In this document: piece after piece, positions 1-64,000 of the stretch
How positions within the stretch are numbered: the stretch's first letter is position 1
Layout: the number at the start of each line of letters is the position of its first letter
From: a virus
Strand: one strand, 5' to 3'
Length of the DNA: 64,000 bases
IMG/VR virus record: IMGVR_UViG_3300050821_005814
Span: 1 to 64,000 of that record
Notes under the pieces: model-generated
What the model saw: the letters and a program-made list of their open reading frames with translations, nothing else
Told to the model about the DNA's origin: nothing
The model's database searches: none
Program-made: the position numbers and the translations under genes

Positions 1-315
1 ATCTATGTTGCGCGCTGCGTGCACGATCAACACCTCATCCCCTACTGCGACAGGATATGTCGCCATGTACCCGCCGCCATGCTGCACAACAAGCGGGACA
101 TCGGGTATGATTGGCAGGTTCTGCAACCCGACAGTACCATCAGCCGATGCTACCTTCCCTTGGATAGCTGGCTGCACATCGACCGTGATCTTGCCGCCAA
201 GGTCGGACACCTTCGTGATCATGCCCGGCTGCGCTGTCCAAATCTGGACCTGCCGCCCATCCATGATCAATTGCAGCGCATCATGCTCGCTCGCAATGCG
301 TTCATAGAAGTCCAT
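1..315 (-). CDS. Baseplate spike protein, Gp138/gpV-like N-terminal OB domain (partial, runs off window)
   Basis: Not in ORF track. ATG at 315 overlaps the hub-gene stop (TAATG). Translates MDFYERIASEHDALQLIMDGRQVQIWTAQPGMITKV...VDVQPAIQG...LPIIPDVPL...GGGYMATYPVAVGDEVLIVHAARNID, typical of Gp138-type spikes. Confidence 0.8.
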   Translation of the reverse strand, partial: MDFYERIASEHDALQLIMDGRQVQIWTAQPGMITKVSDLGGKITVDVQPAIQGKVASADGTVGLQNLPIIPDVPLVVQHGGGYMATYPVAVGDEVLIVHAARNID

Positions 316-1385
316 TACGGGGGAATCCCCGTCGGTAGGTCCAGCACGGCCCCCGTGATTGGCACCTTCGCCGTTGGATCAATCGACAAGCACAGCATGT
401 CTGTGTACCAATCGTTCCCGCGGTTGTCGCCGGTGTGATCAACGAACAGCACCTTGTAGAAGCCATCAGCCTCCGTCGACGGGAAAAAGTTTACGGCGGT
501 AAACGCCATGTTGACAGGCGGCTGTTGGATCAGCGCATTGGCAATTTGCACGCGCCGACCAATGCCGATGTTGGGGTTGAGTAAGCAGCGCGCACGTACA
601 CCGTCTTGCGTCAACTCCGGCAAGCCGATCAGTCCCGTGTCAGAGCGCAGCACAATGGCAGGAAGGTCAAGGTAGCCAGTGCGCGGCACAAACTGAATGG
701 TGTTGTTGCCATCGAAGAACCATGAGTTGTCATGCGACGCAGCGACATCGCGCAACACGTCACGCCCCATACCGAACAGCGCACGTCCTCGAGGCGACGC
801 GGCGGGAGGTGTGACAGGCACAGCATTTGCAGCACCAGGGGACACGGCTGGCGGGTTGCCAAGCGTCACGCCAAACTGCCCGTTGCTCTTCGACTTCGCT
901 ACTGCATTCGCGACGTCTGTCTGACTGTAGCCGGCAGCAAGCGTCGCATTGACAATGCCCCAATTGTGCGGCGCGTCACTGCTGGACGCAAAGATGTCGC
1001 AGTAGGTCGTCGTCGCGTCTTCTTTGCCCGTCCGCGTGTAGCGAATGGTGCCACTGAATATGGTGCCATACGCTGCCGTCGTGTACCCAGCCTTGAGAAT
1101 GATCTGCCCATTGCTGGACGCATTCCCCGAATTGGCCAAGCCCCACTCAGACGGCGTTACGCCAAGCCCCTGGATGAACCTGACTGTGTTCTGCGCTGGG
1201 TTGTATAGGCGGACCTCCAGCGTGTCTGGCGTGCTGCTGACCCAATGGCGGACCTTGAAGTGCGCATGCAATGCCGTGCCTATTGCGTCATTGGGGACTA
1301 TGAGCTCACGCCCATTGCCTTGCTGGTCCGCGATGACCAGCGACATCTTGCGAATGAATTGCGCGCCTGCTGTGCTGCCGCTCAT
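315..1385 (-). CDS. Baseplate hub protein (gp27/gpD-like)
   Basis: 356 aa; motifs ILKAGY, IFSGTI, TGLIGLP, RCLLNPNI, DGFYKV..GDNRGNDWY; lies between plug and spike genes. Confidence 0.8.
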   Translation of the reverse strand: MSGSTAGAQFIRKMSLVIADQQGNGRELIVPNDAIGTALHAHFKVRHWVSSTPDTLEVRLYNPAQNTVRFIQGLGVTPSEWGLANSGNASSNGQIILKAGYTTAAYGTIFSGTIRYTRTGKEDATTTYCDIFASSSDAPHNWGIVNATLAAGYSQTDVANAVAKSKSNGQFGVTLGNPPAVSPGAANAVPVTPPAASPRGRALFGMGRDVLRDVAASHDNSWFFDGNNTIQFVPRTGYLDLPAIVLRSDTGLIGLPELTQDGVRARCLLNPNIGIGRRVQIANALIQQPPVNMAFTAVNFFPSTEADGFYKVLFVDHTGDNRGNDWYTDMLCLSIDPTAKVPITGAVLDLPTGIPP

Positions 1386-1702
1386 GGGATTAGGAAGTAG
1401 AGTTGCGCATCAGCACCGAGATCCTCGAATGCTGCTACTTTGTTGGGGTCGGATCCGCATTGCAGGATGAGCAGGCCGCCAAAGCCCAAGTAGTCGTACT
1501 GCTCCAGCAGGTTCGTTGTCGGCACCATGCTTATGCCGCAGACGATCGGATTGCTTGCTTGGTCGTTGATGTCAAGCGTCCAACCAGCTTCGGGGTCGTC
1601 CATGTAGAAGATGTTGAGAACATAAGTCACGCCAACCAGCGTCACGCTCAATGTCTGCGGTGCTGCAATCAGGGGGATGAGAACAACGGTCGACATGCTC
1701 AC
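1382..1702 (-). CDS. Baseplate plug-like small protein
   Basis: 106 aa; IPL..PQTLSVTL...WTLDI...GISMV...NLLEQY pattern; synteny. Confidence 0.7.
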   Translation of the reverse strand: MSMSTVVLIPLIAAPQTLSVTLVGVTYVLNIFYMDDPEAGWTLDINDQASNPIVCGISMVPTTNLLEQYDYLGFGGLLILQCGSDPNKVAAFEDLGADAQLYFLIP

Positions 1703-2358
1703 CCTCCCTGCACTGGTAGACCGAGACCGAGCGTCTCATTGAGGTGCACAAGGATACTTGGCCCTTGTGGTGTAGGCTGCTGTGGCCCCTGACTTTGGTT
1801 GGGGGATGTCTGCTGCGGAAATGTCTGCTGATCCTGCGATGGGACTTGCGTTGATTGCGTCGATACGATGATCACTTCCTGACAGACAGCAACGACCATG
1901 AGCGAGTTCTCAGTGTTCACATCGGTCACAACCATCAAGGATGGCATCGCCATATTCGTGTACATGCGCTTGCCGGTGAAGACGCTAAACAGCTTACCGC
2001 TGATACGCATCGCGAGCAGCTTCTTGTACACCTGCTGCACATAACCGTCGCCAAACAGTCCGCCGATCAAATTGGCGGGATCCAACTGCGTCAGGTCCGC
2101 TGCCCCCGACAGCAACGTCGCTGGCGATATGAGGATGGAATTGCTCCACGCCCAGCGCAGCGTAACTTCTGCCGGCATGACATACATGTGATCATTGACT
2201 GGCGCACCGAACTCGACTGGGTGCTGTGTGATCGTCATACGATCGACATGCCGCTCCTCAATCGCGCATCCAGGAATGATCGTGCCAATCGCGCGATGGG
2301 TCTGGAACAGTACGGTCGACAGTCCCGATAGGATGCCAGCTGCTGCGGAGAAGCTCAT
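1699..2358 (-). CDS. Dit-like baseplate/tail tube initiator protein
   Basis: EERH...ITQHPVEFGAPVNDHMY and FTGKRMYTNM motifs; immediately downstream of tape measure. Confidence 0.75.
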   Translation of the reverse strand: MSFSAAAGILSGLSTVLFQTHRAIGTIIPGCAIEERHVDRMTITQHPVEFGAPVNDHMYVMPAEVTLRWAWSNSILISPATLLSGAADLTQLDPANLIGGLFGDGYVQQVYKKLLAMRISGKLFSVFTGKRMYTNMAMPSLMVVTDVNTENSLMVVAVCQEVIIVSTQSTQVPSQDQQTFPQQTSPNQSQGPQQPTPQGPSILVHLNETLGLGLPVQGG

Positions 2359-4382
2359 CGCACAGCTCCTTGCGCTGTGCGTATCGCATTGCGTGTCGCG
2401 TCTTCATGTCCGCCGAGCACAAGCCCAGCGGCTGTACGCGCATCGCTCACGCCGCTAATGTTGATGGTCGTCTGCTGGTTGAGCGTCGCACCGCCACCCC
2501 CATCACCACTCCCGCCCCGCGGTAGCAATGCAGCCATATCGCGTGCAGCAGCAACATGCCCTGGACGGTCTCTCTCCATCAACGCAGACCCACCAGACTC
2601 AAATGGGAATGCTGCGTTGGCTTGCGCATCGATATCATAGCGCGGATCACGCAAATGCTCGAGCAGCGCGCGGAACTGCGGCGACCGCAACTCAGACAGC
2701 GTGTACTGATAGTCGACCTCCTCATTCGACATTCCAGGATGCGCAGCACCAAATGCATCACGCGCTACGCGACGATCACCTGTATCCTGCCAAATACCAA
2801 ATCCTGGGTGCGCCGTACCAGGGGGGTCGTGCTCAGCAGGTATGCTACGCAAGCCAGACTCCACATACCCCATGCCAACCATTGCAGCAGCACCCTCTGG
2901 CGACAGCCCTAAGTCCTGCATGAATCGCTGCATAAAGGTCTTTGCGCGCTCTTGCACAGGAGCCGATGGCGGCCCAGGTTTGCTCCCACCACCGCCGCCA
3001 GGCGCACCTCCCCCACCGCCGCCCCAGGAGAACCATGGCTTGACATTGAGATCCCACCATGACGGCCCATCTTTCGGGCGGGTATCAGGCGGTATTGGTG
3101 CGCCAGTCGTCTTATTGTCAATCCACTCCAGCACAGACGCAATTTGATGCAGCACCTCGCCCAGCCGCAGTATCGGGAACACTGCTTTCGCGAGACGCTC
3201 AGCTAGTCCAGGTCCCCACCTACTGACGGACTCTGAAAACTTGCTGAGAGCTGTCTCGATACCATTGGGTCCTACGACGAGATCGACGATGTGTTCGAGC
3301 GCTGCCCCAATATGCCCCAGCGCTGTAATCGCATTGTCAACGTCTGGTTGCCATTGCTCCCATGGTATGATGTGGGGCATCTGTTCACGGAATGCGCGGT
3401 AGTCGCTAAGGATTGTCAGGAACAACCCGCCGAAGAGCAATGCGCGGCCGAGGGGCGACGCGACAAATGAGCTATTGAGCAGAACCCATGCAGCACCCAA
3501 AGCGCCGACGATCTCAATGACGCGCTGTACTTCAGGTGGTAGTGATTGAAACCCAGCGATCAACCCATTGAACGCCCAACCGACAGTATCCGCCATCTTC
3601 TCAACGACATCCATTGCGGACAGAAAGGCGTGCGCGACGAACTCAATGGCAGCAGCGATACGTTCAAAGTTGTTCTCGAGGAACTCGCGGAAGTGCTGGA
3701 TGTCTTGCGTAACGCGTTGCGACAGCGCTTCGTTGACTTTGATGCGCAGCACATAGAATGCTGACCCAAGGAAGGTCAGTTCGTTTGTCAGCTTGTGCGC
3801 GTCGTCGGTCGCTTGCGTCAGATTGACATGCGCGCGGCGGAGCTGTTCGTTGAAGACCCCCTGGTTGCGCTGCAGATCAGGGTTCTCAATGGCTTGCAAC
3901 TCGCGGAAGCCAATACCCATCTGCTGCGCACGCGCAATCGCGAGGTACTGCGGCATTTGGCGGAAGCGGGCACCGAGTTGCGTGAGCGCCTGGGTGGGGT
4001 CTTGGTTTGGATTGACGCCAAGCGCGGACACAAGGCCCGCAGCTCCAGGCGAGCTTCGCAGGAACATGGCGAAGCTCTCAATAGCCGACCGCATACCACC
4101 GACAGAGCTGCCGACAGTGCTAGCCGCTTGCGACAATGTCAGGAGGTTTTGTGCAGCCGCGTTGGTGCGCTGCGATGCCCAGTAGAGATCGTTTAGCCCA
4201 TCGGCCATCTGCGAGACAGCAGCTACGACTGTGACGGCAGCCGCCTCCGCAGCCGCAGCCAACTGCGCAACGCGCAGCGTCGCTAGCGCAATGTGATCGA
4301 AGAACTGCCGGCTCTTGTTCTCATCGACCTTGAAGCCGAGTGAGATCAAAAACTCGCGCAGTACCTGGGCGTCGATCGCCAT
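2355..4382 (-). CDS. Tape measure protein with C-terminal phage tail lysozyme domain
   Basis: N-term LREFLISLGFKVD; helical Ala-rich body; C-term LGLSPEGAAAMVG...ESG...GFGIWQDTGDRR is characteristic of phage tail lysozymes. Confidence 0.85.
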   Translation of the reverse strand: MAIDAQVLREFLISLGFKVDENKSRQFFDHIALATLRVAQLAAAAEAAAVTVVAAVSQMADGLNDLYWASQRTNAAAQNLLTLSQAASTVGSSVGGMRSAIESFAMFLRSSPGAAGLVSALGVNPNQDPTQALTQLGARFRQMPQYLAIARAQQMGIGFRELQAIENPDLQRNQGVFNEQLRRAHVNLTQATDDAHKLTNELTFLGSAFYVLRIKVNEALSQRVTQDIQHFREFLENNFERIAAAIEFVAHAFLSAMDVVEKMADTVGWAFNGLIAGFQSLPPEVQRVIEIVGALGAAWVLLNSSFVASPLGRALLFGGLFLTILSDYRAFREQMPHIIPWEQWQPDVDNAITALGHIGAALEHIVDLVVGPNGIETALSKFSESVSRWGPGLAERLAKAVFPILRLGEVLHQIASVLEWIDNKTTGAPIPPDTRPKDGPSWWDLNVKPWFSWGGGGGGAPGGGGGSKPGPPSAPVQERAKTFMQRFMQDLGLSPEGAAAMVGMGYVESGLRSIPAEHDPPGTAHPGFGIWQDTGDRRVARDAFGAAHPGMSNEEVDYQYTLSELRSPQFRALLEHLRDPRYDIDAQANAAFPFESGGSALMERDRPGHVAAARDMAALLPRGGSGDGGGGATLNQQTTINISGVSDARTAAGLVLGGHEDATRNAIRTAQGAVR

Positions 4383-4385
4383 TAG

Positions 4386-4634
4386 CTAGGGACTCTTGTT
4401 TGCGTCATGGTAGCGGGCTTCATTTTCATCCTGCACATCCAGCGCGTCATTCGCCTGCGCGATCTCCGCTATGGTGATCGCGCCATTAAAGAGGGACTCG
4501 CCCTTGAACACCCCGCGTAGGATTGGACGCCATATCCAATCCGTACCGTCAGCCATAGTCACCCATTTGACTACGCGCTTGGTTGCGGGGGGCCGTCTTG
4601 CGAAACTTGCTGCGGCAGGGCGGGAATAAAACCC
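4386..4634 (-). CDS. Tail assembly chaperone C-terminal (gpT-like) segment, reached by -1 frameshift or from ATG at 4556
   Basis: Open -1 frame from slippery GGGTTTT (4628-4634) to stop at 4386; DWIWRPIL...IAQANDALDVQDENE. Confidence 0.6.
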   Translation of the reverse strand, partial: GFYSRPAAASFARRPPATKRVVKWVTMADGTDWIWRPILRGVFKGESLFNGAITIAEIAQANDALDVQDENEARYHDANKSP

Positions 4635-4990
4635 GCGAAGTTGTCCATCAGGACAAAGTAGACTAGCTGCACCATCGTTGGCATGGTGATGTCCTGGAAC
4701 TGCATTGCTTTCGCGCTGCGGTTCCATATCGTGACCCAGACGCCATCCCTTTGCGTCTGGACATCTCCCAAGCACTTGTCAAACACGTACGCGCAGTCTT
4801 CGTCAGGCAAGCTCGAGATACCCTTGCCGATCTTGACTGCGAATTCCTCGACATCTCTCGTCGGTGATCGTGCTATCTCAGCGAGCGTGTCCATGAGCGG
4901 CATGAGCCGCTTCATGACATAGAACTGGTCCATCGCGGATAGCGTGCGCGATGATCTGTACTGCGCGTCATTCACGTTAACGTCGATCAA
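4571..4990 (-). CDS. Tail assembly chaperone (gpG-like)
   Basis: 139 aa between tube and tape measure; LSAMDQFYVMKRLMP motif; TTG start with AGGAG upstream. Confidence 0.75.
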   Translation of the reverse strand: MIDVNVNDAQYRSSRTLSAMDQFYVMKRLMPLMDTLAEIARSPTRDVEEFAVKIGKGISSLPDEDCAYVFDKCLGDVQTQRDGVWVTIWNRSAKAMQFQDITMPTMVQLVYFVLMDNFAGFIPALPQQVSQDGPPQPSA

Positions 4991-5016
4991 GGTCCTGACT
5001 CCTTTGATCTATAGGT

Positions 5017-5466
5017 TCAGCCAAGCACGCTGTCGATGTAGCCGCAATTGAAAGCCCATTCGTTGACATTGCCGTTGGCGGCATATGTAATCCCTGGAAA
5101 GCGCCGGAACGCAACGCCCTGCGCAATCGTCGCATCGCCGCGCGCAACGTCGGCGATATGCAGGATGTTGTTACCCCATACTGCCGATGACACCGCTTGC
5201 GTGTCATACATCGCTTGCAGTAGCGCATTTGTCGGCGACGTTTTCAGTACGCGCACCGTGATCGTGCCGGACTTGTCCGCACGAAGACTGTGCATGGGGG
5301 TGCCGTCAGCGCCGATAGTCATGGTATCACGATCGCCGTTACGCTCGATCGTGATACCCTCTTCCGCGTCACCCGACCCTTCGCCGAGATTGACGTTCCC
5401 ACCAGGCCCCGTGATGTTTGCGACGACATCAAGGAACGAGTAGGTACCAGATGGCAGACCAGCCAT
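5017..5466 (-). CDS. Tail tube protein (DUF3277-like)
   Basis: TYSFLDV, GADG..MHSL..DKSGTITVR.LKTSP.N motifs; follows sheath. Confidence 0.85.
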   Translation of the reverse strand: MAGLPSGTYSFLDVVANITGPGGNVNLGEGSGDAEEGITIERNGDRDTMTIGADGTPMHSLRADKSGTITVRVLKTSPTNALLQAMYDTQAVSSAVWGNNILHIADVARGDATIAQGVAFRRFPGITYAANGNVNEWAFNCGYIDSVLG

Positions 5467-5495
5467 AGATCAAACCTCCTACTTACAAAAATGCC

Positions 5496-7034
5496 TCAGC
5501 GATTGACCTGGATACCCACATTGGCAAAGTGGATAGCGCCAGCAAGCTTGCATGCCACCTGGATGGGGACAGACTTCCGTGCCTCGCGATCAGCCTGCGC
5601 TTGCGAGGCAATAGGCGGGGCGTAGACGTAGAACCCAGCAGTAAGCGTGTCGCCAGTCTGCAAGGAACCAAACTGCAGTGCGCTCGTCCAGACGCCAGGT
5701 GCTACAAGCCCATTGTTGACAGCAGCGTTCATCGACGCTGCGATGTTCGTCACGATCTGCTGGTTACCAGCATCTGTCTGCGGAATCTTCGTTGGCGTCT
5801 GGTAGAAGAGATTCCACAGATTGGTCTGTACAAAATTCTGCAGCCAGTCGAGGCCGGTCACCTCATCGAAGAAGTAGCCATTACACATGACGCCCTGCTG
5901 AATGATCGAAGCGCCATTCTGGTAGGTCGCGTAGACGTTGCAGTTCTTCTGGTTGAGCGACGCAGCCTGCGACTCCGTGAGTACCTCTGGGATGACGCCC
6001 GGCTCCTGCTTGAACTTCATGGTGAGCGTACTGTTCTGCGCGGAGTAGTTCACCGTGAAGTCGCGACCGTAGAACGACGCAACGGCGTAGGGCGAGGTTG
6101 ACGAGTACTGAATAAAGCTTCGGAAGTAGCCAAGCGACTCCATCACGGACGCAAGGTCTGTGTTGATATTGCTCAGCAGGATGTTGCTCTCGTTGCTCGT
6201 GATGCCATAGATGTGGCTTGTGCCAAGCGCCTGAATCATCCCCCCGACTGCTTCATGCGATGCATCCGAGATATCCGTGATGTTGATCGGCGCGAACATG
6301 AAGCCATACACGGACTGGTTACCCAACGTCGACCCAAGCAACACATTCGCTGCTGTCAATGGTGTTTCAGCAGCGATGCCAGCGATCGGTGGGACAGCAC
6401 CAGACGCAGCGGTACCACCGATGAGGGCGGAGATGTCTGTGCCGCTCCCTGCTGTTGACAGGAAGCTCATGGTCGATGACGTGCCGGTTGTGCCAGACGT
6501 CATCACGAAGCGCGTATTGCTGTCTGGCGCATACACGCATGTCGTACCAGCAAGCGCAGCATTCAGCGCTGCCTGAATGATCGACGCTGCGCCGTTGAGA
6601 TTGGTGATGCCGGTAAAGTTCAACCCGGAGATCGTATGCAGCGACCCATTGATCGAGATGTTGAAGCTGCCAGTCGAGATCGCCTGCAGCGATGCAAGCA
6701 ATGCCACTTGTTGCGATGCAGACAGCAAAGCGCACTCAAGGATACCTGCTGTCGCCTGCTGCGCCCAACGCCCAATATAGAGGATGGCTGGCTGCGGGTT
6801 CTGCTCGAAGAACAACTGCGCTGCCTGATACTCTGGCGTTGTGCTGCCAAAGTCAGCTTGCACCCCGCTGAACTGCGAGTACTGCCTGATACGCTGACTG
6901 ACATCGATCACAGGCGAGGGGCCACCGATCAGCAACGCGCCGAAGTTACGCGTTCCCGTTGCAGTCGGCGAGATCGTGACGGCGACATTGATGACGTCTG
7001 AAACTGCCAAGCCGGACCCAGTGGTACCGCTCAT
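5496..7034 (-). CDS. Tail sheath protein (DUF3383-like)
   Basis: 512 aa; TPEYQAAQLFF.Q.PQP..LYIGRW, TMKFKQEPG, FFDEVTGLDWL, KIPQTDAG, KLAGAIH motifs. Confidence 0.9.
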   Translation of the reverse strand: MSGTTGSGLAVSDVINVAVTISPTATGTRNFGALLIGGPSPVIDVSQRIRQYSQFSGVQADFGSTTPEYQAAQLFFEQNPQPAILYIGRWAQQATAGILECALLSASQQVALLASLQAISTGSFNISINGSLHTISGLNFTGITNLNGAASIIQAALNAALAGTTCVYAPDSNTRFVMTSGTTGTSSTMSFLSTAGSGTDISALIGGTAASGAVPPIAGIAAETPLTAANVLLGSTLGNQSVYGFMFAPINITDISDASHEAVGGMIQALGTSHIYGITSNESNILLSNINTDLASVMESLGYFRSFIQYSSTSPYAVASFYGRDFTVNYSAQNSTLTMKFKQEPGVIPEVLTESQAASLNQKNCNVYATYQNGASIIQQGVMCNGYFFDEVTGLDWLQNFVQTNLWNLFYQTPTKIPQTDAGNQQIVTNIAASMNAAVNNGLVAPGVWTSALQFGSLQTGDTLTAGFYVYAPPIASQAQADREARKSVPIQVACKLAGAIHFANVGIQVNR

Positions 7035-7069
7035 AGTACATTCCTCACAAGCTAAATGTGGTAGTCGAA

Positions 7070-7798
7070 CTAAACGCCGAAGCCAGGCTTACCTGTCTCA
7101 TCGGTTCCAGGGCGCCCTGAGTCGTCAATAGCCGGCACAAAGAGCGGCGGCGTTGGCGAGGGAGGTGCGCCAATCACAGGCACATCGAAAGGCTCTGCTG
7201 CGGGAGGCGTCTGGTCTGTGTTTAGCGTCCCTACCACATCGACCAGATACTCAATCGGGTAGGTCGTGATGATCTCGCGTGTCAGGTTGATCTCCAAGTC
7301 GACGCGTGAGATCCATTGCAGGTTAACGGCTTCGGGGACTGCACGAATGGTGCCGATGCCGCGCAGCTTGACGCCCTGCTTGTACAGGGGGTCAAGGTTT
7401 TGCTTGATCTGCAGGCTGCGGCGCAGGAGCGATGCATTGCCGCGCGCATGCGGACCATAGAACGATGCGAGCAAGCCGATTTCTTCATAGACCGCTTGGT
7501 TGAGCGAGCCAATCCCTTGCGGCGTTGCTAGCTCATACTCATAATCCCAACCATCCTGCGCTTGCGTCACAATGCCGATCGCGCACCAGTCGGTGCTGGG
7601 CGAAGGTTGCGTTGGCGGTAGGTTGGGATCGTTTGTCGGCGCTTGCCAACGCGGACGGACAAGCGATGGGGGAAGCGTCAATATGCCAGCGACGACGGAC
7701 TGAATGAGGTCAGCGAACGCGTCATCGTCAATGACAAGGTTTTGCGCTGGGAGAAGCGGCCCGCCAGTAGCAGATGTGTTGGAGTTCGTCTCGCTCAC
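7070..7798 (-). CDS. Neck/tail terminator protein
   Basis: LVRPRWQ, DWCAIGI, ASFYGP motifs; upstream of sheath. Confidence 0.75.
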   Translation of the reverse strand: MSETNSNTSATGGPLLPAQNLVIDDDAFADLIQSVVAGILTLPPSLVRPRWQAPTNDPNLPPTQPSPSTDWCAIGIVTQAQDGWDYEYELATPQGIGSLNQAVYEEIGLLASFYGPHARGNASLLRRSLQIKQNLDPLYKQGVKLRGIGTIRAVPEAVNLQWISRVDLEINLTREIITTYPIEYLVDVVGTLNTDQTPPAAEPFDVPVIGAPPSPTPPLFVPAIDDSGRPGTDETGKPGFGV

Positions 7799-7802
7799 TT
7801 AG

Positions 7803-8126
7803 TTAAGTCTGCACGTGTATTGTATGCGATCCATGCTGCTGCCCATGCTTACGTGCAGCATGAGTCGCTTCCTTGAAGGATCCGCTATGGAATGTCGTTT
7901 GCCCGTGTAGAGCACCCCCCTCATGCTTGAATGCCCAATTGCCTCTGCCGCGCGGCGCTTTACCATGCGTGAAACTATAATTGTTCTGCCCTCTAACCTC
8001 AGGCATCTTACGCTGACCCTTCTTCATGCCCGGCACGCCATAATCATGCGCTACGCGCTGGATAGCATCGGTTGCGGATGCGCCAAGCTTGCGCTGTGTT
8101 GCAAGTGCATCCAATGTCCTACTCAT
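7803..8126 (-). CDS. Small basic hypothetical protein with duplicated N-terminal leader
   Basis: Start chosen at ATG 8126 (MSRTLDALATQRKLG...); first ~38 aa nearly identical to those of 8541-8930. Confidence 0.6.
   Translation of the reverse strand: MSRTLDALATQRKLGASATDAIQRVAHDYGVPGMKKGQRKMPEVRGQNNYSFTHGKAPRGRGNWAFKHEGGALHGQTTFHSGSFKEATHAARKHGQQHGSHTIHVQT
8032..8063. repeat. 32-bp exact direct repeat, copy 1 (copy 2 at 8833-8864)
   Basis: ggcacgccataatcatgcgctacgcgctggat occurs at both positions within a longer near-identical block. Confidence 0.9.
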
Positions 8127-8541
8127 CGCAATCATCCTCTGCTTCATCGCCATCACTATCTTCGGGCTGCGACTGGTCGGTCAGGTCATGTAGCGTGCAG
8201 GTCGCGTTGATAAACCCCCTGCCCCATTGCGACCAGGGTTGCACATTCGACACGACATACCGCCGTCCTTCCCACAGCACTGTGTCCGCAGCACGCACAC
8301 CATCGTTGATGCGCAGCGGGTAGCGCGTGTAGATTGTCAGCGCACCTTCAACGCGAACGGAGTCTGGCAATAGCTGCAAGCCGCGTGGCGTTGCTGGCTG
8401 CACAGAACCGTGCGTCTTAATCGTTTTGTTCGTGAACGTCGCGCGACCATTGCTCCCAACTATCTCAATTGCCTGGACGACGCGGAACTCCATGTCGAAG
8501 TCGACGTCATCGACGATATCGCTGAGATCAATGGTCGCCAT
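8119..8541 (-). CDS. Head closure/head-tail joining protein
   Basis: 140 aa; GSVQPA...LQLLP...ADTVLWEGRRYVV motif. Confidence 0.75.
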   Translation of the reverse strand: MATIDLSDIVDDVDFDMEFRVVQAIEIVGSNGRATFTNKTIKTHGSVQPATPRGLQLLPDSVRVEGALTIYTRYPLRINDGVRAADTVLWEGRRYVVSNVQPWSQWGRGFINATCTLHDLTDQSQPEDSDGDEAEDDCDE

Positions 8542-8930
8542 TAACGCGCATTCCCCCGCCCGCGCCCAGTACCAGCTGTGCGCGAAGCTGAAACAAAGGC
8601 GGGCGTATGCATACCAATGCCCCGAATCTTACCCTTCTTTGTCACAGTTGCTGACGACTGACCCGATGGATGCAGATAGCTCGAACTCCCGCGGTTCGTT
8701 CCCTCAAACTTCCAACCTTCCTTCTCGAACTTGTTATGAATCTCCGAGTGGATAGGCTGTGAACGCGCATGAACGCGACTCTGAAAGTTAGCCTCATTAG
8801 ACCCACGTTTATGCTGACCCTTCTTCATACCAGGCACGCCATAATCATGCGCTACGCGCTGGATGGCGTCAGTTGACGACGCGCCCATACGACGCTGCGT
8901 CGCGATTGCGTCCAGTGTTCTACTTGCCAT
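8541..8930 (-). CDS. Small basic hypothetical protein with duplicated N-terminal leader
   Basis: MASRTLDAIATQRRMGASSTDAIQRVAHDYGVPGMKKGQ; stop overlaps next ATG. Confidence 0.6.
   Translation of the reverse strand: MASRTLDAIATQRRMGASSTDAIQRVAHDYGVPGMKKGQHKRGSNEANFQSRVHARSQPIHSEIHNKFEKEGWKFEGTNRGSSSYLHPSGQSSATVTKKGKIRGIGMHTPAFVSASRTAGTGRGRGNAR
8833..8864. repeat. 32-bp exact direct repeat, copy 2
   Basis: Identical to 8032-8063. Confidence 0.9.
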
Positions 8931-9510
8931 CGTTCCCATGCCTCCATCTCTGCGCAGGTAGCGAGCGGATCACAAAGGTGATCGACTGCCGCAACTGGCC
9001 GGTGTTAATCAACGTCGTCAGGTTGTTCTTGCCCCAGTAGACGAGATTCATCGTCTGCTGCTGCAAGCTCTTGAGCATCGCCGTCCCCTTACGCGTCCGA
9101 CGCAAGCGCGCCTTGACTGTGCTCTCCGCAAGCGGGGGAGGGATGTTAGATGAGATCTTAGAACGCACCGCATTTTGCGCCTTCACCCCTAGCGCTTGGA
9201 GCTTGCGTTGCACAGCAGGCTTGTCCCCGTCCAGCGCTAGGCGCCCTGCTATTAGCAGATCCGCCACGATCTCCTTCTGAATGCTCTCGACGCCAGGCAC
9301 AAGAAACGGGCGCGCTGGAACATTATGCCCAGGTTCGCCTGTCTCCATGACGTAACCTATGACCGCATTGCTGATCGGCGATCCGTCATTGCGTCCGGCA
9401 GCCGTGTCAGGGATGCCGACCATCACCTTCTGCGTTGTCATGTAGTCAATAGCCGCCACGACCTTTGGCAGATTGTCGATGATCTGCAGGTTGCTTGGCT
9501 TCTGCGCCAT
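8920..9510 (-). CDS. Neck/virion morphogenesis protein (HK97 gp10-like)
   Basis: VMVGIP, NAVIGY..E.G....PARPFL, PPLAEST, LINTGQLRQSIT motifs; start taken at ATG 9510. Confidence 0.8.
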   Translation of the reverse strand: MAQKPSNLQIIDNLPKVVAAIDYMTTQKVMVGIPDTAAGRNDGSPISNAVIGYVMETGEPGHNVPARPFLVPGVESIQKEIVADLLIAGRLALDGDKPAVQRKLQALGVKAQNAVRSKISSNIPPPLAESTVKARLRRTRKGTAMLKSLQQQTMNLVYWGKNNLTTLINTGQLRQSITFVIRSLPAQRWRHGNDGK

Positions 9511-9511
9511 T

Positions 9512-9871
9512 CTAAGGGCAGGTAATCTCGAACAGCTGCGTACCACTGCTATCTGTCACAAGGAATGGACGCGTGCCATGCTTGTAGCAAGTGATCACCG
9601 GCTTGAAGCTATCTGGCAGCACCAACGTGTTCTCCGCGTACCCTGGGATTGCAAGCTCACCAAACTGCATGCCTGTTCCCTTGCGCTGCTCACCAGGGTT
9701 TAGCTTACTGATGCTAAACAAAGTATCCCATGATAGCGGTAGTTTGCAGCCGGATTGCTCGTAGCAAGGCGGAATGTCACCACCGATAGTAACGCTTGCA
9801 GTCTGCGCATACGCAACAGCAGCAAGAGTAGGCGGGGCAATGAGCCCCGCCAGTAGCAGCAGTCGCAGCAT
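9512..9871 (-). CDS. Small exported protein (Sec signal peptide)
   Basis: MLRLLLLAGLIAPPTLAAVAYA|QT; four Cys. Confidence 0.6.
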   Translation of the reverse strand: MLRLLLLAGLIAPPTLAAVAYAQTASVTIGGDIPPCYEQSGCKLPLSWDTLFSISKLNPGEQRKGTGMQFGELAIPGYAENTLVLPDSFKPVITCYKHGTRPFLVTDSSGTQLFEITCP

Positions 9872-10335
9872 TACTGAAGCGGCGGCGGTTTGTCAGACGG
9901 ATCAAGCAGCGGGAAGATCTGCATGATCACGTTCGTGCCATAGACCTGACCAACAAGCTTCTTGACGACGACGATCTCACTCGCCGTGAGCGTCGCTGTC
10001 TTGTCGTCCTTGATGCGCTCAGCAAGCGCACCACGCGCCCACTTCTGTTCAGGCGATACGCTGCTGACACCCTGCGCATTCGTTTCGCTAGGCAAGTTCG
10101 CAAACAGCGCATTCGCGATTGCATGTCCGACTGTCAAGTTGCCGCATGCCGAGCAATCGATACCACCGGGCTTCGTAGCGTCCGCCTTGCCTTCCAACTG
10201 ATCGATGATCGGCTTGCCTTGCGGATCCTTGAGCACGACTGTCATATCGATGACGCGGGGCGGAGGTGTATCGGCTGCCATGCCGACCTGAATTCCGGCG
10301 AGCAGCAGCACGCCAGCAAGTACATAGGCTTTCAT
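9871..10335 (-). CDS. Signal-peptide protein resembling phage fibre-associated chaperones
   Basis: MKAYVLAGVLLLAGIQVGMA|ADT; L.D..GKPI...LT.G...ANAL...KW.R..LA..I...LT..E...KK pattern seen in small genes following tail fibres; CxxC. Confidence 0.6.
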   Translation of the reverse strand: MKAYVLAGVLLLAGIQVGMAADTPPPRVIDMTVVLKDPQGKPIIDQLEGKADATKPGGIDCSACGNLTVGHAIANALFANLPSETNAQGVSSVSPEQKWARGALAERIKDDKTATLTASEIVVVKKLVGQVYGTNVIMQIFPLLDPSDKPPPLQ

Positions 10336-10370
10336 TTCCTGACCTCATCTTAGGGTTGTAGGCTAGCGCG

Positions 10371-10382
10371 CATAATATACCC
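10371..10382 (-). promoter_or_regulatory. Putative phage promoter -10 motif GGGTATATTATG
   Basis: Member of the recurrent intergenic GGGTATAT(T)G family; ~35 nt upstream of the 10335 start. Confidence 0.5.
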
Positions 10383-10408
10383 GATCCGCTCGCGCGCTTT
10401 CTAGAGCG

Positions 10409-12484
10409 TCATGTCGTCGGGCTGATCATCCATTTCCAATCGGACCTGAATGAGGAGACGACGTTTGCATATGCAAGTTGCCCATTAAGGTAGCTTGTCG
10501 GATTGACAGACCCCGCAGTGCCTGCTGTGAAGCCCATCGCCATCCCGCAACGTAGAATGTTGAAGTACGGGTAAAACCCAGCAATGCCTGTACCCGTGTT
10601 GACGAGATGCGTGTTGTCGATTGGCGTGAACCCTTCTGTCGCGCCTGCTGTGTTTTGGAAGTTCCACTCATCAGGCCAATTCGTGACATTCGGTCCCCAT
10701 ACAAGCTGATTTACACCAGCCGCATGCGTGCTCGGTGCACTGAGATTCCAGACAGTCGCAGACGCGAAGCTCGTGATCGTATAGGTGTTACCAGCGATGA
10801 CGACGTTGAATGGAAACGTCGACGGGAAGATGGCGGAAGGCGCTGCTGTCGTCGGGTAGAGCCCGCCGCTCACTGCATTAGCGAATGCAAGTGCGCAACT
10901 TGGATTCAACGTGATCGTCGTGTCGCCTATATTGAGCGGCGTACTTGCATCAAGCGTTGCAATGCCCCCGACTGGCGCATCATACCAGTTGGGCATCGAC
11001 TTGTTCCACCCGCTCGTGCCATTCGTCCGGTTGACTGCACTTGTGATCAAGCCTGCTGCAAGCGTAAGGATGCCTGTCGGTACTGTCAGTACGCCATTCG
11101 TGTTCCAGTAGACGCCAAGGTTTGCTATGATTGTCTGATAGTCATTCTCCCATGGCGACACCACACCGACCAGCGGATCCGCTACGCTCGGCGTGTACAT
11201 ATTTAAGCCGGTCCACAAATTGCTGGGCGTTGTCGTCACCCACTGCGTAATCGTATTCCCATATTGCGTCAGGATGGTATTGACTTGCGTTTTTGACAGC
11301 AACCAATTTGGCGTACTGCTTCCAGTGCAAATCACTGCCATCATTGCAGTGCGAATCGGCCATGCCATATACCGGCCGGAGTTTGAGTAGCGAAACCCTT
11401 GTCCAAAGTTGAGCAGGTCCCTGTTCATCTGGAACTGGATGTTTTCCAGATAGTAGGGATCGCCAGTCATCATGAAAGCAAGATACGAGAAGTTCGGACT
11501 ATGCCCCGCATCGTAGGTCATGTTTGACCCGCCGACATACGGGTACTGGTAGACTGTCTGCACTAGCGTGCCGCCAGGCGACGCGCCTGACACTAAGCTT
11601 GCGCGTTGGAATGCACCAGTCGGCGTGCAATCAAGCGGCGCAAGCGTTCCCGTGAATGAGCCGCCAGATGCACGCGTATCGCGGTAGACCAGGTTCCAGC
11701 TACAGGCGGCCTCAGCGATCTGAAATATATTGCCGATCGCATTACCCGTGCAGAGGTAGTAAGCTTGCCACTCAGTGAAAGGTCCGATCTCTGGACGATT
11801 GCCGCCCTGGATCATCGGCTGAACCAGTCCCGCATTACCGAGGATCGTATAGGTCTCGGTCGTTGGTACTGTCGATCCAGCACCGCTCAGTCCCGATCCT
11901 GAGTACGGCGGCAGGTAGAAGTTAGCTAATAGTTGCGCAGCTGTTTGCGTTACGGGGCGTGGGTTGCCTATCGCCCATGTCCCGCCGTTTTGTGAGCATA
12001 CCCGCCAACGCGTGCACCATGGATGCGCAGCTACGGTTGTAGAATAAACTGTCGTACCGTTGTTAGTGATCGTTATCGTATAACCAGCAGCAATATCAAC
12101 AGCACCGCTCGTCGCACTACCGTCGCCATATTCAAGCCTGCATGCTGTGACGTTTTGTGTACCTGCTGTATCGACCTCGAAGTACAAACGGAAGTTAGCT
12201 AAGCCTGAATTTGTGATAAGCGTGGGGACCATCGTGAACTGGCTGCTACCGCCACGTCCCCAATCGGTATAAGACTGCTGCGCGGTGACGGTCTGACCGG
12301 AGCCACCAGCCATGGCATAGTTGTAGGTGCCTGCAAATGCACCGCTCGGCACAACGATCTGTGCTGCAAGCCCACTTGCTGCAACGACTGCTCCAACACC
12401 GCGAACAATCGCATGCGCTTTGCGCGCTGTCGCTGAAGCAACGGCACCTCCTAGGAAGCCTCGACGTGAGAGCTTATACGTCAT
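10409..12484 (-). CDS. Tat-exported protein, putative alpha/alpha-barrel carbohydrate-active enzyme
   Basis: MTYKLSRRGFLGGAVASATARKAHA| twin-arginine signal; internal GNRPEIGP..EW, YDAGHSP..SYL.FMMTGDPYYLE motifs. Confidence 0.6.
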   Translation of the reverse strand: MTYKLSRRGFLGGAVASATARKAHAIVRGVGAVVAASGLAAQIVVPSGAFAGTYNYAMAGGSGQTVTAQQSYTDWGRGGSSQFTMVPTLITNSGLANFRLYFEVDTAGTQNVTACRLEYGDGSATSGAVDIAAGYTITITNNGTTVYSTTVAAHPWCTRWRVCSQNGGTWAIGNPRPVTQTAAQLLANFYLPPYSGSGLSGAGSTVPTTETYTILGNAGLVQPMIQGGNRPEIGPFTEWQAYYLCTGNAIGNIFQIAEAACSWNLVYRDTRASGGSFTGTLAPLDCTPTGAFQRASLVSGASPGGTLVQTVYQYPYVGGSNMTYDAGHSPNFSYLAFMMTGDPYYLENIQFQMNRDLLNFGQGFRYSNSGRYMAWPIRTAMMAVICTGSSTPNWLLSKTQVNTILTQYGNTITQWVTTTPSNLWTGLNMYTPSVADPLVGVVSPWENDYQTIIANLGVYWNTNGVLTVPTGILTLAAGLITSAVNRTNGTSGWNKSMPNWYDAPVGGIATLDASTPLNIGDTTITLNPSCALAFANAVSGGLYPTTAAPSAIFPSTFPFNVVIAGNTYTITSFASATVWNLSAPSTHAAGVNQLVWGPNVTNWPDEWNFQNTAGATEGFTPIDNTHLVNTGTGIAGFYPYFNILRCGMAMGFTAGTAGSVNPTSYLNGQLAYANVVSSFRSDWKWMISPTT

Positions 12485-13497
12485 CAGTACGTAACACTGA
12501 TCTCGCCCGATGTGCCTAGTCCGCCAGTACCTGGCGTTGTTGCAGCTCCGCCACCGCCTCCACCACCGCCGCCATAGAGGCCGCCATTGCCGCCATTGCC
12601 TGCAGTAGTGCCTTTACCACCACCACCGCCACCGCCACCTGAACCCGACGTCGCAGACTCTTCTTCACCTATCGCGCCATTGCCGCCAGCACCAGCATTG
12701 GTCGTGCCGTTACCAAACCCACCGCCGCCGCCTGCACCGCCGAACGTCGCGGAGGGGGTGCCATTACCACCAGTCGGCGTAGCTGAAACGCCTGCTGTAC
12801 CACCGCCTGTTGCATTTGAGTTGTTACCACCAACGCCGCCATTCGTGCCATTGACAGCACCTGCTGTACCACCATCAGCTCCGCCGCCCCCGCCACCACT
12901 CGTCGCAGCAGATGACCCACCAAGGCCGCCATTCTTGCCTGTGCCAATTGCACCGCCTGCAGCACCACCACCACCACCCGCATTGCCTGTACCTGAACCG
13001 CCGCCTGACCCACCAGCATTTGCAGTGCCGCCAGTGCAGGTATTGGTCTGCGTACGACCGCCGGCCGTTGTGCCGACTGCTGATGCGCCATAGTCGCCAG
13101 TACCAATCGTCGCGTTCGTATCATCCTTCAGCAGCGTTGGCAGTGTGCCGCCATGCGTGCCAATCTGCACCGTCAAATGATCATTGGCGGCAATATGCGT
13201 AGGAGCCGTCAACTTGCAGTACCCGCCCCCCTGACCGCCAGCACCGCCAGCAGGAACGGTCGTCCCCGCTGATCCATCACCACTGCTACCCTTCATCGTC
13301 CAGACAGCTGTGCCGTTTAAGTAGTCGGACGGCACAATAAGCAGCGTACCGCTTGTCTGGATGCAGGTCTTGCTCGGCGAGCTGCCAGTACAAGTCATCG
13401 TTGTACCTGACGCCACGGTACCGCCAGCGCGCGGGGGCAACGCATCCGCGGGTATCGCTGCGATTAGGAGTGCTAGCAGTGCAATAGGCGTGCGCAT
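12484..13497 (-). CDS. Glycine-rich exported/fibre protein
   Basis: Signal-like MRTPIALLALLIAAIPADA|; GGxGG repeats; C-term G..GEISVTY typical of phage glycine-rich domains. Confidence 0.7.
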   Translation of the reverse strand: MRTPIALLALLIAAIPADALPPRAGGTVASGTTMTCTGSSPSKTCIQTSGTLLIVPSDYLNGTAVWTMKGSSGDGSAGTTVPAGGAGGQGGGYCKLTAPTHIAANDHLTVQIGTHGGTLPTLLKDDTNATIGTGDYGASAVGTTAGGRTQTNTCTGGTANAGGSGGGSGTGNAGGGGGAAGGAIGTGKNGGLGGSSAATSGGGGGGADGGTAGAVNGTNGGVGGNNSNATGGGTAGVSATPTGGNGTPSATFGGAGGGGGFGNGTTNAGAGGNGAIGEEESATSGSGGGGGGGGKGTTAGNGGNGGLYGGGGGGGGGAATTPGTGGLGTSGEISVTY

Positions 13498-13506
13498 CAG
13501 ATACCT

Positions 13507-15867
13507 CTATGGCTGCGCAAACGGTGTGCCGGCGTCGTAGCGAGCCTTTGCAGGCAAGCCTGAGTAGGTTGTGCAGGGGCCTGGCCCAGAAGCAGCAGCG
13601 ACCTTTGTCGCGCCTTGTGAGTTGACCCACGGCCATGAGTAGCTGCAAGTCGCTCCTGCGCTGAAGTATGCAGGGGCGCTGGACAGGTATAGCGAGTTCG
13701 GTAGCGTTGTCGTGAAGCCTGTCGTTGAATCAAGCGCGTTGCGCACGTAATCAAAGTTCTGACTGCGAAAAATCCACTGTGGGCTGACCGCTGCTGTCAA
13801 GTTTGCATCCGGTGCAGGCCACTCACTACCAACCCATCCTGTCATCCAAAGACATTTATTGGTGCATCCGCTATGCGCGCTAAACGCACCCTGATACGAC
13901 CAACCATTCCCTGCTGTTGTAAGACCTGCAAGCCCAAGCACGTTTCCAATGTATGCGTAGAAAACATTCAATGCCATAGGACCGGCAGCACGACGCGGCC
14001 CAGGAGAAGTGGCAGGAGGCGTTGCTCCTCCGCCAGATCCCCACGCTATATCTGCTGCATCGTTAACAATGCGTCCTGTACTAGCTTCAGTCCAGGTTGA
14101 TCGCGTCGCTGTGCAGTTGTTGCGGAAGAATACGTGATACGCAGCGCTACCATGCGTCTCATCACCATCGCAGTTGTCTGCCCAGTTACCTTCGAACAGT
14201 ACGTGATTCGTGCCCGCATAGTGGCTGCTATTGAGCGACATGTCCTCCCAAGAAGGCCCTATGACACTCTGCATATACGCATGGTCGTCAACGTAGTTGT
14301 ACGAGATGACATTCGTTGTCGAGCCTCGACCGACCATTCCCTTGCCGCCGCGCAGGATGATGCTGTCTTGGACGAGAACTTGCGTCGACGCGGAGTCCAA
14401 CGCTACGGGGTACTCGACGCCATTGTTCTCGCAGTCGGTGCAGTCATGGGAGAACAGTTCATCGATTTCTACACGCGCTGAATACTCAATGTTGACGGCG
14501 CCTGAGATCCAATTACGCACCTCCACGTTCTTAACCCAGCTCAGAGCTGCGAACTCAAACGAAATCCCACCATTCGGTGGACGATCAATGTACAAGTTTT
14601 CGATGCCGGCTTGCTGCAAGAACGGGTTGGCGGACGGCCCCTGCACGGTCGGCCAGTAGACACGCGCGTCATGGCTGCCAGACTGGCGGAAACCATTCGA
14701 GAGGGGCGCATCAAACGTGAGAGTACCAGAACCAATGGACGTAATCTTATGGATTTCAGATGTCAGTCGATTCGGACTAAATGAATAAGTACTTGGTTCA
14801 TCTCCTCCCTCAAACCGTCCGACTTGCGGTGAGCCGACATTGCTAGACCACTCCGGTGAAGCGTTGATTGCAGCGCCGCCGGTTGGATTCGTTGTGCTTA
14901 CAACTGCGGGGTTCTCGTCAATCAGCGCATACATACCAACTGAGAAATTAGCAGTACTTGATACGCTAACAGTCGTAGCGCCCGCAGCAGCATCTGCAGT
15001 TAGCGTTGCCCCGCAGCCAGTCGGCGTCGTGCCGAGGAAGCATCCGGCCCAACCCCAATTGAATGTCCCAGACGGCGATACGAGAAAGACCGGGCCGCCC
15101 GAGCACGTGACAAGGTTTGTTGCTGAGGTGCCGCAGGTAACGCCCGCCTGCGTTGTGCTGACCCACCAATCAGGAATTGCGCCGTTGTCAACTGTGATCC
15201 CAGATGGCCAGCAAGGCACGCCAGTACCGAAGAAGATGTTGTCCCCGCTCGCGACGCCAGTGCCAGTCGCGTTACCGGATAGCGTGACGGTCGTGCTCGT
15301 AAAGCTTGCAACAGTCAAGCCAGTGATCACGCCGCTCGAGATGTTCGTTTTGTCTTGCACCGTCATCCCGACTGCAACTGTCGCTGGAACTGATGCAAAC
15401 GACAGGACGTTGTTTCCTGCTGCTGTTGCCGCGTTGGTAGTCACGCCTCCGCCAATAATGCCGCACGTACCTGTCGGCGATCCAGCCCCTCTGATTGTGA
15501 TTGCTTTGTTGAGCAAAATTGACGTTTCCGACATCGTGATGTGGAACGCGCCATTCAGCGAAACAACCTGCCCTGCTGTGCATGCCGCAATAGCAGCGGT
15601 GATCTTTGATGCATCATCGCCTGACGCTGGCGGCGTGATGCCGCTTGGCGTGACAGTCTGGCAGATCGTGTTGCGCGTGGGGATGCCGCTAATGCTTGCC
15701 AACCCAGCGTTGGGCCAATTCGTAGTCGACAGGTCATTGTATGCAGGCAGCACGGGCTGGCTTACTGCTACAATACCCGTGCCATGCGGCGGTGCTGCTA
15801 ATGCAAAGTCCGGTATGAACCATGCAAGCATCAGCAGCAGATTGAAGATGAAGCGGTATGTGCGCAT
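13507..15867 (-). CDS. Pectin-lyase-like beta-helix protein (putative depolymerase/adhesin) with signal peptide
   Basis: Start ATG 15867 (TGATG overlap): MRTYRFIFNLLLMLAWFIPDFALA|; DDASKITAAIAAC...ITIRGAG, GIENLYI, SWVKNV, NVISYNY, NHVLFEGN beta-helix pattern. Confidence 0.7.
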   Translation of the reverse strand: MRTYRFIFNLLLMLAWFIPDFALAAPPHGTGIVAVSQPVLPAYNDLSTTNWPNAGLASISGIPTRNTICQTVTPSGITPPASGDDASKITAAIAACTAGQVVSLNGAFHITMSETSILLNKAITIRGAGSPTGTCGIIGGGVTTNAATAAGNNVLSFASVPATVAVGMTVQDKTNISSGVITGLTVASFTSTTVTLSGNATGTGVASGDNIFFGTGVPCWPSGITVDNGAIPDWWVSTTQAGVTCGTSATNLVTCSGGPVFLVSPSGTFNWGWAGCFLGTTPTGCGATLTADAAAGATTVSVSSTANFSVGMYALIDENPAVVSTTNPTGGAAINASPEWSSNVGSPQVGRFEGGDEPSTYSFSPNRLTSEIHKITSIGSGTLTFDAPLSNGFRQSGSHDARVYWPTVQGPSANPFLQQAGIENLYIDRPPNGGISFEFAALSWVKNVEVRNWISGAVNIEYSARVEIDELFSHDCTDCENNGVEYPVALDSASTQVLVQDSIILRGGKGMVGRGSTTNVISYNYVDDHAYMQSVIGPSWEDMSLNSSHYAGTNHVLFEGNWADNCDGDETHGSAAYHVFFRNNCTATRSTWTEASTGRIVNDAADIAWGSGGGATPPATSPGPRRAAGPMALNVFYAYIGNVLGLAGLTTAGNGWSYQGAFSAHSGCTNKCLWMTGWVGSEWPAPDANLTAAVSPQWIFRSQNFDYVRNALDSTTGFTTTLPNSLYLSSAPAYFSAGATCSYSWPWVNSQGATKVAAASGPGPCTTYSGLPAKARYDAGTPFAQP

Positions 15868-17342
15868 CAGTGAAACGCCGCCGCTGCTGCGAAGCACGTC
15901 GACCCCGCGAAGGAGATCAACGTCCATGTCCAGTTCTCAGCAGCAGTCGTTGAGTTGTACAGAATGGCCATACCATCCCCATTGTTCATGAAATCAGCAT
16001 CCGCATCGCCTGTGTAATTGACGAGCGCATACTGCGCTCCTGCAGGCGATGTTACGCCAGTCGTGTAACTGCTTGGTGCAAAATGACCGATGACCAAACC
16101 ATTCGAGTGCGTTGGCGTGATGTTCGGCGCACCGCCAAACGATGTCACGCTTGAGCAGCTACCTGTCGGTGCAAGCGCCGCCCCGACATCAAACGCCGTT
16201 GCATTTAGTACATCAAACATGCGCACTGTCGTGTTAGGTGTCGTGTTAGCAGCGCTGCTGTAGTGCACCGTGACGAATGTGTTGCCCGTCGATGCTGCGC
16301 AGAAGCAGTACCATATGAATTTGTTGCTGTCAGCGGAAAGCCACGTGTTGCCGTCGCTATCCGTCACGGCTGGCGTCTGAAACGACCAACCAAAGCCTTG
16401 CAGGAACGACCCATCCATGATGCGCAGGTTGCCGGTGAACTGCGCTTGCAGCACCCAGTTAAAGTTTGCTGGCGCGATGGGCGCTGCTGTGAGGTCCAGG
16501 AGCTTGCGGACGTAGATAGTACTCGGCAGTGATCCGCCTGCTGATGCTACTTTCAGCGGGACCGTGATGACGTTGAAGTGGTCGCTCGTGTTCCCTGCAA
16601 TCGTCATGGACGGCGTTGTCGCTGCTGCCGTGCGCTGCAAGAACATCTGCGTCGCATGGTAGAACGACGTGTTCGAGTTCCATGCAGTATCCTGGTCGAC
16701 TTGCGTGTACCCACTTGCGGCCGTGTAGGATGTCGGGTTACCAGCGCCTGTACCACTCGCCATCGCTAGGTAGCTGTAGACGAGTGTGCCGCCAGCAGCA
16801 TCGTTGTTTGACGGCGTGAGTGAGCCTGGGTTGACGACACTCGTCCCAGCATTGATCGCCGAATTAGCAACGCATGAGGCCGTGCCATTGACAGGCGACG
16901 CTGTCGCTATGTTGTTGAACTCAACAAGCGTCATCTGGAAGGGACGCGTCAACGATGTCAAGTTGACTGTGACAAAGTCCCGTCCTGCAGGCATGGCAGG
17001 CACAAGCCAAACGGCTGTCGTGTAGTTGCCTACTCCCGCATCTGCTGTGCAGATAGGCGATCCAAACGTTGTACCATTCGTGTCCGTGATCGAAGAGAAT
17101 GTGCCGTGCGGGTAAGACACGCCGACATATAGCAGGTCATTCGCTTGGATCGCATTGGGTAGCTGGCGAACGTAGTTGTTGCCGTTAAACCCAGCGCCCC
17201 CTGGATTGACGGTTGTTGATGCCTGCTGAATGATCACAGGCGTTGGCGGACCACCCCCACTGACAATCCCCCCGCCATGCGGAAGGAATGCTAGTGCGGG
17301 ATGCGATAGCAGCAGCGCGAGAAGAACGAGCAGACGCTTCAT
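15867..17342 (-). CDS. Exported two-domain beta-sandwich protein
   Basis: MKRLLVLLALLLSHPALA|FLPHGGG; two copies of the (I/V)TD..G.T(F/W) module. Confidence 0.65.
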   Translation of the reverse strand: MKRLLVLLALLLSHPALAFLPHGGGIVSGGGPPTPVIIQQASTTVNPGGAGFNGNNYVRQLPNAIQANDLLYVGVSYPHGTFSSITDTNGTTFGSPICTADAGVGNYTTAVWLVPAMPAGRDFVTVNLTSLTRPFQMTLVEFNNIATASPVNGTASCVANSAINAGTSVVNPGSLTPSNNDAAGGTLVYSYLAMASGTGAGNPTSYTAASGYTQVDQDTAWNSNTSFYHATQMFLQRTAAATTPSMTIAGNTSDHFNVITVPLKVASAGGSLPSTIYVRKLLDLTAAPIAPANFNWVLQAQFTGNLRIMDGSFLQGFGWSFQTPAVTDSDGNTWLSADSNKFIWYCFCAASTGNTFVTVHYSSAANTTPNTTVRMFDVLNATAFDVGAALAPTGSCSSVTSFGGAPNITPTHSNGLVIGHFAPSSYTTGVTSPAGAQYALVNYTGDADADFMNNGDGMAILYNSTTAAENWTWTLISFAGSTCFAAAAAFH

Positions 17343-18091
17343 GGAGCCGTAGGCGAGAAGAAGGATGCGAGAGCGGCTGGCGTTCCCCCGCCAGCAGCGA
17401 GAAGATTGAGACCAGCGCCAACGAGGTTCGTGTTGCCGCTGGCGTTATCTGTGAGGGTTGTCGTAGTCGTCGTGCTCAGCAGATAGTTCCCTGCGTCATT
17501 GATAGAAGCACCTGCCGTGTTGCTCCACAGTGACGTGCCATTCATCGTCATCGATGGGTCCGGCGAGTTGAACACTGCCGTGCACATATTGCCGTTGGCG
17601 CTCGTTATCGGAATCGAAATTGCCGCCGTGCTTGCTGGATTAGTAAGCGATGTGCCATTTGTACAGGGCGTAGACTGATTAACGCCAGAGAACTGCACTG
17701 CTATGTAGTCGACTTCTCCCGCCGTTCCTGTCCAACTGATGCTAAGCGTCTTGGCGCCTGTGGCGGGTGCGGCAAGACAGAACATCGCTACCTGCGACGA
17801 ACTTGCACCATCGTAAAGAGATGTGCCGGTGACTGCCGGGACGGTCACACCGTTCCAAGTTGCTGCATATGTCAGAGTTCCGCCCGAGCTTGCTGCAATG
17901 TAGACAACCAACGCTGAGTTGGCTGCACCTGTGACCGTCAGACTGGTATTGGTAAGCGGCGAAGTTGGAGATGCGTCATTAGTAGAAATTGTCCCCTTAG
18001 CTACAAAAGCAACTGCCGCCTCTGCTGTCTGACTAAGCGCGAACAGACAGCAGAGAATTACCAGGAAGTGCTTGAGTCTCTTCATGCTCAT
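17339..18091 (-). CDS. Exported beta-sandwich protein
   Basis: MKRLKHFLVILCCLFALSQTAEA|AV; TWNG, L.APATG, FSGVNQ..P motifs. Confidence 0.65.
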   Translation of the reverse strand: MSMKRLKHFLVILCCLFALSQTAEAAVAFVAKGTISTNDASPTSPLTNTSLTVTGAANSALVVYIAASSGGTLTYAATWNGVTVPAVTGTSLYDGASSSQVAMFCLAAPATGAKTLSISWTGTAGEVDYIAVQFSGVNQSTPCTNGTSLTNPASTAAISIPITSANGNMCTAVFNSPDPSMTMNGTSLWSNTAGASINDAGNYLLSTTTTTTLTDNASGNTNLVGAGLNLLAAGGGTPAALASFFSPTAP

Positions 18092-21000
18092 TGATCCGCC
18101 GATGCAAGGTATTTAGCCCCACCATTAACCCTTGAAATCGACAGCAGGTAAGACGCTGCGGCATGGCCAGTCTGTGTACCCGTACCAGCCGATCCAGCTG
18201 TTATGGCTGTGCCGCCAGGCGTTGCTGCGACCTGGATGTTCGTGCCACTCAAGCCGGTCGCAATCACATAGTAGACCGTGCCTGATGTGAAGTTTGTCGG
18301 CAGACCGCCGCCTGCATTGGTGAAGTAGACAGGTTGCCCGACTGACAGCGTGTTCGTCCAGCCAATGTTGGCTGACGCATTGGTGAATGTCGCTGTCGCT
18401 GTGCTCTTGTCAGCCGATGGGATCGTATCACCCGTGTTCGTCCCCTCTGCATTGAACCCGGAGAACGTGATCGTGCCGAACCCGCCGCCGAGGTAGACAC
18501 GCACCAAGCAACTACCATCGCTCGTCGGCGCAGCAATCGTCGAAGCACCAGCATCGACCATCCACTGACCGGGATTCTTACCGCAGTCAATCGTTGTCGT
18601 GCCGGTCGTGACGGTGCCAATGGAGAACGCCGTCAGGTTGAAGCCGCCAGATAGTGTCTGGTCAGCAGTATTCAGCGTCGCCATGTTTGCGGTGCAGCCG
18701 ATACCAGTGCCTGACGTATAGATCAAGGCACTTGATGCCGTCGAGCAACTCGGCATAGCAAAGGCTGTCGGCGAGGCTGAACCACTCGTGGCATTAGCTA
18801 GTACAGTGTTCGCAGCAATCGCCACAAGACCACCGGCAGGCAAGCCAGTAGCATTCGTCAGCGTCAAGGCGCTTGGCGTACCTCCTGCGCCATTGAAGGT
18901 CACGAAAGCGCCAGCGCTACCAACGTTGACCGCCAATGCCGTAACGACACCTGTGCCCAGCGCATCGCACGCCATGACTGTCGTCGCCGAATTGACGATT
19001 GCGCAAGGTGCTGTTGCGCCTGAGATCGTCGTTGTGCCGGGCGTGATCGTTGACGCTGATGCTGTGATAGCGACGCTTGCAGCAGCAGTGATCAACCCTT
19101 TCGCATTGACTGTGAACTGCCCGACATGCGTCGCGTCACCAAAGCTACCAACGTTGGCATTGACAGTCGCAAGCGTTGTGACAAGCGCGCCGGCAGTCGT
19201 GATGTCACCGCTCAGGTCACCAGCCGTTGCAGCGCCAGTACCATCGAGGAACTTCATCAGCGCGCCGCTTGTGATCGTGCCAAACCCAGGAAAGCCCCAT
19301 GCACTGATCTGGCTCGTCGTCGTGTTGAAGTTGTAGCCGTAGAACCCGCCAGTATGTAGGGATGTGCTAAGCGGCAGACCATTGACTGTCTGACTGTTGT
19401 TTGCAATCGTCAGCGTCGTCGCATTCTGGTCCGTGATAAATGCAGTCTGACCAGATGCAAGCGTCGCCAGCGTCGCTGTGATGCTTGAGCCGTTGTAGTC
19501 GTCTTCACCGCCAAGATTCGCTGTCGTCGCGCTGGTCGTGTGCGTCGTCGCTGCGGATGTCAGCAACGTTGAGGCGACAACACCGCACGACAGCACAGTC
19601 GTTGAAGGGTTCTGCAACACGCAAGGCGATGTCGCACCGACAACGGTCGTTGTGCCTGGTGTGATCGTAGTAGCTGAACCGCCGCTTGCTGTCAGCACAC
19701 CTGCACTAATTGTGATCGTCGTACCATCGGGACGCGAGCAACCAATCACCGATGCCGTTGCTGTCGTGCAGCTCAACGTCCCGGCTGAATTCGTCAGCGT
19801 AGCGCCGATTGCTGTGACAGCCGTTGCAGTCCAATTGTTGGAGGTTACAGCAGCAACGCCGTTGATGAACAACCCTGTCGCATTAACGGTGCCAGCTCCC
19901 TGCGCCCCGCCTGTTGGCGACCCGACCGTAACCCCCGCCCCAGCGTCCGTGATCGTCGAGGCGGCTGCTGCACCGCTGCCATCGAGAAACTTCATGACAG
20001 CATTGGTCGTGATCGTGCCAAACCCGGGGAATCCATACGCATCCCACGACGTTCCGTTGAATGTGTATGAGTAGAACCCATTGGTATGCAGTGACGTTGA
20101 CAACGCCAGTCCATTGACGGTCACGCTGTTGTTCGCGATCGTCAGCACTGTCGCGTTCTGATTGGTAATCAACTGCGTTGCGTTAGCGACTGGCGACGCG
20201 GGACCTGTTGCTGTGATGCTGGTCCCATTGTAGTTGTCTTGCCCGCCAGGGTTGGCAACAGCAGCACTGACAGTATGCGTTGAATCCGTGACGAGCGACG
20301 CAAGCGTGCCGCCGCTAATGCTGAAGGCTGAGCTCAATGCAACGCACTGCATCACCGTCGTCGCTGAGTTCGCAATCAAGCAAGGAGCTGTTGCACCGCT
20401 GACTGTCGTTGTCCCTGGCGTGATTGTAGTCGCAGACCCGCCGCTTGCTGTGATGACGCCTCCCGACGCCGTGATCGTTGTGCCGTCTACCTTGACCAAC
20501 CCAAAGGTCGACGCAGACCCCAAGGCAACGGCGGGTGATGCATCAGACCGCATGAACGTTGTTGCGGTACCATTGTTGGCGGTCGATCCTGCAGTCGCTG
20601 TCGGATTTGCAGCAGCAGCAGTGCTGACAGCTGTGCCACCGACCTGCAAGCCTGTGCAATTCCAATTCGTTGTGCCAGTAGCGACCGTGCAAACACTTGT
20701 GCCGCTCTTGTTGAACACGCTGATGTCATTCGTTGAGCCTTGCCCAATCAATGCTAGCCCACCAGTTGTGCTCAGCAGGTAGACATCACCCTCGCCATTC
20801 GCAGCAAGCGTAGGTGTCGTGATGCCGCCTGCAAGACCAAGCGTGCCAGCCGCTTGCGTTGGTGCAGCGCCCGTGATCGCAAGCGTTGCGCCACTACCGA
20901 CGACCATAGCTGCTGCAGTATTGGTGCCGCTCGTGATTGAGCTAAACGCTGGCGCACCCCCGCTTGCGGCCAGGGGACCGACAGTCGCTCCCGCAATGCG

Positions 21001-24000
21001 CACAAACAACCCAGACGCTGTCGTCCACAGATCACCATTGACAGGGGCCGTTGGTGCTGCGCCTTGCGGTAGATTCAGCCCAGCCGTTCCAGTAGCGGAC
21101 GCGACAGTCGTCAATTCGCCAGTCATTGTGCACGCTGCGAGCGCGCAGTCTGCTGACGCATGGCCTGTCAACGCACCGGTGATCGTCGCTACTGTGAAGC
21201 TTGGCACCGTACCAGTGAATGTCGGCGTAGCAATGGATGGGCTCGTCGCCTCGACAATCGTTCCGCTAGAACCTGTCACAGTGTTACCAAGGACCGTGAC
21301 AGTACCACTCGTTGAGGGTAGCGTGATGGTCGGGGACGAGGCGCTGGATGTTGGCACAAGCGTTGTAACGCCGCCTCCCAACGTTGCAAACGTGATAGTG
21401 CCTGTGGCTGTACCAGAGATACCTATGCTAATGATCGACGTGCCATCGAAGTTGAAGCCTGGCGAACCGCTAAGTGCGCCGCTCCCATTGAACAGCACGT
21501 TGTGGTTGGAGCCTGCTATCGTCAGCGCAGTAGCGCCGTTGATGAACAATCCCGTCGCATTGAGCGTACCTGCGCCTTGCGCACCGCCAGTCGGGGATCC
21601 AATAGTAACGCCTGCGCCTGCATCGGTGATGGTGGACGCTGTCGCAGCACCGCTACCATCGGCAAACTTCATGAGCGCGTTCGTCGTGATCGTCCCGAAG
21701 CCCGGGAAGCCGTATGCATCCCATGAGGTCCCATTGGACGTGTAGACATAGAACCCATTGGTACGGAGCGTTGTCGACAAGGCGAGGCCGTTCACAGTCA
21801 CGCTGTTGTTAGCAATCGTCAACGCGGACGCATTCTGATTGACGATCAACTGCGTGCTGTTTGCTGGCGGCGCTGCCAGGCCGGTCGCTGTGATGCTTGA
21901 GCCGTTGTAGTTGTCCTGACCACCCGCATTCGCGACTGACGCACTGACGGTATGCGTCGTGTCTGGCACAAGCGATGCAAGCGCACCACCGCTCATTGAG
22001 AACGTTGTGCCAAGCGTGATGCACGCGGACGTTGAGCCAGTCGAATTTGCGAGCAAGCAAGGCGACAGTCCACCTGAGATCGTGGTCGTACCTGGCGTGA
22101 TGGATGTCGCTGATCCGCCAACGGCTGAAATGACGCCAGCCGATGCTGTGATTGTCGTACCATCGACTTTCACAACGCCAAACGTCGAAGCGCTACCCAG
22201 CGCAACAGCAGGAGCAGCGTCAGACCGCATGAACGTTGTTGCACTGCCGTTCACTGCTGCTGAACCAGCCGTTGCAGTCGGGTTGGCTGCAGTTGCTGTG
22301 CTGACTGCAACGCCTCCCACCTGCAAGCCTGTGCAATTGAAGGTCGTTGTACCCGTCGGAACAACGCACACGTTGCTGCCCGCTTTGTTCAGGAGGGTCA
22401 GGTCATTCGTTGACCCCTGCCCAATAAGCGCAAGGCCGCCTGTTGTCGACAGCAGGTAGACATCACCTTCACCATTCGCGGCGAGTGTTGGCGATGTTAC
22501 ATTGCCTGCAATACCAAGCGTCCCCGCAGCTTGCGTTGGCAACGCGCCTGTATGCGAAACGGCACCACTGAAAATTGACGTCCCGCTGTACGTGTTGTTA
22601 CCATTTAGCAGCGGGACTGTAGCGCCGCTTGTACCGATGATGGAGAAGGTCAGCAAACCTGACGCTGCGTTGACAGCATTGGCCATAGCTGTGATCACGC
22701 TCGCGCTGATCGCATCGCAAGCCATGACCGTCGTGGCTGAGTTCACAATCGCGCAAGGTGCCGTTGCACCGGTGATCGTTGTCGTACCGGGAATGATCGT
22801 TGTCGCTGATCCGCCGCTTGCGCTGATCACGCCTGCTGATGCAGTGATCGTCGTACCATCGACCTTGACCAACCCGAACTGGCTAGCACTGCCAAGCTGG
22901 ATAGCAGGCGCGGCATCGGACCGCATGAATGTCGTAGCAACGCCATTGACCGCCGTGTTGCTCGCCGTTGCGCTAGGATTCGCGCCTGCGGGAGCGGCTG
23001 CTGGCGTTTGCCAATTAGCTGCGGTCCCGCTCGTCGCTGTCAGAACCTGCCCGGCACCAGGAGCCGTCGCCCCATTGACAACGATTGTCGTTGTCGCGGA
23101 GTTCAGCGCATTTGCTGTCGTCGCGATCCCCGCAGTCAAGCTCGCAGCCGTTCCAGTCGCATTTGTCAGCACGATTGAGCTTGGCGTGCCGCCTGCCCCA
23201 TTGAAGGTGACAAATGCGCCTGCATTCCCAACTGCAACTGCCAGCGCTGTCGCGACGTTTGCCCCCAAGCCTGTGAGCCCGCCCAACGCCATTGAGGCTG
23301 CTGTGATGGATGTGTTGCAGCTAAAGCCTGTGCCGCTTGTCCAGTTGAGCGCGCTGCCCGCAGTACTGCACGATGGGACTGCCAAGCCGCTTGGCGTTGT
23401 CGCAGTCAATGCACCGAGGAGCTGGTTCGCTGCGAGCGCTGGAAGCTGGCTGTAGGTCAAGCCTGTCAAGCCGCTGCCATTGCCATTGATCGCAAGGAGC
23501 GTTGCTGCGCCAGCGGGGAATGTGATCGCACCGCCGCCCGTTGCCGGCGCATGCAACACGACCTGTCCACTTGTCGACCCATTGAGCGCAAGCGAGCCAT
23601 CGTTATGCGCTTGCGTACCAGCCCACGTGTTGTTGCCGTTGAGCACGGGAACAAGCGCACCGCTTGTGCCAATGATGCTGAACGTCAGCAGTCCGCTTGC
23701 CGCATTGACTGCATTCGCCATGGCCGTGATGACGCCTGCATTGATTGCGTCGCAGACCATCGTTGTGCCAGCGCTATTAACGATTGCGCAGGGCGGCGTG
23801 CCTCCGCCAATCGTTGTCGTACCTGGGACAATGGATGTCGCTGAGCCGCCCACCGCTGTGATCACGCCGCCAGTAATGGTGATCGTCGCCCCGTCAGGAC
23901 GCACGCAACCCAATTGCCCTGTCGTCGCTGTCGTGCAGGAGATCACGCCTGCTGCATTGCTGATGGTCGACCCATCAGTCTCAACGAGACCGAACTGAAT

Positions 24001-24621
24001 GGCGCTAGCCTTCTGAATGGCTGGTGCACCGTCTGACCGCATATAGGTCGTGGCTGTGCCATTGATTGCAGTCGGTCCGGCCGTTGCCGTCGGGTTGGCT
24101 GCTGTCGGTGCCGTTGCAGGCGTCTGCCAGGTTGCTGCTGTGCTGCTCGTAGCCGTCAACACCTGCCCTGGACTGGGGGCTGTTGCAGCGCTGACGTTCA
24201 CGATGGTCGTCGCTGAGTTCAGCGCATTCGTTGACGTTGAAACGAGGTTGCCGGTGATGTTGGGACTGGGGATTGTCAACCCAGATGGCAAGGTCGTTGA
24301 AATCGTCGGGGCGCCTGACCCATTCGTCACCAGCACGCCATTGTTGGCAGTCGCTAGGTTAGCGACAACGCCAGCAAGGTTGTATAGCAGCCCATTGGTC
24401 GCACCGCCGCTGATCGTCGTTGTGCCGATGATGATTGCAGAGCTCCCGCTGCTCGAGCACGTCGGGCAGGAGATCTTGCGCAAGCCATACCCGGGGCCTG
24501 ATGGCGTCACGACTATCGGCGCGACGCCAACGATGTCAGGCGGTGGGGGGTTGGCTGCTACTGCGTTGTGCGCAATGACCAGCGCAAGCAGTATGGTAGC
24601 AATGGCTACAATGCGGCGCAT
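18088..24621 (-). CDS. Giant repetitive fibre/adhesin-like protein (2177 aa) with signal peptide
   Basis: MRRIVAIATILLALVIAHNAVA|; T/A/G/S-rich, nearly uncharged; several internal repeat families. Confidence 0.75.
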   Translation of the reverse strand: MRRIVAIATILLALVIAHNAVAANPPPPDIVGVAPIVVTPSGPGYGLRKISCPTCSSSGSSAIIIGTTTISGGATNGLLYNLAGVVANLATANNGVLVTNGSGAPTISTTLPSGLTIPSPNITGNLVSTSTNALNSATTIVNVSAATAPSPGQVLTATSSTAATWQTPATAPTAANPTATAGPTAINGTATTYMRSDGAPAIQKASAIQFGLVETDGSTISNAAGVISCTTATTGQLGCVRPDGATITITGGVITAVGGSATSIVPGTTTIGGGTPPCAIVNSAGTTMVCDAINAGVITAMANAVNAASGLLTFSIIGTSGALVPVLNGNNTWAGTQAHNDGSLALNGSTSGQVVLHAPATGGGAITFPAGAATLLAINGNGSGLTGLTYSQLPALAANQLLGALTATTPSGLAVPSCSTAGSALNWTSGTGFSCNTSITAASMALGGLTGLGANVATALAVAVGNAGAFVTFNGAGGTPSSIVLTNATGTAASLTAGIATTANALNSATTTIVVNGATAPGAGQVLTATSGTAANWQTPAAAPAGANPSATASNTAVNGVATTFMRSDAAPAIQLGSASQFGLVKVDGTTITASAGVISASGGSATTIIPGTTTITGATAPCAIVNSATTVMACDAISASVITAMANAVNAASGLLTFSIIGTSGATVPLLNGNNTYSGTSIFSGAVSHTGALPTQAAGTLGIAGNVTSPTLAANGEGDVYLLSTTGGLALIGQGSTNDLTLLNKAGSNVCVVPTGTTTFNCTGLQVGGVAVSTATAANPTATAGSAAVNGSATTFMRSDAAPAVALGSASTFGVVKVDGTTITASAGVISAVGGSATSITPGTTTISGGLSPCLLANSTGSTSACITLGTTFSMSGGALASLVPDTTHTVSASVANAGGQDNYNGSSITATGLAAPPANSTQLIVNQNASALTIANNSVTVNGLALSTTLRTNGFYVYTSNGTSWDAYGFPGFGTITTNALMKFADGSGAATASTITDAGAGVTIGSPTGGAQGAGTLNATGLFINGATALTIAGSNHNVLFNGSGALSGSPGFNFDGTSIISIGISGTATGTITFATLGGGVTTLVPTSSASSPTITLPSTSGTVTVLGNTVTGSSGTIVEATSPSIATPTFTGTVPSFTVATITGALTGHASADCALAACTMTGELTTVASATGTAGLNLPQGAAPTAPVNGDLWTTASGLFVRIAGATVGPLAASGGAPAFSSITSGTNTAAAMVVGSGATLAITGAAPTQAAGTLGLAGGITTPTLAANGEGDVYLLSTTGGLALIGQGSTNDISVFNKSGTSVCTVATGTTNWNCTGLQVGGTAVSTAAAANPTATAGSTANNGTATTFMRSDASPAVALGSASTFGLVKVDGTTITASGGVITASGGSATTITPGTTTVSGATAPCLIANSATTVMQCVALSSAFSISGGTLASLVTDSTHTVSAAVANPGGQDNYNGTSITATGPASPVANATQLITNQNATVLTIANNSVTVNGLALSTSLHTNGFYSYTFNGTSWDAYGFPGFGTITTNAVMKFLDGSGAAAASTITDAGAGVTVGSPTGGAQGAGTVNATGLFINGVAAVTSNNWTATAVTAIGATLTNSAGTLSCTTATASVIGCSRPDGTTITISAGVLTASGGSATTITPGTTTVVGATSPCVLQNPSTTVLSCGVVASTLLTSAATTHTTSATTANLGGEDDYNGSSITATLATLASGQTAFITDQNATTLTIANNSQTVNGLPLSTSLHTGGFYGYNFNTTTSQISAWGFPGFGTITSGALMKFLDGTGAATAGDLSGDITTAGALVTTLATVNANVGSFGDATHVGQFTVNAKGLITAAASVAITASASTITPGTTTISGATAPCAIVNSATTVMACDALGTGVVTALAVNVGSAGAFVTFNGAGGTPSALTLTNATGLPAGGLVAIAANTVLANATSGSASPTAFAMPSCSTASSALIYTSGTGIGCTANMATLNTADQTLSGGFNLTAFSIGTVTTGTTTIDCGKNPGQWMVDAGASTIAAPTSDGSCLVRVYLGGGFGTITFSGFNAEGTNTGDTIPSADKSTATATFTNASANIGWTNTLSVGQPVYFTNAGGGLPTNFTSGTVYYVIATGLSGTNIQVAATPGGTAITAGSAGTGTQTGHAAASYLLSISRVNGGAKYLASADQ

Positions 24622-24626
24622 GTAAA

Positions 24627-25106
24627 TTAGCCTCCGATTGCGGAGATCTGAGCGGTACCGTTGTCGCAGATGGCGTTGATGACGGCTCCCGGTGCTGGCG
24701 GGGGGTCGACAGTGAACGAACCACCACCTGGATAGATCGGCGCACCGACACCTACCTGCGCAGCACTACCATCGACGGTGATCCACACGGTTCCCGGCGG
24801 ATCACCAGCCCCAGGGGACGTTGAAGTCGTTGTATTGAATATGGTCACAAGACGCGTGATCACGCCAGCAGCAACGATAGCGGTCGTCACGCCGCCAACT
24901 GTCGTTGCCTCCAGTATGGAGCCTTGCGGCAGGTAGGCGAGCGTGCCGTGCGATGTCGGTAGCGGGTTGGTCGGACCGACTGGCGCGCCATTGACGCGCT
25001 GCGCTGTCTGAAACGCAAGGTTACCGCTACTGTCTGCGACTGCTTGGAATGGACGCTCGTCTCCAAGGCCATCGATGACTTGAACCGTTGTGGTTGTATC
25101 AGCCAT
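24627..25106 (-). CDS. Hypothetical small structural protein (no signal peptide)
   Basis: 159 aa; GAGG RBS; PVGPTNPLP motif common in phage structural genes. Confidence 0.6.
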   Translation of the reverse strand: MADTTTTVQVIDGLGDERPFQAVADSSGNLAFQTAQRVNGAPVGPTNPLPTSHGTLAYLPQGSILEATTVGGVTTAIVAAGVITRLVTIFNTTTSTSPGAGDPPGTVWITVDGSAAQVGVGAPIYPGGGSFTVDPPPAPGAVINAICDNGTAQISAIGG

Positions 25107-25128
25107 GATGCAAACACCTCATATGAAT

Positions 25129-28100
25129 TTAGATTTGCGAGCTGCGCGTCATGGTGCAGCGTCCGCCAATATCCCATGTGTTCACGGTCGGCGTGATCTC
25201 GAGATCAATTGCGCCAAGCGTTGTGTCAGCAGCAGGTGCCGCAATGGAGATACGCCCGCCTGCACTCGATGTCGCGTAGTCCTGCGTCCATGATGTGGGG
25301 AGCCCTATGATTTGCGTTGTCGATGCTGTCGCACCCATCTGCGCACCAAATGCGACATGCCAACCAATCGCATCGCTACCACCGTGATTCAAGCTTGTAG
25401 CTGCGACAGTGCAGACAACGTTCACAGTCGAGTGCGGCGGGAAGTTAAGCGTGTTGCCTGCAATCTGCAGTGTGACCGTCGCGCCTGATCCCCCACCACC
25501 TGACACGGCTGCAGTCGCCTCTGCAACGCAACCCGTTCCTGGATTGTTGACGCCAATGTTGCCAAGCGTACCGCCAGCACCGAGATCACCATTGACGATG
25601 GCACCCGTGCAGCCAGTAACTGTGATCGTCGGTAACGACGTGTAGCCAGTACCGCCCAAAGGTCGGTAGACGTTATAGATGTAGGAGCTCGCTGCCTGCC
25701 CATTGCTTGTCAGGCGCGTGTTGCCCGTGATGCCTGTCGCCTGGATCGTGCAAGCGACTATATGCGGTGCGCGATAGTCACAATTGCTGAAGGTCGTCGA
25801 TGCGACATCAACAGCCGACCCAAGCGAGCTACCAGGGCCACCCTGCGACTGAATGATTGCGCCGAATGCATTGTTGGGGAACCCGCCATACTCCTGCCCC
25901 AAGCACATGATGCACTTGTAGCCTGTGACGACTACGCCCGACTGCTCCCCCCATACCAACCCAAGGTCTGGTCCCAAAGCACCGAGTGCAGCGTTTGGCG
26001 TTGAGCCGCCAATGTGAACGTATAGTCCTTGCGTGTTGCGCATGTAGGTGACGCCAGACACCGCAAGCAAGTCGTTCTCGTAGTTTGCGCAACCATGCAC
26101 AAACGATGTACCAGCTAACTCTTCGCAATAGGATCCATAGGTCGTGTGCGCTCCCTGGTAGACGGTTGCTGAACCGCCCTCATTGCTTTGGATCCAAATC
26201 GCCGTGTTGATCGCTTGGTCAATCCCAGGGTTGGTGTGCGTGCCAACTGCTGTCATGCTTTGCGAGCTAGCGCTGATTGACTGGCTTAGGTTGTAGGTGC
26301 CGTTCCCACCGGTGCCTGTACCAAATGACACGATCGTCAGCGGAACAGGTGCACCTGAATAGGTGATCGTCTGACCAATGAGGAGCGGTGACCCAGAGTA
26401 TGCGCTGACGGTCAAGAGACCGCTTGCTATGACGCCAGTAAACGTGCCGCGCGTCTGCGCATTGCCGAGGATGTTGACGAATGCATTGAGGCCAATGCGA
26501 TTGCCGACCGCGACCGAACCATTCGGCGCGATATCGTCCTCAAGGTTGAAGAGCTGCGGGGCGTTCGTTGAGGTCGACGTGAACGAATCGCTGATCCGCG
26601 CATTCCATGCGAATGCAGTGCCTGACGTGATCGATCCTGTCACAAAGCCTGTCTCGCTCAACCATGCGGTGGGATTGGCATTGGACAGCACAGCCCCATT
26701 TCCCGTACGCGCGATGGTCGGACCAGCCGCAATGTGCGCCCAGGTGCTCTCGCCAGCAAAGTTGGTTACCGCACTAGCGTTGCCGATGTTGGTCGCAGTC
26801 GCGCTGGTCGTGCCGACGCCAATGGCATTTGCAATTGCATAGGCAAAGTTTACCTGTGCGCCAGTGCCTGTGCCGCCAAGGAGCGTGACAGGATTGGTCG
26901 GCGCTGCGCTTGCGTAGTGACCAGGCGTGACGATTGTGTACCCAACGATCTGATTGCTGCCGTTCACTGAGATCGACAGTATCGTGCCTGTCGATGGGTC
27001 ATACAGGTGATCCGTCGATCGGTAGTTGGTCCCGGTGACACCGCTCGGTACTGTCGCAGCGTTGACCTCTCCCCCACCAACATCGATCGTCGCAGTCGAA
27101 CCGGACGTCGATATCTTCATAGACTGTACGAGGAGCTGCCCAAGGTTGCTGACCTTGAACCCGCCAGTCAAACGGAACGCTGAGTCCGTGAACTCAACGC
27201 CGGACAAGTCGATACCGCGGCCTGTCTGCGGATTCACATAGCTACCAAAGCCTGAGAACTGATCAGGCGCTCCCGGGTTGTACCCAAAGAGCGTGCCACC
27301 TGCAGTCGCTGCGAAGGTGTTTCCCCCGCCTACTGCGTACACAAGGTTGAAAGGAGCAGTGCCTCCCGTAACGGAGATAGCTTGGTCTATTTCGTTCCCT
27401 TGCAAGTTGCCGTACCCGACGACATGCAGACCATAGCGCGTCGCAGCCGATGCGCCTGTGTAAATGCCGACGTCAATCTCGCGCCCCGCGCATCCGGACA
27501 AGTTGGTAGCGCCAGCGAAGCACCACATCTGGTCGCCGCCAGCATATACGAAGCCGGCTGACGATCCGCCATTAGGTGCTGTGCCGCCTTGGTTAGCTGA
27601 GATCGCAGTCGTCAAAACCTGCGCTTGCCACTGACGACCAGTATCGGATGTGCTGCCGATGAACGACTGAATGTTGAGCGATACGTTCTGCGCAGAGCGC
27701 GAACCGCTACCATTCAAGCTGACGTAGTTCCAAGTGCAGGTACCGTCGGCAATGCCAGTACCGGTGCCTGTAGGACCTGTGCCGCTGCTGCTTGATGTGC
27801 AGGAGGCAGCAGTCTCTGTGTAGTAATTCCCATTGGCTGCGCGATTGTTCCCCGTCACATAAGCCGTGCTCTGCTGCCAGGGTGCGCCGCCATATGCACC
27901 GCCGATCAAAAACCACGTCGCACCTTGCGATGCATTCGGGATAGCAGAGATGTCCTGATTGATGACTATCTTGTTGGCTGCGATCGTGCCAGATGACACA
28001 GACCCCGCAAGATTAAGCGATTCGAGGAACCCATACTGCGTGCCGATACCAGCTTGCGTGCCAGAGAAGGTCAACGTCCCACCAACGCCTGCGTACAGCG

Positions 28101-30936
28101 AGTTCGTCTGGATCTGGCTGCTGCCGCCTGTGACTACGAACGTGCTCCCCGCATTGCTAAAGTTCATGACAGCAATGCTGCCGATACCATAGCTTGGGTC
28201 ACCGAACGTGATGTGCGTCCCGTTGCCGCCAGGCGACACGATTAAGTTCGTCGTATTAGCTGACTCAAATGCTGGTGCAAACGTCTTGTTCGCAATGGAT
28301 ATGACAGCGCTGCTGTTGCCAATGTTGATTGCAGTCGCAACGCCAGTACCAAGGTTCAACGTTGTAGGCGCACTCCAGGTCTCAGCAATCGTCAGCCCCG
28401 ATCCATGCCCATTGGATGCCGCATAGGTGCCTGAAGTCGTCGCACCATAACCAACATTCTTAAGCGCTATGCCGCCTGCTTGCACCACACCGCCAATGAC
28501 GTTGGTCAGGTTCCAGCTGTTGCCATTCGCGTCATACACATCCTCACCTTGGATGTAGTTGTTGCCGCCTGCGGCAACTGACGATGCAGTTAGCTGATTG
28601 CGCGTGACGTCAATCGTAGCGCCATTGGATAGCAGCGCGATGGTGAGCGCGCCCGATGACAACGCCCCTGTACCTGCGACATTGAACCCGGCTGATTGCA
28701 GGAAGTTACCCGTGAAGTGCACATCAGGCTGGCAATACCCGCAGGCGGATGCCATCGGCTTGAAGGGCACAGTGTTGTCAGAAGCGTTGGCCGTCTGGCG
28801 ATACTCGCCGATTTGCGTGCCGCCGGAATCACCGGGGTACTGTCCGTCCGGACGCCCAAACGCGACAAGATTCAAACCGCCGACAGTGCTACTCGCTGCG
28901 ACGTTGTTCTGACTTGAGATGCCGATGAAGGTGTCATACAGGCCGCCTTGAACCGCATCACCAGTCTCATTGATGAACGTCCTGATTGCCTTGTAGCTGA
29001 GCACTGATCCGCCAAGGACCTTGATATTGTCCTCGGCACCAAACGCGCCATAAGCTGTTGTGTTCGCAGCGACAACTGTCTGCACACCGCCTGCATAGTA
29101 CTTCGCTAATGGATTCGTGCATCCAGCACATCCAGCGAATAGCCAAGATGCTTGCGCGTTGATCGATGCGCCGCTGGCCATATTGCCGTTCTGGTTCATC
29201 TGTGAAAGGTTGCCGATGCGAGCACCAGCAAATGCACTGCCACCAAAGTTTGCATAGACAGCAGTATCGGCAATCGCTTGCACAGTTGAGTTCACGTTGT
29301 CTGTGGGGACCGTAAACTTCATGAAGGCATCCTGACCACCGCTATAGGTGCCTGTGAAGCTTGCGGAGAATAGCGCGGGGTAAGGAATGGTCGTGCTGCT
29401 CAGCGTATAGGTCGAGCCGGGCGAACGATAGAACTGCGCATTCAGTAGGTTGTTGACAGTAAGGACATGGCCGGTTGTACCATTGACGGGCAACCCAGCG
29501 GACGAGAAGGTCATCGTCGCTATGGAGCCAACGCCGAAGGACCCCGCGCCAAATTGAATGTTCTGATTCGTGCTACCAGGACTAATGATGAGCGCTTGAC
29601 CGCTTCCGCCTAGGATCGAGCCGTTAGACCCTGTCGCATTGAACGTCGCAACGCCGTTGAACGTGGCACCATTCGTTACGGTCAGCCCTGTGCCTGACCC
29701 CGTGAAGGATGCAGCACCATTCGCGGACAACGTAGTGAATGCGCCAGTCCCTGGCGCTACATTGCCGATCGGCAGGGGTGACGAGAAGAGCGCTGTAATC
29801 CCAGTGCCTGTTACAGCGCCGCTTGCAGTCAACGTTGTGACGTTCGCGGCTGCTGGTACGCTCCCGCCTAGCACTGCGTTGTCGATTGTGCCGCCAGACA
29901 TTGTTGGCACGCTAAGCGTGAGACCTGCGATCGTTGTCGTCGTCGCGCCCAGCGTCAATGCAGTGCTGCCAAGCGTCAACCCCGCATTCGCCAACCCTGC
30001 ATTCGCTAGCGACCCATTGGTCACATGCGATAGATTGCTCACTGTCAGGGCGCCTGCATTATTGAGCGATGCGTCACCCGTGACAGCAACAGGCGTTGCT
30101 ATACCGAAGTTGTTTCCGATGAGGATGTCCGCATTGGCAAGGGCGCTCCCTTGCGGCGTGTACCCCAATGCCCCTGTGACATCACCGGACGTCAGCGTCA
30201 CAGCTCCCATGCGGCCAAACACGCTGACGACGTTAGCTGCAAGGTTGCCAAGCGAGCTTGTAAGCCCAGCACCGACACTGAGTGTCGCAAGCGCGCCCAA
30301 CCCCGACACGTCGGCGGCAGTCGGTTGCGTCAAATGCGCGTTACCGGCCGTGTCAATGTACGCGACAAATTGATGGGTGACGGGCGCGATTGCTTCGATC
30401 CCGCCCAAGCTCGACAATGTCGGGAGCGGCAAGTCTGCGCCAACGAGCAAGCGGAAGCTAGGCGCGCCGCCAGACCCCGCCGGCGCTCCATAAAAGCTGT
30501 TCTGCGATTGCGCAGCGGACAGCGTCAATGATTGCGCTGTGATCGTCGTCGCTTTGATGGTGTTTGGCGTTGTGATGCCAAGGGGCGGCGGCGTTGCGAA
30601 ATAGTTGATAAAGCCTGCTCCGCTGACAACACCTGACGCGGACAGCAGCGTGAACAACCCTTGATTGGGAACTGATCCGCCGATGACGCCAGGCGATCCC
30701 CAGGTGCCGCCCTGCAATGTCGCAGCGTCAAATGATCCGCCAGCTATCGCGTCAGCGATTTGCTGCACCGTGAATGCGACTGTCAGCCCGTTCTGCGCCC
30801 CTTGGATCAAATCCTGCGGGTTCACAGTCGTGACACGCTGACACGTCTGCGGCCATGCGCCAGTGCACGAGGCTTCCGCCCCATGCGCCGCGCACAAGCC
30901 TGCTAGCACGATCAATGCTGCTCGCAACCAACGCAT
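25129..30936 (-). CDS. Giant tail-fibre-like protein (1935 aa) with signal peptide
   Basis: MRWLRAALIVLAGLCAAHGAEA|; fibre motifs VVSVFGRMGAVTL, PSFRLLVGADLP, WQQSTAY..G, GTGYTSLPTITVTG. Confidence 0.75.
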   Translation of the reverse strand: MRWLRAALIVLAGLCAAHGAEASCTGAWPQTCQRVTTVNPQDLIQGAQNGLTVAFTVQQIADAIAGGSFDAATLQGGTWGSPGVIGGSVPNQGLFTLLSASGVVSGAGFINYFATPPPLGITTPNTIKATTITAQSLTLSAAQSQNSFYGAPAGSGGAPSFRLLVGADLPLPTLSSLGGIEAIAPVTHQFVAYIDTAGNAHLTQPTAADVSGLGALATLSVGAGLTSSLGNLAANVVSVFGRMGAVTLTSGDVTGALGYTPQGSALANADILIGNNFGIATPVAVTGDASLNNAGALTVSNLSHVTNGSLANAGLANAGLTLGSTALTLGATTTTIAGLTLSVPTMSGGTIDNAVLGGSVPAAANVTTLTASGAVTGTGITALFSSPLPIGNVAPGTGAFTTLSANGAASFTGSGTGLTVTNGATFNGVATFNATGSNGSILGGSGQALIISPGSTNQNIQFGAGSFGVGSIATMTFSSAGLPVNGTTGHVLTVNNLLNAQFYRSPGSTYTLSSTTIPYPALFSASFTGTYSGGQDAFMKFTVPTDNVNSTVQAIADTAVYANFGGSAFAGARIGNLSQMNQNGNMASGASINAQASWLFAGCAGCTNPLAKYYAGGVQTVVAANTTAYGAFGAEDNIKVLGGSVLSYKAIRTFINETGDAVQGGLYDTFIGISSQNNVAASSTVGGLNLVAFGRPDGQYPGDSGGTQIGEYRQTANASDNTVPFKPMASACGYCQPDVHFTGNFLQSAGFNVAGTGALSSGALTIALLSNGATIDVTRNQLTASSVAAGGNNYIQGEDVYDANGNSWNLTNVIGGVVQAGGIALKNVGYGATTSGTYAASNGHGSGLTIAETWSAPTTLNLGTGVATAINIGNSSAVISIANKTFAPAFESANTTNLIVSPGGNGTHITFGDPSYGIGSIAVMNFSNAGSTFVVTGGSSQIQTNSLYAGVGGTLTFSGTQAGIGTQYGFLESLNLAGSVSSGTIAANKIVINQDISAIPNASQGATWFLIGGAYGGAPWQQSTAYVTGNNRAANGNYYTETAASCTSSSSGTGPTGTGTGIADGTCTWNYVSLNGSGSRSAQNVSLNIQSFIGSTSDTGRQWQAQVLTTAISANQGGTAPNGGSSAGFVYAGGDQMWCFAGATNLSGCAGREIDVGIYTGASAATRYGLHVVGYGNLQGNEIDQAISVTGGTAPFNLVYAVGGGNTFAATAGGTLFGYNPGAPDQFSGFGSYVNPQTGRGIDLSGVEFTDSAFRLTGGFKVSNLGQLLVQSMKISTSGSTATIDVGGGEVNAATVPSGVTGTNYRSTDHLYDPSTGTILSISVNGSNQIVGYTIVTPGHYASAAPTNPVTLLGGTGTGAQVNFAYAIANAIGVGTTSATATNIGNASAVTNFAGESTWAHIAAGPTIARTGNGAVLSNANPTAWLSETGFVTGSITSGTAFAWNARISDSFTSTSTNAPQLFNLEDDIAPNGSVAVGNRIGLNAFVNILGNAQTRGTFTGVIASGLLTVSAYSGSPLLIGQTITYSGAPVPLTIVSFGTGTGGNGTYNLSQSISASSQSMTAVGTHTNPGIDQAINTAIWIQSNEGGSATVYQGAHTTYGSYCEELAGTSFVHGCANYENDLLAVSGVTYMRNTQGLYVHIGGSTPNAALGALGPDLGLVWGEQSGVVVTGYKCIMCLGQEYGGFPNNAFGAIIQSQGGPGSSLGSAVDVASTTFSNCDYRAPHIVACTIQATGITGNTRLTSNGQAASSYIYNVYRPLGGTGYTSLPTITVTGCTGAIVNGDLGAGGTLGNIGVNNPGTGCVAEATAAVSGGGGSGATVTLQIAGNTLNFPPHSTVNVVCTVAATSLNHGGSDAIGWHVAFGAQMGATASTTQIIGLPTSWTQDYATSSAGGRISIAAPAADTTLGAIDLEITPTVNTWDIGGRCTMTRSSQI

Positions 30937-30964
30937 GAAGCGCTGCCCCTTTAAGAAGAAAAGC

Positions 30965-31633
30965 TCAAACGATGAAGAACCCGGCTGCTAGTCCGCCAGG
31001 TTGAATTTGAATTGCACCTGCATCACCACCAAGCTGCCAACCACCAGCTCCCGCCATGCGCGCAAAGCGAATGAAACGGCGACCGAATGAGGTTGTGTTC
31101 CAATGCCCAGCGTTCGTTTCCATCGCGTCAGCGGAGAACGACACGGACGCACCCCCTAGCGACTTGCTTGAGATCGGCCCCGCATTAGTGTTCTGTCCGC
31201 GTTCGACACGCTCTGCATCGAGTTCATCGATCAGGAGGAAGTGCGCAGCGAACAGCTCCTGCCCCAATGTCCAGTAGTCCGCCCACACGTTTGCAGGCAG
31301 CACGTTACCGGCGAGTGTCAGGTACATGGAGAGCGTTGAGTCCTGATACTTCTCCGGATCCTTGAATGCAGGGAAGTCCTGGCGGAAGCGCGCGTTGCTT
31401 ATGTATGGTGAGCTCGGCGTCGCTGGATTCTGCAGCACCATTGCAGTCGGACTGGCAATCGTCTGCGCGATCGTGACGTGATAGGTGCCGGTCTCACCAT
31501 CAGCTGTCAAAAAGCCATCGATCTTTGTCGACGCTGCTGCACCTGACGTGATGGTCGCGCCGGCATAGATCTGACTGTCAGTCGCTGTGACAGTCAGCAC
31601 ATACTCTTGGATCGTGCCAGTGATGTTCGGCAT
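30965..31633 (-). CDS. Head-to-tail adaptor (DUF4054-like) with N-terminal fibre-type extension
   Basis: FRQDFPAF.D..KY, ELFAAHFL, SSKS.G..SVS, AGHWNTTSFGRRF motifs. Confidence 0.8.
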   Translation of the reverse strand: MPNITGTIQEYVLTVTATDSQIYAGATITSGAAASTKIDGFLTADGETGTYHVTIAQTIASPTAMVLQNPATPSSPYISNARFRQDFPAFKDPEKYQDSTLSMYLTLAGNVLPANVWADYWTLGQELFAAHFLLIDELDAERVERGQNTNAGPISSKSLGGASVSFSADAMETNAGHWNTTSFGRRFIRFARMAGAGGWQLGGDAGAIQIQPGGLAAGFFIV

Positions 31634-32434
31634 TTAGGTAGCTCCGGCTGTCCAACCAGGCGCTGATCCAGGGGGCGGCGTACCACTCGGTTCTGCCCCC
31701 GCACCGCTTTCCATGTCGTCATCCTGTGCCTGGCGATGCCTGCGGATGGTATCGCGAATGCGCGCTACAGCATCAGCATTGATCGCGTAGCCCGTCGAGT
31801 TCTTCTTGTTGCCGAACCACGACTCAGCCCCAACGCTACTGGACTCACTACCCGCTGCATCCCACTCAGCATTATGCGTCGCGGGAATGCTGCCCCAGGT
31901 GCCGCCCTTCATGCTGCCGAGCGCATCACGAATGCGATCACGTCCCTTACTGCGGCGCAACCGATCACGCAGTAGCTTGATGCCGCTACCCTTCGTGAAC
32001 ACGTCGAGTAGTCCTGTGCGATAGAAAATTGGACCTTCGCGTCCCCCTTCCCATGACATCTCGAGCGCGGGATTTGATCCCCAGTTGCTACCTTCCCTTA
32101 TCATCGGCGGGTCGATATCACGCGTACGACGGTCGCCAGTACCAAATGCCGCTTGCGGGTTGTCTTCGCGCGAACCCTCCTGCATATCATCCTGCATACG
32201 CTTCGCACGCTTCAGGAATGCATCACACATTGCTGCTGTCGACGCGGACGGGGGAGGACCTGCGACGAGATCACCAAGCAAGCTCTGCCACAGCGCCCAA
32301 GGACCGCCCTGCGAGTCGACGCCAGTGATCGTCCCCTTGTTCTTCGATGCGTAGAACACGGACGTGCCTTCCTTCTCGCCATACTGGCTGCGCATGGATC
32401 GAAGTATCTTACGTCCCTTGGCTGACAATGGCAT
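31634..32434 (-). CDS. Hypothetical head-associated protein
   Basis: N-term MPLSAKGRKILRSMRSQYGEKEGTSVFYASKNKGTITGVD, a recurrent phage head-region motif; many R-x-D segments. Confidence 0.6.
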   Translation of the reverse strand: MPLSAKGRKILRSMRSQYGEKEGTSVFYASKNKGTITGVDSQGGPWALWQSLLGDLVAGPPPSASTAAMCDAFLKRAKRMQDDMQEGSREDNPQAAFGTGDRRTRDIDPPMIREGSNWGSNPALEMSWEGGREGPIFYRTGLLDVFTKGSGIKLLRDRLRRSKGRDRIRDALGSMKGGTWGSIPATHNAEWDAAGSESSSVGAESWFGNKKNSTGYAINADAVARIRDTIRRHRQAQDDDMESGAGAEPSGTPPPGSAPGWTAGAT

Positions 32435-32486
32435 CGCTCTATTCCCTCAAAGGAAAAACTGCGCCAGTCTCCCAGCGCAGTTGTAC

Positions 32487-33047
32487 TCAGGTGTTGGTGA
32501 AGTTGGAGTCGCTCTCCTCCAACGCCACGCGCGTTCGCTTTTGACGATTGCGCTTCAGGTCGTCAGCGGCCTGAATCTCCTCTTGATCAAGCGCTGCCTG
32601 AATGCGCTGCCGTCGCGTCGCCTCATGCCGCTTCTCTTCCTGGTCCTTGATCGTGCCAGGCGCGGGAGGAATTGGCGGGGGAGGGTTGTCGGTATGCGCG
32701 AGTAGGTAGAAGTGACTCGCGTCCTTCTCCGACACGTCATAGTAACCCGGCAACCCGCAGTTCGTTCCCTTGGGATCGAACAACTCCTGCGTATGGTCCT
32801 CCCTGTTCAGCATGAAGCGCGAGACAATATGCACGCGCGTCATGCCCTCTGGCGTTGGGACCTGATCAGCAGGCACCTCCTGCTCCTGCGCAGCGTCTTG
32901 CGCGCTCTCAGAGGCGGTAGCGGCAGCGTTTGCCGCATTGCCTGCACCAGCCTGGGGGTCCGGCTGCGTCTGCACCGCGGGATCACCTCCCCCCTCATTG
33001 GGCGGCGCTCCACCCTGACCTGCGCCGCCCTGCGGTTCGTCTGCCAT
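32487..33047 (-). CDS. Hypothetical protein downstream of major capsid
   Basis: 186 aa; AGGAG RBS; low-complexity N-term, coiled C-term. Confidence 0.6.
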   Translation of the reverse strand: MADEPQGGAGQGGAPPNEGGGDPAVQTQPDPQAGAGNAANAAATASESAQDAAQEQEVPADQVPTPEGMTRVHIVSRFMLNREDHTQELFDPKGTNCGLPGYYDVSEKDASHFYLLAHTDNPPPPIPPAPGTIKDQEEKRHEATRRQRIQAALDQEEIQAADDLKRNRQKRTRVALEESDSNFTNT

Positions 33048-33076
33048 GCTCGTTACTCCTTTCGCAGTTTGACCCC

Positions 33077-34156
33077 TCAGATGCCGTCCGCGTACTGCAT
33101 CGTCTCAGGGTACACGAGCTCGATGACGCCCAAGCGGCCCCAGTACTCAACGACCTGATGAAGGCCGCGGAACTGAATGGGGGTACGCTGTAGCGGCACG
33201 AGCGGATAGCGCACACGGTCCTTGTCCTTCGTGTACGCGACCATGCGGTTGGTACCGCCAGCCCCTAGGCCCGGCAGCCATTTGACTGGCTGAATGTCCA
33301 GCTCGCGCCCATAAGAAGAGTTGGTGATGCTGTTCTTCTTGATGTACTCGATGATGGAGATATTGCCGGCGTTCGACACCTTCTGCGACGACAAGGTGCT
33401 GAAGTGGATCGGCGGCAGTCGCAGGTGCGTGGGGATCAACGCATATCCAGCGTTCGTCCAAGCCTGCGTCAACAGGAAGTTTACGTCGGCGACGATTTCG
33501 TCTGGCGACTTTGTGATCACACCAGTCGCTGTCACCCACGTCGTTACGCCTTGTGTGCCAAGCGGCACGTTGTAGGGCGTCACGAGCGCGCTGTTGAACA
33601 TGCCCGTCTTGTTGTAGTCGGTATCACCGACATACACCATCTGGTCGATGTCCATCTGGTACTTGAGCTTCATGCCCGCGTACTTCTGCTGATCAACCGG
33701 ACGACCGGTCTTCTCAGCCGACTGCAGTTCGGGCAACGTCCACTTCAGTTCGGTGCCCCACAGCAGCAGCGGGTTGACGACCTTGCCGATGTCCAGCGAG
33801 ATGCCGGAGATCGCAGTCGACTCCTTGCCGATCCAGTTCTTACCGGCCGGGTTGATACCACCAGGCGCGGCGAAGGTCGAGATCGTGTAGGACGAAAACT
33901 CGTCCGCTGCTGTCACGTCTTCCCGCAGATCGATGTCACGACCCCAGGAGACCTGAACGAGGGGCTCATGCAGAGTCTGGTCGAGCCGCTCAAGTTCGCC
34001 GATGAGAAACGCACCCGTACTGTCGATCGTCATCTGGGTGGCTGCATCGTAAGTCATCATCTGGTCCTTCGTGAACTGTCGCACACGAGGACGGATGATT
34101 GCTGGGCGTGAAAGCATGGTCGTATCCGCATACTCAATGCGGCGGAGATTGCTCAT
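33077..34156 (-). CDS. Major capsid protein (DUF2184/encapsulin-like HK97 fold)
   Basis: DSTGAFLIGELERLDQTLHEPL..WGRDIDLREDV, GRPVDQQK, DIDQMVYVGD, YWGRLG.IE.VYPET motifs. Confidence 0.92.
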   Translation of the reverse strand: MSNLRRIEYADTTMLSRPAIIRPRVRQFTKDQMMTYDAATQMTIDSTGAFLIGELERLDQTLHEPLVQVSWGRDIDLREDVTAADEFSSYTISTFAAPGGINPAGKNWIGKESTAISGISLDIGKVVNPLLLWGTELKWTLPELQSAEKTGRPVDQQKYAGMKLKYQMDIDQMVYVGDTDYNKTGMFNSALVTPYNVPLGTQGVTTWVTATGVITKSPDEIVADVNFLLTQAWTNAGYALIPTHLRLPPIHFSTLSSQKVSNAGNISIIEYIKKNSITNSSYGRELDIQPVKWLPGLGAGGTNRMVAYTKDKDRVRYPLVPLQRTPIQFRGLHQVVEYWGRLGVIELVYPETMQYADGI

Positions 34157-34217
34157 AACCTTTACCTCTCAATGACTGTTGGACGAAACGACTGCCGCTC
34201 AAGCAGCCAAGGTTGAA

Positions 34218-34745
34218 TTACGGGATACGACCGTTGAAGCTGATCTCCGTGAAGCCGCTTGCATCAGCCGGCCCCATGAAGGTGCAGCCATCGACTGCGA
34301 AACCACTGCCGCCAGGGTTCGCAGCCTCCCAACCGCCGGTGATATGCGTACCAGACGGCGCAGCGGTCCAGACATAGACCTGACCGCCTTTCACGGCGGC
34401 TGTCGACCCTGACAGCAGCACGCTGATGTACCCCTCGCGCAGAATGTCGCAGGGACCCTGCAAGCCAGGCGGCGACCCACCACCGAAGCCATCCTGCGGC
34501 CATGCCGACGACTGCGTCGGATAGGGACGCGCAAGAATGCCATAGACATGCGTGTCAGCAGCCTGCAGCGTGCGCATGTTGCCGACATTGCCTGCCGTCG
34601 CGTCGACAACCATTGGTACGCCATAGCCCGTCGGCGCACCAGTCGTACCTGCTGGCGTGATGACCTGCGCCTCAATCGTCGCAGCCCAAACGCGATTCAC
34701 TTCGCCAACGATGCCCGCTGGCATGCGAGTCAAAAATGCAGTCAT
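34218..34745 (-). CDS. Capsid decoration/cement protein
   Basis: RMPAGIVG.V.R, G..ARPYP, LREGYISV, KGGQVYV, FMGPADASG..EISF motifs; between protease and MCP. Confidence 0.8.
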   Translation of the reverse strand: MTAFLTRMPAGIVGEVNRVWAATIEAQVITPAGTTGAPTGYGVPMVVDATAGNVGNMRTLQAADTHVYGILARPYPTQSSAWPQDGFGGGSPPGLQGPCDILREGYISVLLSGSTAAVKGGQVYVWTAAPSGTHITGGWEAANPGGSGFAVDGCTFMGPADASGFTEISFNGRIP

Positions 34746-34795
34746 GATCCTTACCTACTCTCCAATGAATGTGAAGACTCGTAGCCGCGGTAGTC

Positions 34796-36400
34796 TCAGG
34801 CGGTGCCGTATGCCTTTCTGTTCATCTCGTTGATGGATGCGACAGTCTTGGCAGCAGTGTCAGCAGTACGACCGCCGCCGAACGTGTGCGCTGAGTTCTG
34901 CATGCCAGCCATCGTTGACGCTGCATTGAATGCGATCGAAATCGCGTCACACGTCCATGCAGTGTCATTGAACGCCGGACGGCGCGTGCCGATGACATCC
35001 TTGACGACCTGCTGCGTCTTCTCCGCCTTGTAGGCAGCATCGAGCACGCGACGCTTGAAGCTGCACATTGCGTCGAATGTCTTGTTGGCAGCCGCGTCCG
35101 CAACAAACGTCGGGAACGTCATGCCTGGCACAAGCTTCTCCGCTTTGGAGACCATGTCATCGAATGGTGCGCGCAGGTTGGTCGAATCACCGACCGCTGC
35201 CCGGCGACGGCGATCGCTTGTACCGCTTGCACGCGGCAAGCTTGGTATATGGCGACCATAGGCTTCGCTGACATCGATCTCGGTCCAACCTTCGGAGTCT
35301 TCCGCCTCCTCCTTGTTGCGCTCACGCCGACGACCGGACTCTTCTTCGCCCTCGAGCTCGCTCTCCGACTCGTCACGCATGCGCGCATCGCGGCTGCGAC
35401 GGTCACGCGTGCGCCGACTGCGATCACGCGTACGCCGGCGATCGCCCATCTCTTCGCGATCGCCGTCCTCGTCATCGTCGTCGTCGGGTTCCGCCCCTTC
35501 CTCCTGCGCGAGCATCGTCAGGATCTTCTCGATCGCATCGAGACGCTGCAAGACATTCGCCATGGGGTCACCGCCAGCAGCAGCGCCGCCTGCGGCAGCA
35601 CCGCCACCTTCCTCGGCATCGTCAGCAGGACGCTCAACAGCACCCCCGCCATTATGCAGGTGCACGTGAACCCCGCCCCCGCTCTCGCCGCCCATCATCT
35701 CATCCGAGATGATCTCACCAAGCATCTCAGGGTCGTGCTCAGCCTCTGTCACGGCAGCGAGGGCGTCGACAACGCTACCCCGCTTGACAGCCCTGCGAAA
35801 CCGATCCATGAAACGCGCACGCTGAACAGACTTTGGAAGTGCCATAGCTTGATCTCCAATTGCACAATGAGGACCGCACCGCCCCCTGTCGACGAGTGCG
35901 ACGTGGTTGCCGACAATGTTGAGGCAGCGTGCGCGGCCGGGCCCAAGCTGCTCATACTCTGCGTCGTATCCGGCCGAAATCTCCTTCTTGCCTGAGTTGA
36001 TTGCCTCAATCGCCTTCTTGTTGGTGACCAGGATGTCACCGAACATGAAGTCGTTGTCATACTGCAGCCCATCGCCACGACGGGGATTGAGGATGGTCCC
36101 CATTTGATAGTCGTGGCAGTTGTCGGGCGTCAGCATACCAATGGGAGGGTGGTCGTCAACGAACGGTTTCCCATTGTAGCTCGCAAGCGTCTGAGGCGCG
36201 AACACCTCCTCCGCATCGCGTTCGACTATAATCAGCCCATCCTTCCCAGCCTCGACTGCCGGGAGTTCATTTGCTGCATAGACTTGTGTGCCAATGCGCG
36301 CGATTGGCACATCCGTGATCAGCAAGAACCCCTCAGGCGTCAGAGCCCTATGGTCGGAGAGCGTCGAGGTTACATAGAACCTCTGCGTTGGCCCTGCCAT
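34796..36400 (-). CDS. Prohead protease/scaffold (DUF2213-like)
   Basis: TPEGFL...PIARIG, GKPFVDDHP, KKEISAGYD, GNHVALVDRGRCGP.CAIGD, then acidic/R-D-rich scaffold region. Confidence 0.9.
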   Translation of the reverse strand: MAGPTQRFYVTSTLSDHRALTPEGFLLITDVPIARIGTQVYAANELPAVEAGKDGLIIVERDAEEVFAPQTLASYNGKPFVDDHPPIGMLTPDNCHDYQMGTILNPRRGDGLQYDNDFMFGDILVTNKKAIEAINSGKKEISAGYDAEYEQLGPGRARCLNIVGNHVALVDRGRCGPHCAIGDQAMALPKSVQRARFMDRFRRAVKRGSVVDALAAVTEAEHDPEMLGEIISDEMMGGESGGGVHVHLHNGGGAVERPADDAEEGGGAAAGGAAAGGDPMANVLQRLDAIEKILTMLAQEEGAEPDDDDDEDGDREEMGDRRRTRDRSRRTRDRRSRDARMRDESESELEGEEESGRRRERNKEEAEDSEGWTEIDVSEAYGRHIPSLPRASGTSDRRRRAAVGDSTNLRAPFDDMVSKAEKLVPGMTFPTFVADAAANKTFDAMCSFKRRVLDAAYKAEKTQQVVKDVIGTRRPAFNDTAWTCDAISIAFNAASTMAGMQNSAHTFGGGRTADTAAKTVASINEMNRKAYGTA

Positions 36401-36401
36401 C

Positions 36402-36797
36402 TCAGCTATTCGCTACGACAGCAATGGGATTCGTCAGGTTGGCAACGCTCGCCGCACCATTGACGATTGAAATCTTGAGGCTCTGCGCAACGACAGTCAG
36501 CTTCGTGTCGCTGATGAATGCTGTCGCCGCTACGAGCGCTGCTGTGATTGCTGCGCCGTTGTTGATGTTGCCCAACACATCTAAGCACGGCTGGATGGTA
36601 AGCGTCCCCGCATTCGACAGCGTGCCGCCAATCGCAATGTGCGGGTTGCCGCCAGTAGCAACGACAACAGGGCCGAAGGTGCCGCTCGCCGCAATCGTCG
36701 CTGGCCAGGGGATGACGCCGGGTGCCGCGACAGTACCGCTATTCAATTGAATAGCAGCAGCGCTCGCGATCAAGCGCGCTGAAACCGATTCGCTCAT
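36402..36797 (-). CDS. Hypothetical small beta-rich protein
   Basis: 131 aa ORF in head operon, abutting protease gene. Confidence 0.55.
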   Translation of the reverse strand: MSESVSARLIASAAAIQLNSGTVAAPGVIPWPATIAASGTFGPVVVATGGNPHIAIGGTLSNAGTLTIQPCLDVLGNINNGAAITAALVAATAFISDTKLTVVAQSLKISIVNGAASVANLTNPIAVVANS

Positions 36798-36817
36798 GGA
36801 ATGCTCACCCTATGGTG

Positions 36818-36866
36818 AAAAGAGGAGGGGTAGCGTGACGGGTGCCGCTAACCCGCACTACCCCTC
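36818..36866 (-). terminator. Putative intrinsic terminator inside late arm
   Basis: GAGGGGTAG (36825-33) / CTACCCCTC (36858-66) stem, followed on minus strand by CTCTTTT. Confidence 0.5.
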
Positions 36867-36993
36867 AGAAGCGGCGTGGCAACCCCCGAGTATCGATCGG
36901 GGTAGTCGAGGAAGGAGAAAACAGGACGCCAGCAGCATGCAGGTGCCGTGCAACCCACTGCTGACTAAGACCACGGCTTCAGCGTAGGATGCG

Positions 36994-37605
36994 TTAGGTC
37001 GGACGCTCTGTCCAGACGACCTCGCACCCAATGGACGACCCAGCTTGGAACGACGTGGCTGCGCCGTTGATCGCAAGGAAGTTGCCGGGCTTGATGATGA
37101 TGTCCTTGTCGGTCGCTGAGTCCCGCGCCATGTCGAAGATTGCTGCATTGGACGGGCCGGACGACGCGAGCACAGTTGTGCCAAGCAGACCAGCGCGCAC
37201 GATGCCGAGTGATGTGCCAAGCGACGCAGGGTTGGCCGTGTACTTCGCGACGGTTGCAGTCGATGTCGGATCACGCGAGTCATAAGGCGTTGGCGTGACG
37301 GCAGCCGATGTACCACCGGTATTTGCCGTGCTGCGCAGGATGAGCTCAACGAGGTCCGCGCCGTTTGCCGTCGACGCACCAAAGCATGACACATGCCGCA
37401 CATGCACGAACAACGACGGGTTGGACGATCCGGACAATGTCAGGATGTCAGTCGGGGACGCAGCAGGCGTCAAGCCGGTGAAGATCGCCGAGTATGTCGG
37501 GTAGGACGATGGGATGGTGACGACGTTGTCATACGCCATTGCTGGCAGCGCAACAGCGACTGCCAATGCAGCAACGGCTCCGAGGAGGAAACGCCTCATG
37601 ATCAA
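36994..37605 (-). CDS. Signal-peptide protein, S/T-rich beta-sandwich
   Basis: MRRFLLGAVAALAVAVALPAMA|YD; AAGGAG RBS; two Cys. Confidence 0.65.
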   Translation of the reverse strand: MIMRRFLLGAVAALAVAVALPAMAYDNVVTIPSSYPTYSAIFTGLTPAASPTDILTLSGSSNPSLFVHVRHVSCFGASTANGADLVELILRSTANTGGTSAAVTPTPYDSRDPTSTATVAKYTANPASLGTSLGIVRAGLLGTTVLASSGPSNAAIFDMARDSATDKDIIIKPGNFLAINGAATSFQAGSSIGCEVVWTERPT

Positions 37606-37627
37606 AGCTCCTTATGAAAGTTGGTAG

Positions 37628-37990
37628 TCAACGTGAGATCAGAGGGATCTCCCCTCGTAGTTCTGCAAGCGCCCCCGCGATACCCGTCCCTGTCGAATAG
37701 CCATCGGACGGACCAAGAGGCGGCACAGCAGCACCAAACCCCTCCCATGTCTTGATGACCTTAGGAGGGAGTAACGATGAATCGACTGGATAGTCGCCGA
37801 GCTCCTTGACTGCCTCAAGGGCAGTCATCGGCTCAATGCGACCATCCTGGATCAGGCGCATGATTGAATCGACTGTCATCTGCAGTCGATTAGCTTGCAC
37901 AAGCGCGACTACCTGCGCCGGACCGATGAACTCAAGGACCCACACCCGCCGCGCTTGCTCTACTGTCAGCTCCATCAGAAGTTCGTCCAT
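37628..37990 (-). CDS. Hypothetical protein
   Basis: 120 aa; GGGGG RBS. Confidence 0.5.
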   Translation of the reverse strand: MDELLMELTVEQARRVWVLEFIGPAQVVALVQANRLQMTVDSIMRLIQDGRIEPMTALEAVKELGDYPVDSSLLPPKVIKTWEGFGAAVPPLGPSDGYSTGTGIAGALAELRGEIPLISR

Positions 37991-37999
37991 GCTATCCCC

Positions 38000-38335
38000 C
38001 TATGTTCCGCGAAAGATACCGTCTGTCAGCCACCCATGCCATTTGCATCCATGCGTACGCAAAATAGATGGTGTAGTCGTTGGCTTGTCTTCACTTCCGT
38101 TCCATGCCCATGCCTTCCCATATGCAGGATTGACTGTGACCGCTGCGATAGCGCCGCACCCGCATGGACATGTGAACCACAACGACGCAATCTTACCATC
38201 CGATCCGCGCATCCAGACGCCTGTGCCAGGTTCTAAGTCGCGACGGTAGTATACGCCATCTTCATAGTGCCGCTCCTCGTACTCGAGAAACAGCACTCGA
38301 TAGTCGACAAGCTTGAGCGGCACATCCGCCATCAC
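38000..38335 (-). CDS. DUF6527-like Cys/His protein
   Basis: FTCPCGCG...WAWNG...PTTTPSI....CKWHGWLTDG signature. Confidence 0.7.
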   Translation of the reverse strand: MMADVPLKLVDYRVLFLEYEERHYEDGVYYRRDLEPGTGVWMRGSDGKIASLWFTCPCGCGAIAAVTVNPAYGKAWAWNGSEDKPTTTPSILRTHGCKWHGWLTDGIFRGT

Positions 38336-38571
38336 ACACCCTTGTGAAAGTGAATGTGTATGCCGCGCTTTGGCTTGAGCTTTTTGACTGCAGGCGCAGC
38401 AGTCGCTGCTTCATCATCATCAGCAGCAAGCGGATCAAAGCCAAGCAACGCGACTACATCGTCTGGCGTCTTCGCTAGCGGCTCATCATCATCCGAACTG
38501 TCATCTTCGGACGGCATCACCTGCTGCTCGCTGATTGCGCCAACATGCACGTCAGGTAGGTCGTCAGACAT
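38332..38571 (-). CDS. Small acidic head-region protein
   Basis: Start ATG 38571; TPDDVVALLGFDP motif; C-terminal IHIHFH. Confidence 0.55.
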   Translation of the reverse strand: MSDDLPDVHVGAISEQQVMPSEDDSSDDDEPLAKTPDDVVALLGFDPLAADDDEAATAAPAVKKLKPKRGIHIHFHKGV

Positions 38572-39535
38572 TTGCATTGCCCCACGGCGCAAACACGACA
38601 GGCGAGATGTAGCTTTGCAGCGCGACGGTTGGCGTGTTGCCAAGCTTCGCTGCGACGACTTTCGCTACCTGCATGACAGCCTTCTTGTAGCCCGTCGCAT
38701 TTGCAGGCGGTGCGACCTTCGTGACTTCCTTCATCGCAGTCTTGGTGCCAACGAGTGTGCGAAAGTCTTTCGTCTTGAACCCGCCGCCGAATGAGTGCAC
38801 GTAGTCGAGCAAGCTCTTCTGATTGACGTTACCAAACAGGCGGCCGTTGTTTCCCGCTGCCTGCTTACGCTCGCGCAGCATCTTGCTGAGCGATGGGTCT
38901 TCAACTGGTAGGTCCAACGCAACGCCCTTCTTACCAACAAACTTGAGCGACACCTTATTACCCATGACGACTACATGCTGCCCCTCAAGTGTCGTCGCAC
39001 CATATGCCTTCACCTTCGCCTGCGTGTCCGTGTCCGACCCAGGACGCACGCCCATATCCATGATGAGCGCTGTAACATCGCCCAATGCACGATGCGTCGG
39101 GTTGCTGGACTTACGCATCTTCTCATTCTGCAAGCGAATGGTAGACAGCTTCGCGTCAAGTGTCTTGATGCGTGCGAACTTAGCAGCCGCCTGCTTCGCT
39201 GCATGCGACTCGGAGTAGACGTATTGCGTGCGTCCCGCCGCATCCTTGCCCGTCACCTGCAACGGCGCCTGGGGGTCTTCACTATAGGTGACATCCTTCC
39301 ATGCGGGAGGGATGCGTAGCTTGGCTATGTGCGCTGGCAGCTCACCGCCACCCTTCGCCTTGAAGCCGTTGGGGGTCTTCTCCGCTGACGTGTGCCCGCT
39401 AGCACCGCCGCCTTTGGGTGCAAACTCGCCAGCGTTCTCCGGTTGACCCCGCGGATGCTGCGACGACTCCCATGAGACGTCGACAACATGCACAAGCGAT
39501 CCCTTACTATCTAGCCAGAGGTGCACGCTAGGCAT
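38564..39535 (-). CDS. DNA topoisomerase IB (bacterial/poxvirus type) with N-terminal HPRG leader
   Basis: IPPAW.DV, LQVTG.DAAGR.QY.Y, GVRPG (Arg), YGATTL, FVGKKG (Lys), KDFRT (Arg), LGNTP....SYI (Asn, Tyr); ATG 39535 overlaps MuF stop. Confidence 0.9.
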   Translation of the reverse strand: MPSVHLWLDSKGSLVHVVDVSWESSQHPRGQPENAGEFAPKGGGASGHTSAEKTPNGFKAKGGGELPAHIAKLRIPPAWKDVTYSEDPQAPLQVTGKDAAGRTQYVYSESHAAKQAAAKFARIKTLDAKLSTIRLQNEKMRKSSNPTHRALGDVTALIMDMGVRPGSDTDTQAKVKAYGATTLEGQHVVVMGNKVSLKFVGKKGVALDLPVEDPSLSKMLRERKQAAGNNGRLFGNVNQKSLLDYVHSFGGGFKTKDFRTLVGTKTAMKEVTKVAPPANATGYKKAVMQVAKVVAAKLGNTPTVALQSYISPVVFAPWGNANV

Positions 39536-40322
39536 TTGGAATGACAGGCTCCGGATAGCAGCGACAGTTGTAGATAGCACCGGGATGCGCGCGTTCGCCG
39601 TTGCTACCAGCGATTGGCGGGGCATCCCAGCGATGAAACGTACCCTCAAGCTTCTTATGCAGCGGACGCACATTCCAGTCGTGGGCCGTACGCCAGATAT
39701 ATCCCTCAGACCCGATCTGCTTAGCGCGCGCTTGCGTGAGCGTTGTCGCAGCGCGAGTCGTTTCAGTGCGCGCTATCGTGTCAGCGCGCGACTTAGCAAC
39801 CTCACCCGACAACATGATCTGCTTTGCAAGTACTTCTGCCCGCTGACCGCTATAGAGCTGACCCGTCGCAATGGCTTGCACACGCTTCGCTGCTTCAAGG
39901 GGCAGCGATGTGATCAAGTCAACCTGCTCATCAAGCAACTGCCGCATGATCTCGCCAGTCGGCGTTTCAGCGAGCTCCTTGCGCAGCTCAAGCCCCATGA
40001 AGCGCGCGTACTGCGCCCATGCTTTCTCATCGCGACGTGACACGTCAGCAAGTAGTGACGCGGATATCGCGCGCGCCCAGGGACGCAGGATGACGGAATA
40101 CCGATCAAGCAAACGCGTCAATGTGTCCAGGTCATGCGGACTACCGCTCGCCATACCCTTGACGAGATCGCCTATGTGCTTTGCAACGCTGCGTAACTGC
40201 ACCGTGAACTTAACCTCAGCATTGCGTACTCTAGCAAATGCCTCGCGCTCCTTGCGCGTATCCCGCCGCGCGTCACCCACTCTAGCTGCGGGCAACGACA
40301 ACGGCGGGAGAGCATCAGGCAT
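39528..40322 (-). CDS. MuF/SPP1 gp7-like head morphogenesis protein
   Basis: RADTIARTE, GYIWRTAHD..VR..H..LEG, HPGAIYNCRC signature. Confidence 0.9.
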   Translation of the reverse strand: MPDALPPLSLPAARVGDARRDTRKEREAFARVRNAEVKFTVQLRSVAKHIGDLVKGMASGSPHDLDTLTRLLDRYSVILRPWARAISASLLADVSRRDEKAWAQYARFMGLELRKELAETPTGEIMRQLLDEQVDLITSLPLEAAKRVQAIATGQLYSGQRAEVLAKQIMLSGEVAKSRADTIARTETTRAATTLTQARAKQIGSEGYIWRTAHDWNVRPLHKKLEGTFHRWDAPPIAGSNGERAHPGAIYNCRCYPEPVIPNA

Positions 40323-40331
40323 CGCTTGACT

Positions 40332-40703
40332 TTACGCAGCGGCCGGGGGCGGAGGCGGAGGCGTCGCTGCTGCCACAGCCGCATTGAGGTCATTTGTCAA
40401 CGTCGAGAGCTGACTGGACAGCGATGCCATCTGCGCGAGCTGGGCTGGCGTTGCAGTACCGCCACCTGACGCGACTTCCTGCTGCAAGGTGACGACCTGC
40501 GCAGCAAGCGAAGAGATCTCAGTAGCAGCTCCAGTCACGGCAGTCGTCAGCGTCGCAACGTTTGCCGCTTCAGTCGTCAGTTCGTTCTGCAAGTTGTCGG
40601 ACATCTGTATCACCTTCTGTAGTTGCTGTTGAAGGTTGGCCACCTCCCCCTGGACTATGGCCAACTGTGCAGGTGTCGCCCAGGGTAGTCTAAATAGAGG
40701 CAT
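40332..40703 (-). CDS. Coiled-coil hypothetical protein
   Basis: 123 aa; heptad pattern; AGGAG RBS. Confidence 0.55.
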   Translation of the reverse strand: MPLFRLPWATPAQLAIVQGEVANLQQQLQKVIQMSDNLQNELTTEAANVATLTTAVTGAATEISSLAAQVVTLQQEVASGGGTATPAQLAQMASLSSQLSTLTNDLNAAVAAATPPPPPPAAA

Positions 40704-40728
40704 CGGCGATCTCCTCTGCCACTAACCT

Positions 40729-41025
40729 CTATCTGATCGATGGCGTAGGCACGCGATCACAGAGCAGTGACTCAAGCTCTAGCATACGCTTGTGCGAGTC
40801 ATTCAAAAGCTCGGTGAGAGTACGAGCACGATGCTGCACAGTAGGTTGCGCCGCTTTCTTCTCGCTAACGCTGCTCACAGCTTGCAAATGCGTGCCGCGC
40901 ACTTCAACAAGAAGTGTGTCCAACCGATCGCGCAGATTCGATGCGGACATGAGCTGCTCAGACAGCTCTTCCGCAAGGTTGAATGCGCGATCTTCTGTTT
41001 GTCCGGCTTGGTTCATCTGGTTCAT
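40729..41025 (-). CDS. Hypothetical coiled-coil protein
   Basis: 98 aa; GGAGGGAG RBS. Confidence 0.55.
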   Translation of the reverse strand: MNQMNQAGQTEDRAFNLAEELSEQLMSASNLRDRLDTLLVEVRGTHLQAVSSVSEKKAAQPTVQHRARTLTELLNDSHKRMLELESLLCDRVPTPSIR

Positions 41026-41040
41026 GCTACTCTCCCTCCT

Positions 41041-43098
41041 CTACTTCACGGCGCGAACTGGCGGCTCACCTCGCCCATAGCGATGGTTGTCAAGCCATCC
41101 CTTGAGCGCTGCGACAGTCATCTGGCGAATAGTGCCGATGCGGTCTGATCCCCGACCATCAGAGAACGCTGCTTTGTATGCAGTCAGCGCTTGCTCGCGC
41201 GACGAGAAGCGCAGCATGCACTTGTGCTCATCGAACACACCGCTATCTGGGTTCAATTGCTCGATCACCCAACACTGCTCCTGCTTCTCGTCGTCGCCGA
41301 TGAAGCAATCCATTTGCTCGCGAGGACCTTCAGCCGATGATGTGCCACTAATATACCCATAATGCGCAGGCATCACTGTCGACCAGCCATACCCTTTGCG
41401 CGCCTCGCCTTTCGGCGTCTCGATGATGCATGTCAGCGGCCCGACATCGACCATGCTGAGCGCATCCATCTGCCGCGCGCGAATGATGTGGCGCAGGAGT
41501 AGCGCATTGCCTGACAACGGGATGCCTTGATCGTCTGTGTCGTCGGGTTTCTCGCTTTCAGCCTGCGGTCCCTCGAGCAGCGGTTCTGTGTTCTCACCAG
41601 CAGCGGGGGTCTGGGTGCTTTCAGGCATCGCGGGAGCAGCGCCGCTCATGCCTGGACCTCCCTGCATTGGCATCCCTGTCTGCGGATCGACCTCTGGCTG
41701 TCCAGGCAGAGGCGCTAATGCGTCGGCCTGTTCCGCCATGTCGAGATCTTCGTCCGTGATGTTGCTGCCAAACCCTGTGATGCGCGAGGACTGGCGAATC
41801 TCCATCATAGCGGTCTTCAGCGTGAAGACGCGATCCTGCAGTAGATTGCTCGTCGCACCTGCGATCGTGCCGGCGATCTGCGACTTCTCGAGCTCAGTCA
41901 ACTGCCATAGCGGCGCAAACTTGTAGTTGAACCCATCTGGCAGCGGTTCACCAAAATGCGACTGATGCGTGATGTGGAATAGGCGTGTGACAAACCGCCG
42001 CAAGCGCGCTTCCTGTTGGCTGCGCGTACCATCATAGTAATTGCGCAGGTCGCTATCGCCAGTCGAGTTCAGTCCTGCAGGCGACTGCGCGAACAAGCGC
42101 GTCATGGGAATGTCAGCGGCACCCGCGACCTGCTGCCCGAATTGCAGCATCATGTCGGACAGCCCAGCAAACGTGTATGACTGCGACTCAAAGTCGTCGG
42201 CTTTGTCAAGGACCGTCATGCCCTCAATCGACTGCATGACACGTATGAGCTGCATGAACTGCTTGACAGCATCCGCCATCTTGCCGCCAGCAGCGATGAT
42301 CTCCCGCAGGTTCTCAATCTTGAGTACGCGTAGGTGCGCTTTGTAGATGAGCTGCGCAGCGCCTTGCGTTGACGAGTCGAATGCGATCATGCGATCGAAC
42401 ACCGGCTCGATCACCGACGCACCCCAACCATTCTCAGTGATCAACTGCCAGTAGGGCAGCTCAATGCCATCCAAGCGTATGCAACGCGAATGGTGAATCT
42501 TCATATTGGGGATTGACCGCGCATCAGCGACCGTGTCATAGAACTTTGGCATACCAAAGTCAGGCCCGAAGTCAGTCACGGGGTTTTCGATATGCGGCCA
42601 TACCATCCAGCGATCGAGGACGAGTATTCCCTTGAACTGATTTTTGCTGACAGTCTCAACGCGCAAGGGGGTTGAGATGTCCTGCCCCTCAATCATGATG
42701 ACGCCAAGCGCACCGCCATACAGGCGCGACCACTTGAGCACACTATTGAGCCGCGACCAAATCTGCAAGTCGTTCCAATACTGGTTCAGCGAGTCAATGC
42801 GGTCGGGCGGCATGTCCGACTCAATGTTGACCCCTTCCCGCGTCATGTCGTCAGCGACTACGTCAACGACCTTGCGCACGAGCCATGCGCCACGATACAT
42901 CCACTCGAGTAGCGTATGGTTGCGGCTGAGCGGATTAAACCCATAGGTCGACGCGGACGAAAGGTTGTTCGTGCCATACCCAAGGTTAGCAGCAAAGTTC
43001 TGGAAGCTGTCTGCTGTACGCACACGCGCGATGGAGTCGCTCGTGTATGCCTGCACGCGCACGCGCGGCTTGATAGGTGCGATAGGCGCGTCACTCAC
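41041..43098 (-). CDS. Portal protein (DUF1073-like) fused to C-terminal inorganic-pyrophosphatase-like domain
   Basis: MYRGAWLVRKVVDVVADDMTREG, WSRLYGG, IHHSR, IPMTRLF.QSPAG..STG.SD.RNYYD; C-term IETPKG...HYGYI.GT...DCFIG...DEHKCML. Likely start GTG 43098 (GTGA overlap); track start 43164. Confidence 0.88.
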   Translation of the reverse strand: MSDAPIAPIKPRVRVQAYTSDSIARVRTADSFQNFAANLGYGTNNLSSASTYGFNPLSRNHTLLEWMYRGAWLVRKVVDVVADDMTREGVNIESDMPPDRIDSLNQYWNDLQIWSRLNSVLKWSRLYGGALGVIMIEGQDISTPLRVETVSKNQFKGILVLDRWMVWPHIENPVTDFGPDFGMPKFYDTVADARSIPNMKIHHSRCIRLDGIELPYWQLITENGWGASVIEPVFDRMIAFDSSTQGAAQLIYKAHLRVLKIENLREIIAAGGKMADAVKQFMQLIRVMQSIEGMTVLDKADDFESQSYTFAGLSDMMLQFGQQVAGAADIPMTRLFAQSPAGLNSTGDSDLRNYYDGTRSQQEARLRRFVTRLFHITHQSHFGEPLPDGFNYKFAPLWQLTELEKSQIAGTIAGATSNLLQDRVFTLKTAMMEIRQSSRITGFGSNITDEDLDMAEQADALAPLPGQPEVDPQTGMPMQGGPGMSGAAPAMPESTQTPAAGENTEPLLEGPQAESEKPDDTDDQGIPLSGNALLLRHIIRARQMDALSMVDVGPLTCIIETPKGEARKGYGWSTVMPAHYGYISGTSSAEGPREQMDCFIGDDEKQEQCWVIEQLNPDSGVFDEHKCMLRFSSREQALTAYKAAFSDGRGSDRIGTIRQMTVAALKGWLDNHRYGRGEPPVRAVK

Positions 43099-43394
43099 TT
43101 GCTTGACATCTCCTGCTGCTGCTGACGTAGTAATGCCAGCGCTTGGCTCAGCTTGCTGCTGCACTCGTCAAGGCGGTCGGCAGTCAGCGCACGCACATCC
43201 TCGTTCTTGTTAGCGTACTCAATGATGGAGTCGAAGGTCCGGGGTTGTTTAGGCTTCACGATAGCAGCGGGATGCGGCGCGCACCCCTGCTCGAGATCTG
43301 CAGGAAGGTGCATGTAAGGCGCAGTCGTTGCTTGCTGCGGCGCATGCGTGCAGCAGCTAAACATCATCAACAGGCTTGCAGGAACCAGACGCAA
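43095..43394 (-). CDS. Putative o-spanin/Rz1-like lipoprotein
   Basis: Short hydrophobic leader ending LMMFSC, Pro-rich segment, LPADL..GC..P and L.EC motif. Confidence 0.45.
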   Translation of the reverse strand: MRLVPASLLMMFSCCTHAPQQATTAPYMHLPADLEQGCAPHPAAIVKPKQPRTFDSIIEYANKNEDVRALTADRLDECSSKLSQALALLRQQQQEMSSK

Positions 43395-43397
43395 GGA

Positions 43398-43895
43398 TCA
43401 GTGCCCTCTGCCAGTCAGCGGTGTGTTGCTTGCCTTCTCAATCTGCTCAACGCGTACCTCGTGATTGACGTCATGCTGTTCAAGCGTATTGAGGCGCTTG
43501 CTTGATTCGCCCTGCTCCGCCTGCAGTGACGCAATCTGCTGACGCAAGACATCCAGCTGATCAGCGCGCGGACCAGCACCAACGGCTGCTGCTAGTGCTT
43601 GTGTCTGCTTTGCGAGCTCTTGCATTGAGGCTGTCACCATAGTCACACGCTCATTGATCGTCTGCACCTGCGCGGCCGTCTTCGCGGCATTGACGTCATC
43701 CCGCGAGAACACGCCAGACAAGCCAAGGATGAGCGTCAGCGTCGCAGCAGCAGCGCCAATGATGATTGCGACCGCTTGCCATGCCGACGCGTTACGTTCG
43801 AAATGTTGCCGAGCTCCATCAACCACTTTTTTGCCCCATGTCTTTGGCTCGCGGTTAACTACCTCATCAAGTTTGATGATCGACGCCAGTTGCAT
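43398..43895 (-). CDS. Membrane-anchored coiled-coil protein (possible i-spanin)
   Basis: One TM helix followed by coiled coil; adjacent to lipoprotein gene. Confidence 0.4.
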   Translation of the reverse strand: MQLASIIKLDEVVNREPKTWGKKVVDGARQHFERNASAWQAVAIIIGAAAATLTLILGLSGVFSRDDVNAAKTAAQVQTINERVTMVTASMQELAKQTQALAAAVGAGPRADQLDVLRQQIASLQAEQGESSKRLNTLEQHDVNHEVRVEQIEKASNTPLTGRGH

Positions 43896-44012
43896 CGGAA
43901 GCCTCCTTCAGCATTGGGTTGAGCGAGCAACAAAAATGCTGCTCGCCGCTCGCGTTGCTTAAATGATAGCTCCCGGACCTTAGCGCCCCAAAGCGGGGCG
44001 ACATATTGCTAG

Positions 44013-44384
44013 CTAATGCAGGTCGCTAAGAATTGACTCCTTGTGCGTGATCCGAGGCTGGATCATGCCAAAGAACATGCCTTGAATCAGCGTGCCGTAC
44101 CAATGCCAGATGCCTGCCTCGCTTACCGGAGATACAAACACAGGCGTGTTGAGAGTGACATTAGGCCATTCCCCGCGCACTGTCCACTCAGGACGTCCGC
44201 GCCCATGACCAACAAAATGTATAAGACCGTGCCGACCACAACCACACGGGCATGCAAAGCGGACAGCGGATGGCGTTTCATCGTCATCCCAGTACAAGAA
44301 GTGGAACGCACCCGGCTGGCGCTTGATGATGTCTGTCGACGTCGCTGGCACCTCGAACGCTTGCACTTGTAAGCCAGTCCTCAT
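44013..44384 (-). CDS. Second DUF6527-like protein
   Basis: Start ATG 44384 with GAGGGGG RBS; FACPCGCG...W...G....TL...WHWYGTL. Confidence 0.5.
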   Translation of the reverse strand: MRTGLQVQAFEVPATSTDIIKRQPGAFHFLYWDDDETPSAVRFACPCGCGRHGLIHFVGHGRGRPEWTVRGEWPNVTLNTPVFVSPVSEAGIWHWYGTLIQGMFFGMIQPRITHKESILSDLH

Positions 44385-44718
44385 TTGATCCCCCCTCAGA
44401 AGGCAGCAATGGTACGGTGCGCGTGCCGAAAGGTATCTCGCCGCGCACACGATCAACCATCTCATTGCTATTGGGCGGCAAGTACATGCGCTTCCAGTCA
44501 GGCGTTGTCGGGGGCGGCGCGGCATTAGCTGCCAATGCTTGCGTGATCTGAGTATGACTCGGTAATCCCAAGCGTAAGCGGCGGTCAGCAATCGTGTGTA
44601 CGTTGATACCCATGCGTTCAGCTATGTCAGTGTTACGCAGGGGCGGGCGGAGATTGCAGAGAGCTATTAGCTCAGCATCACGCTTAGGCCAGTACAAAGA
44701 CGATCCACGTATAGGCAT
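44284..44718 (-). CDS. GcrA-like HTH protein
   Basis: W...DAELIAL.....NTDIAERMGINVHTIADRRLRLGL matches the GcrA N-terminal HTH pattern. Confidence 0.5.
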   Translation of the reverse strand: MPIRGSSLYWPKRDAELIALCNLRPPLRNTDIAERMGINVHTIADRRLRLGLPSHTQITQALAANAAPPPTTPDWKRMYLPPNSNEMVDRVRGEIPFGTRTVPLLPSEGGSNEDWLTSASVRGASDVDRHHQAPAGCVPLLVLG

Positions 44719-44730
44719 TAGCGCGCATCC

Positions 44731-45057
44731 CTAAGGCACTTTCGCAATCGCATGGCATATATCGCCAACCTCATACCAGACCATCCAAGCACGCGTGCCG
44801 TTCGCTAGCAGCACTTGCTTTGAGCAGGATGAGTAGTCGCCTTCCTGCTGATGCTTGATAGTCGGATCAGCAACCAATTGCGGCGCAAACGGTGCGACAT
44901 GGTCATCGAGAAACTGCACAGTCCATGCGCCGCAGAAGAATAGCACCATGAGCGCTATGGTTGTGATCAACGCCCAAAGACCGCGCGGCGCATGCTTCTC
45001 ATTGATGATAGGCGGCAGCACGCGTTGCAGTTTGCCGTGTCGATGCACATACATCAT
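44731..45057 (-). CDS. Small membrane protein (paralogue of 45377-45652)
   Basis: TM helix plus C-term C....LL.NGT....VW.E.GD.CH. Confidence 0.5.
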   Translation of the reverse strand: MMYVHRHGKLQRVLPPIINEKHAPRGLWALITTIALMVLFFCGAWTVQFLDDHVAPFAPQLVADPTIKHQQEGDYSSCSKQVLLANGTRAWMVWYEVGDICHAIAKVP

Positions 45058-45410
45058 TGCGTACCCATCTTGAGCGCCTCAGCAAGCGTGAGTTCACCCC
45101 ATGTGCAATCAACGCCATACCCTTCGCCGCGTTCAACTGCTTGCCGCGCATTAGCATGCGCAAACATCACATAGGCTTTAGCGGCACCATGCGCGTAGGC
45201 ATACCGCCCACCTTGAGGAGGCGTGCGAAGTTGCATGCCTCGCGGCGAGTACATGCGAAACACATCACCCGCCTTGAGATCACGCACCTCAACATACGAC
45301 CACTTCTCGGACACACGGTCGTAGCGCATAGCGTACGTCCGCTCATCTTTCGGCGTCTCCGGCCACTCGTCATCCATCAGCGCGGCTTCACTTCTGCGAG
45401 CTCGTGACAA
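45054..45410 (-). CDS. Hypothetical protein
   Basis: ORF in tightly packed run with overlapping stops/starts. Confidence 0.45.
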   Translation of the reverse strand: MSRARRSEAALMDDEWPETPKDERTYAMRYDRVSEKWSYVEVRDLKAGDVFRMYSPRGMQLRTPPQGGRYAYAHGAAKAYVMFAHANARQAVERGEGYGVDCTWGELTLAEALKMGTQ

Positions 45411-45652
45411 GTATCACCCGCCTCAGCCCAGACGATCTCGGCGACAGTACCATCAGACAGCAGCGCTTCACCAGCGCATGCGACCTTGCCGCTACTCCTG
45501 CCAATCGTAGCAGGCGGCGCTGACGAACGTACTATGGCTGACAGCACAGACGCATGCACAGGCGGCGGATCATCGACTGCGCTCACGAACATTACTATAG
45601 ATGCGCCGCCTAGCAGCGCTACCACGACCCACGTGAGCAGCGCGCGGATCAT
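45377..45652 (-). CDS. Small membrane protein (paralogue of 44731-45057)
   Basis: TM helix plus C....LLSDGT....VW.E.GD.CH. Confidence 0.5.
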   Translation of the reverse strand: MIRALLTWVVVALLGGASIVMFVSAVDDPPPVHASVLSAIVRSSAPPATIGRSSGKVACAGEALLSDGTVAEIVWAEAGDTCHELAEVKPR

Positions 45653-45795
45653 AACCGGTACCGGACATAGCTCATCCGCCGCCCCAGCCGATACTCATTC
45701 CATTGCTGATGCCAGAGCGCACTTGCTTCCTGCGATGTCGTGATGCAGATCTCCCACCTGCCATCGCGGAACATGTAGACTGTATAGCGTATCAT
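45649..45795 (-). CDS. Small hypothetical protein (48 aa)
   Basis: Not in track; ATG overlaps terL stop and TGA overlaps next ATG (ATGA at both ends). Confidence 0.45.
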   Translation of the reverse strand: MIRYTVYMFRDGRWEICITTSQEASALWHQQWNEYRLGRRMSYVRYRL

Positions 45796-47123
45796 CCTGC
45801 CAATTTCTCCCAAACGCCAAGACCACCACGCTTGGTAATATACCCGTCAAGCGAGTAACCGACCGCATCCCACCCATGGTTGTGCGCGTCGACTACTATC
45901 GGCAGTATCAGCGGCTGCTTTGTGACTGGATCAATACGCTTCTCGTCAGTCTTGTAGGAATAGAGCCTCGCCTCCTGCGCCATACCGACGCAGCGCTCGT
46001 GAATGTGAATCTTGCCAAAGCCCTTCAGGTGCGAGATGCGGTCTTCAACGCACCCCTGCCACTTGAGTGCAGCAGACATGTTGATGCCTTGCCGCAATAC
46101 ATAGCTGATCGTCTCCGGCCGCGCGTTGTCCGCCTTCACCGGCCAGTCAGTGATACCAGGAATGCCCTCGTACTGCATGCCGCTGATTGGTGCGCGGCCG
46201 CCCTTCAGCGCGTAGGGGATGTCTTCCAACTCAACGCCAACGCCGAAGAACTCATGCGTGATCCACAAGTCGTTGTTGTGGATGTAGCTGCGTATGCCGC
46301 ACAGCGGATCGTTCGCAAAGCCAAAGTCGACGCCGTAGAAGTACTTGTCGACGATCTCAGGTTCCTCGAACCCTTCGATCGCATAGCGGTCCTTGAAGAT
46401 AGCTGCTGACGAAATATGCCGGCACATACCCTCCCACACCCAGTCGTACGCGTCTGCGTCTGTCAGCATCATTTGCTTGCGCAGACGATTGAGCGACTCA
46501 GGGAACCATGGATTGTCCTGCCAGCCTACCTTCTCGACGAGTGCGTCTGTCGAATGACCTGTGACAAACGTCGCATACATGTAGTCGTCGGGATCAACGG
46601 CATTGAAGCTGATCCAAATCTCCGGGTTGATACCGCCACGCTCGCCTCTGATCGTTGGGTCGAGGAGCAGCATGGACTCGCGTGATGTCGTCTGCCCTTC
46701 CTCAATCCAGCAAATCGTCACACCTTCAAGCGATCGTATCTCAGCGATGTTACGCTTGAGTCCGCGGAAGATGAACTCACTACCCGTCAGCTTGCATCGT
46801 ATCGTGCGGTCGGTGATCTCGAAGAACGCTGCTAGTCCGAGTGCGCGTATCTGACCTGCAATGACACGATGCACGCTGTCAGCGATACTCGTCTGGAACT
46901 CACGCGTGCAGAGTATCAAATGTTTCTGCACCATCGCACGCCCAATTGCCGCACGTGCAAATGATCGGCTCTTAGCCCCGCCTCGACCGCCCCAGGCGAC
47001 CCGATATCTTACCGCCTCACCCGCGTCGGTCGTGCTCGCGGATAACAGCTTGCGAAAGCGCGGCGGGAAGCGGATGCGAAGAGGACCAGGACCTTCTGAA
47101 TCTGTGAGAGCGTCGAGAGGCAT
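45792..47123 (-). CDS. terL: Terminase large subunit (PBSX family)
   Basis: Walker A GGRGGAKS, CTREFQ.SI.DS, Walker B WIEEG, PTIR, DNPWFP, GVDFGF..DP, NHGWDA. Confidence 0.95.
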   Translation of the reverse strand: MPLDALTDSEGPGPLRIRFPPRFRKLLSASTTDAGEAVRYRVAWGGRGGAKSRSFARAAIGRAMVQKHLILCTREFQTSIADSVHRVIAGQIRALGLAAFFEITDRTIRCKLTGSEFIFRGLKRNIAEIRSLEGVTICWIEEGQTTSRESMLLLDPTIRGERGGINPEIWISFNAVDPDDYMYATFVTGHSTDALVEKVGWQDNPWFPESLNRLRKQMMLTDADAYDWVWEGMCRHISSAAIFKDRYAIEGFEEPEIVDKYFYGVDFGFANDPLCGIRSYIHNNDLWITHEFFGVGVELEDIPYALKGGRAPISGMQYEGIPGITDWPVKADNARPETISYVLRQGINMSAALKWQGCVEDRISHLKGFGKIHIHERCVGMAQEARLYSYKTDEKRIDPVTKQPLILPIVVDAHNHGWDAVGYSLDGYITKRGGLGVWEKLAG

Positions 47124-47126
47124 GAC

Positions 47127-47624
47127 TCAATTGCCTTGCGCCTCTTGGCCATACGACTTCCCCGACAACCATATATGTCTGGGGTCGCTATTGAGATACC
47201 CTGACGACAACCCATCGATCGTTGTCATGTAGATGCGGAAGTCGTAGATGTCCTCGCCATTCGCATAGTCACAGCCACAATTGATGACTGCCCCCGAGTT
47301 GACGAATGTGTCGTAGGCCTCGCCGCCAAGCGCTGCCCAAAAGTCGACGCCATTCTTATGCACAGATAGCACGAGGTTGAGATTGACCATTAGCGGCGCG
47401 CCAAAGTTCATGACCCAACCCTGTGCGCACCAGTCAATATGACCGGCTTGCGGCTTCCACTGGAAGTTGACGTTGTCCCACTCGCCGCCTGTGTCATAGC
47501 CCTTCACGCCAGCAAAGTTGAAGTCAGTGCGGCCCTGCATCTTCGTGTAGCCGCCGACAGGACCGTGGGGGATGCCCATCTGCGACAAACTACCATTGGG
47601 TCCAGCACGAAAGCTATTGATCAT
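47127..47624 (-). CDS. C1q/TNF-like domain protein
   Basis: SFRA.....Q.....TK....DFN...YD.....FQW.P.AG...KNG...NG.D...HIWLSG pattern. Confidence 0.45.
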   Translation of the reverse strand: MINSFRAGPNGSLSQMGIPHGPVGGYTKMQGRTDFNFAGVKGYDTGGEWDNVNFQWKPQAGHIDWCAQGWVMNFGAPLMVNLNLVLSVHKNGVDFWAALGGEAYDTFVNSGAVINCGCDYANGEDIYDFRIYMTTIDGLSSGYLNSDPRHIWLSGKSYGQEAQGN

Positions 47625-47646
47625 TCGTCCTATGTTCCTTGCAAGT

Positions 47647-47736
47647 GCAGAGGCTGAGCGCCGGTTCGGGACCTTCAGTCGTCAGGGGAGCCGGGGGAGG
47701 AACGCCAGCGCGACCAAAGGGTCGCTCAGCCTCTGC
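47647..47736. repeat. 14-bp perfect inverted repeat enclosing 62 nt
   Basis: GCAGAGGCTGAGCG (47647-60) / CGCTCAGCCTCTGC (47723-36), intergenic. Confidence 0.8.
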
Positions 47737-47759
47737 TTCGTTGAGCGCTTAGCTGCGCC

Positions 47760-48101
47760 TTATAGTGACTCGCGCTTGATGCGCGCACGTTGTTCGACTT
47801 TTGCATGACGCACTGCATGGAGTAGTTCAAACAATGACGCATGCGCTAACCAAGAAGCGAAGTCGCGCTTGCGCACACCATCCGACTCCGCATACATCAT
47901 CAACCCAAGCGTCTGCACATCGCTGCCTTCACGCACTACCATGTGCTGCAAGTCAGCGCGCGGCACAAAGCCTGCTTTCGCCCACTCAACGCGAATTGCG
48001 CGACGCATGCGATAGGTAGCGACATGCGTGATCTCTTTGTCTTCATCCGTGCGCGGCGGCCGATGCCAGCTCACTTGTACGTCGCCCATGGATGCGAGCA
48101 T
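47760..48101 (-). CDS. Hypothetical protein
   Basis: ORF in packed minus-strand run. Confidence 0.45.
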   Translation of the reverse strand: MLASMGDVQVSWHRPPRTDEDKEITHVATYRMRRAIRVEWAKAGFVPRADLQHMVVREGSDVQTLGLMMYAESDGVRKRDFASWLAHASLFELLHAVRHAKVEQRARIKRESL

Positions 48102-48364
48102 GGATCAGTCGTCGGCCAGTAGTTCTTCTCAACGGCAATGTTCACGCCGTTCTCGCACTCAATGAGCATCGTGCGTGATGGAGGTGCGGTCGTCAGCACT
48201 GACCCAGCAGGCGGGGAATTCTGCTGAGGCCAAGGCGGATCGTTCAACGCCCCCTCATCGCACAGCGTGATCATACCCTTGACATTATCCCACACCATAG
48301 TGCATTCCGGCGCAGGCGACGCAGCAATCGTCAGGAGAGCGGCAAGCAAAGCTAGTGCGCGCAT
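48071..48364 (-). CDS. Small exported protein
   Basis: MRALALLAALLTIAASPA signal-like leader; Cys pairs. Confidence 0.5.
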   Translation of the reverse strand: MRALALLAALLTIAASPAPECTMVWDNVKGMITLCDEGALNDPPWPQQNSPPAGSVLTTAPPSRTMLIECENGVNIAVEKNYWPTTDPCSHPWATYK

Positions 48365-48648
48365 TTGACTACATCCTGCAACGCATCCAATGGCAGCGAG
48401 TAACGCTCATGCACGAGACGAACGAACTTGTCCGCATCCCACTTGAACGTCAGCACCATCGAGTAGCGCTGCGCCTTCTGCGCATCGGTTGGCTCGTCCG
48501 CGTCGCACGTGTAGCACTCAAGCGCAATGTCCGCGAGATCATCGACTGCTGATGCAGGCATCGATGTGAAAGTCGTCAGCGCCTTTGCGGCGCCCTCGAT
48601 CACCGCATGTATGCGGTTGATGCCAGCACCCTTCGAGTAGGTGACCAT
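48352..48648 (-). CDS. Hypothetical protein
   Basis: 98 aa ORF. Confidence 0.4.
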   Translation of the reverse strand: MVTYSKGAGINRIHAVIEGAAKALTTFTSMPASAVDDLADIALECYTCDADEPTDAQKAQRYSMVLTFKWDADKFVRLVHERYSLPLDALQDVVKCAH

Positions 48649-48819
48649 TATCGTGTCTTCTCAGCCCCCATCACAAAGCAGTGCGCTGATGCTAGCTGCG
48701 TCGCTTGTATCCACTGCGCTGCTAGATCACACGCCTGCAGGTTTGCCCAACCATCCTTGATGGCAACCCCATGGCTGCTCACCGTGATCAGGACTATACC
48801 TGCAAGCAAGCCGCGCACG

Positions 48820-49008
48820 CTACTTGTCCTTGAAGAAGGCACCCAAGAGCGAGTTGATGAAGCTGCCATCGCCTTTCGGTAGCATCAAACCAGTCACCTC
48901 ACGCAACGTGCGCGGTCCAATGCCGCCAAGCTTACCGTTGGAGCGTGTGCGGCGCATGCTATTGCGACGTTCAGCGCGATAGCGGCGTAGGCTATTCCCT
49001 TTCGGCAT
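48820..49008 (-). CDS. Small basic hypothetical protein
   Basis: ATG overlaps upstream TGA. Confidence 0.4.
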   Translation of the reverse strand: MPKGNSLRRYRAERRNSMRRTRSNGKLGGIGPRTLREVTGLMLPKGDGSFINSLLGAFFKDK

Positions 49009-49187
49009 CAGATCAGTCCCTTCTCTCGCGCGATCCCAGTTGGGATGGTATATACATCGCCGTCACGCTCAACGAGCGCCTTAGGTAACCATACCTTCTT
49101 ATCGCCATCGCTCACGAGCCATGCAAGATCGGTCTCGTGAACGTAGTCCAAGGTGAGATCAACGATCTCGTCACCCTTCTGCGGCAT
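49008..49187 (-). CDS. Small phage protein (59 aa)
   Basis: Not in track; MPQKGDEIVDLTLDYVHETDLAWLVSDGDKKVWLPKAL...TIP..IAREKGLI, a common phage HET.KA/WLPKS pattern; GAGGGAG RBS. Confidence 0.6.
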   Translation of the reverse strand: MPQKGDEIVDLTLDYVHETDLAWLVSDGDKKVWLPKALVERDGDVYTIPTGIAREKGLI

Positions 49188-49209
49188 TTGACTCTCCCTC
49201 AGCTAAGGG

Positions 49210-49223
49210 AGCATATACCCGAC
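49210..49223 (-). promoter_or_regulatory. Putative promoter motif GTCGGGTATATGCT
   Basis: Identical 14-mer at 54046-54059; upstream of the 49187 start. Confidence 0.5.
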
Positions 49224-49690
49224 GTTCAACGCATGTCCGCACTATGCTGCACATGGCGGGATAGAGACAGGCGCCGCGTAGTGAGCACTGGTAACGATAG
49301 GCAATGGCCTCGGGCGCAGGGGACGCATCATGACACGCACTAGCCCAGCCGATCATATTCGCCTGCGCGATCGCTGCGTTGCGCCTATGCGCTCGACGCA
49401 AGCACGTGTTGTACCTAGCGCGCCACCAGCGGTATTGCGTGTCAGCGGTAAGCCTGCGCGTCGCACGTTCGCGCTCCATGAGCGTCCACGCTGCGACAAA
49501 TGCTTTCATTTTGGCAGCAAGTGCGCGACAACGTGCGTACGATTGCCCATACGTTTCTTCGACATGACCTTGTAAGGATGCCCTTTTGGCACATGCAGCT
49601 CCATGGTGCCTGGATCAGCATAATCAGTATGCCCTTCAGCTACTGCATGCTTAAGGCTAGTCGCATCTAACCACACGTGCACCTCAACCA

Positions 49691-49900
49691 TCACGCACAC
49701 TTCCAGGCAGCAAGACCTAGCCCAACGCCTTCATAGAAAGAGCTATCCAAGGCATGCACAAAGTCGTGCTTGATAAAGCAGTCGAAAACAACGTTGGCTG
49801 CTACCAGCGATCCCCACAAGATCAACATGTCAATGCGACGCTTGCGGCGCTGCTCACGCACAACGCGTGTGATGGTCTCGAGCAATTGCTCGCTAGTCAT
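49691..49900 (-). CDS. Small membrane protein
   Basis: Hydrophobic segments; ATGA overlap with terS stop. Confidence 0.4.
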   Translation of the reverse strand: MTSEQLLETITRVVREQRRKRRIDMLILWGSLVAANVVFDCFIKHDFVHALDSSFYEGVGLGLAAWKCA

Positions 49901-50469
49901 GTCTCTTCAAACTCACCATCGAGGATCTCACCCTGCGCCGGACCATTGAAGTCAAAGATCAGCGTAGGTGGCGGACGCAGATTACCATCTGGGTTGTTGA
50001 TGTCGACCTGACCGCGCTTCTTCCACGTATCCTTCTGACGGTTGGTCAGCCACAACTCAATAGCACCGACATCAGGCGGGTAATGCTCTATGTACGAGGC
50101 ACGCTTGATATCACCCGTCTTACTGTCGTACCAAAGCTTCTCCGCCGCATGCTCATACCCCTTGGCACGATGGTAGAGCGCATGCGCTACAACACCATCA
50201 GCGAGGTCACCACCTTCATTCCAACTACTCGCGAATTCTGCGATACTACTACGCCAGTCTTCTATCGTCTGCGGACTGACTTCAAAGATCTCACATATGC
50301 GCTGGTGGGATAAGCCGCACATGCGTAACTTGCGTACAAGATCCGCATACCCCTCGCGATACAATGTAGGGCGCCCCACAGGACGCTCCTTCATCTCGTA
50401 CTTGCGCTTGCGGCCGAAATGCCCCTTGGGGTACTTACCCGCCATGCGCGGCAGTGATTGACGCTTCAT
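49897..50469 (-). CDS. terS: Terminase small subunit
   Basis: GRPTLY, HTH (I.EIFEVS..TI..W), ADG.VAHALY.RAKGY, HYPPD..AI..WL.NRQ...W signature; start 50469 or 50445. Confidence 0.8.
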   Translation of the reverse strand: MKRQSLPRMAGKYPKGHFGRKRKYEMKERPVGRPTLYREGYADLVRKLRMCGLSHQRICEIFEVSPQTIEDWRSSIAEFASSWNEGGDLADGVVAHALYHRAKGYEHAAEKLWYDSKTGDIKRASYIEHYPPDVGAIELWLTNRQKDTWKKRGQVDINNPDGNLRPPPTLIFDFNGPAQGEILDGEFEET

Positions 50470-50491
50470 AGTCCATAGTCCCGCAAAGGCT

Positions 50492-50779
50492 TTAGGGTGC
50501 TGCCATCGCCGTTGGATGGTCGAGGAAGGAGAACACTGGCGTGATCTCAATGCGGAGCTGGTTGCTTGCCCCACCATCCCATGACGCTTGGCTGCCTGAT
50601 GCATCAACCTGCACTGGCATCATCGGCGGATATGCATCGAGTGCTGCCTCGATGATGTCAACGGCTTTCAGCATGATGGACTGTTCAGGTTCAGCCATCT
50701 TCATCGATGATGCTTGCCGCTTGATCTCCGCCATGACGAGTGGCGGCCGGCCGGTTACCTTGTAGAAGCTCCACGACAT
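50492..50779 (-). CDS. Hypothetical protein
   Basis: MSWSF...V.ASGS motif; GGGGAG RBS. Confidence 0.55.
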   Translation of the reverse strand: MSWSFYKVTGRPPLVMAEIKRQASSMKMAEPEQSIMLKAVDIIEAALDAYPPMMPVQVDASGSQASWDGGASNQLRIEITPVFSFLDHPTAMAAP

Positions 50780-50901
50780 AGTCGATACTCCCCCTTAGTG
50801 AATGCAGCGCCAAAGCACTGCTAGCAACATGATGGCGCAACCAATGCCGAATACCGTAGCGAATGACTGCGCGAACAGATCCAAGTATGCGCGTAGTGTC
50901 T

Positions 50902-51114
50902 TCATCGCAGCAGCGGCAAGCTGTGAATGGTGCCGCCAACCAAATTGAGTAGCATGAGAATGACTATCAAGCACGCAATCACGACGACAACAACGCGTGC
51001 AGCAGTAGCGAAAGGTTGAGGTAGCGGGATTTGCTGCAACACCCACAGGACGAGCCCGACAAGCAGTCCGACAATGAGTAGATAGATCAGCAGGTAGATC
51101 AACTCGTTGATCAT
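50902..51114 (-). CDS. Two-TM small membrane protein (possible holin)
   Basis: LIYLLIVGLL..L..W....IPLPQPF hairpin topology; GGGAG RBS. Confidence 0.55.
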   Translation of the reverse strand: MINELIYLLIYLLIVGLLVGLVLWVLQQIPLPQPFATAARVVVVVIACLIVILMLLNLVGGTIHSLPLLR

Positions 51115-51127
51115 GACGTCACACTCC

Positions 51128-51637
51128 CTATTGCACGAGCTCAACATTGGCTCGATCAAACATCAGCACGACCTCGCGCTGCATCCAACTCATGAGCAGC
51201 GCTACCCGTTGCTGATCGGTCCATGTGACGAACCCCTCGCGCAGCATACCAGTCTGATGATCGACTGCGAATGCTCCCTTTAGTATGCGTACCCTGCACC
51301 CCTCGAACAGAATAGGGCGCTCGGGATCGTCCATATTGGACATGGACTTGATCTCGTCGATCGCGCCAGGCGGCAGTGCGACGGGACAGTTCTCGCTGTG
51401 GGAGAACAACTGGCGTACGCCGCGCGTTGATACTATCTTCTTCCATGGATCGGACAGCAGGTCGAATGCAACAAAAGCGTACCGCGAGAACAATGGCTTA
51501 ATCGCTGGCGCCTTCTTACTCGTGTAGCGCCGCAGGTAGGTCGGGCAGAACGCCTCAAACCCCTGCTGCATCATATGCGCGACAGCTAGGAACTCGGATC
51601 TAGGCAGCGTGTATACGCAATACCATTCGATCGCCAT
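51128..51637 (-). CDS. nusG: NusG/RfaH-family transcription antiterminator
   Basis: WYCVYT.PRSE..A...M..QGFEAFCP, PLFSRYAFV, I.STRGV, KOW-like G.RVRI.KG.F. Confidence 0.85.
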   Translation of the reverse strand: MAIEWYCVYTLPRSEFLAVAHMMQQGFEAFCPTYLRRYTSKKAPAIKPLFSRYAFVAFDLLSDPWKKIVSTRGVRQLFSHSENCPVALPPGAIDEIKSMSNMDDPERPILFEGCRVRILKGAFAVDHQTGMLREGFVTWTDQQRVALLMSWMQREVVLMFDRANVELVQ

Positions 51638-51976
51638 GCAGCACTATCCCCCGTCCGACAGCTAAGTAGCTGCCGCAGACCACAGCGGTACGACCGACTG
51701 TAGCCCCGCCAAGCTGTGAACGGGGGAACCTTATAGCGACCATTTTGGTTTGGCTGCAACGCTTTGTTTTTGGTGCAGCATTTACTACGCCTGCATACTG
51801 CTAGTGCTAGTCTGACTATAGCTTGAAGTAGATCGCGACTAGCATCCAAAAGATAGCCATGAGAAAGCCTCCTTTGGCTACATCATAATAGCGGGTGAAA
51901 GTCGCGATGAAGCACCCGCTCAAGTAGAAGCTACCCCCCAGTATGAGGAAGGGAATGGATGGTGCAGACAGATCTA

Positions 51977-52540
51977 TCACGTCTGCGGACCGATGAAGTG
52001 CCCATCCTTCAACTCGCCGACCTTCTCATAGTCCATACCGTGAATCACATGGTAGGCGTAGCCATCGCTGTTGTGCGATAGTGCGAGATACTCGCCGCGC
52101 TCCTTACGCTCGAGCACGACCGTCAGGTGATTCTGCAGGTCGTCAGGCAGTGCGTTGCGCGCAAGCAACACGTCACCGACCTGATAGCTTGTGCCGGTCG
52201 TGTAACGTCGCGTCGCAGTCAGGAGGGGCTCAATGAGTACGCGCTGCCCCTTGATCATGACGGATGCAACAGGCGGTTGCTGCTTTGGACCTACGGCAGG
52301 GCGCGGCTTGATCTCGACGAGATCGAGGTACTCTTCAGTCAACCAGCAGCGAATGTCGCCGATCGAAGGGATTTGGAACAGTACGCTCCATGTGTTCGTC
52401 TGTGGGTCGAGACGCTCAAGCATACCTATCTCCTGGCGCTGCGCGAGCATGACCAAATGACGGTTCTGCTGCATGCCGCCAACGGGATTTGGCGGGACTT
52501 CCTTGATTGTGACGCGTGAACCTGCTCTGAAGTCAGACAT
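51977..52540 (-). CDS. Hypothetical protein
   Basis: Start ATG 52540 with AAGGAG RBS. Confidence 0.55.
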   Translation of the reverse strand: MSDFRAGSRVTIKEVPPNPVGGMQQNRHLVMLAQRQEIGMLERLDPQTNTWSVLFQIPSIGDIRCWLTEEYLDLVEIKPRPAVGPKQQPPVASVMIKGQRVLIEPLLTATRRYTTGTSYQVGDVLLARNALPDDLQNHLTVVLERKERGEYLALSHNSDGYAYHVIHGMDYEKVGELKDGHFIGPQT

Positions 52541-52593
52541 GGGGATCTCCTTGCGATTGTCGTAGCCGAAGTGAACGATTGGTGGCCAGGGGC

Positions 52594-52770
52594 TCATGGT
52601 TGCCAGCTATGTAGTGCTCGCGCCTCTTGATGCGCGAAAGCGCGCAAGCGGTCCGCCTCATCATCGGTAAGCCCTTGGATTCGGCCGCTCTCAGGCGAGT
52701 AGTGCTTCGCGAGCAACGCGGCATAGATACTGGCTGCTACCAACAGCAGCACATCCCTGAAATCATCCAT
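52594..52770 (-). CDS. Small hypothetical protein
   Basis: 58 aa; overlaps upstream stop. Confidence 0.4.
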   Translation of the reverse strand: MDDFRDVLLLVAASIYAALLAKHYSPESGRIQGLTDDEADRLRAFAHQEARALHSWQP

Positions 52771-53320
52771 GATGTACCCGCCGCACAAGCGCTAGCGCGC
52801 CAAGCGCTAATGCTAGTATGAACGCACTGCGCGGTTCAGGCGTGCCAATTGAAGGCGGGAGAGGAGTACCCTCAACGCATTCGTGCAGCGCAGCATCCCA
52901 ATGATGAGCTGGTTGACACGGATGATCCTCGACAGGCGTTGTCTCAATGGCGACAATACCTGGCGTGATTATGCCGAACAGCGGGAATGCTGGTATGAAC
53001 GCGCCCCCTGGTAACTCCCCGCCGCCAAACCCGAAGGGTGCTTGCGGTACAGGGAATCCAAATGGCGGCCACCATGCTGCGTTGCCATTGTCTGCATTGG
53101 ACAAGGGAGGCGGCGCAGCCATACCTACTGGTGGGACAGGAGGTGTTGGGAACTGTGCTGTTGCTGGTGGTGGGCATGCAACAACGAGTGCCAGCACAAT
53201 GGTGGCTGGCAATGGTGGGGTTCCTGCATGCCATGCAGCAGCTCCCCATCTGGCGATCACTTCAGCTTTCGTATAGGCATGCTTGGCAACTAACACGATG
53301 CAATCACTGGCACTCGGCAT
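52763..53320 (-). CDS. PEP-CTERM sorting-domain protein, proline-rich
   Basis: C-term TPEPRSAFILALALGALALVRR = PEP motif, TM helix and basic tail; likely start ATG 53320 with GGAG RBS. Confidence 0.7.
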   Translation of the reverse strand: MPSASDCIVLVAKHAYTKAEVIARWGAAAWHAGTPPLPATIVLALVVACPPPATAQFPTPPVPPVGMAAPPPLSNADNGNAAWWPPFGFPVPQAPFGFGGGELPGGAFIPAFPLFGIITPGIVAIETTPVEDHPCQPAHHWDAALHECVEGTPLPPSIGTPEPRSAFILALALGALALVRRVHHG

Positions 53321-53345
53321 CTCCTGACACTCCATAGGCTCGCAT

Positions 53346-53357
53346 GCAATATACCCC
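53346..53357 (-). promoter_or_regulatory. Putative promoter motif GGGGTATATTGC
   Basis: Recurrent motif ~25 nt upstream of the PEP-CTERM gene start. Confidence 0.5.
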
Positions 53358-53469
53358 TGTCCCCACCAATACCAATACGCTGGCGACGGGGCGCTTGCCC
53401 CGTCGCATGTTCCGAAGCGTATACGCAAGCGAAGCGCAGCGTATACGCGAAAGGAACATCGTCATGCAT

Positions 53470-54045
53470 GCGTGTGCTAGTAGTAGGTCTAGCGGCCTAG
53501 ACATGGTACCCCCTACATCCAGTCTCGGTAGCCAAACCGACCCCCATTGTCACTGCGCTGCGCTTCGCTCCGCTTGTTCGTGGGGACCTGCACGACCTTG
53601 CAGGTCGTGCGTCCAGTCATTGGTTGTCTAAGCATGAGTTGCGGTAGCTGAAGGGATCGTTCAAACGATTCCAAAGCTATCAGGACACACGTACCCCATG
53701 CCGGAGTACGTAGTATCCCGCAGGACAGTAGTGCCAAGCCCCTCCTTGTGCAGGTCAGCGGTCTCACAAGTCGATACATCTCCCCGCGGTTTCTGCCGCG
53801 TTGCAAGTGGGAGGGAGTCCGGTGGGAGCAGTACGTATCTGACGGCGCAAGAACAACCGGACACTACCCGCCTGTCCTTGCTCTGGGTTGCTTTCTCTCA
53901 GAGCCCAGATCACTGAGGCATAGTCAAAGCCTCCATTCAGCTAATGTGCTCTAGGACAGTCGAGGCACCCAGTCCTGTATTCTGGATCGACCCCGCTAGC
54001 GATATGGTCCTGAGGCGGCAGCGCCGCTCGCATACATCAGCCCTT
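53470..54045 (-). ncRNA. Candidate large structured non-coding RNA (unknown family)
   Basis: No convincing ORF; many nested hairpins; promoter-like motif at 54046-54059 points into it. Confidence 0.35.
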
Positions 54046-54274
54046 AGCATATACCCGACATTGCATTCATATTGCCAGTTGGTAGCGGTGCATTGGCGTT
54101 AAGCGCTTGATCTCATTGCAATCACGCCTGTCAGAATTATCTGACTTGCGCACAACCGCCTGCATTGACTATGTACTGGACTGTTTGAAACAGGGAAAGG
54201 GCATACTGCACGATGCTATGCGCGCCAGGTATAGTAAGAAGCGTAGCTAGCACCCCGTGCGGATCCATAGGACC

Positions 54275-54766
54275 ATGGCAGAGAAGGCGACTCTCGATGA
54301 ACTGATAGCGGCGCTGTCTCAGCGCGACGCGCTCAGGATCCATAAGCAGCTCCTTCATCGATTCGATGCCAAGCAAGGCAAGGTCGCCCCATTCACATCA
54401 CAGGAAGACGACTTCTACACGGCCCTGCACCGCGTGATGAATGGGCGGTTGTTGCCAAAGCTTGAGCTCGCGACGCACAAGAAAATCCATGGGCGGAACG
54501 GTTACAAGCGTGCGGCTACGCAGCTATTCACGACGTTGAAGAATGGTAGTGACGGTACGCTGCGGCGGCCGCAAATGCTGGCGCTTGCCTACGAGGCGCT
54601 TAGCTGTCTTGCGGAGGCGATGGAGGAATGGGGCATCCCTGTCTCCGCCGCCAACTTGATTATGCAGATCGACAACAACCTTGAGCATGCCCTTAACGAA
54701 GCGTACCCGGGGTATCTCGAGAACCGCATGTTGCACTACCTAGCTCCGATGCTCGAGGCTGCATAG
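54275..54766 (+). CDS. Hypothetical protein (first gene of plus arm)
   Basis: ATG 54275 with AGGA RBS; C-term YPGYLE..ML. Confidence 0.6.
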   Translation: MAEKATLDELIAALSQRDALRIHKQLLHRFDAKQGKVAPFTSQEDDFYTALHRVMNGRLLPKLELATHKKIHGRNGYKRAATQLFTTLKNGSDGTLRRPQMLALAYEALSCLAEAMEEWGIPVSAANLIMQIDNNLEHALNEAYPGYLENRMLHYLAPMLEAA

Positions 54767-55094
54767 GGTATATTGGCTATTGTCTGCGCTGGTGGGAAAT
54801 GAGTGGTGTGCTGATGAACCCTCCCGCCAGCACGGATCGGATCGCTGTGCCCCCCAAAGGCAGTGATCCGTGGCGGCTCTTGTGCTTCCGTGAGAGTCGC
54901 TAAGGAGAAGGGTGCGTAGGGCCGCAACAGCCCGACTGTACGCTACGCACCCTTCACTCCCTCTAGCAGTTGGTAGTGCAGTGCCCGGTCCAGATCCCCT
55001 TAGCTTAACACGCCGCAATACAGTCATGGGACTCGCACTATGCGGGTTCGGCAATCCGCGCGCTGACTGCAATGCGTATGCAGGAGACTACAGT

Positions 55095-55598
55095 ATGCTT
55101 GTCGGCTTCAGTGCGCATCTCGATGGTGTCAACCAAATGGGATGCATGAACCTTGCGTATACGGCAGTCGGTATGCGCAACACGGACTTCAATGACGCAG
55201 GCTATGACCTTGCCAACAACTGGTGGATGCCGCCAGCCGTCGGGCTAGTCATCATGGCATTCAATGTGTGGATCAACGCTAACGCATGCGCGCCTATCAT
55301 GGCGGACTCAGCAGGGCGTGTCACGTTTCCGCCTGGCGAAGGGTTTGCGCAGTGCGGCAAGATACACTCGAGCCGCGATCGAGGCGCATCCTGGCAGCAG
55401 GTCAAAGCAGCGCCGGGGTTCAACCCCGCTGGATACCCCGGCACAGGTGGTTCTGGGAATGCCGGCATTCTCGCAAAGGCAGATGGCATGACAGCATTTC
55501 GACTGTTCATGTATACGACATCCGCTGACGGTAAGGATGAGTGCGTGATCGATGGCAATCCCGCACACACATGGTTCACAGGGTTCTATGCGCAATGA
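55095..55598 (+). CDS. C1q/TNF-like domain protein
   Basis: ATG 55095 after AGGAG; GFSA.....Q.......DFN..GYD.....W.PP..G...TWFTG pattern. Confidence 0.45.
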   Translation: MLVGFSAHLDGVNQMGCMNLAYTAVGMRNTDFNDAGYDLANNWWMPPAVGLVIMAFNVWINANACAPIMADSAGRVTFPPGEGFAQCGKIHSSRDRGASWQQVKAAPGFNPAGYPGTGGSGNAGILAKADGMTAFRLFMYTTSADGKDECVIDGNPAHTWFTGFYAQ

Positions 55599-55981
55599 GT
55601 GAATGGGAAGCTGCGGCTAAGGCCGCGTTGCAGCGGCGGGAACGCGAGATGGGTCGCGCTGAAGTCACTGAAGCAGAGATTGCCGAGAAGATTGCAGCTG
55701 ATCCTGTTGCCGCTGCCGCAGTCCTATGCCGGCAGGAAGACAAGTTAATCGCAGCAGAGAAGGAGTTGCGCAACCTACTATCCGCCATGGACGAGTCTCT
55801 TTGGCATCGTCACGCCGAAATGGGCAAGAGAGTCAAACGCATCTGCATCACGGAAGATGCTATCGCTCGTATCCGCGTGATTGTTGGAGATAACGCATGT
55901 GATCATCCTAACTACGCCTTCTCCGAACACGGTAGATGCTGCCCTCACTGCGGCACATTCATGGTGGACTTCGGAGATTGA
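55595..55981 (+). CDS. Hypothetical protein with C-terminal Zn-ribbon
   Basis: ATGA overlap; CDH...CPHCG. Confidence 0.5.
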   Translation: MSEWEAAAKAALQRREREMGRAEVTEAEIAEKIAADPVAAAAVLCRQEDKLIAAEKELRNLLSAMDESLWHRHAEMGKRVKRICITEDAIARIRVIVGDNACDHPNYAFSEHGRCCPHCGTFMVDFGD

Positions 55982-55983
55982 AA

Positions 55984-56214
55984 ATGGCCAACGGTAAAAC
56001 TAATACGACCGACCCTCTCGATATGCCCCTACCGTGTGAAATCCGGGTGCCTGGAATGCGGTTCAGCAAGGGCGTGAAACTTCGTGTGTTTGTGGAGGCA
56101 GCGGCGCGTTGGAAGGCTATGGCTGATCGGCCAACGCAGAAGATGAACACGCAAGAGGTCGCCAGATTTCTCGAAAGGCTGCATCGGAAGGAAAATCTAC
56201 GTGGCGAAAATTGA
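55984..56214 (+). CDS. Small hypothetical protein
   Basis: GGAG RBS; LDMPLPC.I......F.KGV.LR motif. Confidence 0.5.
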   Translation: MANGKTNTTDPLDMPLPCEIRVPGMRFSKGVKLRVFVEAAARWKAMADRPTQKMNTQEVARFLERLHRKENLRGEN

Positions 56215-56230
56215 AACGACCGTTTAGGTC

Positions 56231-57238
56231 ATGCCCTACGATTGGCGCTCTCTGCTGGACCAAGCGCGCATCCCCTGGCGCGTGAAAGGTCCCAACACAT
56301 CCAAAGGGAATGTGTCAATCGAGTGCCCATTTTGCGGCGACGATCCAAGCTTTCATTTCCAGCTTAGCGAAACGTTTGATGGCTACCGTTGCCTACGCGA
56401 CAGCAGGCACAACGGCTCGCATATGGTGCGCCTACTGGTCGCCTTAGGATATAGCCGCACCGAAGCGCAAGTACTCCTGCATGAGCATAAGCTGGACAAG
56501 AAGCCGCTCCCGCCAAAGCCGCGCGCCATTGAAGACCTGACCGACATCTGGCAGCGCTTCCCGCCAGCCGAAGACGCACCGCATAGCATGCGCTACCTGA
56601 AAGGGCGCGGCTTCACTAATCCCATGCAGACAGCTATTGACTACGATTTGCGCTATGCCAGGGCGGGCGATTGGGCGCAGCGTGTGCTCATACCATTTGC
56701 AGTTGATGGGATAGTCGTCAGTTGGGCTGGGCGCGCGACTACGAGTTACCTACGTCCTCGCTATCGTATGTATGATCCAAGTCCTCCTGGATTGATCTAT
56801 GTGCCGCGCGTCATCACGACTGAACAGACCGTTGTGATCGTCGAAGGGCAATTCGATGCACTCAAGATCGCAGTTGCAACAGAACGCGATTCCGTCGGTG
56901 TGATCGGCCTGAGCGGTAAGAACCTTGACAGCGCAGACCGTCTATTGCGCCTAGCACATGTGCTCGGCAAAAGCAGAAGGCTAATCTTGCTTGCGCTTGA
57001 TCCTGATGTCTCTGTTGGCGTTGCCAGCCATTCTATTATGCTGGTTGCGCAAGCATTGCGCTGGTGCTATGTTGCGCGCCTTCATGTGCCCGTCGGTCAG
57101 GAAGATCCAGGGGCAATGTCTTTGGGGGACGCGCAGAAGTGGATCCAAAACGCAATACGCGCAAACGCGCGAGTCTTTATGTCGGGCCGCAGTGGTCAGG
57201 CACATTCGAGGAATACGCCCGCAAGTACGCGCGCATAA
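56231..57238 (+). CDS. DNA primase (Zn-finger + Toprim)
   Basis: CPFC..D...H, YRC; YLKGRG; RVLIP....V.W.GR; Toprim VEGQFDA, LALDPD, EDPG. Confidence 0.85.
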   Translation: MPYDWRSLLDQARIPWRVKGPNTSKGNVSIECPFCGDDPSFHFQLSETFDGYRCLRDSRHNGSHMVRLLVALGYSRTEAQVLLHEHKLDKKPLPPKPRAIEDLTDIWQRFPPAEDAPHSMRYLKGRGFTNPMQTAIDYDLRYARAGDWAQRVLIPFAVDGIVVSWAGRATTSYLRPRYRMYDPSPPGLIYVPRVITTEQTVVIVEGQFDALKIAVATERDSVGVIGLSGKNLDSADRLLRLAHVLGKSRRLILLALDPDVSVGVASHSIMLVAQALRWCYVARLHVPVGQEDPGAMSLGDAQKWIQNAIRANARVFMSGRSGQAHSRNTPASTRA

Positions 57239-57720
57239 ACTACTGGAAGGTGCGCAAGCATTGCGAGACAGTGCAAGACGCTGAGCAGGAGTGCGCGATG
57301 GTCTTCGCCGACTGCTACAAGCGCTATGCGCACAAGGTCAACAATGATGCATGGTTCATGGCGCTGTACAAGCGCATGCTAGCAACGCATTGGATCAAGC
57401 TCGCCGAGAAGGGCCAGCGTCGATGTCTACTACCGATCATTGAAGAGCAGCCCGACGACTCGCTCGCGCTACTCGTAGCTGACCCTCAGGCAGAGGATAA
57501 CGTCGCAGGCGCGGCTGAGATCGCAGTCGCCTGGTCCCGTGCATCGTCCGAAGCGAAAGCAGTACTGCGCATAATTGCGGACGCGCCGGCGGAAGTCCTG
57601 CAAGAGCTGCTCAACAATAGGATCTCCGACACGCGGCGCAATCGCAGGTTTCGCCGCTGGGCCAATCTGCCTGGTAAGCCTGACATTCTCGGGGAGCTGC
57701 GTGCGTTACTACACGCATAG
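57139..57720 (+). CDS. Hypothetical protein, weakly sigma-factor-like
   Basis: DAEQE...VF..C..RY resembles sigma region 2; start uncertain (GTG 57139). Confidence 0.4.
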   Translation: MDPKRNTRKRASLYVGPQWSGTFEEYARKYARINYWKVRKHCETVQDAEQECAMVFADCYKRYAHKVNNDAWFMALYKRMLATHWIKLAEKGQRRCLLPIIEEQPDDSLALLVADPQAEDNVAGAAEIAVAWSRASSEAKAVLRIIADAPAEVLQELLNNRISDTRRNRRFRRWANLPGKPDILGELRALLHA

Positions 57721-57730
57721 GTAGCAATGT

Positions 57731-57740
57731 GGGTATAATG
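57731..57740 (+). promoter_or_regulatory. Putative promoter motif GGGTATAATG
   Basis: Consensus TATAAT within the motif family; upstream of AGGAGG RBS and 57765 start. Confidence 0.55.
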
Positions 57741-57764
57741 CCTCTGTAGTCAGGAGGCACACCC

Positions 57765-58274
57765 ATGGTCAGACTAACGCCGAAGATGGTCGCGCCGACC
57801 GTCGCTATCAAGTTACGCGATGAGGTCATCGCCGAGATAGGCGATTGGCTGCTAATCATGCCAGACGACCAAGTTGTCGTCATGAACGATGCAGACGTGC
57901 GGGCAGTCTACACGCAGATCAAAGAGACTCATGCACCGGCAGGCAAAAAGTCCAAATACACGCGCGTTGTTGGCGTTTCGCCAAGATCATTTGCCGCCAT
58001 AATCAACGGCAAACCTGTGCGCGTCGGGGCGCAGACTATCCGCACATTGTCAGCCCTAAACGAGCTCCCTTTTGCACGCGGGACCACATCACAAGTAGCA
58101 AATAGGCTTACGCATCCTGATGATGCGCAGGTTTCAGCCCGCATGCTTGATGCAATCAGGTTTGAGTGCGTGCAATTGGATAAGTTCAATCGGCCCTTCA
58201 TATACCAACTCACGCCCGCAGGTGCGGAGGTCGTGCACCAATTCGGCAAGGAAGCAGGCAGAAAGGAATTCTGA
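57765..58274 (+). CDS. Hypothetical protein with winged-helix-like C-terminus
   Basis: AGGAGG RBS; YQLTPAG wing motif. Confidence 0.55.
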   Translation: MVRLTPKMVAPTVAIKLRDEVIAEIGDWLLIMPDDQVVVMNDADVRAVYTQIKETHAPAGKKSKYTRVVGVSPRSFAAIINGKPVRVGAQTIRTLSALNELPFARGTTSQVANRLTHPDDAQVSARMLDAIRFECVQLDKFNRPFIYQLTPAGAEVVHQFGKEAGRKEF

Positions 58275-58276
58275 CT

Positions 58277-59041
58277 ATGGCTGAAATGATCACCTCGAAT
58301 CGCGCTGGCCCCCTCGCTAAGCGCGTATTGCTCTACTCAGGCGGCATGGATAGCGTCTGCTTTGACAACCTGCTCTTGCCTGACGTTTGCCTGTATGTGC
58401 GCAACAAAGCGCCCTATGCTGCATGCGAAGACTACTGCGTCGAGAAACTCGAGGCGCAGGACAAGATCAAAGGTGAGCTTGTGACACTCGATGCCAATGT
58501 GCTCGATCTCTCGCAATGGGAGCGCGATGACGCAATCGTGCCCAACCGCAATGCGCATCTCGTCCTACTCGCAAGCAACTATGGCGACCAGATCTATCTC
58601 AGTTCGGTCTATGGCGATCGATCCAACGACAAGGATGAGAAGTTCTACCGCCTGATGGAAATGCTACTCGGGCATATGTGGGATGAGCAGCATTGGACAA
58701 AGCGCCGGCGCTTCCGTATCTCAAGTCCCTTCAAGATGTGGACGAAATCAACGCTTGTCGACCGCTACTTGTCTCGCGGAGGTGACCACCTTGCGCTGCT
58801 GACATCCTACTCCTGCTACCGCGGGCAACCCAAGCATTGCGGCATCTGCAAGCCTTGCTTCCGCAAACGCGTCGCGCTCGAGAACAACTATATCGAAGTG
58901 CCGCGGGGTTACTTCGAGGATGACTTCTGGCGCCAAGACTGGTTTCATGAACTGCTGCCGCGCATGCAGGAAGGCAAGTATCGAGGCGATGAGGACAAGG
59001 ATGTACTCAAGTTCCTGCGGCTAAGGAATTTGCTTGCATAG
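58277..59041 (+). CDS. queC: 7-cyano-7-deazaguanine synthase
   Basis: LLYSGGMDS PP-loop, VPNRN, SYSCY...HCGICKPC..R Zn motif. Confidence 0.9.
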   Translation: MAEMITSNRAGPLAKRVLLYSGGMDSVCFDNLLLPDVCLYVRNKAPYAACEDYCVEKLEAQDKIKGELVTLDANVLDLSQWERDDAIVPNRNAHLVLLASNYGDQIYLSSVYGDRSNDKDEKFYRLMEMLLGHMWDEQHWTKRRRFRISSPFKMWTKSTLVDRYLSRGGDHLALLTSYSCYRGQPKHCGICKPCFRKRVALENNYIEVPRGYFEDDFWRQDWFHELLPRMQEGKYRGDEDKDVLKFLRLRNLLA

Positions 59042-59090
59042 CGCTGCGCATAGCTACTAGCTTGCGCAGCCTAATGGGAGAACAGTAATC

Positions 59091-59321
59091 ATGGTTGCGA
59101 GCGTAAGCTCAATTGAGGCAGTCGTACGCATAGTGCGAAAGCATGTCTCAGATGAGAAGTTTCAGGTCATCGTGTCTGAGTTGATCGATGTGCCTGGTAA
59201 TGCATCGTTCCGCGAGTCGGTCATGCGCCTCGCCGACCTTGCTAACATTGGGCTTGATGGGCGGCCAACGCATGTGCGGCAGATCCGCAAGCGCGTGCGG
59301 CTTGTGCGGGTGAAGCTATGA
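59091..59321 (+). CDS. Small hypothetical protein
   Basis: GGGAG RBS; 76 aa. Confidence 0.5.
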   Translation: MVASVSSIEAVVRIVRKHVSDEKFQVIVSELIDVPGNASFRESVMRLADLANIGLDGRPTHVRQIRKRVRLVRVKL

Positions 59322-59647
59322 CCGACACATCTCATGACTTCAGCGGCAAGTACGATGCATGGGAACTGCGCGTGTTCGATAGCGCGACAAGCTTCTCATG
59401 CGTCACGGTCTATGGCGGTGGTAGACGCGATAGGGCGGTGTTCTCCGATCTGCCCAGCGCCTTTAACGCAGCGCGCGACATGCAGCGCACATGCGTGTAT
59501 GCAGTGTCAGGCTTTGGTCACGGCATCTGCCTCGACCGCAAGCTATGGGATGTCTGGTTAGAGCGCTGGAACGAGAACCAACTGAGTAAGAAGATCACGC
59601 CGCGGCCTGTCAAGCGCCGCCGACGCGAGGCACTTGCATCTACCTAA
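59318..59647 (+). CDS. Hypothetical protein
   Basis: ATGA overlap; 109 aa. Confidence 0.5.
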   Translation: MTDTSHDFSGKYDAWELRVFDSATSFSCVTVYGGGRRDRAVFSDLPSAFNAARDMQRTCVYAVSGFGHGICLDRKLWDVWLERWNENQLSKKITPRPVKRRRREALAST

Positions 59648-59718
59648 GCAAGTGCACTAGGACGACCTGTGCTTGGTATATTGCTAAGTCGGGAACACAA
59701 TGAGTCAGGAGCTAAGCG

Positions 59719-60351
59719 ATGGCTAACAAGACTGTCTACGACCTGCTGCTCGCCTTCGTGAAGGAGCAGGATGCTGACTTCGAGGAGCGCACCGAGAAGG
59801 AGACCGACCAGAAGTATCTCGCGCGCATGATGACCGTCATCTCGGAAGCAGACGAGGAAGTCTGGAACGGGCTCGACGAAGACGCGCAGAGCTGGTTCAA
59901 CGACGCGGCGATCGCGCGCAAAAAGCGGAAGGATGTCGACCTGCCAGACGGTTACGAGGCAGCGCCTGTGCCGGAGAAGGCAGCGCGCAAGAAGTCCGGT
60001 GCTGAGGCACTCGCTGAGACGACCGCCAAGAAGGCGGCTGGCAAGAAGGCGGCTGCACCTGCAAAGAAGGAAGCAGCTAAAAAGCAGGCTGCCCCGGCGA
60101 AGAAGGCGGCTGCCAAGAAGGAAGCTGCACCGAAGAAGGCTGCTGCTGCGACGAAGCCGAAGAAGGAACTGTCGGCTGCGCAGTTCATGCGGCAACTCGT
60201 CATCAAAAAGCACAACATCACAAACGAGGAAGTCGCGGAGAAGGTCGCCGCCAAGTTCGAGGACATCAGTGCAGCCACAATCGCCGCAACCGCGGGATTC
60301 ACGCGAAGCGTCATTCGCGACATGATCGAGATGGGCGTGCTATCGAGTTAA
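59719..60351 (+). CDS. Histone H1-like Lys/Ala-rich protein
   Basis: Acidic N-domain (W..L...AQ.WFN), central KKAAA/PAKK repeats, small helical C-domain; AGGAG RBS. Confidence 0.65.
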   Translation: MANKTVYDLLLAFVKEQDADFEERTEKETDQKYLARMMTVISEADEEVWNGLDEDAQSWFNDAAIARKKRKDVDLPDGYEAAPVPEKAARKKSGAEALAETTAKKAAGKKAAAPAKKEAAKKQAAPAKKAAAKKEAAPKKAAAATKPKKELSAAQFMRQLVIKKHNITNEEVAEKVAAKFEDISAATIAATAGFTRSVIRDMIEMGVLSS

Positions 60352-60396
60352 CCTCCGCGTCTCTAGTTCTCCCAGGACAGCGTAGAGGTTGGCGGG

Positions 60397-60434
60397 AGGG
60401 GGCGGTCCTTGAGCGAGGCCGCCCCCTTTCTTTT
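60397..60434 (+). terminator. Rho-independent terminator
   Basis: AGGGGGCGGT / GCCGCCCCCT stem followed by TTCTTTT. Confidence 0.85.
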
Positions 60435-60510
60435 GCAGCCTACCCCTAGCATGACAGCGCCCCTAATGCTGGAAGCTGCGGAGCCCCCCGTCCTAGCTCG
60501 CTCGCGATGG

Positions 60511-60521
60511 GGGTATATTGC
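60511..60521 (+). promoter_or_regulatory. Putative promoter motif GGGTATATTGC
   Basis: Recurrent motif after terminator and upstream of folE. Confidence 0.55.
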
Positions 60522-60549
60522 TTAGCTGGACCCCATTTGCAGGACCGTC

Positions 60550-61176
60550 ATGTCAATGCACCCCGATGACTTCGCGCTCCCGCTTGAGCGCTCGCTTGAG
60601 CGCCCTTCCAAGTTTGACGCGCTAGCCGCTATGCGCACCATACTGCGTTACATAGGCGAAGACCCCTTGCGACCAGGCTTGCTTGAAACGCCAGACCGCG
60701 TGTTGCGCGCATGGGAACGCGAATGGGGGCGCGGGTATCGTGAAGACCCCAGCAAGTTTGCCCGGCTGTTCGAGGAAGAGCAGCCCTTCTATGACTCCAT
60801 GGTCATCGTGCGACACATTCGTGTGCGCAGCATGTGCGAGCACCACATGGCACCATTCATCGGCTACGCGCATGTCGGCTACCTGCCGAAAGACGCGCGA
60901 CATGTCGTTGGCATCTCGAAGCTTGCGCGCATCGTTGATCACTTCTCCCGCCGCTTGCAGGTGCAGGAACGCCTGACCTACGAGATCGTAGACTTCATCA
61001 TGGACAAGATCACCGATCTCGGGGCTGGCGTCATCATATGTGCCAAGCATACCTGCATGTGTACGCGTGGCGTGAATGAGGCGGAGGCTGAGACCGTTAC
61101 GTCAGCGCTGAAGGGGGCATTCTTTGACAACCCTGAAACGCGGTCCGAGTTCCTGCGCTTAGCGCATCCTAAATAG
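60550..61176 (+). CDS. folE: GTP cyclohydrolase I
   Basis: GEDP.R.GL.ETP.RV, SMCEHH, GISKLAR, RRLQVQERLT, H.CM..RG. Confidence 0.95.
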   Translation: MSMHPDDFALPLERSLERPSKFDALAAMRTILRYIGEDPLRPGLLETPDRVLRAWEREWGRGYREDPSKFARLFEEEQPFYDSMVIVRHIRVRSMCEHHMAPFIGYAHVGYLPKDARHVVGISKLARIVDHFSRRLQVQERLTYEIVDFIMDKITDLGAGVIICAKHTCMCTRGVNEAEAETVTSALKGAFFDNPETRSEFLRLAHPK

Positions 61177-61185
61177 GAGAGCACT

Positions 61186-61830
61186 ATGAGTAAGCTTGTA
61201 ATCTCCATTGACGACAACATCATCTTCAAGCTGTTTCAGCAATCGAGCCTGATGCCTCCATGCATGTTGAAGATCGGTTGGTTGCAGGTGCTTGCTGCGA
61301 CCGCTGCGACGACGTTCGCTGGCCACATGCTGGATGTCAAGCTGTTCGATACGCCAGACAAGGTCTATAAGATTGTCAGCGATTTGACGCACCACTTTGA
61401 ACCCGCCTTTCTGTCTGTGCATGCGGCAGGAGGGCGCGAGATGCTCAATGCTGCATATGCCGCGGCGGCGGGGACGAACACGGAGCTGTTCGCAGTTGGC
61501 GTAATGACAACCGATCATGCAGCAAGAGGGATTGAGGAACTATCGCGCAATGTCGAGCTTGCTACGATGGCGCTGGAGACAGGTATCAACTATCTAAGTT
61601 GCAGTATGGATTCTGTGCATTTCCTGAAGACGATGTTCCCGGCGCTCAAGCTAATCGTGCCCGGCATCCGCATGGGCAACAGCGACCTTCGTATGGTCAA
61701 GGACCATGCGCGCGTGCACGAACCGACAGACCGACGTGTCGACTACTACGTCGTCGGGCGACCTATCACGCAATCGGCAGCACCCTTTGTGGAGGCGAAG
61801 CGTTACTTCGATGTGATCGATGCCCTCTAA
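61186..61830 (+). CDS. pyrF: Orotidine-5'-phosphate decarboxylase
   Basis: ISID, LKIG, catalytic DVKLFD (DxKxxD), SVHA.GG, PGIR, VVGRPIT. Confidence 0.8.
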   Translation: MSKLVISIDDNIIFKLFQQSSLMPPCMLKIGWLQVLAATAATTFAGHMLDVKLFDTPDKVYKIVSDLTHHFEPAFLSVHAAGGREMLNAAYAAAAGTNTELFAVGVMTTDHAARGIEELSRNVELATMALETGINYLSCSMDSVHFLKTMFPALKLIVPGIRMGNSDLRMVKDHARVHEPTDRRVDYYVVGRPITQSAAPFVEAKRYFDVIDAL

Positions 61831-62884
61831 GCGCAAGGCGGGCACGCCGAAAGTCTGCATGCTCATAGATAGCGGCGCCTACTCAGCGTGGCGATTGAAG
61901 AAGCCAGTCAACCTCGATCAGTACTGCGACTTCTTGAAAGCCAATCTCGACTGGATCAACGGCTATGTCAACATGGATGTCATCATCCCGGAAGACCCTG
62001 AGAAGGCAGCAGCAGCAGGCTTCGAGAACTTTAAGTGCATGCGGCGCAAGGGACTCAATCCCATCCCTGTTGTGCACGCAGGCGAGGACATCAAGTGGAC
62101 CTATCGCTATCTCGATGCGAAGTGTGACTACCTGGGGATTTCCTCATCCATGTTAGGGCATCGTCCAGGCGGCATGGCGGACGACTGGTATGCGGAGGTC
62201 TGGTCGCATCTCGTTGACAGTCAGGGTAATCCCATCGTCAAGACGCATGCGTTCGGCGAGGGGCGGCAGGAAGCTATGCAGCGCTTCCCCTGGTACTCCG
62301 CTGACAGCGCGAGCTGGATTTATGCGTCGCAGCGCAGCGGACGTGTCAAGCTTATTGGCGGGCGTGATGTGCAGTTCCGTGCTGACGGTCTGCATACCGA
62401 ACGCGAACCCGACATCCTATCACTCGCCAAACATGATCACGGCGAGTTTAGCCGCATACTGGCAGACGAAGGGATTGACTGGGAAAGCTTCAAGGAGCGT
62501 TCAGGTCGCCCCGCCTACACCATTCGCACCTATTTGACCTGCAAGTACTTCCTTTGGTTGGAGAAGTACATACGCGGCATGCAGCCGATTGCTTTCCATC
62601 CGACATCCTTGTTTGGGCGCCCAAAGGTGAAGCTGCCGGGCATTCGGCTTAACGCATTCAACCTGCATCTCGTGCTTGGCGGCAATGCGTCAGCGCAAGC
62701 TGTGTTTGCGCATGCAGGCGGGACAAACGCCCTTGTGTCATTCTTTCACATCCTCGAGTTTGCGCACTACGCGACACTTCGCGACTTCGTGTATAATCCT
62801 CTCAAGACCTGTCAAACAGCAGAGCATCTGAAAGGGTACTACGATGTCATCGACAAGCTCGTTAAAGCGCCGGCAGCAGCGTAA
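61820..62884 (+). CDS. dpdA: DpdA/TGT-like 7-deazaguanine DNA transglycosylase
   Basis: LIDSGAYSAW, YVNMDVI, PIPVVH, YLGI, KTHAFG, FPWYSADSASW; clustered with queC/folE. Confidence 0.7.
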   Translation: MPSKRKAGTPKVCMLIDSGAYSAWRLKKPVNLDQYCDFLKANLDWINGYVNMDVIIPEDPEKAAAAGFENFKCMRRKGLNPIPVVHAGEDIKWTYRYLDAKCDYLGISSSMLGHRPGGMADDWYAEVWSHLVDSQGNPIVKTHAFGEGRQEAMQRFPWYSADSASWIYASQRSGRVKLIGGRDVQFRADGLHTEREPDILSLAKHDHGEFSRILADEGIDWESFKERSGRPAYTIRTYLTCKYFLWLEKYIRGMQPIAFHPTSLFGRPKVKLPGIRLNAFNLHLVLGGNASAQAVFAHAGGTNALVSFFHILEFAHYATLRDFVYNPLKTCQTAEHLKGYYDVIDKLVKAPAAA

Positions 62885-63272
62885 GAGCAGCGCGAACATG
62901 CAGCGCTTGTTGCATGCGCGTAAAGTGATGGAGCAGGTGCGTGATGAGCAGCGGCCATTCAATATGGCGACGTGGTTTGCGCCATCTGATCCAGAGTATG
63001 CGCATGACTGCCAGACTGCCGCTTGCTTTGGCGGTTGGTGCGCGCGAGATCCGCTGTTTCAGGCTGAGGGACTCGGAATCTTTATGGAGATGCCAGCTTA
63101 CAGCGACAGGGTAGGGTCAGTCGCACTAGCGAACTTCTTCAACATTAAGCTGCCCGACGCCAAGTTCCTGACGCTGCCGCGTAATTATGAGGAGCTCGTC
63201 GGCACCGCTGACAGAATCCAACCGCAACACGTCATCGACCATCTCGACATAGTCATAAAGAGGTACTCATGA
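62844..63272 (+). CDS. Hypothetical phage protein
   Basis: FNM..W...C.TAACFGGW motif. Confidence 0.55.
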   Translation: MSSTSSLKRRQQRKSSANMQRLLHARKVMEQVRDEQRPFNMATWFAPSDPEYAHDCQTAACFGGWCARDPLFQAEGLGIFMEMPAYSDRVGSVALANFFNIKLPDAKFLTLPRNYEELVGTADRIQPQHVIDHLDIVIKRYS

Positions 63273-64000
63273 ATAGCTCTGAGCTCAATGCAGCTCTCAA
63301 GCCGTTTCGGCAGATCGCAAACAACAATGCGCTCTCGCCAATCTACCGCTCCCTCGCTGTGTCAGCGAAGCGCATACGAGGAGAAGCAAGCTTCGCGCAT
63401 TTGGATGCAGCAGTCGACTTGCCGCTTGAACGCGAGATCTGCGTTGACACACGTATCTTCCTTGCAGTTGTCGACTCGCTGCCAAGCAACAGCGACCTGA
63501 CGCTTGAAGCCAACGAGAACGTCCTCGCATGGAAGTGCGGTTCGGCGTCCGGCCGCCTAGCACTCGCTGCAATCGACATCCCAAAGGTCCCCTGGCCGCG
63601 CACAGGTAATGCAGCGTTCACACCAACAGACGCATTCAAGCAAGCACTCGAACTTGGTGCGCTCTCATGCGCTGACCAGACTACGGACTCGTCAGGACTG
63701 CGGGGCGTTGTCATTGACAACCGCGGCGACCTGACTATCGCGTCGTCAGACGCAACGACGCTCAGCGTTGCAAGCCTAGACCTTGGGTTCAAGGACTGGC
63801 CGGATCTCGTGACGATGCCGCCAGACGGTATGCGCTTGCTCGCGAGCGTGATCACGGCAGATGAGGGTGATCTCGCATTCCAAGCGGCGGGTAAAGCAGG
63901 CGACCCAGCGCACATGTACTACTCTGACACGAAGCTGCGCTGCGCTATCCCGCAAGCGAAAGCATTGACGCGTGATCTCGCTAAGACCGTGAAGGAGTAC
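63269..64000 (+). CDS. DNA polymerase sliding clamp (beta-clamp-like), partial
   Basis: Not in track (no stop in window). ATG 63269 overlaps upstream TGA. MNSSELNAALKPF...LSPIY...IFLAVVDSLP...LRGVVI...ASSDATTL matches the beta-clamp pattern (LxGV...ATDGxRL). Confidence 0.6.
   Translation, partial: MNSSELNAALKPFRQIANNNALSPIYRSLAVSAKRIRGEASFAHLDAAVDLPLEREICVDTRIFLAVVDSLPSNSDLTLEANENVLAWKCGSASGRLALAAIDIPKVPWPRTGNAAFTPTDAFKQALELGALSCADQTTDSSGLRGVVIDNRGDLTIASSDATTLSVASLDLGFKDWPDLVTMPPDGMRLLASVITADEGDLAFQAAGKAGDPAHMYYSDTKLRCAIPQAKALTRDLAKTVKEY

What the first reader, a model, noticed from the sequence alone, without database searches (positions are those of the whole stretch)
9512..30936. 21-kb block of signal-peptide-bearing fibre/adhesin genes embedded in the virion morphogenesis operon
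Seen: ten co-oriented, tightly packed genes (several with overlapping stop/start codons) lie between the head-tail adaptor and the neck gene. Nine start with export signals: Sec-type with n-h-c regions, most with AxA cleavage (25129, 18088, 17339, 15867, 13507, 12484, 9871, 9512), and one Tat (10409). The large ones are nearly uncharged, T/S/G/A-rich, carry phage-fibre motifs and have regularly paired Cys. Two further signal-peptide genes lie in the late arm (36994, 48071). Known: tailed-phage structural proteins normally fold in the cytoplasm and lack signal peptides. Inference: either a virion appendage whose subunits and chaperone are exported, disulfide-bonded in the periplasm and joined to particles at or after lysis, or a phage-encoded cell-surface/extracellular structure made during late infection. 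This is the best candidate for an undescribed system here.
Basis: partly seen in the sequence, partly recalled or inferred. Interest (0 to 1): 0.92.

Follow-up and report, generated by a model that had tools for sequence, protein, structure and literature searches.

The report
Exported fibre and depolymerase genes in phage
A soil phage carries, in the middle of its head-to-tail genes, a 21-kb set of ten genes of which nine make giant fibre-like proteins and sugar-cutting enzymes that start with ordinary bacterial export signals, so they probably fold outside the cytoplasm, which is not the described route for tailed-phage parts.

Summary
Ten co-oriented, translationally coupled genes (9512-30936, minus strand) lie between the head-tail adaptor and Neck1 genes of a Magia-like myovirus. 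In distant relatives those two genes are adjacent, so the block is an insertion. Eight proteins start with Sec-type leaders and one with a textbook Tat leader. By my rule that is 8-9 of 10 in the block against 10 of 136 elsewhere. gpA and gpC have 10 and 15 locally paired cysteine pairs.

The leaders are conserved in homologues: gpA 1 of 1, gpC 19 of 24, the three nearest gpH homologues (all RR), and most gpF relatives. Other uncultured phage contigs carry the same cassette (giant fibre, small protein, gpE-like, gpF-like) with leaders, again inside structural operons.

gpF models as a beta-helix capsule depolymerase and gpH as an (alpha/alpha)6 glycosidase-like barrel. gpC shares modules with tail fibres.

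Export and periplasmic folding are well supported. Whether the products then dock on virions or act free is open.

The scan has reported similar exported phage fibres on other DNA. Leader-bearing structural proteins annotated by MS/MS in Cellulophaga phage phi18:3 are a cultured precedent.

The parts
30965..31633 (-). Head-tail adaptor (DUF4054, phrog_302) with an 82-aa N-terminal extension that relatives lack. It is the upstream border of the block.
   Evidence: DUF4054 covers residues 83-192 only; the adaptor in relatives is about 127 aa; it is followed directly by Neck1 in L154-L158.
25129..30936 (-). gpA, 1935 aa. Sec-type leader ending AEA|S, 6% charged residues, 10 local Cys pairs. Giant fibre-like protein with no known family.
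   Evidence: The only homologue, P0172 (56% identity over half the length), also has a Sec leader and paired Cys.
24627..25106 (-). gpB, 159 aa. The only block protein without a leader. Function unknown.
18088..24621 (-). gpC, 2177 aa. Sec-type leader ending AVA|A, 15 local Cys pairs. Built of large internal repeats; mosaic modules are shared with phage tail fibres.
   Evidence: residues 671-1034 match 1229-1593 at about 80% identity; 19 of 24 homologues have Sec leaders.
17339..18091 (-). gpD, 250 aa, Sec-type leader ending AEA|A. Function unknown. A gpD-like gene is present in the cassette of L217, and a protein of similar size in L216.
15867..17342 (-). gpE, 491 aa, Sec-type leader, post-signal motif FLPHGGGIV. 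Member of a family found beside gpF-like genes in phage contigs and in bacterial MAGs.
13507..15867 (-). gpF, 786 aa, Sec-type leader, motif APPHGTGIV, 16 Cys. Right-handed beta-helix protein resembling polysaccharide depolymerases.
   Evidence: Pfam Beta_helix E 0.0019, below the curated cut-off. 1212 homologues, most with leaders. AF2 model with pLDDT 65.5. Foldseek match to 7W1C at E 2e-9, plus phage tailspikes.
12484..13497 (-). gpG, 337 aa, Sec-type leader, motif LPPRAGGTV, 67% T/S/G/A with long Gly runs. Function unknown.
10409..12484 (-). gpH, 691 aa, Tat-type leader (SRRGFLG...AHA|I), motif IVRGVGAVV. N-terminal beta-sandwich followed by an (alpha/alpha)6 barrel resembling GH105/GH88 enzymes.
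   Evidence: AF2 pLDDT 83.8, pTM 0.88. VIA Z 10.8, rmsd 3.8 A, 277 residues aligned to 4XUV.
9871..10335 (-). gpI, 154 aa, Sec-type leader, one CxxC pair. Function unknown.
9512..9871 (-). gpJ, 119 aa, Sec-type leader ending AYA|Q, 4 Cys. Function unknown.
8920..9510 (-). Neck1/tail-completion gene (phrog_222). It is the downstream border: its ATG lies 2 nt after the gpJ stop.

Best explanation
The block is an accessory cassette inserted into the late structural operon of a roughly 107-kb myovirus. It is transcribed and translated with the head and neck genes. Eight products cross the inner membrane by Sec and one (gpH) by Tat. Their leaders are removed by signal peptidase I, and they fold and form local disulfide bonds in the periplasm.

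The cargo is directed at surface polysaccharide. It comprises two giant modular fibres (gpA, gpC), a beta-helix depolymerase-like enzyme (gpF), an (alpha/alpha)6 glycosidase-like enzyme (gpH), and partners of unknown fold (gpD, gpE, gpG, gpI, gpJ).

I favour that these proteins are set free when the phage's own endolysin and spanin-like pair open the envelope, or earlier through a host type II pathway. They would then work outside the cell as soluble or envelope-bound factors that bind and cut the host's exopolysaccharide or capsule around the burst.

Shown here: the gene layout, the insertion, the leader features and their conservation, the cysteine pattern, the folds of gpF and gpH, and the recurrence of the cassette in other phages. 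Inferred: actual export, leader cleavage, disulfide formation, the substrates, and where the proteins end up.
For: Insertion: in relatives L154-L158 the adaptor and Neck1 genes are adjacent, and Burkholderia phage Magia has no such block.

Integration into the operon: starts are coupled. Promoter-like and terminator-like sites are no more frequent than in shuffled sequence. Codon usage matches the rest of the phage (r = 0.97).

Export: leaders in 8-9 of 10 block proteins against 10 of 136 elsewhere. RR is kept in the three nearest gpH homologues although the leader sequences have diverged. The single gpA homologue has a Sec leader. 19 of 24 gpC homologues do. 76 of 150 gpF representatives do, including nearly all full-length near ones. 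Cysteines are even in number and locally paired.

Glycan enzymes: gpF model against K1 capsule lyase 7W1C at E 2e-9, plus LKA1, AP22 and KP34 tailspikes. gpH model against GH105/GH88 at Z 9-10.8.

Bacterial kin are secreted proteins: gpF-like and gpE-like genes lie directly downstream of a T2SS operon in an alphaproteobacterial MAG (L185) and next to a Wzz gene in L184.

The phage has its own leaderless tail fibres, an endolysin and a leader/lipoprotein pair at 99.8-104 kb.

The same cassette with leaders occurs in other phage contigs, L215 and L216.
Against: No trained signal-peptide predictor and no experiment were available, so export and cleavage are inferred.

Free secretion gives no obvious role to two 2000-aa fibres.

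The cassette sits in structural operons in several phage lineages. Leaderless versions exist in L217 and L213. gpC shares modules with true tail fibres. A leader-bearing 1512-aa homologue lies right after the baseplate wedge gene in L202. All of these fit virion parts at least as well.

A basic residue at +3 to +5 of the mature end is unusual for Sec substrates.

The gpH fold match is middling for a helical repeat. The gpF model has only moderate confidence.
Confidence: 0.45

Rival explanations
1. Periplasm-matured virion appendage. The exported fibres and enzymes fold and are disulfide-bonded in the periplasm. They dock on finished particles when holin lesions or lysis mix the compartments, probably at the neck. 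They would give the virion a collar of fibres and depolymerases.
For: The block lies between the adaptor and Neck1 genes and is translationally coupled to both. The adaptor carries an 82-aa N-terminal extension absent from relatives and outside DUF4054. gpC shares modules with S74 and pectate-lyase tail fibres. gpF is closest in fold to virion tailspikes. Cassette relatives sit after the major head gene in L215 and exist leaderless in L217 and L213. A leader-bearing giant homologue occupies the tail-fibre slot in L202. Four unrelated block proteins share a short motif at the mature N-terminus, as docking peptides would. Cellulophaga phage phi18:3 gp085-087 have Sec-type leaders and are annotated structural from MS/MS.
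Against: There is no direct evidence of attachment. The phage already has leaderless tail fibres. Bacterial gpE and gpF kin lie beside secretion and polysaccharide genes and are probably free secreted proteins. Gene position may only reflect a permissive site for late expression. Earlier checks of similar bold readings in this scan gave them low odds.
Confidence: 0.3
2. Moron-type cargo. The block is a cluster of bacterial secreted-protein genes picked up by the phage that serves the host or lysogen (surface remodelling, exclusion), not phage morphogenesis or release.
For: The gpE, gpF and gpH families occur in bacterial MAGs, some beside T2SS or Wzz genes. The block is absent from relatives.
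Against: No promoter or terminator of its own above chance. Coupled to structural genes on both sides. Codon usage is indistinguishable from the phage's. The cassette recurs inside structural operons of unrelated phage contigs. 21 kb is very large for a moron.
Confidence: 0.08
3. The hydrophobic N-termini are not export signals. The proteins stay in the cytoplasm as ordinary fibres whose N-termini serve assembly or are removed by a phage protease.
For: No trained predictor or experiment was available. Capsid proteins with predicted 'signal peptides' have been explained by prohead-protease cleavage (PMC10367356).
Against: The n-h-c architecture with AxA is present in eight proteins, plus a full Tat consensus in the ninth. 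The leaders are conserved as leaders while their sequences diverge. Even, locally paired cysteines fit an oxidising compartment. In the gpC family three of the five leaderless homologues have 1, 2 and 7 Cys, while most leader-bearing ones have 13-30. Bacterial kin have the same leaders.
Confidence: 0.07

Closest known systems
Phage tailspike and tail-fibre depolymerases (Klebsiella K1 capsule lyase 7W1C, LKA1 gp49, AP22 gp54, KP34p57; S74-type tail fibres)
   Same: gpF has the same right-handed beta-helix fold. gpC shares sequence modules with proteins that carry Peptidase_S74 and Pectate_lyase_3 domains. The genes lie in a structural operon.
   Different: The known ones are leaderless and fold in the cytoplasm. 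Here the proteins start with Sec or Tat leaders and are rich in paired cysteines. No S74 domain and no recognisable virion anchor domain were found in gpA or gpC.
Bdellovibrio bacteriovorus MAT (mosaic adhesive trimer) fibres (PMC10769870)
   Same: These are phage-tail-fibre-like long mosaic fibres that begin with a signal peptide and work outside the cytoplasm. gpF-like genes also occur in Bdellovibrionales MAGs.
   Different: MAT fibres are cellular proteins with a conserved ~130-aa domain after the signal peptide and are displayed by a predator. Here the genes are in a phage late operon, and gpC homologues share no conserved N-terminal domain. Direct homology to MAT proteins was not tested.
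Cellulophaga phage phi18:3 gp085-gp087 (NC_021794)
   Same: Three consecutive late proteins with Sec-type leaders (cleavage sites before Q), annotated as structural or tail proteins from MS/MS of virions.
   Different: The host is a Bacteroidota, the proteins have almost no cysteines (0, 1, 3), and no sequence similarity to the block was found. Whether the leaders are cleaved in virions is not stated in the record.
Signal-peptide genes of Porphyromonas gingivalis phages (PMC10367356)
   Same: Phage genes of unknown function with SPase I signals, read as use of the host's general secretion system.
   Different: That paper discusses them as possible modifiers of the host outer membrane. It does not describe fibres, depolymerases or a large cassette.
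Bacterial secreted beta-helix and gpE-like proteins beside type II secretion and Wzz loci (MAG loci L185, L167, L184)
   Same: They are homologous to gpF (37-50% identity) and gpE (32-37%), have Sec leaders, and show the same gpF-gpE neighbourhood.
   Different: They are chromosomal, lie next to T2SS or chain-length-determinant genes, carry longer N-terminal domains, and lack the post-signal P-[HR]-G-x-G motif.

Membership tests
Sec (SPase I) signal peptides | Basic n-region, 7-18 residue uncharged hydrophobic h-region, small residues at -3/-1 | tested here: met
   My own rule flags gpA, gpC, gpD, gpE, gpF, gpG, gpI and gpJ. No trained predictor (SignalP) was available.
Sec (SPase I) signal peptides | Actual translocation and cleavage | not testable with these tools
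   This needs PhoA or Bla fusions, or N-terminal proteomics.
Tat signal peptides | S/T-R-R-x-F-L-K motif, weakly hydrophobic h-region, basic c-region, AxA site | tested here: met
   gpH has SRRGFLG, then GGAVASATA, then RKAHA|I. RR and AxA are kept in P0005, P0006 and P0007. Residues 1-35 are disordered in the AF2 model.
Right-handed beta-helix polysaccharide depolymerases (tailspike-like) | Parallel beta-helix fold | tested here: met
   Foldseek gives 24 PDB matches at E <= 1e-3; the top ones are 7W1C (2e-9), 9K4A, 4RU4 and 4Y9V. Pfam Beta_helix scores only E 0.0019, below its cut-off. Model pLDDT is 65.5.
Right-handed beta-helix polysaccharide depolymerases (tailspike-like) | Catalytic residues and activity on a glycan; trimeric state | not tested
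   No residue mapping or multimer model was made.
(alpha/alpha)6-barrel glycoside hydrolases (GH105/GH88-like) | (alpha/alpha)6 toroid fold covering the domain | tested here: inconclusive
   VIA-align gives Z 10.8, rmsd 3.8 A and 277 residues aligned to 4XUV, with GH88, GH105 and GH76 filling the top ranks. Z under about 13 is not decisive for helical repeats. Foldseek against PDB gave nothing at E <= 1e-3.
S74-type phage tail fibres | C-terminal Peptidase_S74 intramolecular chaperone domain | tested here: not met
   Pfam finds no domain in gpA or gpC. Only some gpC homologues carry PF13884.
Bdellovibrio MAT fibres | Signal peptide followed by a conserved ~130-aa beta-rich N-terminal domain | not tested
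   The signal peptide is present. No MAT sequence was compared. gpC homologues share no common N-terminal domain.
Phage morons | Own promoter and terminator, composition unlike the phage's | tested here: not met
   Promoter-like and terminator-like sites are below the shuffle expectation. Codon-usage correlation with the structural and early genes is 0.97.

The most novel reading that the evidence does not exclude
Part of a tailed-phage virion is built outside the cytoplasm. The giant fibres and the depolymerase-like enzymes are exported, disulfide-bonded in the periplasm, and then dock on the particle's neck at lysis. Docking would be onto the extended head-tail adaptor, perhaps through gpB, using the short P-[HR]-G-x-G-[ITA]-V motif shared by the mature N-termini as a common tag.
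Probability: 0.25. Interest if true: 0.9.

Novelty: new variant of a known kind. Interest (0 to 1): 0.62.

Why it matters
Tailed-phage morphogenesis is taught as a cytoplasmic process. A large, conserved, late-operon cassette of Sec/Tat-exported, disulfide-rich fibres and depolymerase-like enzymes means one of two things. Either some phages mature host-recognition or matrix-degrading parts in the periplasm, or they secrete a glycan-attack kit during late infection. Both would change how receptor-binding and depolymerase genes are annotated in soil viromes: leaders are usually ignored or read as moron marks. Both would also point to host Sec, Tat and Dsb functions as factors the phage depends on. 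The cassette recurs in several uncultured phage lineages, and the scan has seen similar cases elsewhere, so it is not a one-off.

Tried and rejected
Searches that found nothing:
- Megablast of the whole block against 50,697 phage records: no match.
- tblastn of gpA: none. tblastn of gpC: three short module hits.
- Pfam, PHROGs and NCBIfam on all ten proteins: only a sub-threshold Beta_helix hit for gpF and one PHROG hit for gpC.
- PDB sequence searches with gpA, gpC and the gpF profile: none.
- ESM Atlas with gpA: chance-level scores.
- Single-protein scans of viral contigs with gpH and gpE: nothing. Alignments were needed.
- Foldseek of gpH against PDB: nothing clear. Against BFVD: one uncharacterised phage protein.
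- PHROGs on leader-bearing giants of other contigs: mostly no family.

Ideas considered and dropped:
- Chance clustering of leaders (Fisher p = 4e-7).
- Moron with its own signals.
- Autotransporter or two-partner secretion for gpA and gpC: no beta-barrel partner or C-terminal barrel was seen by eye; not tested further.
- gpI as a thioredoxin-like oxidoreductase because of its CxxC: no family hit.

Tools unavailable:
- The first genome-contig scan failed because the alignment was too diverse.

Full report
**What the window is.** The window is the first 64 kb of a 106,805-base IMG/VR virus record that CheckV rates complete. The minus strand of 1-47 kb carries a myovirus structural module:
- portal fused to a MuF-like domain, 41041-43164;
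- protease/scaffold, 34796-36400;
- major head protein, 33077-34156 (phrog_264);
- adaptor, 30965-31633 (phrog_302; DUF4054);
- Neck1/tail completion, 8920-9510 (phrog_222);
- sheath, 5496-7034;
- tape measure, 2355-4382;
- baseplate hub, 315-1385.

The rest of the baseplate wraps to the other end of the record. That end also holds two leaderless tail-fibre genes (102179-103399 and 103414-103950), an endolysin (101209-101799), and a pair made of a leader protein and a lipoprotein (99864-101176). The nearest cultured relatives by capsid protein are about 40-45-kb temperate myoviruses of Burkholderia (Magia, 59% identity), Bordetella and Acinetobacter.

**The observation.** All ten genes exist as described. 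They are co-oriented and tightly packed. Five of the internal junctions (gpC/gpD, gpD/gpE, gpE/gpF, gpG/gpH, gpI/gpJ) are stop-start overlaps. The starts of gpA, gpB, gpC, gpG and gpI, which follow short gaps, have GGAGG-like sites; gpF/gpG is separated by 9 nt and gpH/gpI by 73 nt. The adaptor stop is 28 nt before the gpA start, and the Neck1 ATG is 2 nt after the gpJ stop.

SignalP was not available, so I wrote a von Heijne-type rule: net positive n-region, 8-18 uncharged hydrophobic residues, small residues at -3 and -1. Alternative starts were allowed for every ORF. The rule flags 8 of 10 block proteins and 10 of 136 others (Fisher p = 4e-7). Several of the ten outside hits are membrane or lysis proteins.

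The rule misses gpH, whose N-terminus is a textbook Tat leader: SRRGFLG, a short weakly hydrophobic stretch, a basic c-region and AHA. gpB alone has no leader.

As background, 1235 ORFs from about 80 soil viral loci gave 2.5% strong leaders.

gpA and gpC are 6.0% and 3.7% charged and 50% and 58% T/S/G/A. Their mature parts hold 20 and 30 cysteines, all in local pairs 2-30 residues apart apart from one gpA pair 85 residues apart (1842/1927). gpF has 16. gpC is built from large repeats; for example residues 671-1034 match 1229-1593 at about 80% identity.

**The block is an insertion, but an integrated one.** In five distant relatives found with the adaptor protein (L154-L158), the adaptor gene is followed within 3-15 nt by the Neck1 gene. 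Magia likewise has only small connector genes there. So 21.4 kb has been added at that junction.

It is not a recent or autonomous addition. Promoter-like and terminator-like sites inside it are fewer than in shuffled sequence. GC is the same as the rest of the phage. Synonymous codon usage correlates at 0.97 with both the structural and the early genes, with slightly lower GC3.

**Are the leaders real? Conservation.**
- gpH has eight homologues among 5.8 billion clustered proteins. The three nearest (82, 67 and 49% identical) have diverged leader sequences that all keep RR and AxA.
- More widely, the gpH family is common in soil phage contigs. Most members there have no leader. A subset, some of them in loci that look bacterial by gene content only (not annotated), has Tat or Sec leaders.
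- gpA has one homologue, P0172. It begins with a classical Sec leader and has paired cysteines.
- gpC shares mosaic modules with 24 other proteins of 1200-2100 aa. 19 of them start with Sec leaders, and most of those carry 13-30 cysteines. Of the five leaderless ones, three have 1, 2 and 7 cysteines. One of the five carries Pectate_lyase_3 and Peptidase_S74 domains, that is, it is an ordinary tail fibre.
- gpF has 1212 homologues at E <= 1e-3. 76 of the 150 listed have strong leaders, including nearly all near-full-length top hits.

**The cassette recurs in other phages with its leaders.** A scan of viral contigs with a gpF alignment found ten loci.
- In L216 the order is: 998-aa leader protein (15 Cys), 253-aa leader protein, 510-aa gpE-like leader protein, gpF-like leader protein.
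- In L215 a 1044-aa leader protein with a gpC module (27 Cys) is followed by gpE-like and gpF-like leader proteins. The trio lies shortly after the major head gene (phrog_371) and before a tail-fibre gene.
- This is the order gpC, gpD, gpE, gpF of the window, in phages with a different capsid family.
- L217 and L213 carry gpE-like, gpD-like and a 1705-aa protein without leaders and with few cysteines. So the same families exist in both a cytoplasmic and an exported form.
- In L202 a 1512-aa leader-bearing gpC relative lies 10 nt after the baseplate wedge gene, where a tail fibre is expected.

**What the proteins are.**
- gpF: the AF2 model from 19 sequences (pLDDT 65.5, pTM 0.76) matches phage capsule depolymerases and tailspikes. 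These are the K1 lyase 7W1C at E 2e-9, K64-1 S2-4, LKA1 gp49, AP22 gp54 and KP34p57.
- gpH: the AF2 model from 38 sequences (pLDDT 83.8, pTM 0.88) has a disordered leader, a beta-sandwich (40-172) and an (alpha/alpha)6 barrel (195-691). A small beta-domain inserted at 505-599 is also seen in phage tail proteins. VIA-align ranks GH105, GH88 and GH76 enzymes first (Z 10.8, rmsd 3.8 A, 277 residues aligned). That is coherent but not decisive for a helical repeat.
- gpE and gpF relatives occur in MAGs of uncultured Alphaproteobacteria, Acidobacteriaceae, Myxococcales, Bdellovibrionales and others.
- In L185 and L167, gpF-like and gpE-like leader proteins lie directly downstream of a type II secretion operon (GspF, G, K, M by Pfam). 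In L184 they lie beside a Wzz chain-length determinant.
- gpA, gpB, gpD, gpG, gpI and gpJ match no family.

**Two details that bear on mechanism.**

First, four consecutive proteins that are unrelated to each other begin their mature parts with the same short motif:
- gpE: A|FLPHGGGIVSG
- gpF: A|APPHGTGIVAV
- gpG: A|LPPRAGGTVAS
- gpH: A|IVRGVGAVVAAS

A loose form of the motif occurs at 6.4e-4 per residue in this phage's proteome. It also follows the leader in the nearest gpH and gpF homologues from other contigs (FHRGG, FPRGG, LPRGTGG, IIPRGSGG, RHGRGG, RIHHGVG, TFHGVV), but not in the more distant bacterial ones. The pattern was defined after seeing it, so the statistics are indicative only. 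It could be a docking tag or a secondary sorting or processing signal.

Second, the adaptor just upstream is 222 aa, and DUF4054 covers only residues 83-192. Relatives have a 127-aa adaptor that starts at the equivalent of residue 81. An extra domain on the neck, next to the block, would suit a docking platform.

**Weighing the readings.** I put the probability that most of these proteins leave the cytoplasm at about 0.85. That rests on leader conservation, the Tat consensus, the paired cysteines, and the contrast between leader-bearing and leaderless relatives.

Where they end up is open.
- For free or envelope-bound factors: the bacterial kin sit beside secretion and polysaccharide loci, two members are glycan-enzyme-like, and the phage has its own leaderless fibres and a lysis set that would release periplasmic contents anyway.
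- For virion docking at lysis: the position in structural operons of several lineages, the fibre modules, the tailspike-like fold, the L202 arrangement, the shared N-terminal motif, the extended adaptor, and a cultured precedent. That precedent is Cellulophaga phage phi18:3 gp085-087, which begin with Sec-type leaders and are annotated structural from MS/MS in the GenBank record.

I put 0.45 on the free/envelope reading, 0.30 on virion docking, and under 0.1 each on moron cargo and on the leaders not being export signals.

**Literature and earlier notes.** Full-text searches found no description of exported tail fibres or depolymerases in tailed phages. The closest items are the signal-peptide genes of unknown function in Porphyromonas phages (PMC10367356) and the cellular, signal-peptide-bearing, phage-fibre-like MAT adhesins of Bdellovibrio (PMC10769870). 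The scan's own index holds many similar notes on other genomes. Where later checks were made, they kept the observation and gave the virion-assembly reading low odds. I treated these notes as leads only.

**Limits.** No trained signal predictor was used and there are no experimental data. The host is unknown. As a result the contigs of several key homologues, transcript evidence and the docking test are all missing.

Noticed in passing
window 17342, 15867, 13497, 12484 (mature N-termini of gpE, gpF, gpG, gpH): A shared motif P-[HR]-G-x-G-[ITA]-V-[AS] comes directly after the predicted signal-peptidase site in four unrelated proteins. It is also present in their nearest homologues from other contigs. 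A basic residue so close to the cleavage site is unusual for Sec substrates.
   Followed up: partly
window 30965-31633: The head-tail adaptor has an 82-aa T/S/A-rich N-terminal extension outside DUF4054. Relatives have a 127-aa adaptor. Two extra charged or low-complexity genes (31634-32434 and 32487-33047) lie between the capsid and adaptor genes, where relatives have one 90-aa gene.
   Followed up: partly
G000 99864-103950 (L208 5865-9951): The record's far end holds the conventional leaderless tail fibres (178 and 406 aa, phrog_11303/863), an endolysin-like gene, and an overlapping pair of a 243-aa leader protein and a 194-aa lipoprotein that look like spanins. The baseplate module is split across the two ends of the record, as expected for a circularly permuted complete genome.
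   Followed up: partly
L202 8738-15385 (IMGVR_UViG_3300037140_000008): In another myovirus contig a 1512-aa protein with a classical Sec leader (cleavage before Q) starts 10 nt after the baseplate wedge gene, in the tail-fibre slot.
   Followed up: partly
L185 796-16989 and L167 (uncultured Alphaproteobacteria MAGs): A type II secretion operon is followed by several large secreted proteins that share a nearly identical leader (MCFIRKCL...GSAQA|Q) and carry gpF-like or gpE-like C-terminal domains. This looks like a paralogous set of T2SS substrates.
   Followed up: partly
window 41041-43164: The portal ORF (707 aa) carries a C-terminal region (about 557-694) that matches minor-head / MuF-like and polyvalent-protein PHROGs. 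This suggests a portal-MuF fusion.
   Followed up: no
window 36994-37605 and 48071-48364: Two further late-arm ORFs have leader-like N-termini and no family match. ORF 36994 overlaps another long ORF (36858-37403) in a different frame, so its reality is unsettled.
   Followed up: no
window 18088-24621: gpC contains near-identical long internal repeats: 127-340 matches 499-682, and 671-1034 matches 1229-1593 at 75-87% identity. This implies recent internal duplication, and such repeats can be mis-assembled in metagenomes.
   Followed up: partly
L217 1317-8608 and L213 12163-16110: Leaderless, cysteine-poor versions of the gpE-like, gpD-like and giant proteins sit in the same cassette order in other phage contigs. 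The families therefore switch between cytoplasmic and exported forms.
   Followed up: partly

What the first reader, a model, noticed from the sequence alone, without database searches (positions are those of the whole stretch)
31634..43098. Common peptide code on head proteins and cargo: x-x-D|A/S sites, H-x-H-x-H strands and a W..E..HPRG tag
Seen, (i) T/R/V-x-D|[A/S] motifs at domain boundaries: MCP TYD-A and TID-S; portal TSD-S, TAD-S and QMD-A just before the PPase domain; MuF VGD-A; protease/scaffold SRD-A, VGD-S and TRD repeats; 31634 protein GVD-S, IRD-A, NAD-A; neck-region RTLD-A twice. (ii) VHVHLH in the scaffold, IHIHFH at the end of 38332, VHLWLD/VHVVD at the topoisomerase start, TIHVQ at the end of 7803. 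(iii) WESSQHPRGQPENAGEF on the topoisomerase. Inference: an Asp-specific prohead protease plus short targeting motifs that load and release enzymes inside the capsid for co-injection with DNA.
Basis: partly seen in the sequence, partly recalled or inferred. Interest (0 to 1): 0.8.

Follow-up and report, generated by a model that had tools for sequence, protein, structure and literature searches.

The report
Asp-cut code and cargo tags in phage head
A phage marks its capsid, portal, scaffold and a packaged topoisomerase with a short Thr-x-Asp signal, a small leader strand and a widespread "HPRG" tag, which most likely tell the head protease where to cut and which enzymes to load; this gives a testable rule for a very large, little-studied protease family.

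Summary
Any Asp-Ala/Ser is at chance level (45 seen, 38 expected), but the narrower [T/V]-x-D-[S/A] is real. It is nearly invariant, in three tandem copies, before the capsid-protein core in 65 aligned relatives (the same pattern in all 120 listed). It sits before the portal core in 39 relatives and before the scaffold C-domain in 32. It is about 9-fold enriched in scaffold linkers.

Solved capsids of phages whose head protease is of the same type (Pa193, E217, T1) begin one or two residues after an Asp. An Asp-specific DUF2213 head protease is therefore well supported, though no cut was observed here.

The W-x-E-S-x-HPRG...G-x-F tag is a widespread junction element of portal- or MuF-linked cargo, usually preceded by Asp (74 of 95).

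"H-x-H-x-H" is not a code of its own. It is the local His-rich form of a conserved free beta-strand in the scaffold linker. Copies of it sit at the termini of cargo proteins only in phages whose scaffold has it.

Several listed sites (SRD-A, IRD-A, NAD-A, QMD-A, TIHVQ) remain unsupported or untestable.

This scan has already noted the Asp motif and the tag on other DNA. I found no paper describing either. Verdict: new variant of the T4-type cut-and-load system.

The parts
34796..36400 (-). Protease-scaffold fusion: DUF2213 protease domain (aa 19-184) followed by the scaffold
   Evidence: Pfam PF09979 at E 8e-45. H84, S142 and H166 are nearly invariant. The AF2 protease domain is confident, and the best Foldseek matches are T4 gp21 and then herpesvirus proteases.
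35654..35671 (-). Scaffold linker strand V-H-V-H-L-H (aa 244-249), between Gly runs
   Evidence: A strand of the same type is present in close relatives, His-rich or V-T-I-N-V-like. AF2 pLDDT is below 50, so it is not docked in cis.
35183..35194 (-). Scaffold V-G-D405|S406, candidate cut just before the capsid-binding C-domain
   Evidence: D405 is one of only two invariant columns in 32 scaffolds. P3 is T in 22 and V in 8. The confident AF2 C-domain starts here.
35402..35431 (-). Two T-R-D repeats in the basic/acidic scaffold linker
   Evidence: Part of the T-x-D enrichment in scaffold regions: 228 seen vs 60.8 +- 7.3 expected. Listed.
34019..34075 (-). MCP leader/core junction: three tandem T-x-D (T29-D31, T35-D37, T43-D45|S46)
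   Evidence: D31, T35 and D45 are invariant; T29, D37, T43 and S46 are at 90% or more in 65 relatives, while the leader before them varies. AF2 pLDDT is below 50 through residue 53.
43006..43047 (-). Portal N-terminal T-S-D43|S and T-A-D52|S before the conserved S-F-x-N-F core
   Evidence: 39 distinct relatives have [T/V]-x-D|S-F-x-N-F after variable basic leaders; D is present in all 39 matched relatives (it is part of the search pattern).
41092..41448 (-). InPase (pyrophosphatase-like) domain fused to the portal C-terminus
   Evidence: Pfam PF18823 at E 9.8e-29. This fusion is described in PMC5512222.
39473..39535 (-). TopoIB N-terminal leader (aa 1-21) with two strands ending W-L-D9|S and V-V-D19|V
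   Evidence: Aligns with the leaders of the BgManors32 and vB_E192a cargo proteins. The ATG overlaps the MuF stop codon.
39404..39472 (-). HPRG junction tag W22..F38 plus Gly run
   Evidence: 61 distinct copies in 52 viral loci, often several per ORF. It matches positions 995-1045 of the phrog_113 profile.
38564..39403 (-). Type IB topoisomerase catalytic part (predicted cargo)
   Evidence: Pfam PF01028 at E 7.6e-24 and PF21338. In relatives it is fused to the portal or sits at the end of tagged polyproteins.
38332..38577 (-). Small acidic partner gene of TopoIB; the C-terminus carries an I-H-I-H-F-H strand (38344-38361)
   Evidence: Homologues directly follow TopoIB in 4 loci, but without the His tail. 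The start overlaps the TopoIB stop codon.
39528..40322 (-). MuF minor head protein; V-G-D17|A near the N-terminus
   Evidence: Pfam PF04233. Relatives carry T-x-D near their N-terminus: L-T-L-D, Y-T-L-D, Q-T-N-D.
32315..32434 (-). Conserved 40-aa N-terminal module of the 31634 protein, ending G-V-D40|S
   Evidence: Six homologues keep the module and the Asp; the sequence after it varies.

Best explanation
The window holds the head module of a myophage. Its prohead protease is the DUF2213 domain at the start of the 534-aa protease-scaffold protein. It most likely cuts after Asp in [T/V]-x-D|[S/A].

The predicted cuts would:
- trim the capsid-protein leader (last site T-I-D45|S46);
- trim the portal leader (T-A-D52|S);
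- dismantle the scaffold (T-R-D repeats and V-G-D405|S, perhaps also I-G-D183 at the end of the protease domain).

Cargo follows the same grammar. The type IB topoisomerase, translationally coupled to MuF, starts with a 21-residue leader of two short strands. These strands resemble the free V-H-V-H-L-H strand of the scaffold linker, and each ends in x-x-D. Directly after the leader comes the widespread W-x-E-S-x-HPRG..G-x-F tag and a Gly linker.

The inferred sequence of events is:
1. The leader strand lets the enzyme ride on the scaffold core into the prohead, as a T4 capsid-targeting sequence does.
2. The protease removes the leader.
3. The free enzyme keeps the tag at its new N-terminus and leaves with the DNA.

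Shown here: conservation, enrichment, co-occurrence, and solved capsid models that begin 1-2 residues after an Asp in phages whose head protease is of this type. Inferred: the cut itself, packaging, the role of the strand, and the role of the tag.
For: MCP:
- Three tandem T-x-D motifs are nearly invariant in 65 aligned relatives (59-77% identity; the same pattern in all 120 listed). The leader upstream is variable and predicted to be disordered.

Portal:
- 39 distinct relatives have [T/V]-x-D|S-F-x-N-F after variable leaders.

Scaffold:
- D405 is invariant inside a hypervariable linker.
- T-x-D: 228 seen vs 60.8 +- 7.3 expected. T-x-D-[SA]: 107 vs 12.
- Controls are not enriched: T-x-E 18 vs 54, S-x-D 44 vs 49, D-x-T 34 vs 60.
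- The Salmonella phage SEN34 scaffold has seven T-G-D.

Structural anchors:
- The Pa193 and E217 MCP models start at residue 66, after A-M-D64-S65.
- The first 93 residues of the Pa193 portal are missing from both the map and the LC-MS data, and it contains A-M-D72|S.
- A-M-D-S is the only 4-mer shared by the Pa193 MCP, portal and scaffold; 0.02 copies are expected by chance in the five head proteins examined.
- The T1 MCP model starts at A27, after K-Q-D26.

Protease:
- The model's best Foldseek matches are T4 gp21, which cuts after Glu (my own knowledge), and then herpesvirus proteases.

Tag:
- 61 distinct copies in 52 loci.
- An Asp lies within 4 residues upstream in 74 of 95 copies, against 26% at control aromatic positions.
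- In L034 and L061, standalone cargo proteins start with a leader, then T-x-D or Y-L-D, then the tag.

Strand:
- Terminal His strands on other ORFs occur only where the scaffold (or, in L027, the protease tail) has a His strand: the window, L001, L002 and L027. They occur in 0 of 62 modules without one.

Cargo:
- Domains behind the tag include TopoIB, NUDIX, an ADP-ribosyltransferase and LPD3.
Against: - No cleavage, packaging or ejection was observed for this phage.
- In Pa193 and E217 the model start is two residues after the Asp (N66 after D64), so the true terminus is inferred.
- SEN34 keeps two T-x-D motifs with almost no leader to remove. The motif may therefore also, or instead, be a docking site.
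- A conserved T-F-D-A lies inside the folded scaffold C-domain, so not every T-x-D is a cut.
- The TopoIB leader has W or V at P3, not T.
- The scaffold strand itself is not followed by Asp.
- Four modules with a His-strand scaffold show no His-tagged cargo within the DNA fetched.
- The Foldseek match to gp21 is weak (E 8e-3, probability 0.85).
- The related sequences are not independent, so the z-scores overstate significance.
Confidence: 0.6

Rival explanations
1. The conserved T-x-D motifs are assembly or docking motifs, for example contacts between the capsid-protein N-arm or the portal and the scaffold or protease. They would not be cleavage sites. The missing N-termini in solved capsids would then be merely disordered.
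For: - SEN34's MCP keeps two T-x-D motifs with almost no leader.
- A T-F-D-A motif is conserved inside the folded scaffold C-domain.
- D405 could be a helix N-cap, since the helix starts at residue 406.
- The cryo-EM papers call cleavage only likely.
Against: - The Pa193 portal N-terminal peptides are also absent from the LC-MS data.
- In T1 the model begins exactly at the residue after the Asp.
- There are 3-12 T-x-D motifs per scaffold, inside low-complexity linkers that must be cleared from the head. This fits degradation better than docking.
- The same motif precedes cargo tags in polyproteins fused to the portal, which must be released if they are to act.
Confidence: 0.13
2. The Asp rule is real, but TopoIB, the leader strands and the HPRG tag have nothing to do with capsid loading. 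On this view the tag is a generic hinge or nucleic-acid-binding linker of polyvalent proteins, and the topoisomerase acts in replication in the infected cell.
For: - The tag occurs at internal junctions as well as at N-termini and is not removed by the predicted cut.
- AF2 gives no defined fold for the strand.
- No proteome data exist.
- The P-R-G-Q-P core resembles an AT-hook. This rests on my own memory and was not tested.
Against: - TopoIB sits between MuF and the scaffold, translationally coupled to MuF.
- In relatives it is covalently fused to the portal C-terminus (L034, L032, L022), which places it inside the capsid.
- Terminal His strands co-occur with a His strand in the scaffold.
- Tagged domains include typical polyvalent-protein effector types: an ADP-ribosyltransferase, NUDIX and LPD3.
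Confidence: 0.17
3. The motifs are chance or compositional products of a GC-rich genome and of picking patterns after seeing the data.
For: - D-[AS] overall is at chance level.
- [TRV]-x-D-[AS] is also mildly raised in non-head proteins.
- Several listed sites are not conserved.
Against: - Columns are invariant in 65 MCPs and 32 scaffolds, and the Asp is present in all 39 matched portals.
- z is above 20, with flat or depleted controls.
- The same rule is seen in low-GC relatives such as L034 and in cultured Salmonella, Acinetobacter, Bordetella and Edwardsiella phages.
Confidence: 0.03

Closest known systems
Phage T4 head maturation: prohead protease gp21 ([L/I]-x-E cut) and the capsid targeting sequences of internal proteins IPI-III and Alt (my own knowledge of the T4 literature)
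   Same: - Short N-terminal leaders sit on unrelated cargo.
- One acidic-P1 motif is shared by capsid protein, scaffold and cargo.
- The protease belongs to the scaffold core.
- The protease domain here has gp21 as its best structural match.
   Different: - P1 is Asp, not Glu, and P3 is Thr or Val.
- The protease is Pfam DUF2213, fused to the scaffold.
- The portal also carries the motif.
- The leader resembles a strand of the scaffold.
- An extra conserved tag stays on the cargo.
Polyvalent proteins and portal- or MuF-fused effectors (Iyer et al. 2017, PMC5512222) and MuF toxins (Jamet et al. 2017, PMC5576092)
   Same: - Head-module location next to the portal and MuF.
- The portal-InPase fusion is described there.
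- Effector types match: LPD3, ADP-ribosyltransferase, NUDIX.
   Different: - Those papers propose a zincin-like MPTase for processing. Word searches found no mention of the HPRG tag, of an Asp rule, or of TopoIB as a module.
- Here the topoisomerase is a separate tagged gene.
Pbunavirus (Pa193, E217, PB1) and T1 capsids with DUF2213-type protease/scaffold proteins (PMC11456595; PDB 9b40, 8frs, 9kzj)
   Same: - Same gene order: portal, MuF, protease-scaffold, then (in the Pbunaviruses) cement protein and MCP.
- The MCP and portal N-termini are missing from mature particles, right after an Asp.
   Different: - The local motif is A-M-D|S (Pbunavirus) or K-Q-D|A (T1) instead of T-x-D|S.
- The Pa193 paper does not state a cleavage rule.
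- No tagged TopoIB was noted there.
Poxvirus virion-packaged type IB topoisomerase (my own knowledge)
   Same: A TopoIB carried inside the virus particle for use at the start of infection.
   Different: A eukaryotic virus with unrelated packaging. The phage case is only predicted.

Membership tests
DUF2213 (PF09979) prohead protease | Sequence match to the family model | tested here: met
   E 8.1e-45, covering aa 19-184 and profile positions 2-167 of 167.
DUF2213 (PF09979) prohead protease | Conserved His/Ser/His candidates and an assemblin/gp21-like fold | tested here: inconclusive
   H84, S142 and H166 are conserved at 90% or more. The top Foldseek rows are T4 gp21 (5jbl, probability 0.85, E 8e-3) and then herpesvirus proteases, all above the E 0.001 cutoff.
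DUF2213 (PF09979) prohead protease | Proteolytic activity with Asp at P1 | not testable with these tools
   Only indirect evidence: conserved motifs and the first residues of solved capsid models.
T4-type capsid targeting sequence system | Short N-terminal leader on cargo, ending in the same motif that is cut in capsid and scaffold proteins | tested here: met
   The TopoIB leader ends in x-x-D twice. L034, L061, L001, L002 and L027 cargo proteins have leaders ending in T-x-D or Y-L-D.
T4-type capsid targeting sequence system | The leader directs packaging and is removed in the head | not testable with these tools
   No proteomics or genetics is available.
Phage-type polyvalent / portal- or MuF-linked cargo | Effector domain encoded in or fused to portal or MuF genes of the head module | tested here: met
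   Portal-InPase fusion. TopoIB is coupled to MuF. Portal-TopoIB fusions occur in L034, L032 and L022.
Phage-type polyvalent / portal- or MuF-linked cargo | Several effector domains in one polypeptide | tested here: not met
   The window's TopoIB is a single-domain protein. The relative L061 has a 1265-aa protein with NUDIX and TopoIB domains and four tags.
HPRG junction tag | W/F-x-E-x-x-H-P-R-G-x-P-x-N-x-G-x-F followed by a Gly-rich run | tested here: met
   TopoIB aa 22-47. Consensus drawn from 61 copies.
Type IB topoisomerase | Catalytic-core and bacterial N-terminal domain models | tested here: met
   PF01028 at E 7.6e-24 and PF21338 at E 2.4e-9. I did not check the catalytic residues one by one.

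The most novel reading that the evidence does not exclude
A three-part address system, in which the head protease reads one Asp rule on capsid, portal, scaffold and cargo alike:
1. A leader strand that copies a free strand of the phage's own scaffold and so co-assembles with the core.
2. A [T/V]-x-D cut that frees the cargo.
3. A retained HPRG handle that governs what happens to the enzyme afterwards, for example leaving with the DNA.

This would make a type IB topoisomerase, a pyrophosphatase and other enzymes injectable. It would also give a portable way to load chosen proteins into phage heads.
Probability: 0.35. Interest if true: 0.8.

Novelty: new variant of a known kind. Interest (0 to 1): 0.68.

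Why it matters
DUF2213 protease-scaffold genes are very common. 591 of 50,697 phage records matched. They include therapeutic Pseudomonas Pbunaviruses and, with a protease of the same type (not run through Pfam here), coliphage T1.

A simple and testable cleavage rule would allow three things:
- predicting mature virion proteins from sequence;
- telling packaged cargo from bystander genes;
- designing leaders that load proteins into capsids.

The finding also points to a virion-carried type IB topoisomerase in phages. That enzyme is almost absent from sequenced phage isolates (one distant hit).

Tried and rejected
- **Nucleotide search.** Megablast of the head region against phage records found nothing.
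- I used the search for related loci with alignments instead.
- **PDB by sequence.** Sequence searches could not align the MCP N-terminus to solved capsids. The AF2 leader is too uncertain for a residue-level structural mapping. The anchors are therefore taken from the first modelled residues of Pa193, E217 and T1.
- **Literature.** Word searches for the HPRG motif, for DUF2213 cleavage, and for PB1 or T1 capsid processing found no description. The library lacks most subscription journals, so the 2004 T1 proteome paper could not be checked.
- **Q-M-D-A before the InPase domain.** Too few comparable fusions to judge.
- **R-T-L-D-A paralogues 7803 and 8541.** No homologues in any fetched locus.
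- **Strand docked on the protease.** The idea that the His strand docks on the protease domain in cis is not supported by AF2.
- **Any D-[AS] as a site.** Rejected; it is at chance level.


Full report
**What is in the window.**
Genes from 315 to about 53,400 lie on the minus strand and form a myophage late region. The head module reads as follows:
- large terminase, 45792-47123;
- portal of the Phage_portal_3 family with a C-terminal InPase domain, 41041-43164;
- MuF, 39528-40322;
- type IB topoisomerase, 38564-39535;
- a small acidic ORF, 38332-38577;
- a DUF6527 protein;
- DUF2213 protease-scaffold, 34796-36400;
- cement protein, 34218-34745;
- major capsid protein (MCP, PF09950), 33077-34156.

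The TopoIB ATG overlaps the MuF stop codon, and the acidic ORF overlaps the TopoIB stop codon.

**Checking the observation.**
All the quoted strings exist.

Taken broadly, claim (i) is not special: D-[AS] occurs 45 times in head proteins against 38.1 +- 5.4 in shuffles. T-x-D-[SA] in MCP + scaffold + portal is 7 vs 1.1. Because the pattern was chosen after looking at the data, I relied on relatives rather than on these numbers.

**The T-x-D rule in relatives.**
- *MCP.* Among 120 homologues the N-terminal leader varies in length and sequence. It always ends in three tandem motifs: aromatic-T-x-D, M-T-F/Y-D, and hydrophobic-T-I/V-D-S. The core follows directly. In a 65-sequence alignment D31, T35 and D45 are invariant, and T29, D37, T43 and S46 reach 90% or more. 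AF2 gives pLDDT below 50 through residue 53, as expected for a linear motif rather than a folded element.
- *Portal.* 39 distinct relatives carry [T/V]-x-D|S-F-x-N-F after variable basic leaders. P3 is T in 30 and P1' is S in 33.
- *Scaffold.* In 32 scaffolds at 26-53% identity, D405 is one of only two invariant columns. It lies in a hypervariable acidic linker just before the confident C-terminal domain. P3 is T in 22 and V in 8.
- *Enrichment.* Across these scaffold regions T-x-D occurs 228 times against 60.8 +- 7.3 in shuffles, and T-x-D-[SA] 107 times against 12. The controls are flat or depleted: T-x-E 18 vs 54, S-x-D 44 vs 49, D-x-T 34 vs 60. The sequences are related, so the z-scores are inflated, but the effect is large.
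- *Cultured phages.* The same holds in isolates. SEN34 has seven T-G-D in its scaffold. Ab105-1phi and IFTN9 have the three MCP motifs plus T-R-D|S-F in the portal. ZHS has T-G-D|S.

**Experimental anchors.**
- The Pa193 paper built the MCP from residue 66 and notes that the first 93 portal residues are missing from both the map and the LC-MS data.
- The Pa193 sequence reads A-M-D64-S65-N66 in the MCP, A-M-D72-S in the portal and A-M-D413-S in the DUF2213 protein. That 4-mer is the only one shared by the three proteins, with 0.02 copies expected by chance in the five head proteins examined.
- The E217 model also starts at 66, and the XM1 model at 31.
- T1's head maturation protease looks DUF2213-like by eye and by an earlier scan note; I did not run it through Pfam. 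Its MCP model starts at A27 and the sequence is K-Q-D26-A27.

Asp at P1 is therefore the common denominator, while P3 differs by lineage (T/V here, A in Pbunaviruses).

**The protease.**
The domain is modelled confidently. Its best Foldseek matches are T4 gp21 and then herpesvirus proteases, but all are weak. From my own knowledge, gp21 cuts after Glu, so an acidic P1 is plausible for this fold.

**The tag.**
- A pattern scan of viral contigs gave 52 loci and 61 distinct copies of W-[NDE]-E-S-x-H-P-R-G-Q-P-x-N-x-G-[QE]-F followed by a Gly run. Most lie at domain junctions of portal-fused giant ORFs, and some ORFs hold up to four copies.
- With looser matching, an Asp lies within four residues upstream in 74 of 95 copies, against 26% at control aromatic positions. 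Around that Asp, P3 is mostly A or T and P1' mostly A or E.
- Domains behind the tag include TopoIB, NUDIX, an ADP-ribosyltransferase and LPD3.
- I found no mention of the tag in Iyer 2017, in Jamet 2017, or by motif search.

**The strands.**
- The scaffold's V-H-V-H-L-H lies between Gly runs and is unstructured in the AF2 model.
- Close relatives have a strand at the same place. Its alternating hydrophobic positions are kept, but its polar positions vary: M-H-I-H-L-H, H-V-H-V-H-L, H-I-E-V-H-T-H-L, H-H-V-T-I-N-V-H, R-V-V-I-E-V-K. More distant, very acidic scaffolds lack it.
- BgManors32 and vB_E192a have Q-I-H-I-H-M in the scaffold. Their LPD3 protein begins with a His-rich strand ending H-T-H/Y-D, followed by the tag.
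- In L027 the protease ends in K-H-I-H-V-Y-L, a tagged zincin-like protein starts with a His strand ending H-T-R-D, and the next ORF starts P-H-I-H-I-H.
- L061, a close relative of the window, has V-T-I-N-V in the scaffold. Four of its tagged proteins have leaders such as V-T-I-D-I-C-Y-L-D.
- In 66 modules of the MCP clade, no ORF terminus carries a strict His strand where the scaffold lacks one (0 of 62). The four with a His scaffold showed none within the DNA fetched.

The strand similarity is suggestive, but it rests on only four or five lineages.

**Cargo.**
- TopoIB has one distant hit among 50,697 phage records.
- In viral contigs it is fused to the portal through the tag (L034, L032, L022), or sits at the end of a 1265-aa tagged protein after MuF (L061), or stands alone as it does here (L009, L028).
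- This places it in the capsid interior in at least some relatives.

**Model.**
The model is set out under the best explanation. Shown: conserved and enriched motifs at homologous boundaries, solved capsid models that start 1-2 residues after an Asp in phages whose head protease is of this type, and the co-occurrence of strand, Asp and tag on effector domains. Inferred: the cut, the loading through strand mimicry, and the purpose of the retained tag.

- S-R-D-A lies in a non-conserved low-complexity stretch.
- I-R-D-A and N-A-D-A in the 31634 protein have no conservation support.
- G-V-D-S in the same protein does: the Asp closes a conserved 40-residue N-terminal module in six homologues.
- Q-M-D-A could not be judged.
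- R-T-L-D-A fits the rule, but the two paralogues have no homologues in my loci.
- TIHVQ is unsupported.
- Arg at P3 is not typical of this lineage.

**Relation to earlier notes of this scan.**
The tag had already been reported on other DNA (e1-5928422, e1-5328300). Asp motifs with DUF2213 proteases had been reported in at least 34 genomes with R, A or K at P3. One note, e1-5929732, gave me the lead to compare the residues before the tag with the capsid cut site. My tests were independent of those notes. What this window adds is the T/V variant, the scaffold-like leader strand, and TopoIB as cargo.

**Limits.**
- The paper library lacks most subscription journals, so an older description of single sites (for example in T1) cannot be excluded.

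Noticed in passing
window 38332-38577 (-): An 81-aa, very acidic protein is translationally coupled to TopoIB. Homologues sharing L-P-D-V-H-F-G ... T-P-x-D-V-V-x-L-L-G-F-D-P follow TopoIB in four other loci, including portal-TopoIB fusions. It could be an inhibitor, chaperone or DNA mimic for the topoisomerase. Only the window's copy has the His-strand tail.
   Followed up: partly
window 38564-39535 (-); L034:6423-9014, L061:1098-4892: A type IB topoisomerase acting as a head-module cargo domain. It is fused to the portal, or forms the last module of a tagged NUDIX-containing polyprotein. It has only one distant hit among 50,697 phage isolate records.
   Followed up: partly
window 32315-32434 (-); L061:12796-13767, L059:4035-4784, L062:3715-4104: A conserved 40-residue N-terminal module (M-P-L-x-x-K-G ... 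V-F-Y-A-S-K-N-K-G-x-I-x-G-V-D) heads otherwise unrelated proteins near the capsid gene. It may be a second kind of leader or tag. There is no Pfam match.
   Followed up: partly
window 7803-8156 and 8541-8939 (-): Two paralogous small basic proteins in the neck region share their first ~45 residues, including R-T-L-D-A. No homologues were found in about 140 fetched loci.
   Followed up: partly
window 35849-35857 (-), end of the DUF2213 domain: The protease domain ends in a nearly invariant I-G-D. In L035 and L038 this is followed within a few residues by an HPRG tag. It is a candidate self-release site of the protease.
   Followed up: no
window 36797-37628: About 830 bases between two head genes contain no convincing minus-strand gene. 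The only long ORF there (36858-37403) is Arg/Ser-rich and looks spurious.
   Followed up: no
window 9512-30936 (-): A roughly 21-kb block of very large repetitive fibre-like proteins (2177 and 1935 aa) and several proteins with signal-peptide-like starts sits between the head and tail genes.
   Followed up: no
L027:3222-4230: A GIY-YIG-like endonuclease ORF and a deaminase/dUTPase-like ORF are inserted between the protease gene and the tagged cargo gene of a related contig.
   Followed up: no

Follow-up and report, generated by a model that had tools for sequence, protein, structure and literature searches.

The locus described here raises the question of why a phage carries a gene for a type IB topoisomerase (TopIB) among its head genes, and whether the enzyme serves the infected cell or travels in the virion. 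The window, by which the whole stretch of 64,000 nucleotides that was analysed is meant, is the first 64 kb of an IMG/VR record from an uncultured phage, whose full genome comprises 106,805 bp (100% complete according to CheckV). The minus strand carries every gene between ~47.6 kb and 0.3 kb. The order of the head operon on this one strand is TerL, a portal-InPase protein, two small ORFs, MuF, TopIB and a small partner gene, followed by DUF6527, three ORFs of no assigned function, a DUF2213 protease, a structural protein of phrog_563 and the major capsid protein (MCP). The features are as follows.

45792..47123, minus strand: large terminase, the first gene of the head operon
41041..43164, minus strand: portal (PF06381) with a C-terminal InPase domain (PF18823, residues 573-691)
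39528..40322, minus strand: MuF minor head protein, 264 aa, with the complete domain including the NCRC motif (PF04233, 61.5 bits; phrog_324 head morphogenesis, 2e-62)
39528..39535, minus strand: overlap of 8 nt between the MuF stop and the TopIB start, ATGCCTAG, with TopIB in the +1 frame
38564..39535, minus strand: TopIB, 323 aa (P0001), consisting of leader, N-terminal beta domain and catalytic domain
39386..39535, minus strand: leader, residues 1-50, with a short alternating strand (VHLWLD..VHVVDV), a tag and a Gly-rich linker
39422..39472, minus strand: tag, W22-x-E-x-x-H-P-R-G-x5-G-x-F38
38621..39196, minus strand: catalytic domain (PF01028, residues 114-305)
38609-38611, minus strand: codon of Tyr309, just outside the PF01028 match
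38332..38571, minus strand: acidic partner gene, 79 aa
38000-38335, minus strand: DUF6527
34796..36400, minus strand: DUF2213 head maturation protease, scaffold-like (PF09979, 8e-45; PHROGs 530 and 12864, 'head maturation protease')
33077..34156, minus strand: major capsid protein (phrog_264, 2.8e-80; 55-59% identity to capsid proteins of cultured phages)
66850-67995, on the strand opposite to TopIB and 27 kb away from it: DNA polymerase A

The ORF at 38564..39535 is intact and encodes a topoisomerase IB of the bacterial/poxvirus type. It matches the Pfam families Topoisom_I (PF01028; 85.2 bits, cut-off 23.7, residues 114-305) and Top1B_N_bact (PF21338; 37.6 bits, cut-off 27, residues 69-98). 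The closest solved structure is the TopIB of Deinococcus radiodurans (2f4q/3m4a, E=1.5e-31); variola TopIB (2h7f) is matched with E=2.5e-11. The residues R164, K202, R259, N300 and Y309 align with R137, K174, R239, N280 and Y289 of the 2f4q chain, which we take to be the catalytic set of the D. radiodurans enzyme, and all five are invariant in two alignments of relatives, A1 (17 sequences) and A3 (79 sequences). The two-domain clamp fold is seen in AF2 models that were made of natural relatives, 52% and 45% identical, and not of the window protein. The TopIB body of the 52%-identical relative is modelled with pLDDT values >90, and Foldseek matches a modelled relative to 3m4a, 2f4q and the DNA-bound variola TopIB 2h7f (TM 0.70). 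An intact TopIB with the full catalytic set R, K, R, N and Y had been described in an earlier reading made from the sequence alone, and both the alignment with 2f4q and the Pfam matches bear this out. The protein is apparently a catalytically competent enzyme. Members of the TopIB family relax DNA by way of a 3'-phosphotyrosyl intermediate, independently of ATP and Mg.

The location of the gene in the head operon, also part of the sequence-only reading, is equally clear: TopIB immediately follows MuF, with the portal on one side and the DUF2213 protease and the MCP on the other. No terminator-like site was found on the minus strand between 33000 and 48000, which is weak evidence for a single transcription unit. 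The portal encoded in the same operon bears a cargo of its own, namely InPase, which is a different enzyme from TopIB. In a cultured relative, Burkholderia phage Magia, which has a head module of the same type, no gene lies between MuF and the next, unannotated gene, and the latter occupies the position of the DUF2213 protease gene; in the phage described here, the distance between MuF and the protease is 3.1 kb. The TopIB cassette of the window therefore sits in an insertion, that is, an accessory slot.

The simplest role for a phage topoisomerase would be that of an ordinary intracellular enzyme, which acts outside the virion in replication, transcription or concatemer processing and whose location in a late operon is incidental. 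Indeed, TopIB is a separate polypeptide in this phage and the only topoisomerase found, since the genome contains no match to type IA or type IIA topoisomerases. However, the DNA polymerase A gene is located 27 kb away and on the opposite strand, and further arguments against this role come from the leader and from the relatives of the enzyme described below. The phage as such looks like one with a large, virulent-type genome and its own polymerase.

The junction between MuF and TopIB was inspected closely. The ATG of TopIB (39535-39533) lies inside the end of MuF, which reads ...CCA AAT GCC TAG, and the MuF stop codon occupies 39530-39528; the overlap, which had been noticed before, spans 8 nt and reads ...AAATGCCTAG. 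MuF finishes at its own stop codon 10 residues past the NCRC motif, and TopIB is a separate ORF of 323 aa with its own ATG, so that no covalent fusion to a head protein exists in the window. The sequence-only reading had nevertheless left room for a programmed frameshift that yields one MuF-TopIB protein. It was right that the TopIB frame has no stop in the 46 codons ahead of it, to 39673, and genuine MuF-TopIB fusions are known among the relatives (P0222, P0231 and L040). The shift needed would be +1 or -2, however, not -1, and at least 46 open codons upstream are found at 18% of the +1-frame positions in the genes of this phage, which is the chance level. The 46 upstream codons are rich in Cys and Arg, as is common in off-frame translations, and a shift within the overlap would remove the conserved C-terminus of MuF. 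Unfused relatives start, at the corresponding position, with a Met of their own that lies 15-45 residues ahead of the tag, and in one of them (L017) MuF and TopIB are separated by a gap of 18 nt; the natural MuF-TopIB fusions, in turn, have another linker. A frameshift product is thus extremely improbable.

The first 50 residues of TopIB form a leader that precedes the first beta-hairpin of the N-terminal domain and for which the matched part of the D. radiodurans enzyme offers no equivalent. The earlier description of about 50 extra N-terminal residues with an HPRG tag and a Gly linker was accurate in this respect. The tag of the window protein has the sequence W22-E-S-S-Q-HPRG-QPENAGEF38 and is followed by KGGG runs. 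PHROG 113 portal proteins have a C-terminal extension that is matched by residues 16-63 (E=2.3e-6). Unfused TopIBs share, at their N-terminus, the conserved motif [FW]-x-E-x-x-H-P-R-x(2-9)-G-x-[FW] followed by Gly runs, and the tag is found exactly at the portal/TopIB and DUF2213/TopIB junctions of fused relatives. One relative (P0154) possesses a second copy ahead of an ART domain. In 59 related loci, the regular expression for the tag gave 104 matches in plus-strand ORFs versus 0 in minus-strand ORFs. A tag matched in this way precedes TopIB 63 times, and elsewhere it precedes other ORFs or domains of no assigned identity; one locus (L005) contains four additional ORFs with the tag at their N-terminus. 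The tag is therefore not confined to TopIB but also stands at the start of other ORFs in head modules of related phages. A code that labels several proteins of the phage described here was considered as well and rejected, since the tag occurs only once in the six frames of the 106.8-kb genome, namely in TopIB. A tblastn search with the leader gave no match in GenBank phages. We infer that the tag serves as an address, as a cleavage site or as both.

Relatives of the enzyme are numerous in metagenomes. A search of 5.8 billion clustered proteins returned 2,733 homologues of about the same length, besides 556 that are longer. The best 120 of the 556 longer homologues are mostly portal (PF06381)-TopIB proteins, others carry TopIB on DUF2213 or MuF, and many of these 120 add NUDIX, InPase, ART (ADP-ribosyltransferase) or Zeta-kinase domains. 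An exhaustive HMMER search of 1.84 billion cluster representatives gave 5,611 matches at E<=1e-3 and 1,156 at E<=1e-30; among the 150 best representatives, ~86% have a length above 400 aa. TopIB is located at the C-terminus in 283 of 324 retrieved proteins, and the tag lies upstream of it in 246. In IMG/VR, 189 contigs encode a relative; together with the 1,156 representatives at E<=1e-30, they stand for the large viral TopIB clade to which the window enzyme belongs. By contrast, the 50,697 phage records of GenBank contain a single weak TopIB match, top1E of Bacteroides phage BS162P1 (OP172706.1), and no cultured phage with the TopIB cassette was found among them. In a set of 185,579 species genomes, a viral-type TopIB (43-55% identity) is limited to about nine MAG contigs, and none of the cellular TopIBs exceeds 37% identity to the window protein. 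The statement that such an enzyme is unusual for a tailed phage thus applies to cultured phages and does not extend to metagenomes, in which a large clade exists.

The carriers and partners of TopIB were counted in 80 IMG/VR loci. The enzyme is fused to a head protein in 34 of them: 30 loci encode portal fusions (26 portal-TopIB and 4 portal-InPase-TopIB), three encode DUF2213-TopIB-partner proteins and one a MuF-TopIB protein (L040). The remaining 46 have no recognised carrier, some of these ORFs being cut at contig ends or having extensions of no assigned identity, and one of the 46 is fused in frame to the partner. MuF lies directly upstream (within ~210 nt) of a separate TopIB in only four of the 80 loci (L017, L035, L062 and L066). 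A survey for TopIB genes next to or fused with MuF or portal genes, which the sequence-only reading had proposed, therefore found the fusions, 30 to the portal and one to MuF, whereas adjacency to MuF turned out to be rare. Coupling to MuF, which had been put forward, does not hold as a rule; the portal is the main carrier, and adjacency to MuF is incidental.

Portal, MuF and prohead protease are components of the procapsid interior. Because the unit of tag and TopIB is covalently fused to the portal, the DUF2213 protease or MuF in many relatives, the best reading, in agreement with the sequence-only one, is that TopIB is probably loaded into the capsid, and because these carriers are procapsid-interior components, the enzyme is read as head cargo. 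As TopIB is unfused in the phage described here, its own packaging is argued from the common tag and from the relatives. The same observations bear on the intracellular role considered above. The leader tag is shared by the window TopIB and the portal-fused forms, and the clade is dominated by fusions to head proteins. The comparative evidence thus favours cargo over a purely intracellular role, which we regard as distinctly unlikely.

A TopIB that is loaded into the head might also do its work there, close to the portal, by releasing twist during packaging or ejection, and not be injected at all. In most relatives, TopIB is attached to the portal at its C-terminal end, which faces the capsid interior, and an enzyme that is independent of cofactors could act inside the capsid. 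The same polypeptides often bear ART, NUDIX, Zeta or InPase domains, however, whose substrates are presumably found in the host cell, and the presence of the tag at every junction suggests that the cargo is released. Neither point is decisive, and action inside the head is considered unlikely. A TopIB tethered to the portal could remain in the capsid instead of being injected.

Downstream of TopIB, the window contains a gene that had escaped the sequence-only reading and that encodes a small acidic protein of 79 aa. Its ATG overlaps the TopIB stop (ATGTCTGA), and this downstream junction, ...AAATGTCTGA, resembles the one between MuF and TopIB. The protein starts with M-S-D-D-LPDVHVG, which is followed by an acidic run, TPDDVVALLGFDPL and a basic tail ending in IHIHFHKGV; the net charge of its first 55 aa is -17, and the median of the family is -13. 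Neither the 79-aa protein nor the ORF that spans its gene has a match in Pfam or PHROG, and a tblastn search of GenBank phages with the partner gave no match. Of the 80 related loci, 70 have the partner as an ORF of its own that begins at or over the TopIB stop; it is fused in frame to TopIB in four and lacking in six, mostly at contig ends. The family shares the start motif LPD[VA]HFG...DWR...DDDEEL..TP.DV[IV]AMLGFDP. When IMG/VR was searched from the partner family alone, TopIB was located directly upstream in 53 of 55 loci. The partner is nearly specific to TopIB and is the most conserved companion of the enzyme. Its median length is 52 aa with carrier-fused TopIB versus 216 aa with unfused TopIB, and in five unfused loci it forms the N-terminus of DUF2213 (four loci) or MuF (one locus).

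Compared with TopIB, the partner is read in the +1 frame in 35 loci, in the +2 frame in 30 and in frame 0 in five. A conserved frameshift between TopIB and the partner was considered and rejected, since the frames vary and a start codon lies a few codons upstream wherever the N-terminal motif can be located. Variable frames and a start codon near the TopIB stop point to translational coupling instead of a frameshift. Two natural in-frame fusions were modelled by AF2. In the first (9 paired rows), the partner tail is disordered (pLDDT 34-45); in the second (22 paired rows), the tail reaches pLDDT values of 69-91 and forms a helix on DVVAALGFDP. The second model suggests an ordered contact between partner and enzyme, and the partner may act as an inhibitor and/or an adaptor of TopIB.

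An enzyme able to harm DNA topology, which is followed by a small, tightly coupled and very acidic partner, could also be a toxin with its immunity protein, serving mainly in competition or exclusion. Precedents exist in the MuF polymorphic toxins, which have immunity genes downstream (PMC5576092). However, the genome looks like a large, virulent-type one with its own polymerase, and instead of being a free immunity protein, the partner often makes up the N-terminal part of another head or cargo protein. A toxin-immunity pair is therefore a very improbable explanation.

The reading preferred here is that TopIB is a head cargo that is loaded by its leader, bound by the acidic partner and relaxes DNA after ejection, and we consider it fairly likely. 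According to this model, TopIB would be made late, from the head operon. The leader of about 50 residues, with its strand and its W-x-E-x-x-HPR...G-x-F tag, would bring the enzyme into the procapsid and act as a capsid-targeting and/or protease-processing peptide. The translationally coupled acidic partner would bind TopIB and most likely keep it inactive, or serve as an adaptor, until the DNA is delivered. Once ejected, TopIB could relax supercoils in host DNA or in incoming phage DNA without ATP or Mg. Among these steps, we infer the loading of the unfused form, the cleavage at the tag, the binding or inhibition by the partner, the ejection and the target DNA. A broader version, in which uncultured tailed phages widely carry a capsid TopIB by means of the HPR tag or a portal fusion, silence it by the partner until delivery and thus possess a counterpart of the poxvirus virion topoisomerase, is put forward only tentatively.

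Several known systems share single traits with this cassette. The enzymes of D. radiodurans (2f4q/3m4a), variola (2h7f) and vaccinia (1a41) have the two-domain R-K-R-N-Y architecture in common with the window TopIB. In contrast to the bacterial and poxvirus enzymes, to which it is only ~30% identical, the window protein belongs to a separate viral clan (SH-aLRT 99), possesses a tagged leader of ~50 aa and is encoded in a phage head operon; to our knowledge, a dedicated acidic partner gene has no counterpart for bacterial or poxvirus TopIB. Poxviruses carry TopIB in the virion, which makes the poxvirus enzyme a functional analogy for the proposed phage head cargo. In phage T4, the capsid targeting sequence is a short N-terminal leader that loads unrelated internal proteins into the prohead. 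The HPR tag is likewise a short leader on unrelated cargo, with no sequence similarity claimed; unlike the T4 sequence, it also occurs internally, at domain junctions, and its role in targeting or cleavage is putative. The product of BS162P1 top1E (254 aa) is a phage-encoded TopIB catalytic domain that is 31% identical over 46% of the query. Its gene is surrounded by small hypothetical genes at the end of the genome, and the 8.5 kb examined contain no gene annotated as portal, MuF or head. In the tree, the protein is placed outside the viral clan and has a very long branch.

Two further known systems are polyvalent proteins and MuF polymorphic toxins. Iyer, Burroughs, Anand, de Souza and Aravind (2017) described enzymatic domains on portal and MuF proteins that were predicted to be packaged and injected (PMC5512222), including an InPase on the portal of BcepF1 as well as 2H and PBECR domains, which occur on MuF and on portals alike. 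An InPase-bearing portal is also present in the phage described here. The main text of that study names no TopIB cargo, the word 'topoisomerase' appearing in a reference title only. In contrast to the effectors described there, the window TopIB is a free polypeptide with the tag alone, and neither the tag nor the acidic partner is described in PMC5512222. In MuF polymorphic toxins (Jamet et al. 2017, PMC5576092), a variable enzymatic module occurs with MuF and is followed by a small cognate gene. The word 'topoisomerase' is absent from that paper; the MuF of the window has no fused toxic C-terminal domain, and immunity is a putative role of the partner. In the literature searched, no description of TopIB as phage head cargo or of a topoisomerase carried in the virion of a tailed phage was found.

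The relationship to cellular enzymes was analysed in a maximum-likelihood tree of 74 sequences from viral contigs, 38 cellular sequences (a sample from one bacterial phylum) and the BS162P1 protein. The viral and cellular sequences are split with SH-aLRT values of 99 and 97 and are separated by ~1.3 substitutions per site. The viral TopIB clade is separate from cellular TopIB; as it comprises only viral-contig, bacterial and BS162P1 sequences, the tree is unrooted, so that the direction of transfer cannot be read from it. The window TopIB is the sister of L002, which has no recognised carrier domain and an N-terminal extension of no assigned identity, and clusters with L001 and L019, which are portal fusions. 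At least 16 changes of the carrier state are counted on the tree, some of them reflecting ORFs truncated at contig ends, and fusion and fission are thus frequent. In bacteria, TopIB is patchy: when 401 genomes of one phylum were sampled, 77 had it, a tally that includes the unpublished genome G388, which entered no other analysis. According to a proposal by Forterre and Gadelle (2009; PMC2647321), the TopIB of bacteria stems from a group of viruses 'not yet discovered', and the viral clade could be a candidate for this source lineage.

The window represents the unfused form, which indicates that the cassette can exist with the tag alone while the portal carries InPase instead. If TopIB is loaded and delivered, phages could reset DNA supercoiling at entry without ATP, which, if true, would bear on early transcription, host shut-off and the evasion of defence. 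The tag is a candidate for a portable address with which proteins could be directed into capsids, and the acidic partner is a candidate natural inhibitor of TopIB. Finally, the existence of a large viral clade makes the origin of bacterial TopIB testable.

Among relatives of the window topoisomerase there are natural polyproteins (L054, L055, L061 and L064), and a recurring order is seen in the forms fused to DUF2213, the head maturation protease: the tag ([FW]-x-E-x-x-H-P-R-x(2-9)-G-x-[FW]) is followed by a cargo, in some cases by the acidic partner segment, and then by another tag and the next cargo. Up to five tags are found per open reading frame, this maximum being reached in one protein of 1767 amino acids. 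The partner segment ends with ...LGFDP[LF]. In L054, L061 and L064 this end is separated by a few residues from the F-V-E-S-E-HPR tag that follows, and in L055 by around 25 residues. L005 (IMG/VR 3300048759_000012), which has a related head module, contains four further open reading frames with the tag, located at 2699, 8980, 15814 and 17516. Their tags are nearly identical, reading FDESKHPRGQPENKGEF or FNEGDHPRGQPKNKGEF, and are positioned 15 to 19 residues from the N-terminus, which suggests that this phage possesses an entire set of tagged cargo proteins.

The partner of the window topoisomerase carries an extra basic tail at its C-terminus, KKLKPKRGIHIHFHKGV, which closes with an alternating His strand and is absent from most partner homologues; one of two DUF6527 paralogues of the head operon follows directly.

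38332-38400, minus strand: basic tail of the partner
38000-38335, minus strand: DUF6527 (PF20137) paralogue 1, immediately following the partner gene, the two overlapping by 4 nt
44013-44591, minus strand: DUF6527 (PF20137) paralogue 2, between terminase and portal

A similar alternating strand is present at the start of the topoisomerase leader (VHLWLD..VHVVDV), and HVHLH or VHVYLE precedes the tag in relatives.

Downstream of the head genes are two giant open reading frames, neither of which has a Pfam match at E<=0.001, and a polymerase gene is located beyond the window.

18088-24621, minus strand: giant ORF, 2177 aa
25129-30936, minus strand: giant ORF, 1935 aa
66850-67995 of the whole genome (G000), plus strand: gene for a DNA polymerase of family A, within an open frame of 892 aa

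The whole 106.8-kb genome gave no match to a topoisomerase of type IA or IIA. Among GenBank phage records, the sole type IB enzyme is the 254-aa protein of Bacteroides phage BS162P1 (OP172706.1:1827-2591), which is encoded at the genome end among small hypothetical genes, outside any head module in the 8.5 kb examined. In the tree its branch is very long and does not fall within the viral clan.

The portal of the window phage also bears an enzymatic domain.

41041-43164, minus strand: portal with a C-terminal InPase domain (PF18823, residues 573-691)

The domain is preceded by a long Pro/Gly/Gln-rich linker, and the arrangement matches the one described for the portal of Burkholderia phage BcepF1 in the study of polyvalent proteins (PMC5512222). 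With InPase on the portal and the topoisomerase as a free tagged protein, the window phage therefore has two enzymes in two formats.

Follow-up and report, generated by a model that had tools for sequence, protein, structure and literature searches.

The locus raises the question of what lies between the two divergent arms of a phage genome, where the original prediction had placed a candidate large, highly structured non-coding RNA (53470-54045), citing GOLLD and ROOL as large ornate RNAs of phages. The window, which is the whole 64,000-nt stretch of DNA analyzed here, comprises bases 1-64000 of a 106,805-bp IMG/VR virus record that is classed as linear and estimated to be 100% complete. A gene-free tract of 954 nt is flanked by the late/structural arm on the minus strand and the replication arm on the plus strand, and a codon log-odds model shows it to be the largest ORF-free tract of the genome. 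The features of the locus are listed in Table 1.

Judged by its sequence, the phage is without close or cultured relatives. Its portal is ~51% identical to proteobacterial phage portals, and its large terminase is at most 51% identical to IMG/VR relatives and at most 52% identical to relatives in GTDB genomes (185,579 species genomes). Among these genomes, the large terminase finds its nearest relatives (50-52%) in prophage regions of Bryobacteraceae/Acidobacteriota MAGs. The terminase relatives hint at Acidobacteriota as the host phylum, in agreement with the closest RfaH-like sequences, which come from soil. No family evidence for a virion RNA polymerase is found among the giant ORFs.

Table 1. 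Coordinates of the arms, genes, promoter motifs, hairpins, and folded segments at the locus (z, folding energy relative to shuffles).
Feature	Coordinates	Strand	Description
Leftward arm	53320 down to base 1	-	Late/structural genes
First leftward ORF	ATG at 53320	-	GGAG ahead of ATG
RfaH-like NusG paralogue gene	51128-51637	-	Leftward arm
Small terminase	49897-50607		Leftward arm
Large terminase	45792-47123	-	Leftward arm
Portal, protease, major head protein, tape measure protein			Leftward arm
Gene-free tract	53321-54274		Between the divergent arms
Rightward arm	From 54275	+	Orphan ORF, primase, QueC-like genes
First rightward ORF	ATG at 54275	+	
Primase	56231-57238		Rightward arm, 2 kb from the tract
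GGGTATAT(T/G) minus sites	10375-10382, 41351-41358, 45838-45845, 49213-49220, 53349-53356, 54049-54056	-	
GGGTATAT(T/G) plus sites in the window	54766-54773, 60511-60518	+	
First promoter motif	54046-54061	-	Core GGGTATAT from 54056 to 54049; points leftward into the tract; putative start ~54041
Second promoter motif	53347-53375	-	GGGTATATTG from 53356 to 53347; directly after H1, 26 nt before the ATG at 53320
Weaker motif variant AGGTATAGT	54227-54235	+	In the 54057-54274 spacer
Spacer	54057-54274		Separates the leftward promoter from the first rightward gene; imperfect palindrome at 54089-54120
Possible 30-aa small ORF	53941-54033	-	AAGGG 7 nt before ATG, directly 3' of the 54056 promoter; unproven, poor codon score, no family match
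5' two-thirds (~330 nt) of putative transcript	53712-54040	-	Structure at chance level, z about -1 to +1
H5	53689-53711		ACGTAC/GTACGT; 9 pairs on the minus strand
H4	53645-53679		TAGCT/AGCTA around GGGATCGTT/AACGATTCC; a single G-U pair on plus becomes a C-A mismatch on minus
H3	53584-53614		Perfect 9-bp stem GCACGACCT/AGGTCGTGC, 3-nt loop, outer GGAC/GTCC
Pentamer run (AGCGN)x5	53550-53574	-	Core 53556-53569
H2	53407-53459		ATGTTCC/GGAACAT around two GCGTATACGC palindromes
H1	53383-53406		10-bp perfect GC-rich stem, 4-nt loop; adjoins the -35 region of the second promoter
Segment with H1 and H2	53375-53465		z -6.8 plus, -6.4 minus
Segment	53580-53715		z -3.98 plus, -3.40 minus
Segment, long-range AGGACAG/CTGTCCT domain	53718-53882		z -0.83 plus, -0.57 minus
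Segment	53880-54025		z +0.59 plus, +0.10 minus

Coding potential of the tract

The codon log-odds model, for which 38 long ORFs from the same genome served as the training set, gives no positive frame at ~53360-54260, where all frames are negative, and the flanking genes score clearly. TAA, TAG, and TGA occur in every frame of the tract, except that one minus frame has no TAA. No frame has a single type of stop codon, so recoding cannot rescue an ORF, and the mixed stop types in all frames rule out recoded stop codons or an alternative genetic code. None of ten candidate small ORFs has a significant match in Pfam and PHROG (E<=1), with a single PHROG listed at E 0.1. No tRNA or tmRNA gene is found, nor is there a decayed copy of any phage ORF in the tract, and these candidates are rejected. 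The codon model, the Pfam and PHROG searches, and the distribution of stop codons agree that the tract is non-coding, which bears out the earlier description of about 570 nt without a credible ORF and extends it to 954 nt.

Outside the window, the second-largest ORF-free tract of the genome (89217-90088, 872 nt) heads a block of small genes with hairpin cassettes, and it may be another control region. At genome positions 90,440-98,300, an intergenic cassette is repeated between nearly all pairs of small plus-strand genes, in at least 14 copies, in which a stop codon is followed in turn by a hairpin of 9-13 bp belonging to the GATGCAGCG.../GAAGCAGC... family, a second, small hairpin with CCTGCGCTAGTGCAGG or CCTGGG..., the ribosome site GGGAGAA, and the next start codon. 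The cassette could be a processing, terminator, or promoter element of the early gene block.

A promoter motif that points into the tract

The motif GGGTATAT occurs nine times in the genome, with eight copies in the window compared to 0.43 expected (~19-fold). Eight copies are reached by none of 100 shuffles, and no shuffle has more than two. All nine copies are co-oriented with the local genes, and about five of the nine sites are ~25-40 nt ahead of a start codon, a spacing that supports promoter function. One-mismatch variants at 57731 and 59674 on the plus strand likewise precede start codons. The results suggest that GGGTATAT(T/G) marks a class of phage promoters that lack a clear -35 element, and the motif offers a first map of transcription in this 107-kb phage, which has no cultured relative. 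Sigma-70 promoters and intrinsic terminators of the canonical type are not enriched in 44-64 kb.

The enrichment (eight copies versus 0.43) upholds the promoter-like motif that had been noticed at 54046-54059, aimed into the tract on the minus strand. The site at 54056 forms a subclass of three with those at 49220 (minus strand) and 83804 (plus strand), and the 16-17-nt consensus of this subclass is A(T/C)GTCGGGTATA(T/A)GCT. Downstream of the 54056 promoter there is no credible gene for 700 nt, just the 30-aa ORF, and a non-coding minus-strand transcript is plausible.

Folding energy of the tract

The original prediction had proposed a comparison of the folding energy with shuffled sequence and a search against Rfam. 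The MFE of 53470-54045 is -223.4 on the plus strand (z -3.06 versus dinucleotide shuffles) and -227.6 on the minus strand (z -2.09), but the interval stands only at the 15th (plus) and 27th (minus) percentile among 576-nt windows of the same genome. Natural windows of this genome mostly fold better than their own shuffles, and relative to 244 genome windows of 576 nt, GC-regressed, the interval lies at -0.9 sd on the plus strand and -0.6 sd on the minus strand. Against the genome's own windows, the fold of 53470-54045 is ordinary.

In a 120-nt scan, z is -5 to -6.5 at 53350-53500, mostly outside the predicted interval, then -4.7 to -5.2 on the plus strand and about -2.6 to -3.1 on the minus strand at 53590-53740, and between about -2.5 and +1 at 53740-54045. 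The baseline of the scan (273 windows, mean z -0.28, sd 1.14) contains no window with z < -4.7 on the plus strand and one on the minus strand. The first 76 kb are covered by 5,093 GC-corrected 120-nt windows, of which the one at 53371 ranks first on the plus strand and fourth on the minus strand, and the one at 53581 fourth on the plus strand. When 56-nt windows are ordered by raw energy, the hairpins of the tract come only ~25th on the minus strand and fall below the top 25 on the plus strand. For the minus strand of 53375-54042, which runs from the putative start to H1 and was picked after the hairpins had been seen, the MFE is -290.3 and z is -5.85 (20 shuffles). With GC correction, 1 of 227 genome windows on the minus strand and 4 of 227 on the plus strand are more stable than this post hoc interval.

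The stems named in the original prediction are all present in the sequence, but two-thirds of the interval 53470-54045 folds no better than shuffled sequence, and the multi-stem domain enclosed by the long-range AGGACAG/CTGTCCT pairing is at chance level. Structure beyond chance is limited to ~330 nt, in five simple hairpins at 53383-53711 (H1-H5), and H1 and H2 lie to the left of 53470.

Anatomy of the hairpin cluster

Two perfect hairpins of at least 9 bp occur in 830 nt, where ~0.02 are expected. The palindrome GCGTATACGC has exactly two copies in the genome, both in H2 and 22 bp apart, at ~80 and 100 bp upstream of the putative start of the 53356 promoter. The loop of H2 (53428-53441) and the core of the pentamer run are perfect inverted repeats of each other over 14 nt, and both are AGCGN runs. 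The hairpin pairs are nearly all Watson-Crick, which makes the stability nearly equal on both strands, and the hints as to the strand conflict, with H4 better on the plus strand and H5 better on the minus strand. An evolved RNA fold would explain such Watson-Crick, strand-symmetric hairpins no better than would DNA palindromes or hairpins of the terminator type. The loops are TGC/GCA, CAAA/UUUG, GCTT/AAGC, and a 6-nt CAGAAA; minus-strand loops with GCAA or GAAA had been pointed out, and none of the hairpin loops is a canonical GNRA tetraloop.

None of H1-H5 is called as an intrinsic terminator (GC hairpin and U-tract) by the scan, and no U-run flanks them on either strand. The only clear canonical intrinsic terminator seen lies outside the window at genome positions 65348-65375 on the plus strand, where a 12-bp stem is followed by ATTTTTAT. 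This terminator indicates that the phage is able to use U-tract terminators, which are absent from the hairpins of the tract.

Searches for RNA families and homologs

Rfam 15 gives no hits for the whole window at gathering thresholds and none for 53200-54400 at E<=10 with lax filters, and the absent covariance-model match rules out GOLLD, ROOL, or another curated Rfam family. With ~330 nt in five simple hairpins and no Rfam match, the large, highly structured RNA of the original prediction is not supported; its interpretation finds only partial support, in the non-coding tract and in the promoter motif aimed into it on the minus strand.

The search for homologs gives a similar picture. blastn of the tract against 50,697 phage records and a search for the exact H3 hairpin in IMG/VR return nothing, the two flanking ORFs have no relatives in IMG/VR, and ORF163 matches itself only among 5.8 billion proteins. 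The RfaH-like alignment reaches at best 41% identity in JGI metagenomes, with no tract homolog, and the primase search yields only a non-syntenic contig that is 26% identical. In 216 loci obtained as terminase, primase, or RfaH-like relatives in IMG/VR, JGI metagenomes, and GTDB genomes, neither blastn nor nhmmer detects a homolog of the tract. Among the fetched relatives, the order RfaH-like-TerS-TerL occurs in just three truncated contigs, none of which reaches an equivalent tract. The tandem GCGTATACGC pattern is found in intergenic DNA of three unrelated phages, as an analogy only.

Alternative readings of the tract

The tract could act at the level of DNA, either through palindromes that are protein-binding sites (operators or activator sites of the divergent promoters) or as a replication origin where the arms diverge, a reading that we consider possible but doubtful. 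Near-perfect, strand-symmetric Watson-Crick palindromes are consistent with it, as are the two GCGTATACGC copies, which are two helical turns apart upstream of the 53356 promoter and resemble tandem sites in unrelated phages; H1, however, is more RNA-hairpin-like than operator-like with its GC stem and 4-nt loop. The position of this largest non-coding stretch also suits an origin, with the primase gene nearby and the cumulative GC-skew minimum of the whole genome at 54431, but the change in gene orientation confounds the skew. Iterons are ruled out, as no repeat family of at least three copies is found in the tract, and so are DnaA boxes, none of which occurs there. An AT-rich unwinding element is not found either, the lowest GC content in 60-nt windows being 45%. 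Transcription of the tract into a stand-alone minus-strand ncRNA of ~670 nt, from the 54056 promoter to H1, with a structured 3' third and a role in trans such as antisense to an early mRNA, is unlikely. The promoter without a credible ORF behind it argues for such an RNA, strong 3' hairpins could set and stabilize its end, and the fold of the post hoc interval 53375-54042 places it among the top 1% of minus-strand genome windows. In addition, 53630-53646 is a 17-nt perfect direct match to genome positions 91811-91827 (blastn-short E about 0.005-0.015; post hoc), which are internal to a plus-strand ORF of 79 aa in the rightward arm and form the 3' arm of a 9-bp hairpin there. The mRNA of this ORF would be complementary to a minus-sense RNA of the tract. 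This match is a single post hoc observation, however, and the RNA would have no Rfam match, no homolog in any of the collections searched and hence no covariation, and a 5' portion of 330 nt with chance-level structure; known large ornate RNAs, moreover, are not built of simple perfect hairpins. We regard it as quite unlikely that the tract specifies a new ~670-nt phage ncRNA that ends in tandem hairpins and acts in trans, for example by the 17-nt pairing with the 91811-91827 mRNA, or serves as a recruitment platform for the RfaH-like factor.

There are two further readings. Small protein genes may have been missed, for example the 30-aa ORF (54033-53941) or a 97-aa ORF (53806-53513), which would make the hairpins 3' UTR or intergenic elements. 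The order of promoter, AAGGG, and ATG at the 30-aa ORF does resemble the layout at 49220, where a sister promoter stands ahead of a 59-aa ORF, and small genes are abundant in the same part of the phage, but the negative log-odds in all frames, the ten candidates without a significant family match, and the absence of any paralogue in the phage make this very improbable, and such ORFs would span just a small share of the 954 nt. It is also highly unlikely that the tract is a spacer with no specific function beyond its promoters, in which hairpins arose incidentally in a GC-rich, structure-rich genome. The ordinary fold of 53470-54045 and the low raw-energy rank of the hairpins fit a spacer, whereas the composition-corrected clusters that rank first and fourth, the excess of perfect hairpins, the 14-nt inverted repeat, and the unique tandem palindrome do not.

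A candidate leader of the late arm and an RfaH-like factor

We tentatively read the tract as the region that controls the leftward (late/structural) arm and as the untranslated leader of that arm, a reading to which we give somewhat less than an even chance. It is drawn from the combination of a non-coding tract, an enriched promoter motif, top-ranked hairpin clusters, and an RfaH-like gene on the same arm. The RfaH-like protein matches Pfam NusG (2e-12), the antiterminator family phrog_6386, and TIGR01955 RfaH (1.4e-20, below the NCBIfam curated, equivalog, cut-off). Its gene lies 1.7 kb down the leftward arm from the first ORF and is followed by more than 50 kb of co-oriented genes, and it provides the operon with the NusG paralogue that an RfaH-type leader calls for. 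Specialized NusG paralogues act on long 5' leaders with a recruitment element and terminators (PMC12691694, PMC7819879), which supports the leader reading. LoaP overcomes a terminator in the leader and requires a hairpin there (PMC12691694), UpxY prevents transcription from terminating in the leader that precedes its own gene (PMC7819879), and RfaH is recruited at ops sites within leaders (PMC7819879). A second structured non-coding stretch of 340 nt lies just upstream of the RfaH-like gene (51630-51985, minus strand; z -2.94), and its structure ranks second among GC-corrected 120-nt minus-strand windows; this stretch also supports the leader reading.

On the minus strand, the 54056 promoter is followed by ~330 nt of plain sequence, H5-H3 (53711-53584), the pentamer run, H2-H1 (53459-53383), the 53356 promoter, and the ORF at 53320. 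RNA polymerase starting from 54056 would make a ~670-nt transcript, which the hairpins would stop, pause, or process, acting as an attenuator or insulator before the late genes, and read-through into the late arm would depend on the RfaH-like factor. The second promoter would provide basal expression of the first genes, including that of the RfaH-like factor, and the two GCGTATACGC palindromes may also, or instead, bind a regulator of this promoter.

The leader reading is weakened by several observations. H1 and H2 have no U-tract on either strand, although the genome has the canonical terminator at 65348-65375. An E. coli-type ops element (GGCGGTAGnnTG, sense orientation) is dismissed, as the tract has no match at one mismatch or fewer, and two-mismatch matches are common throughout (98 in the window versus 63 expected). 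The near-perfect palindromes are strand-symmetric with conflicting strand hints, the 53375-54042 interval was chosen with the hairpins in view, and the RfaH-like protein scores under the NCBIfam curated cut-off. Furthermore, the late genes have a second promoter directly behind the hairpins and do not need the upstream one for their expression.

Most probably, the tract is one of the familiar regions by which phages control transcription, and the phage itself has no known relatives. As one orphan sequence, it is worth pursuing as a lead and is not a discovery. If the leader or attenuator reading is true, the phage would govern its late genes with an RfaH-like factor of its own, acting on a long structured leader. 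RfaH-like leader control is well studied in bacterial capsule, polyketide, and conjugation operons, and a brief literature search found no phage example of such late control on a structured leader.

Comparison with known systems

The tract shares with GOLLD (RF01998) and ROOL (RF03087) a phage context, a length of several hundred nucleotides, and the lack of an ORF. It differs from them in having no covariance-model match (E<=10) and no homologs found, and its structure consists of five simple hairpins, with a multi-stem core at chance level. Origins of phages and plasmids can occur at divergent junctions, and some have origin transcripts, such as ColE1 RNA II and those of the T4 and T7 origin promoters. 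Like these origins, the tract is non-coding, lies beside replication genes at the cumulative GC-skew minimum, and carries a putative promoter for an untranslated RNA, but it is without iterons, DnaA boxes, and an AT-rich unwinding element.

In the late control of phage lambda, the PR' promoter gives a short 6S transcript (194 nt) that ends at the tR' terminator unless Q brings about antitermination. The arrangement proposed for the tract is similar in that a promoter upstream of the late genes would give short non-coding transcripts, stopped at a hairpin in the absence of antitermination. It differs in the length of the transcript (~670 nt versus 194 nt), in an antiterminator that is NusG-like and not Q-like and whose gene lies downstream of the hairpins, and in the absence of a canonical terminator.

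Compared to the leaders controlled by RfaH, UpxY, and LoaP, the tract has a second promoter between the putative leader and the first gene. It has no ops element at one mismatch or fewer and no UNCG hairpin, its hairpins have no U-tracts, and the phage paralogue is below the RfaH equivalog cut-off. As in these systems, however, a long, probably untranslated leader with hairpins precedes a very long co-oriented operon, and the paralogue is encoded in or beside the operon that it would target.
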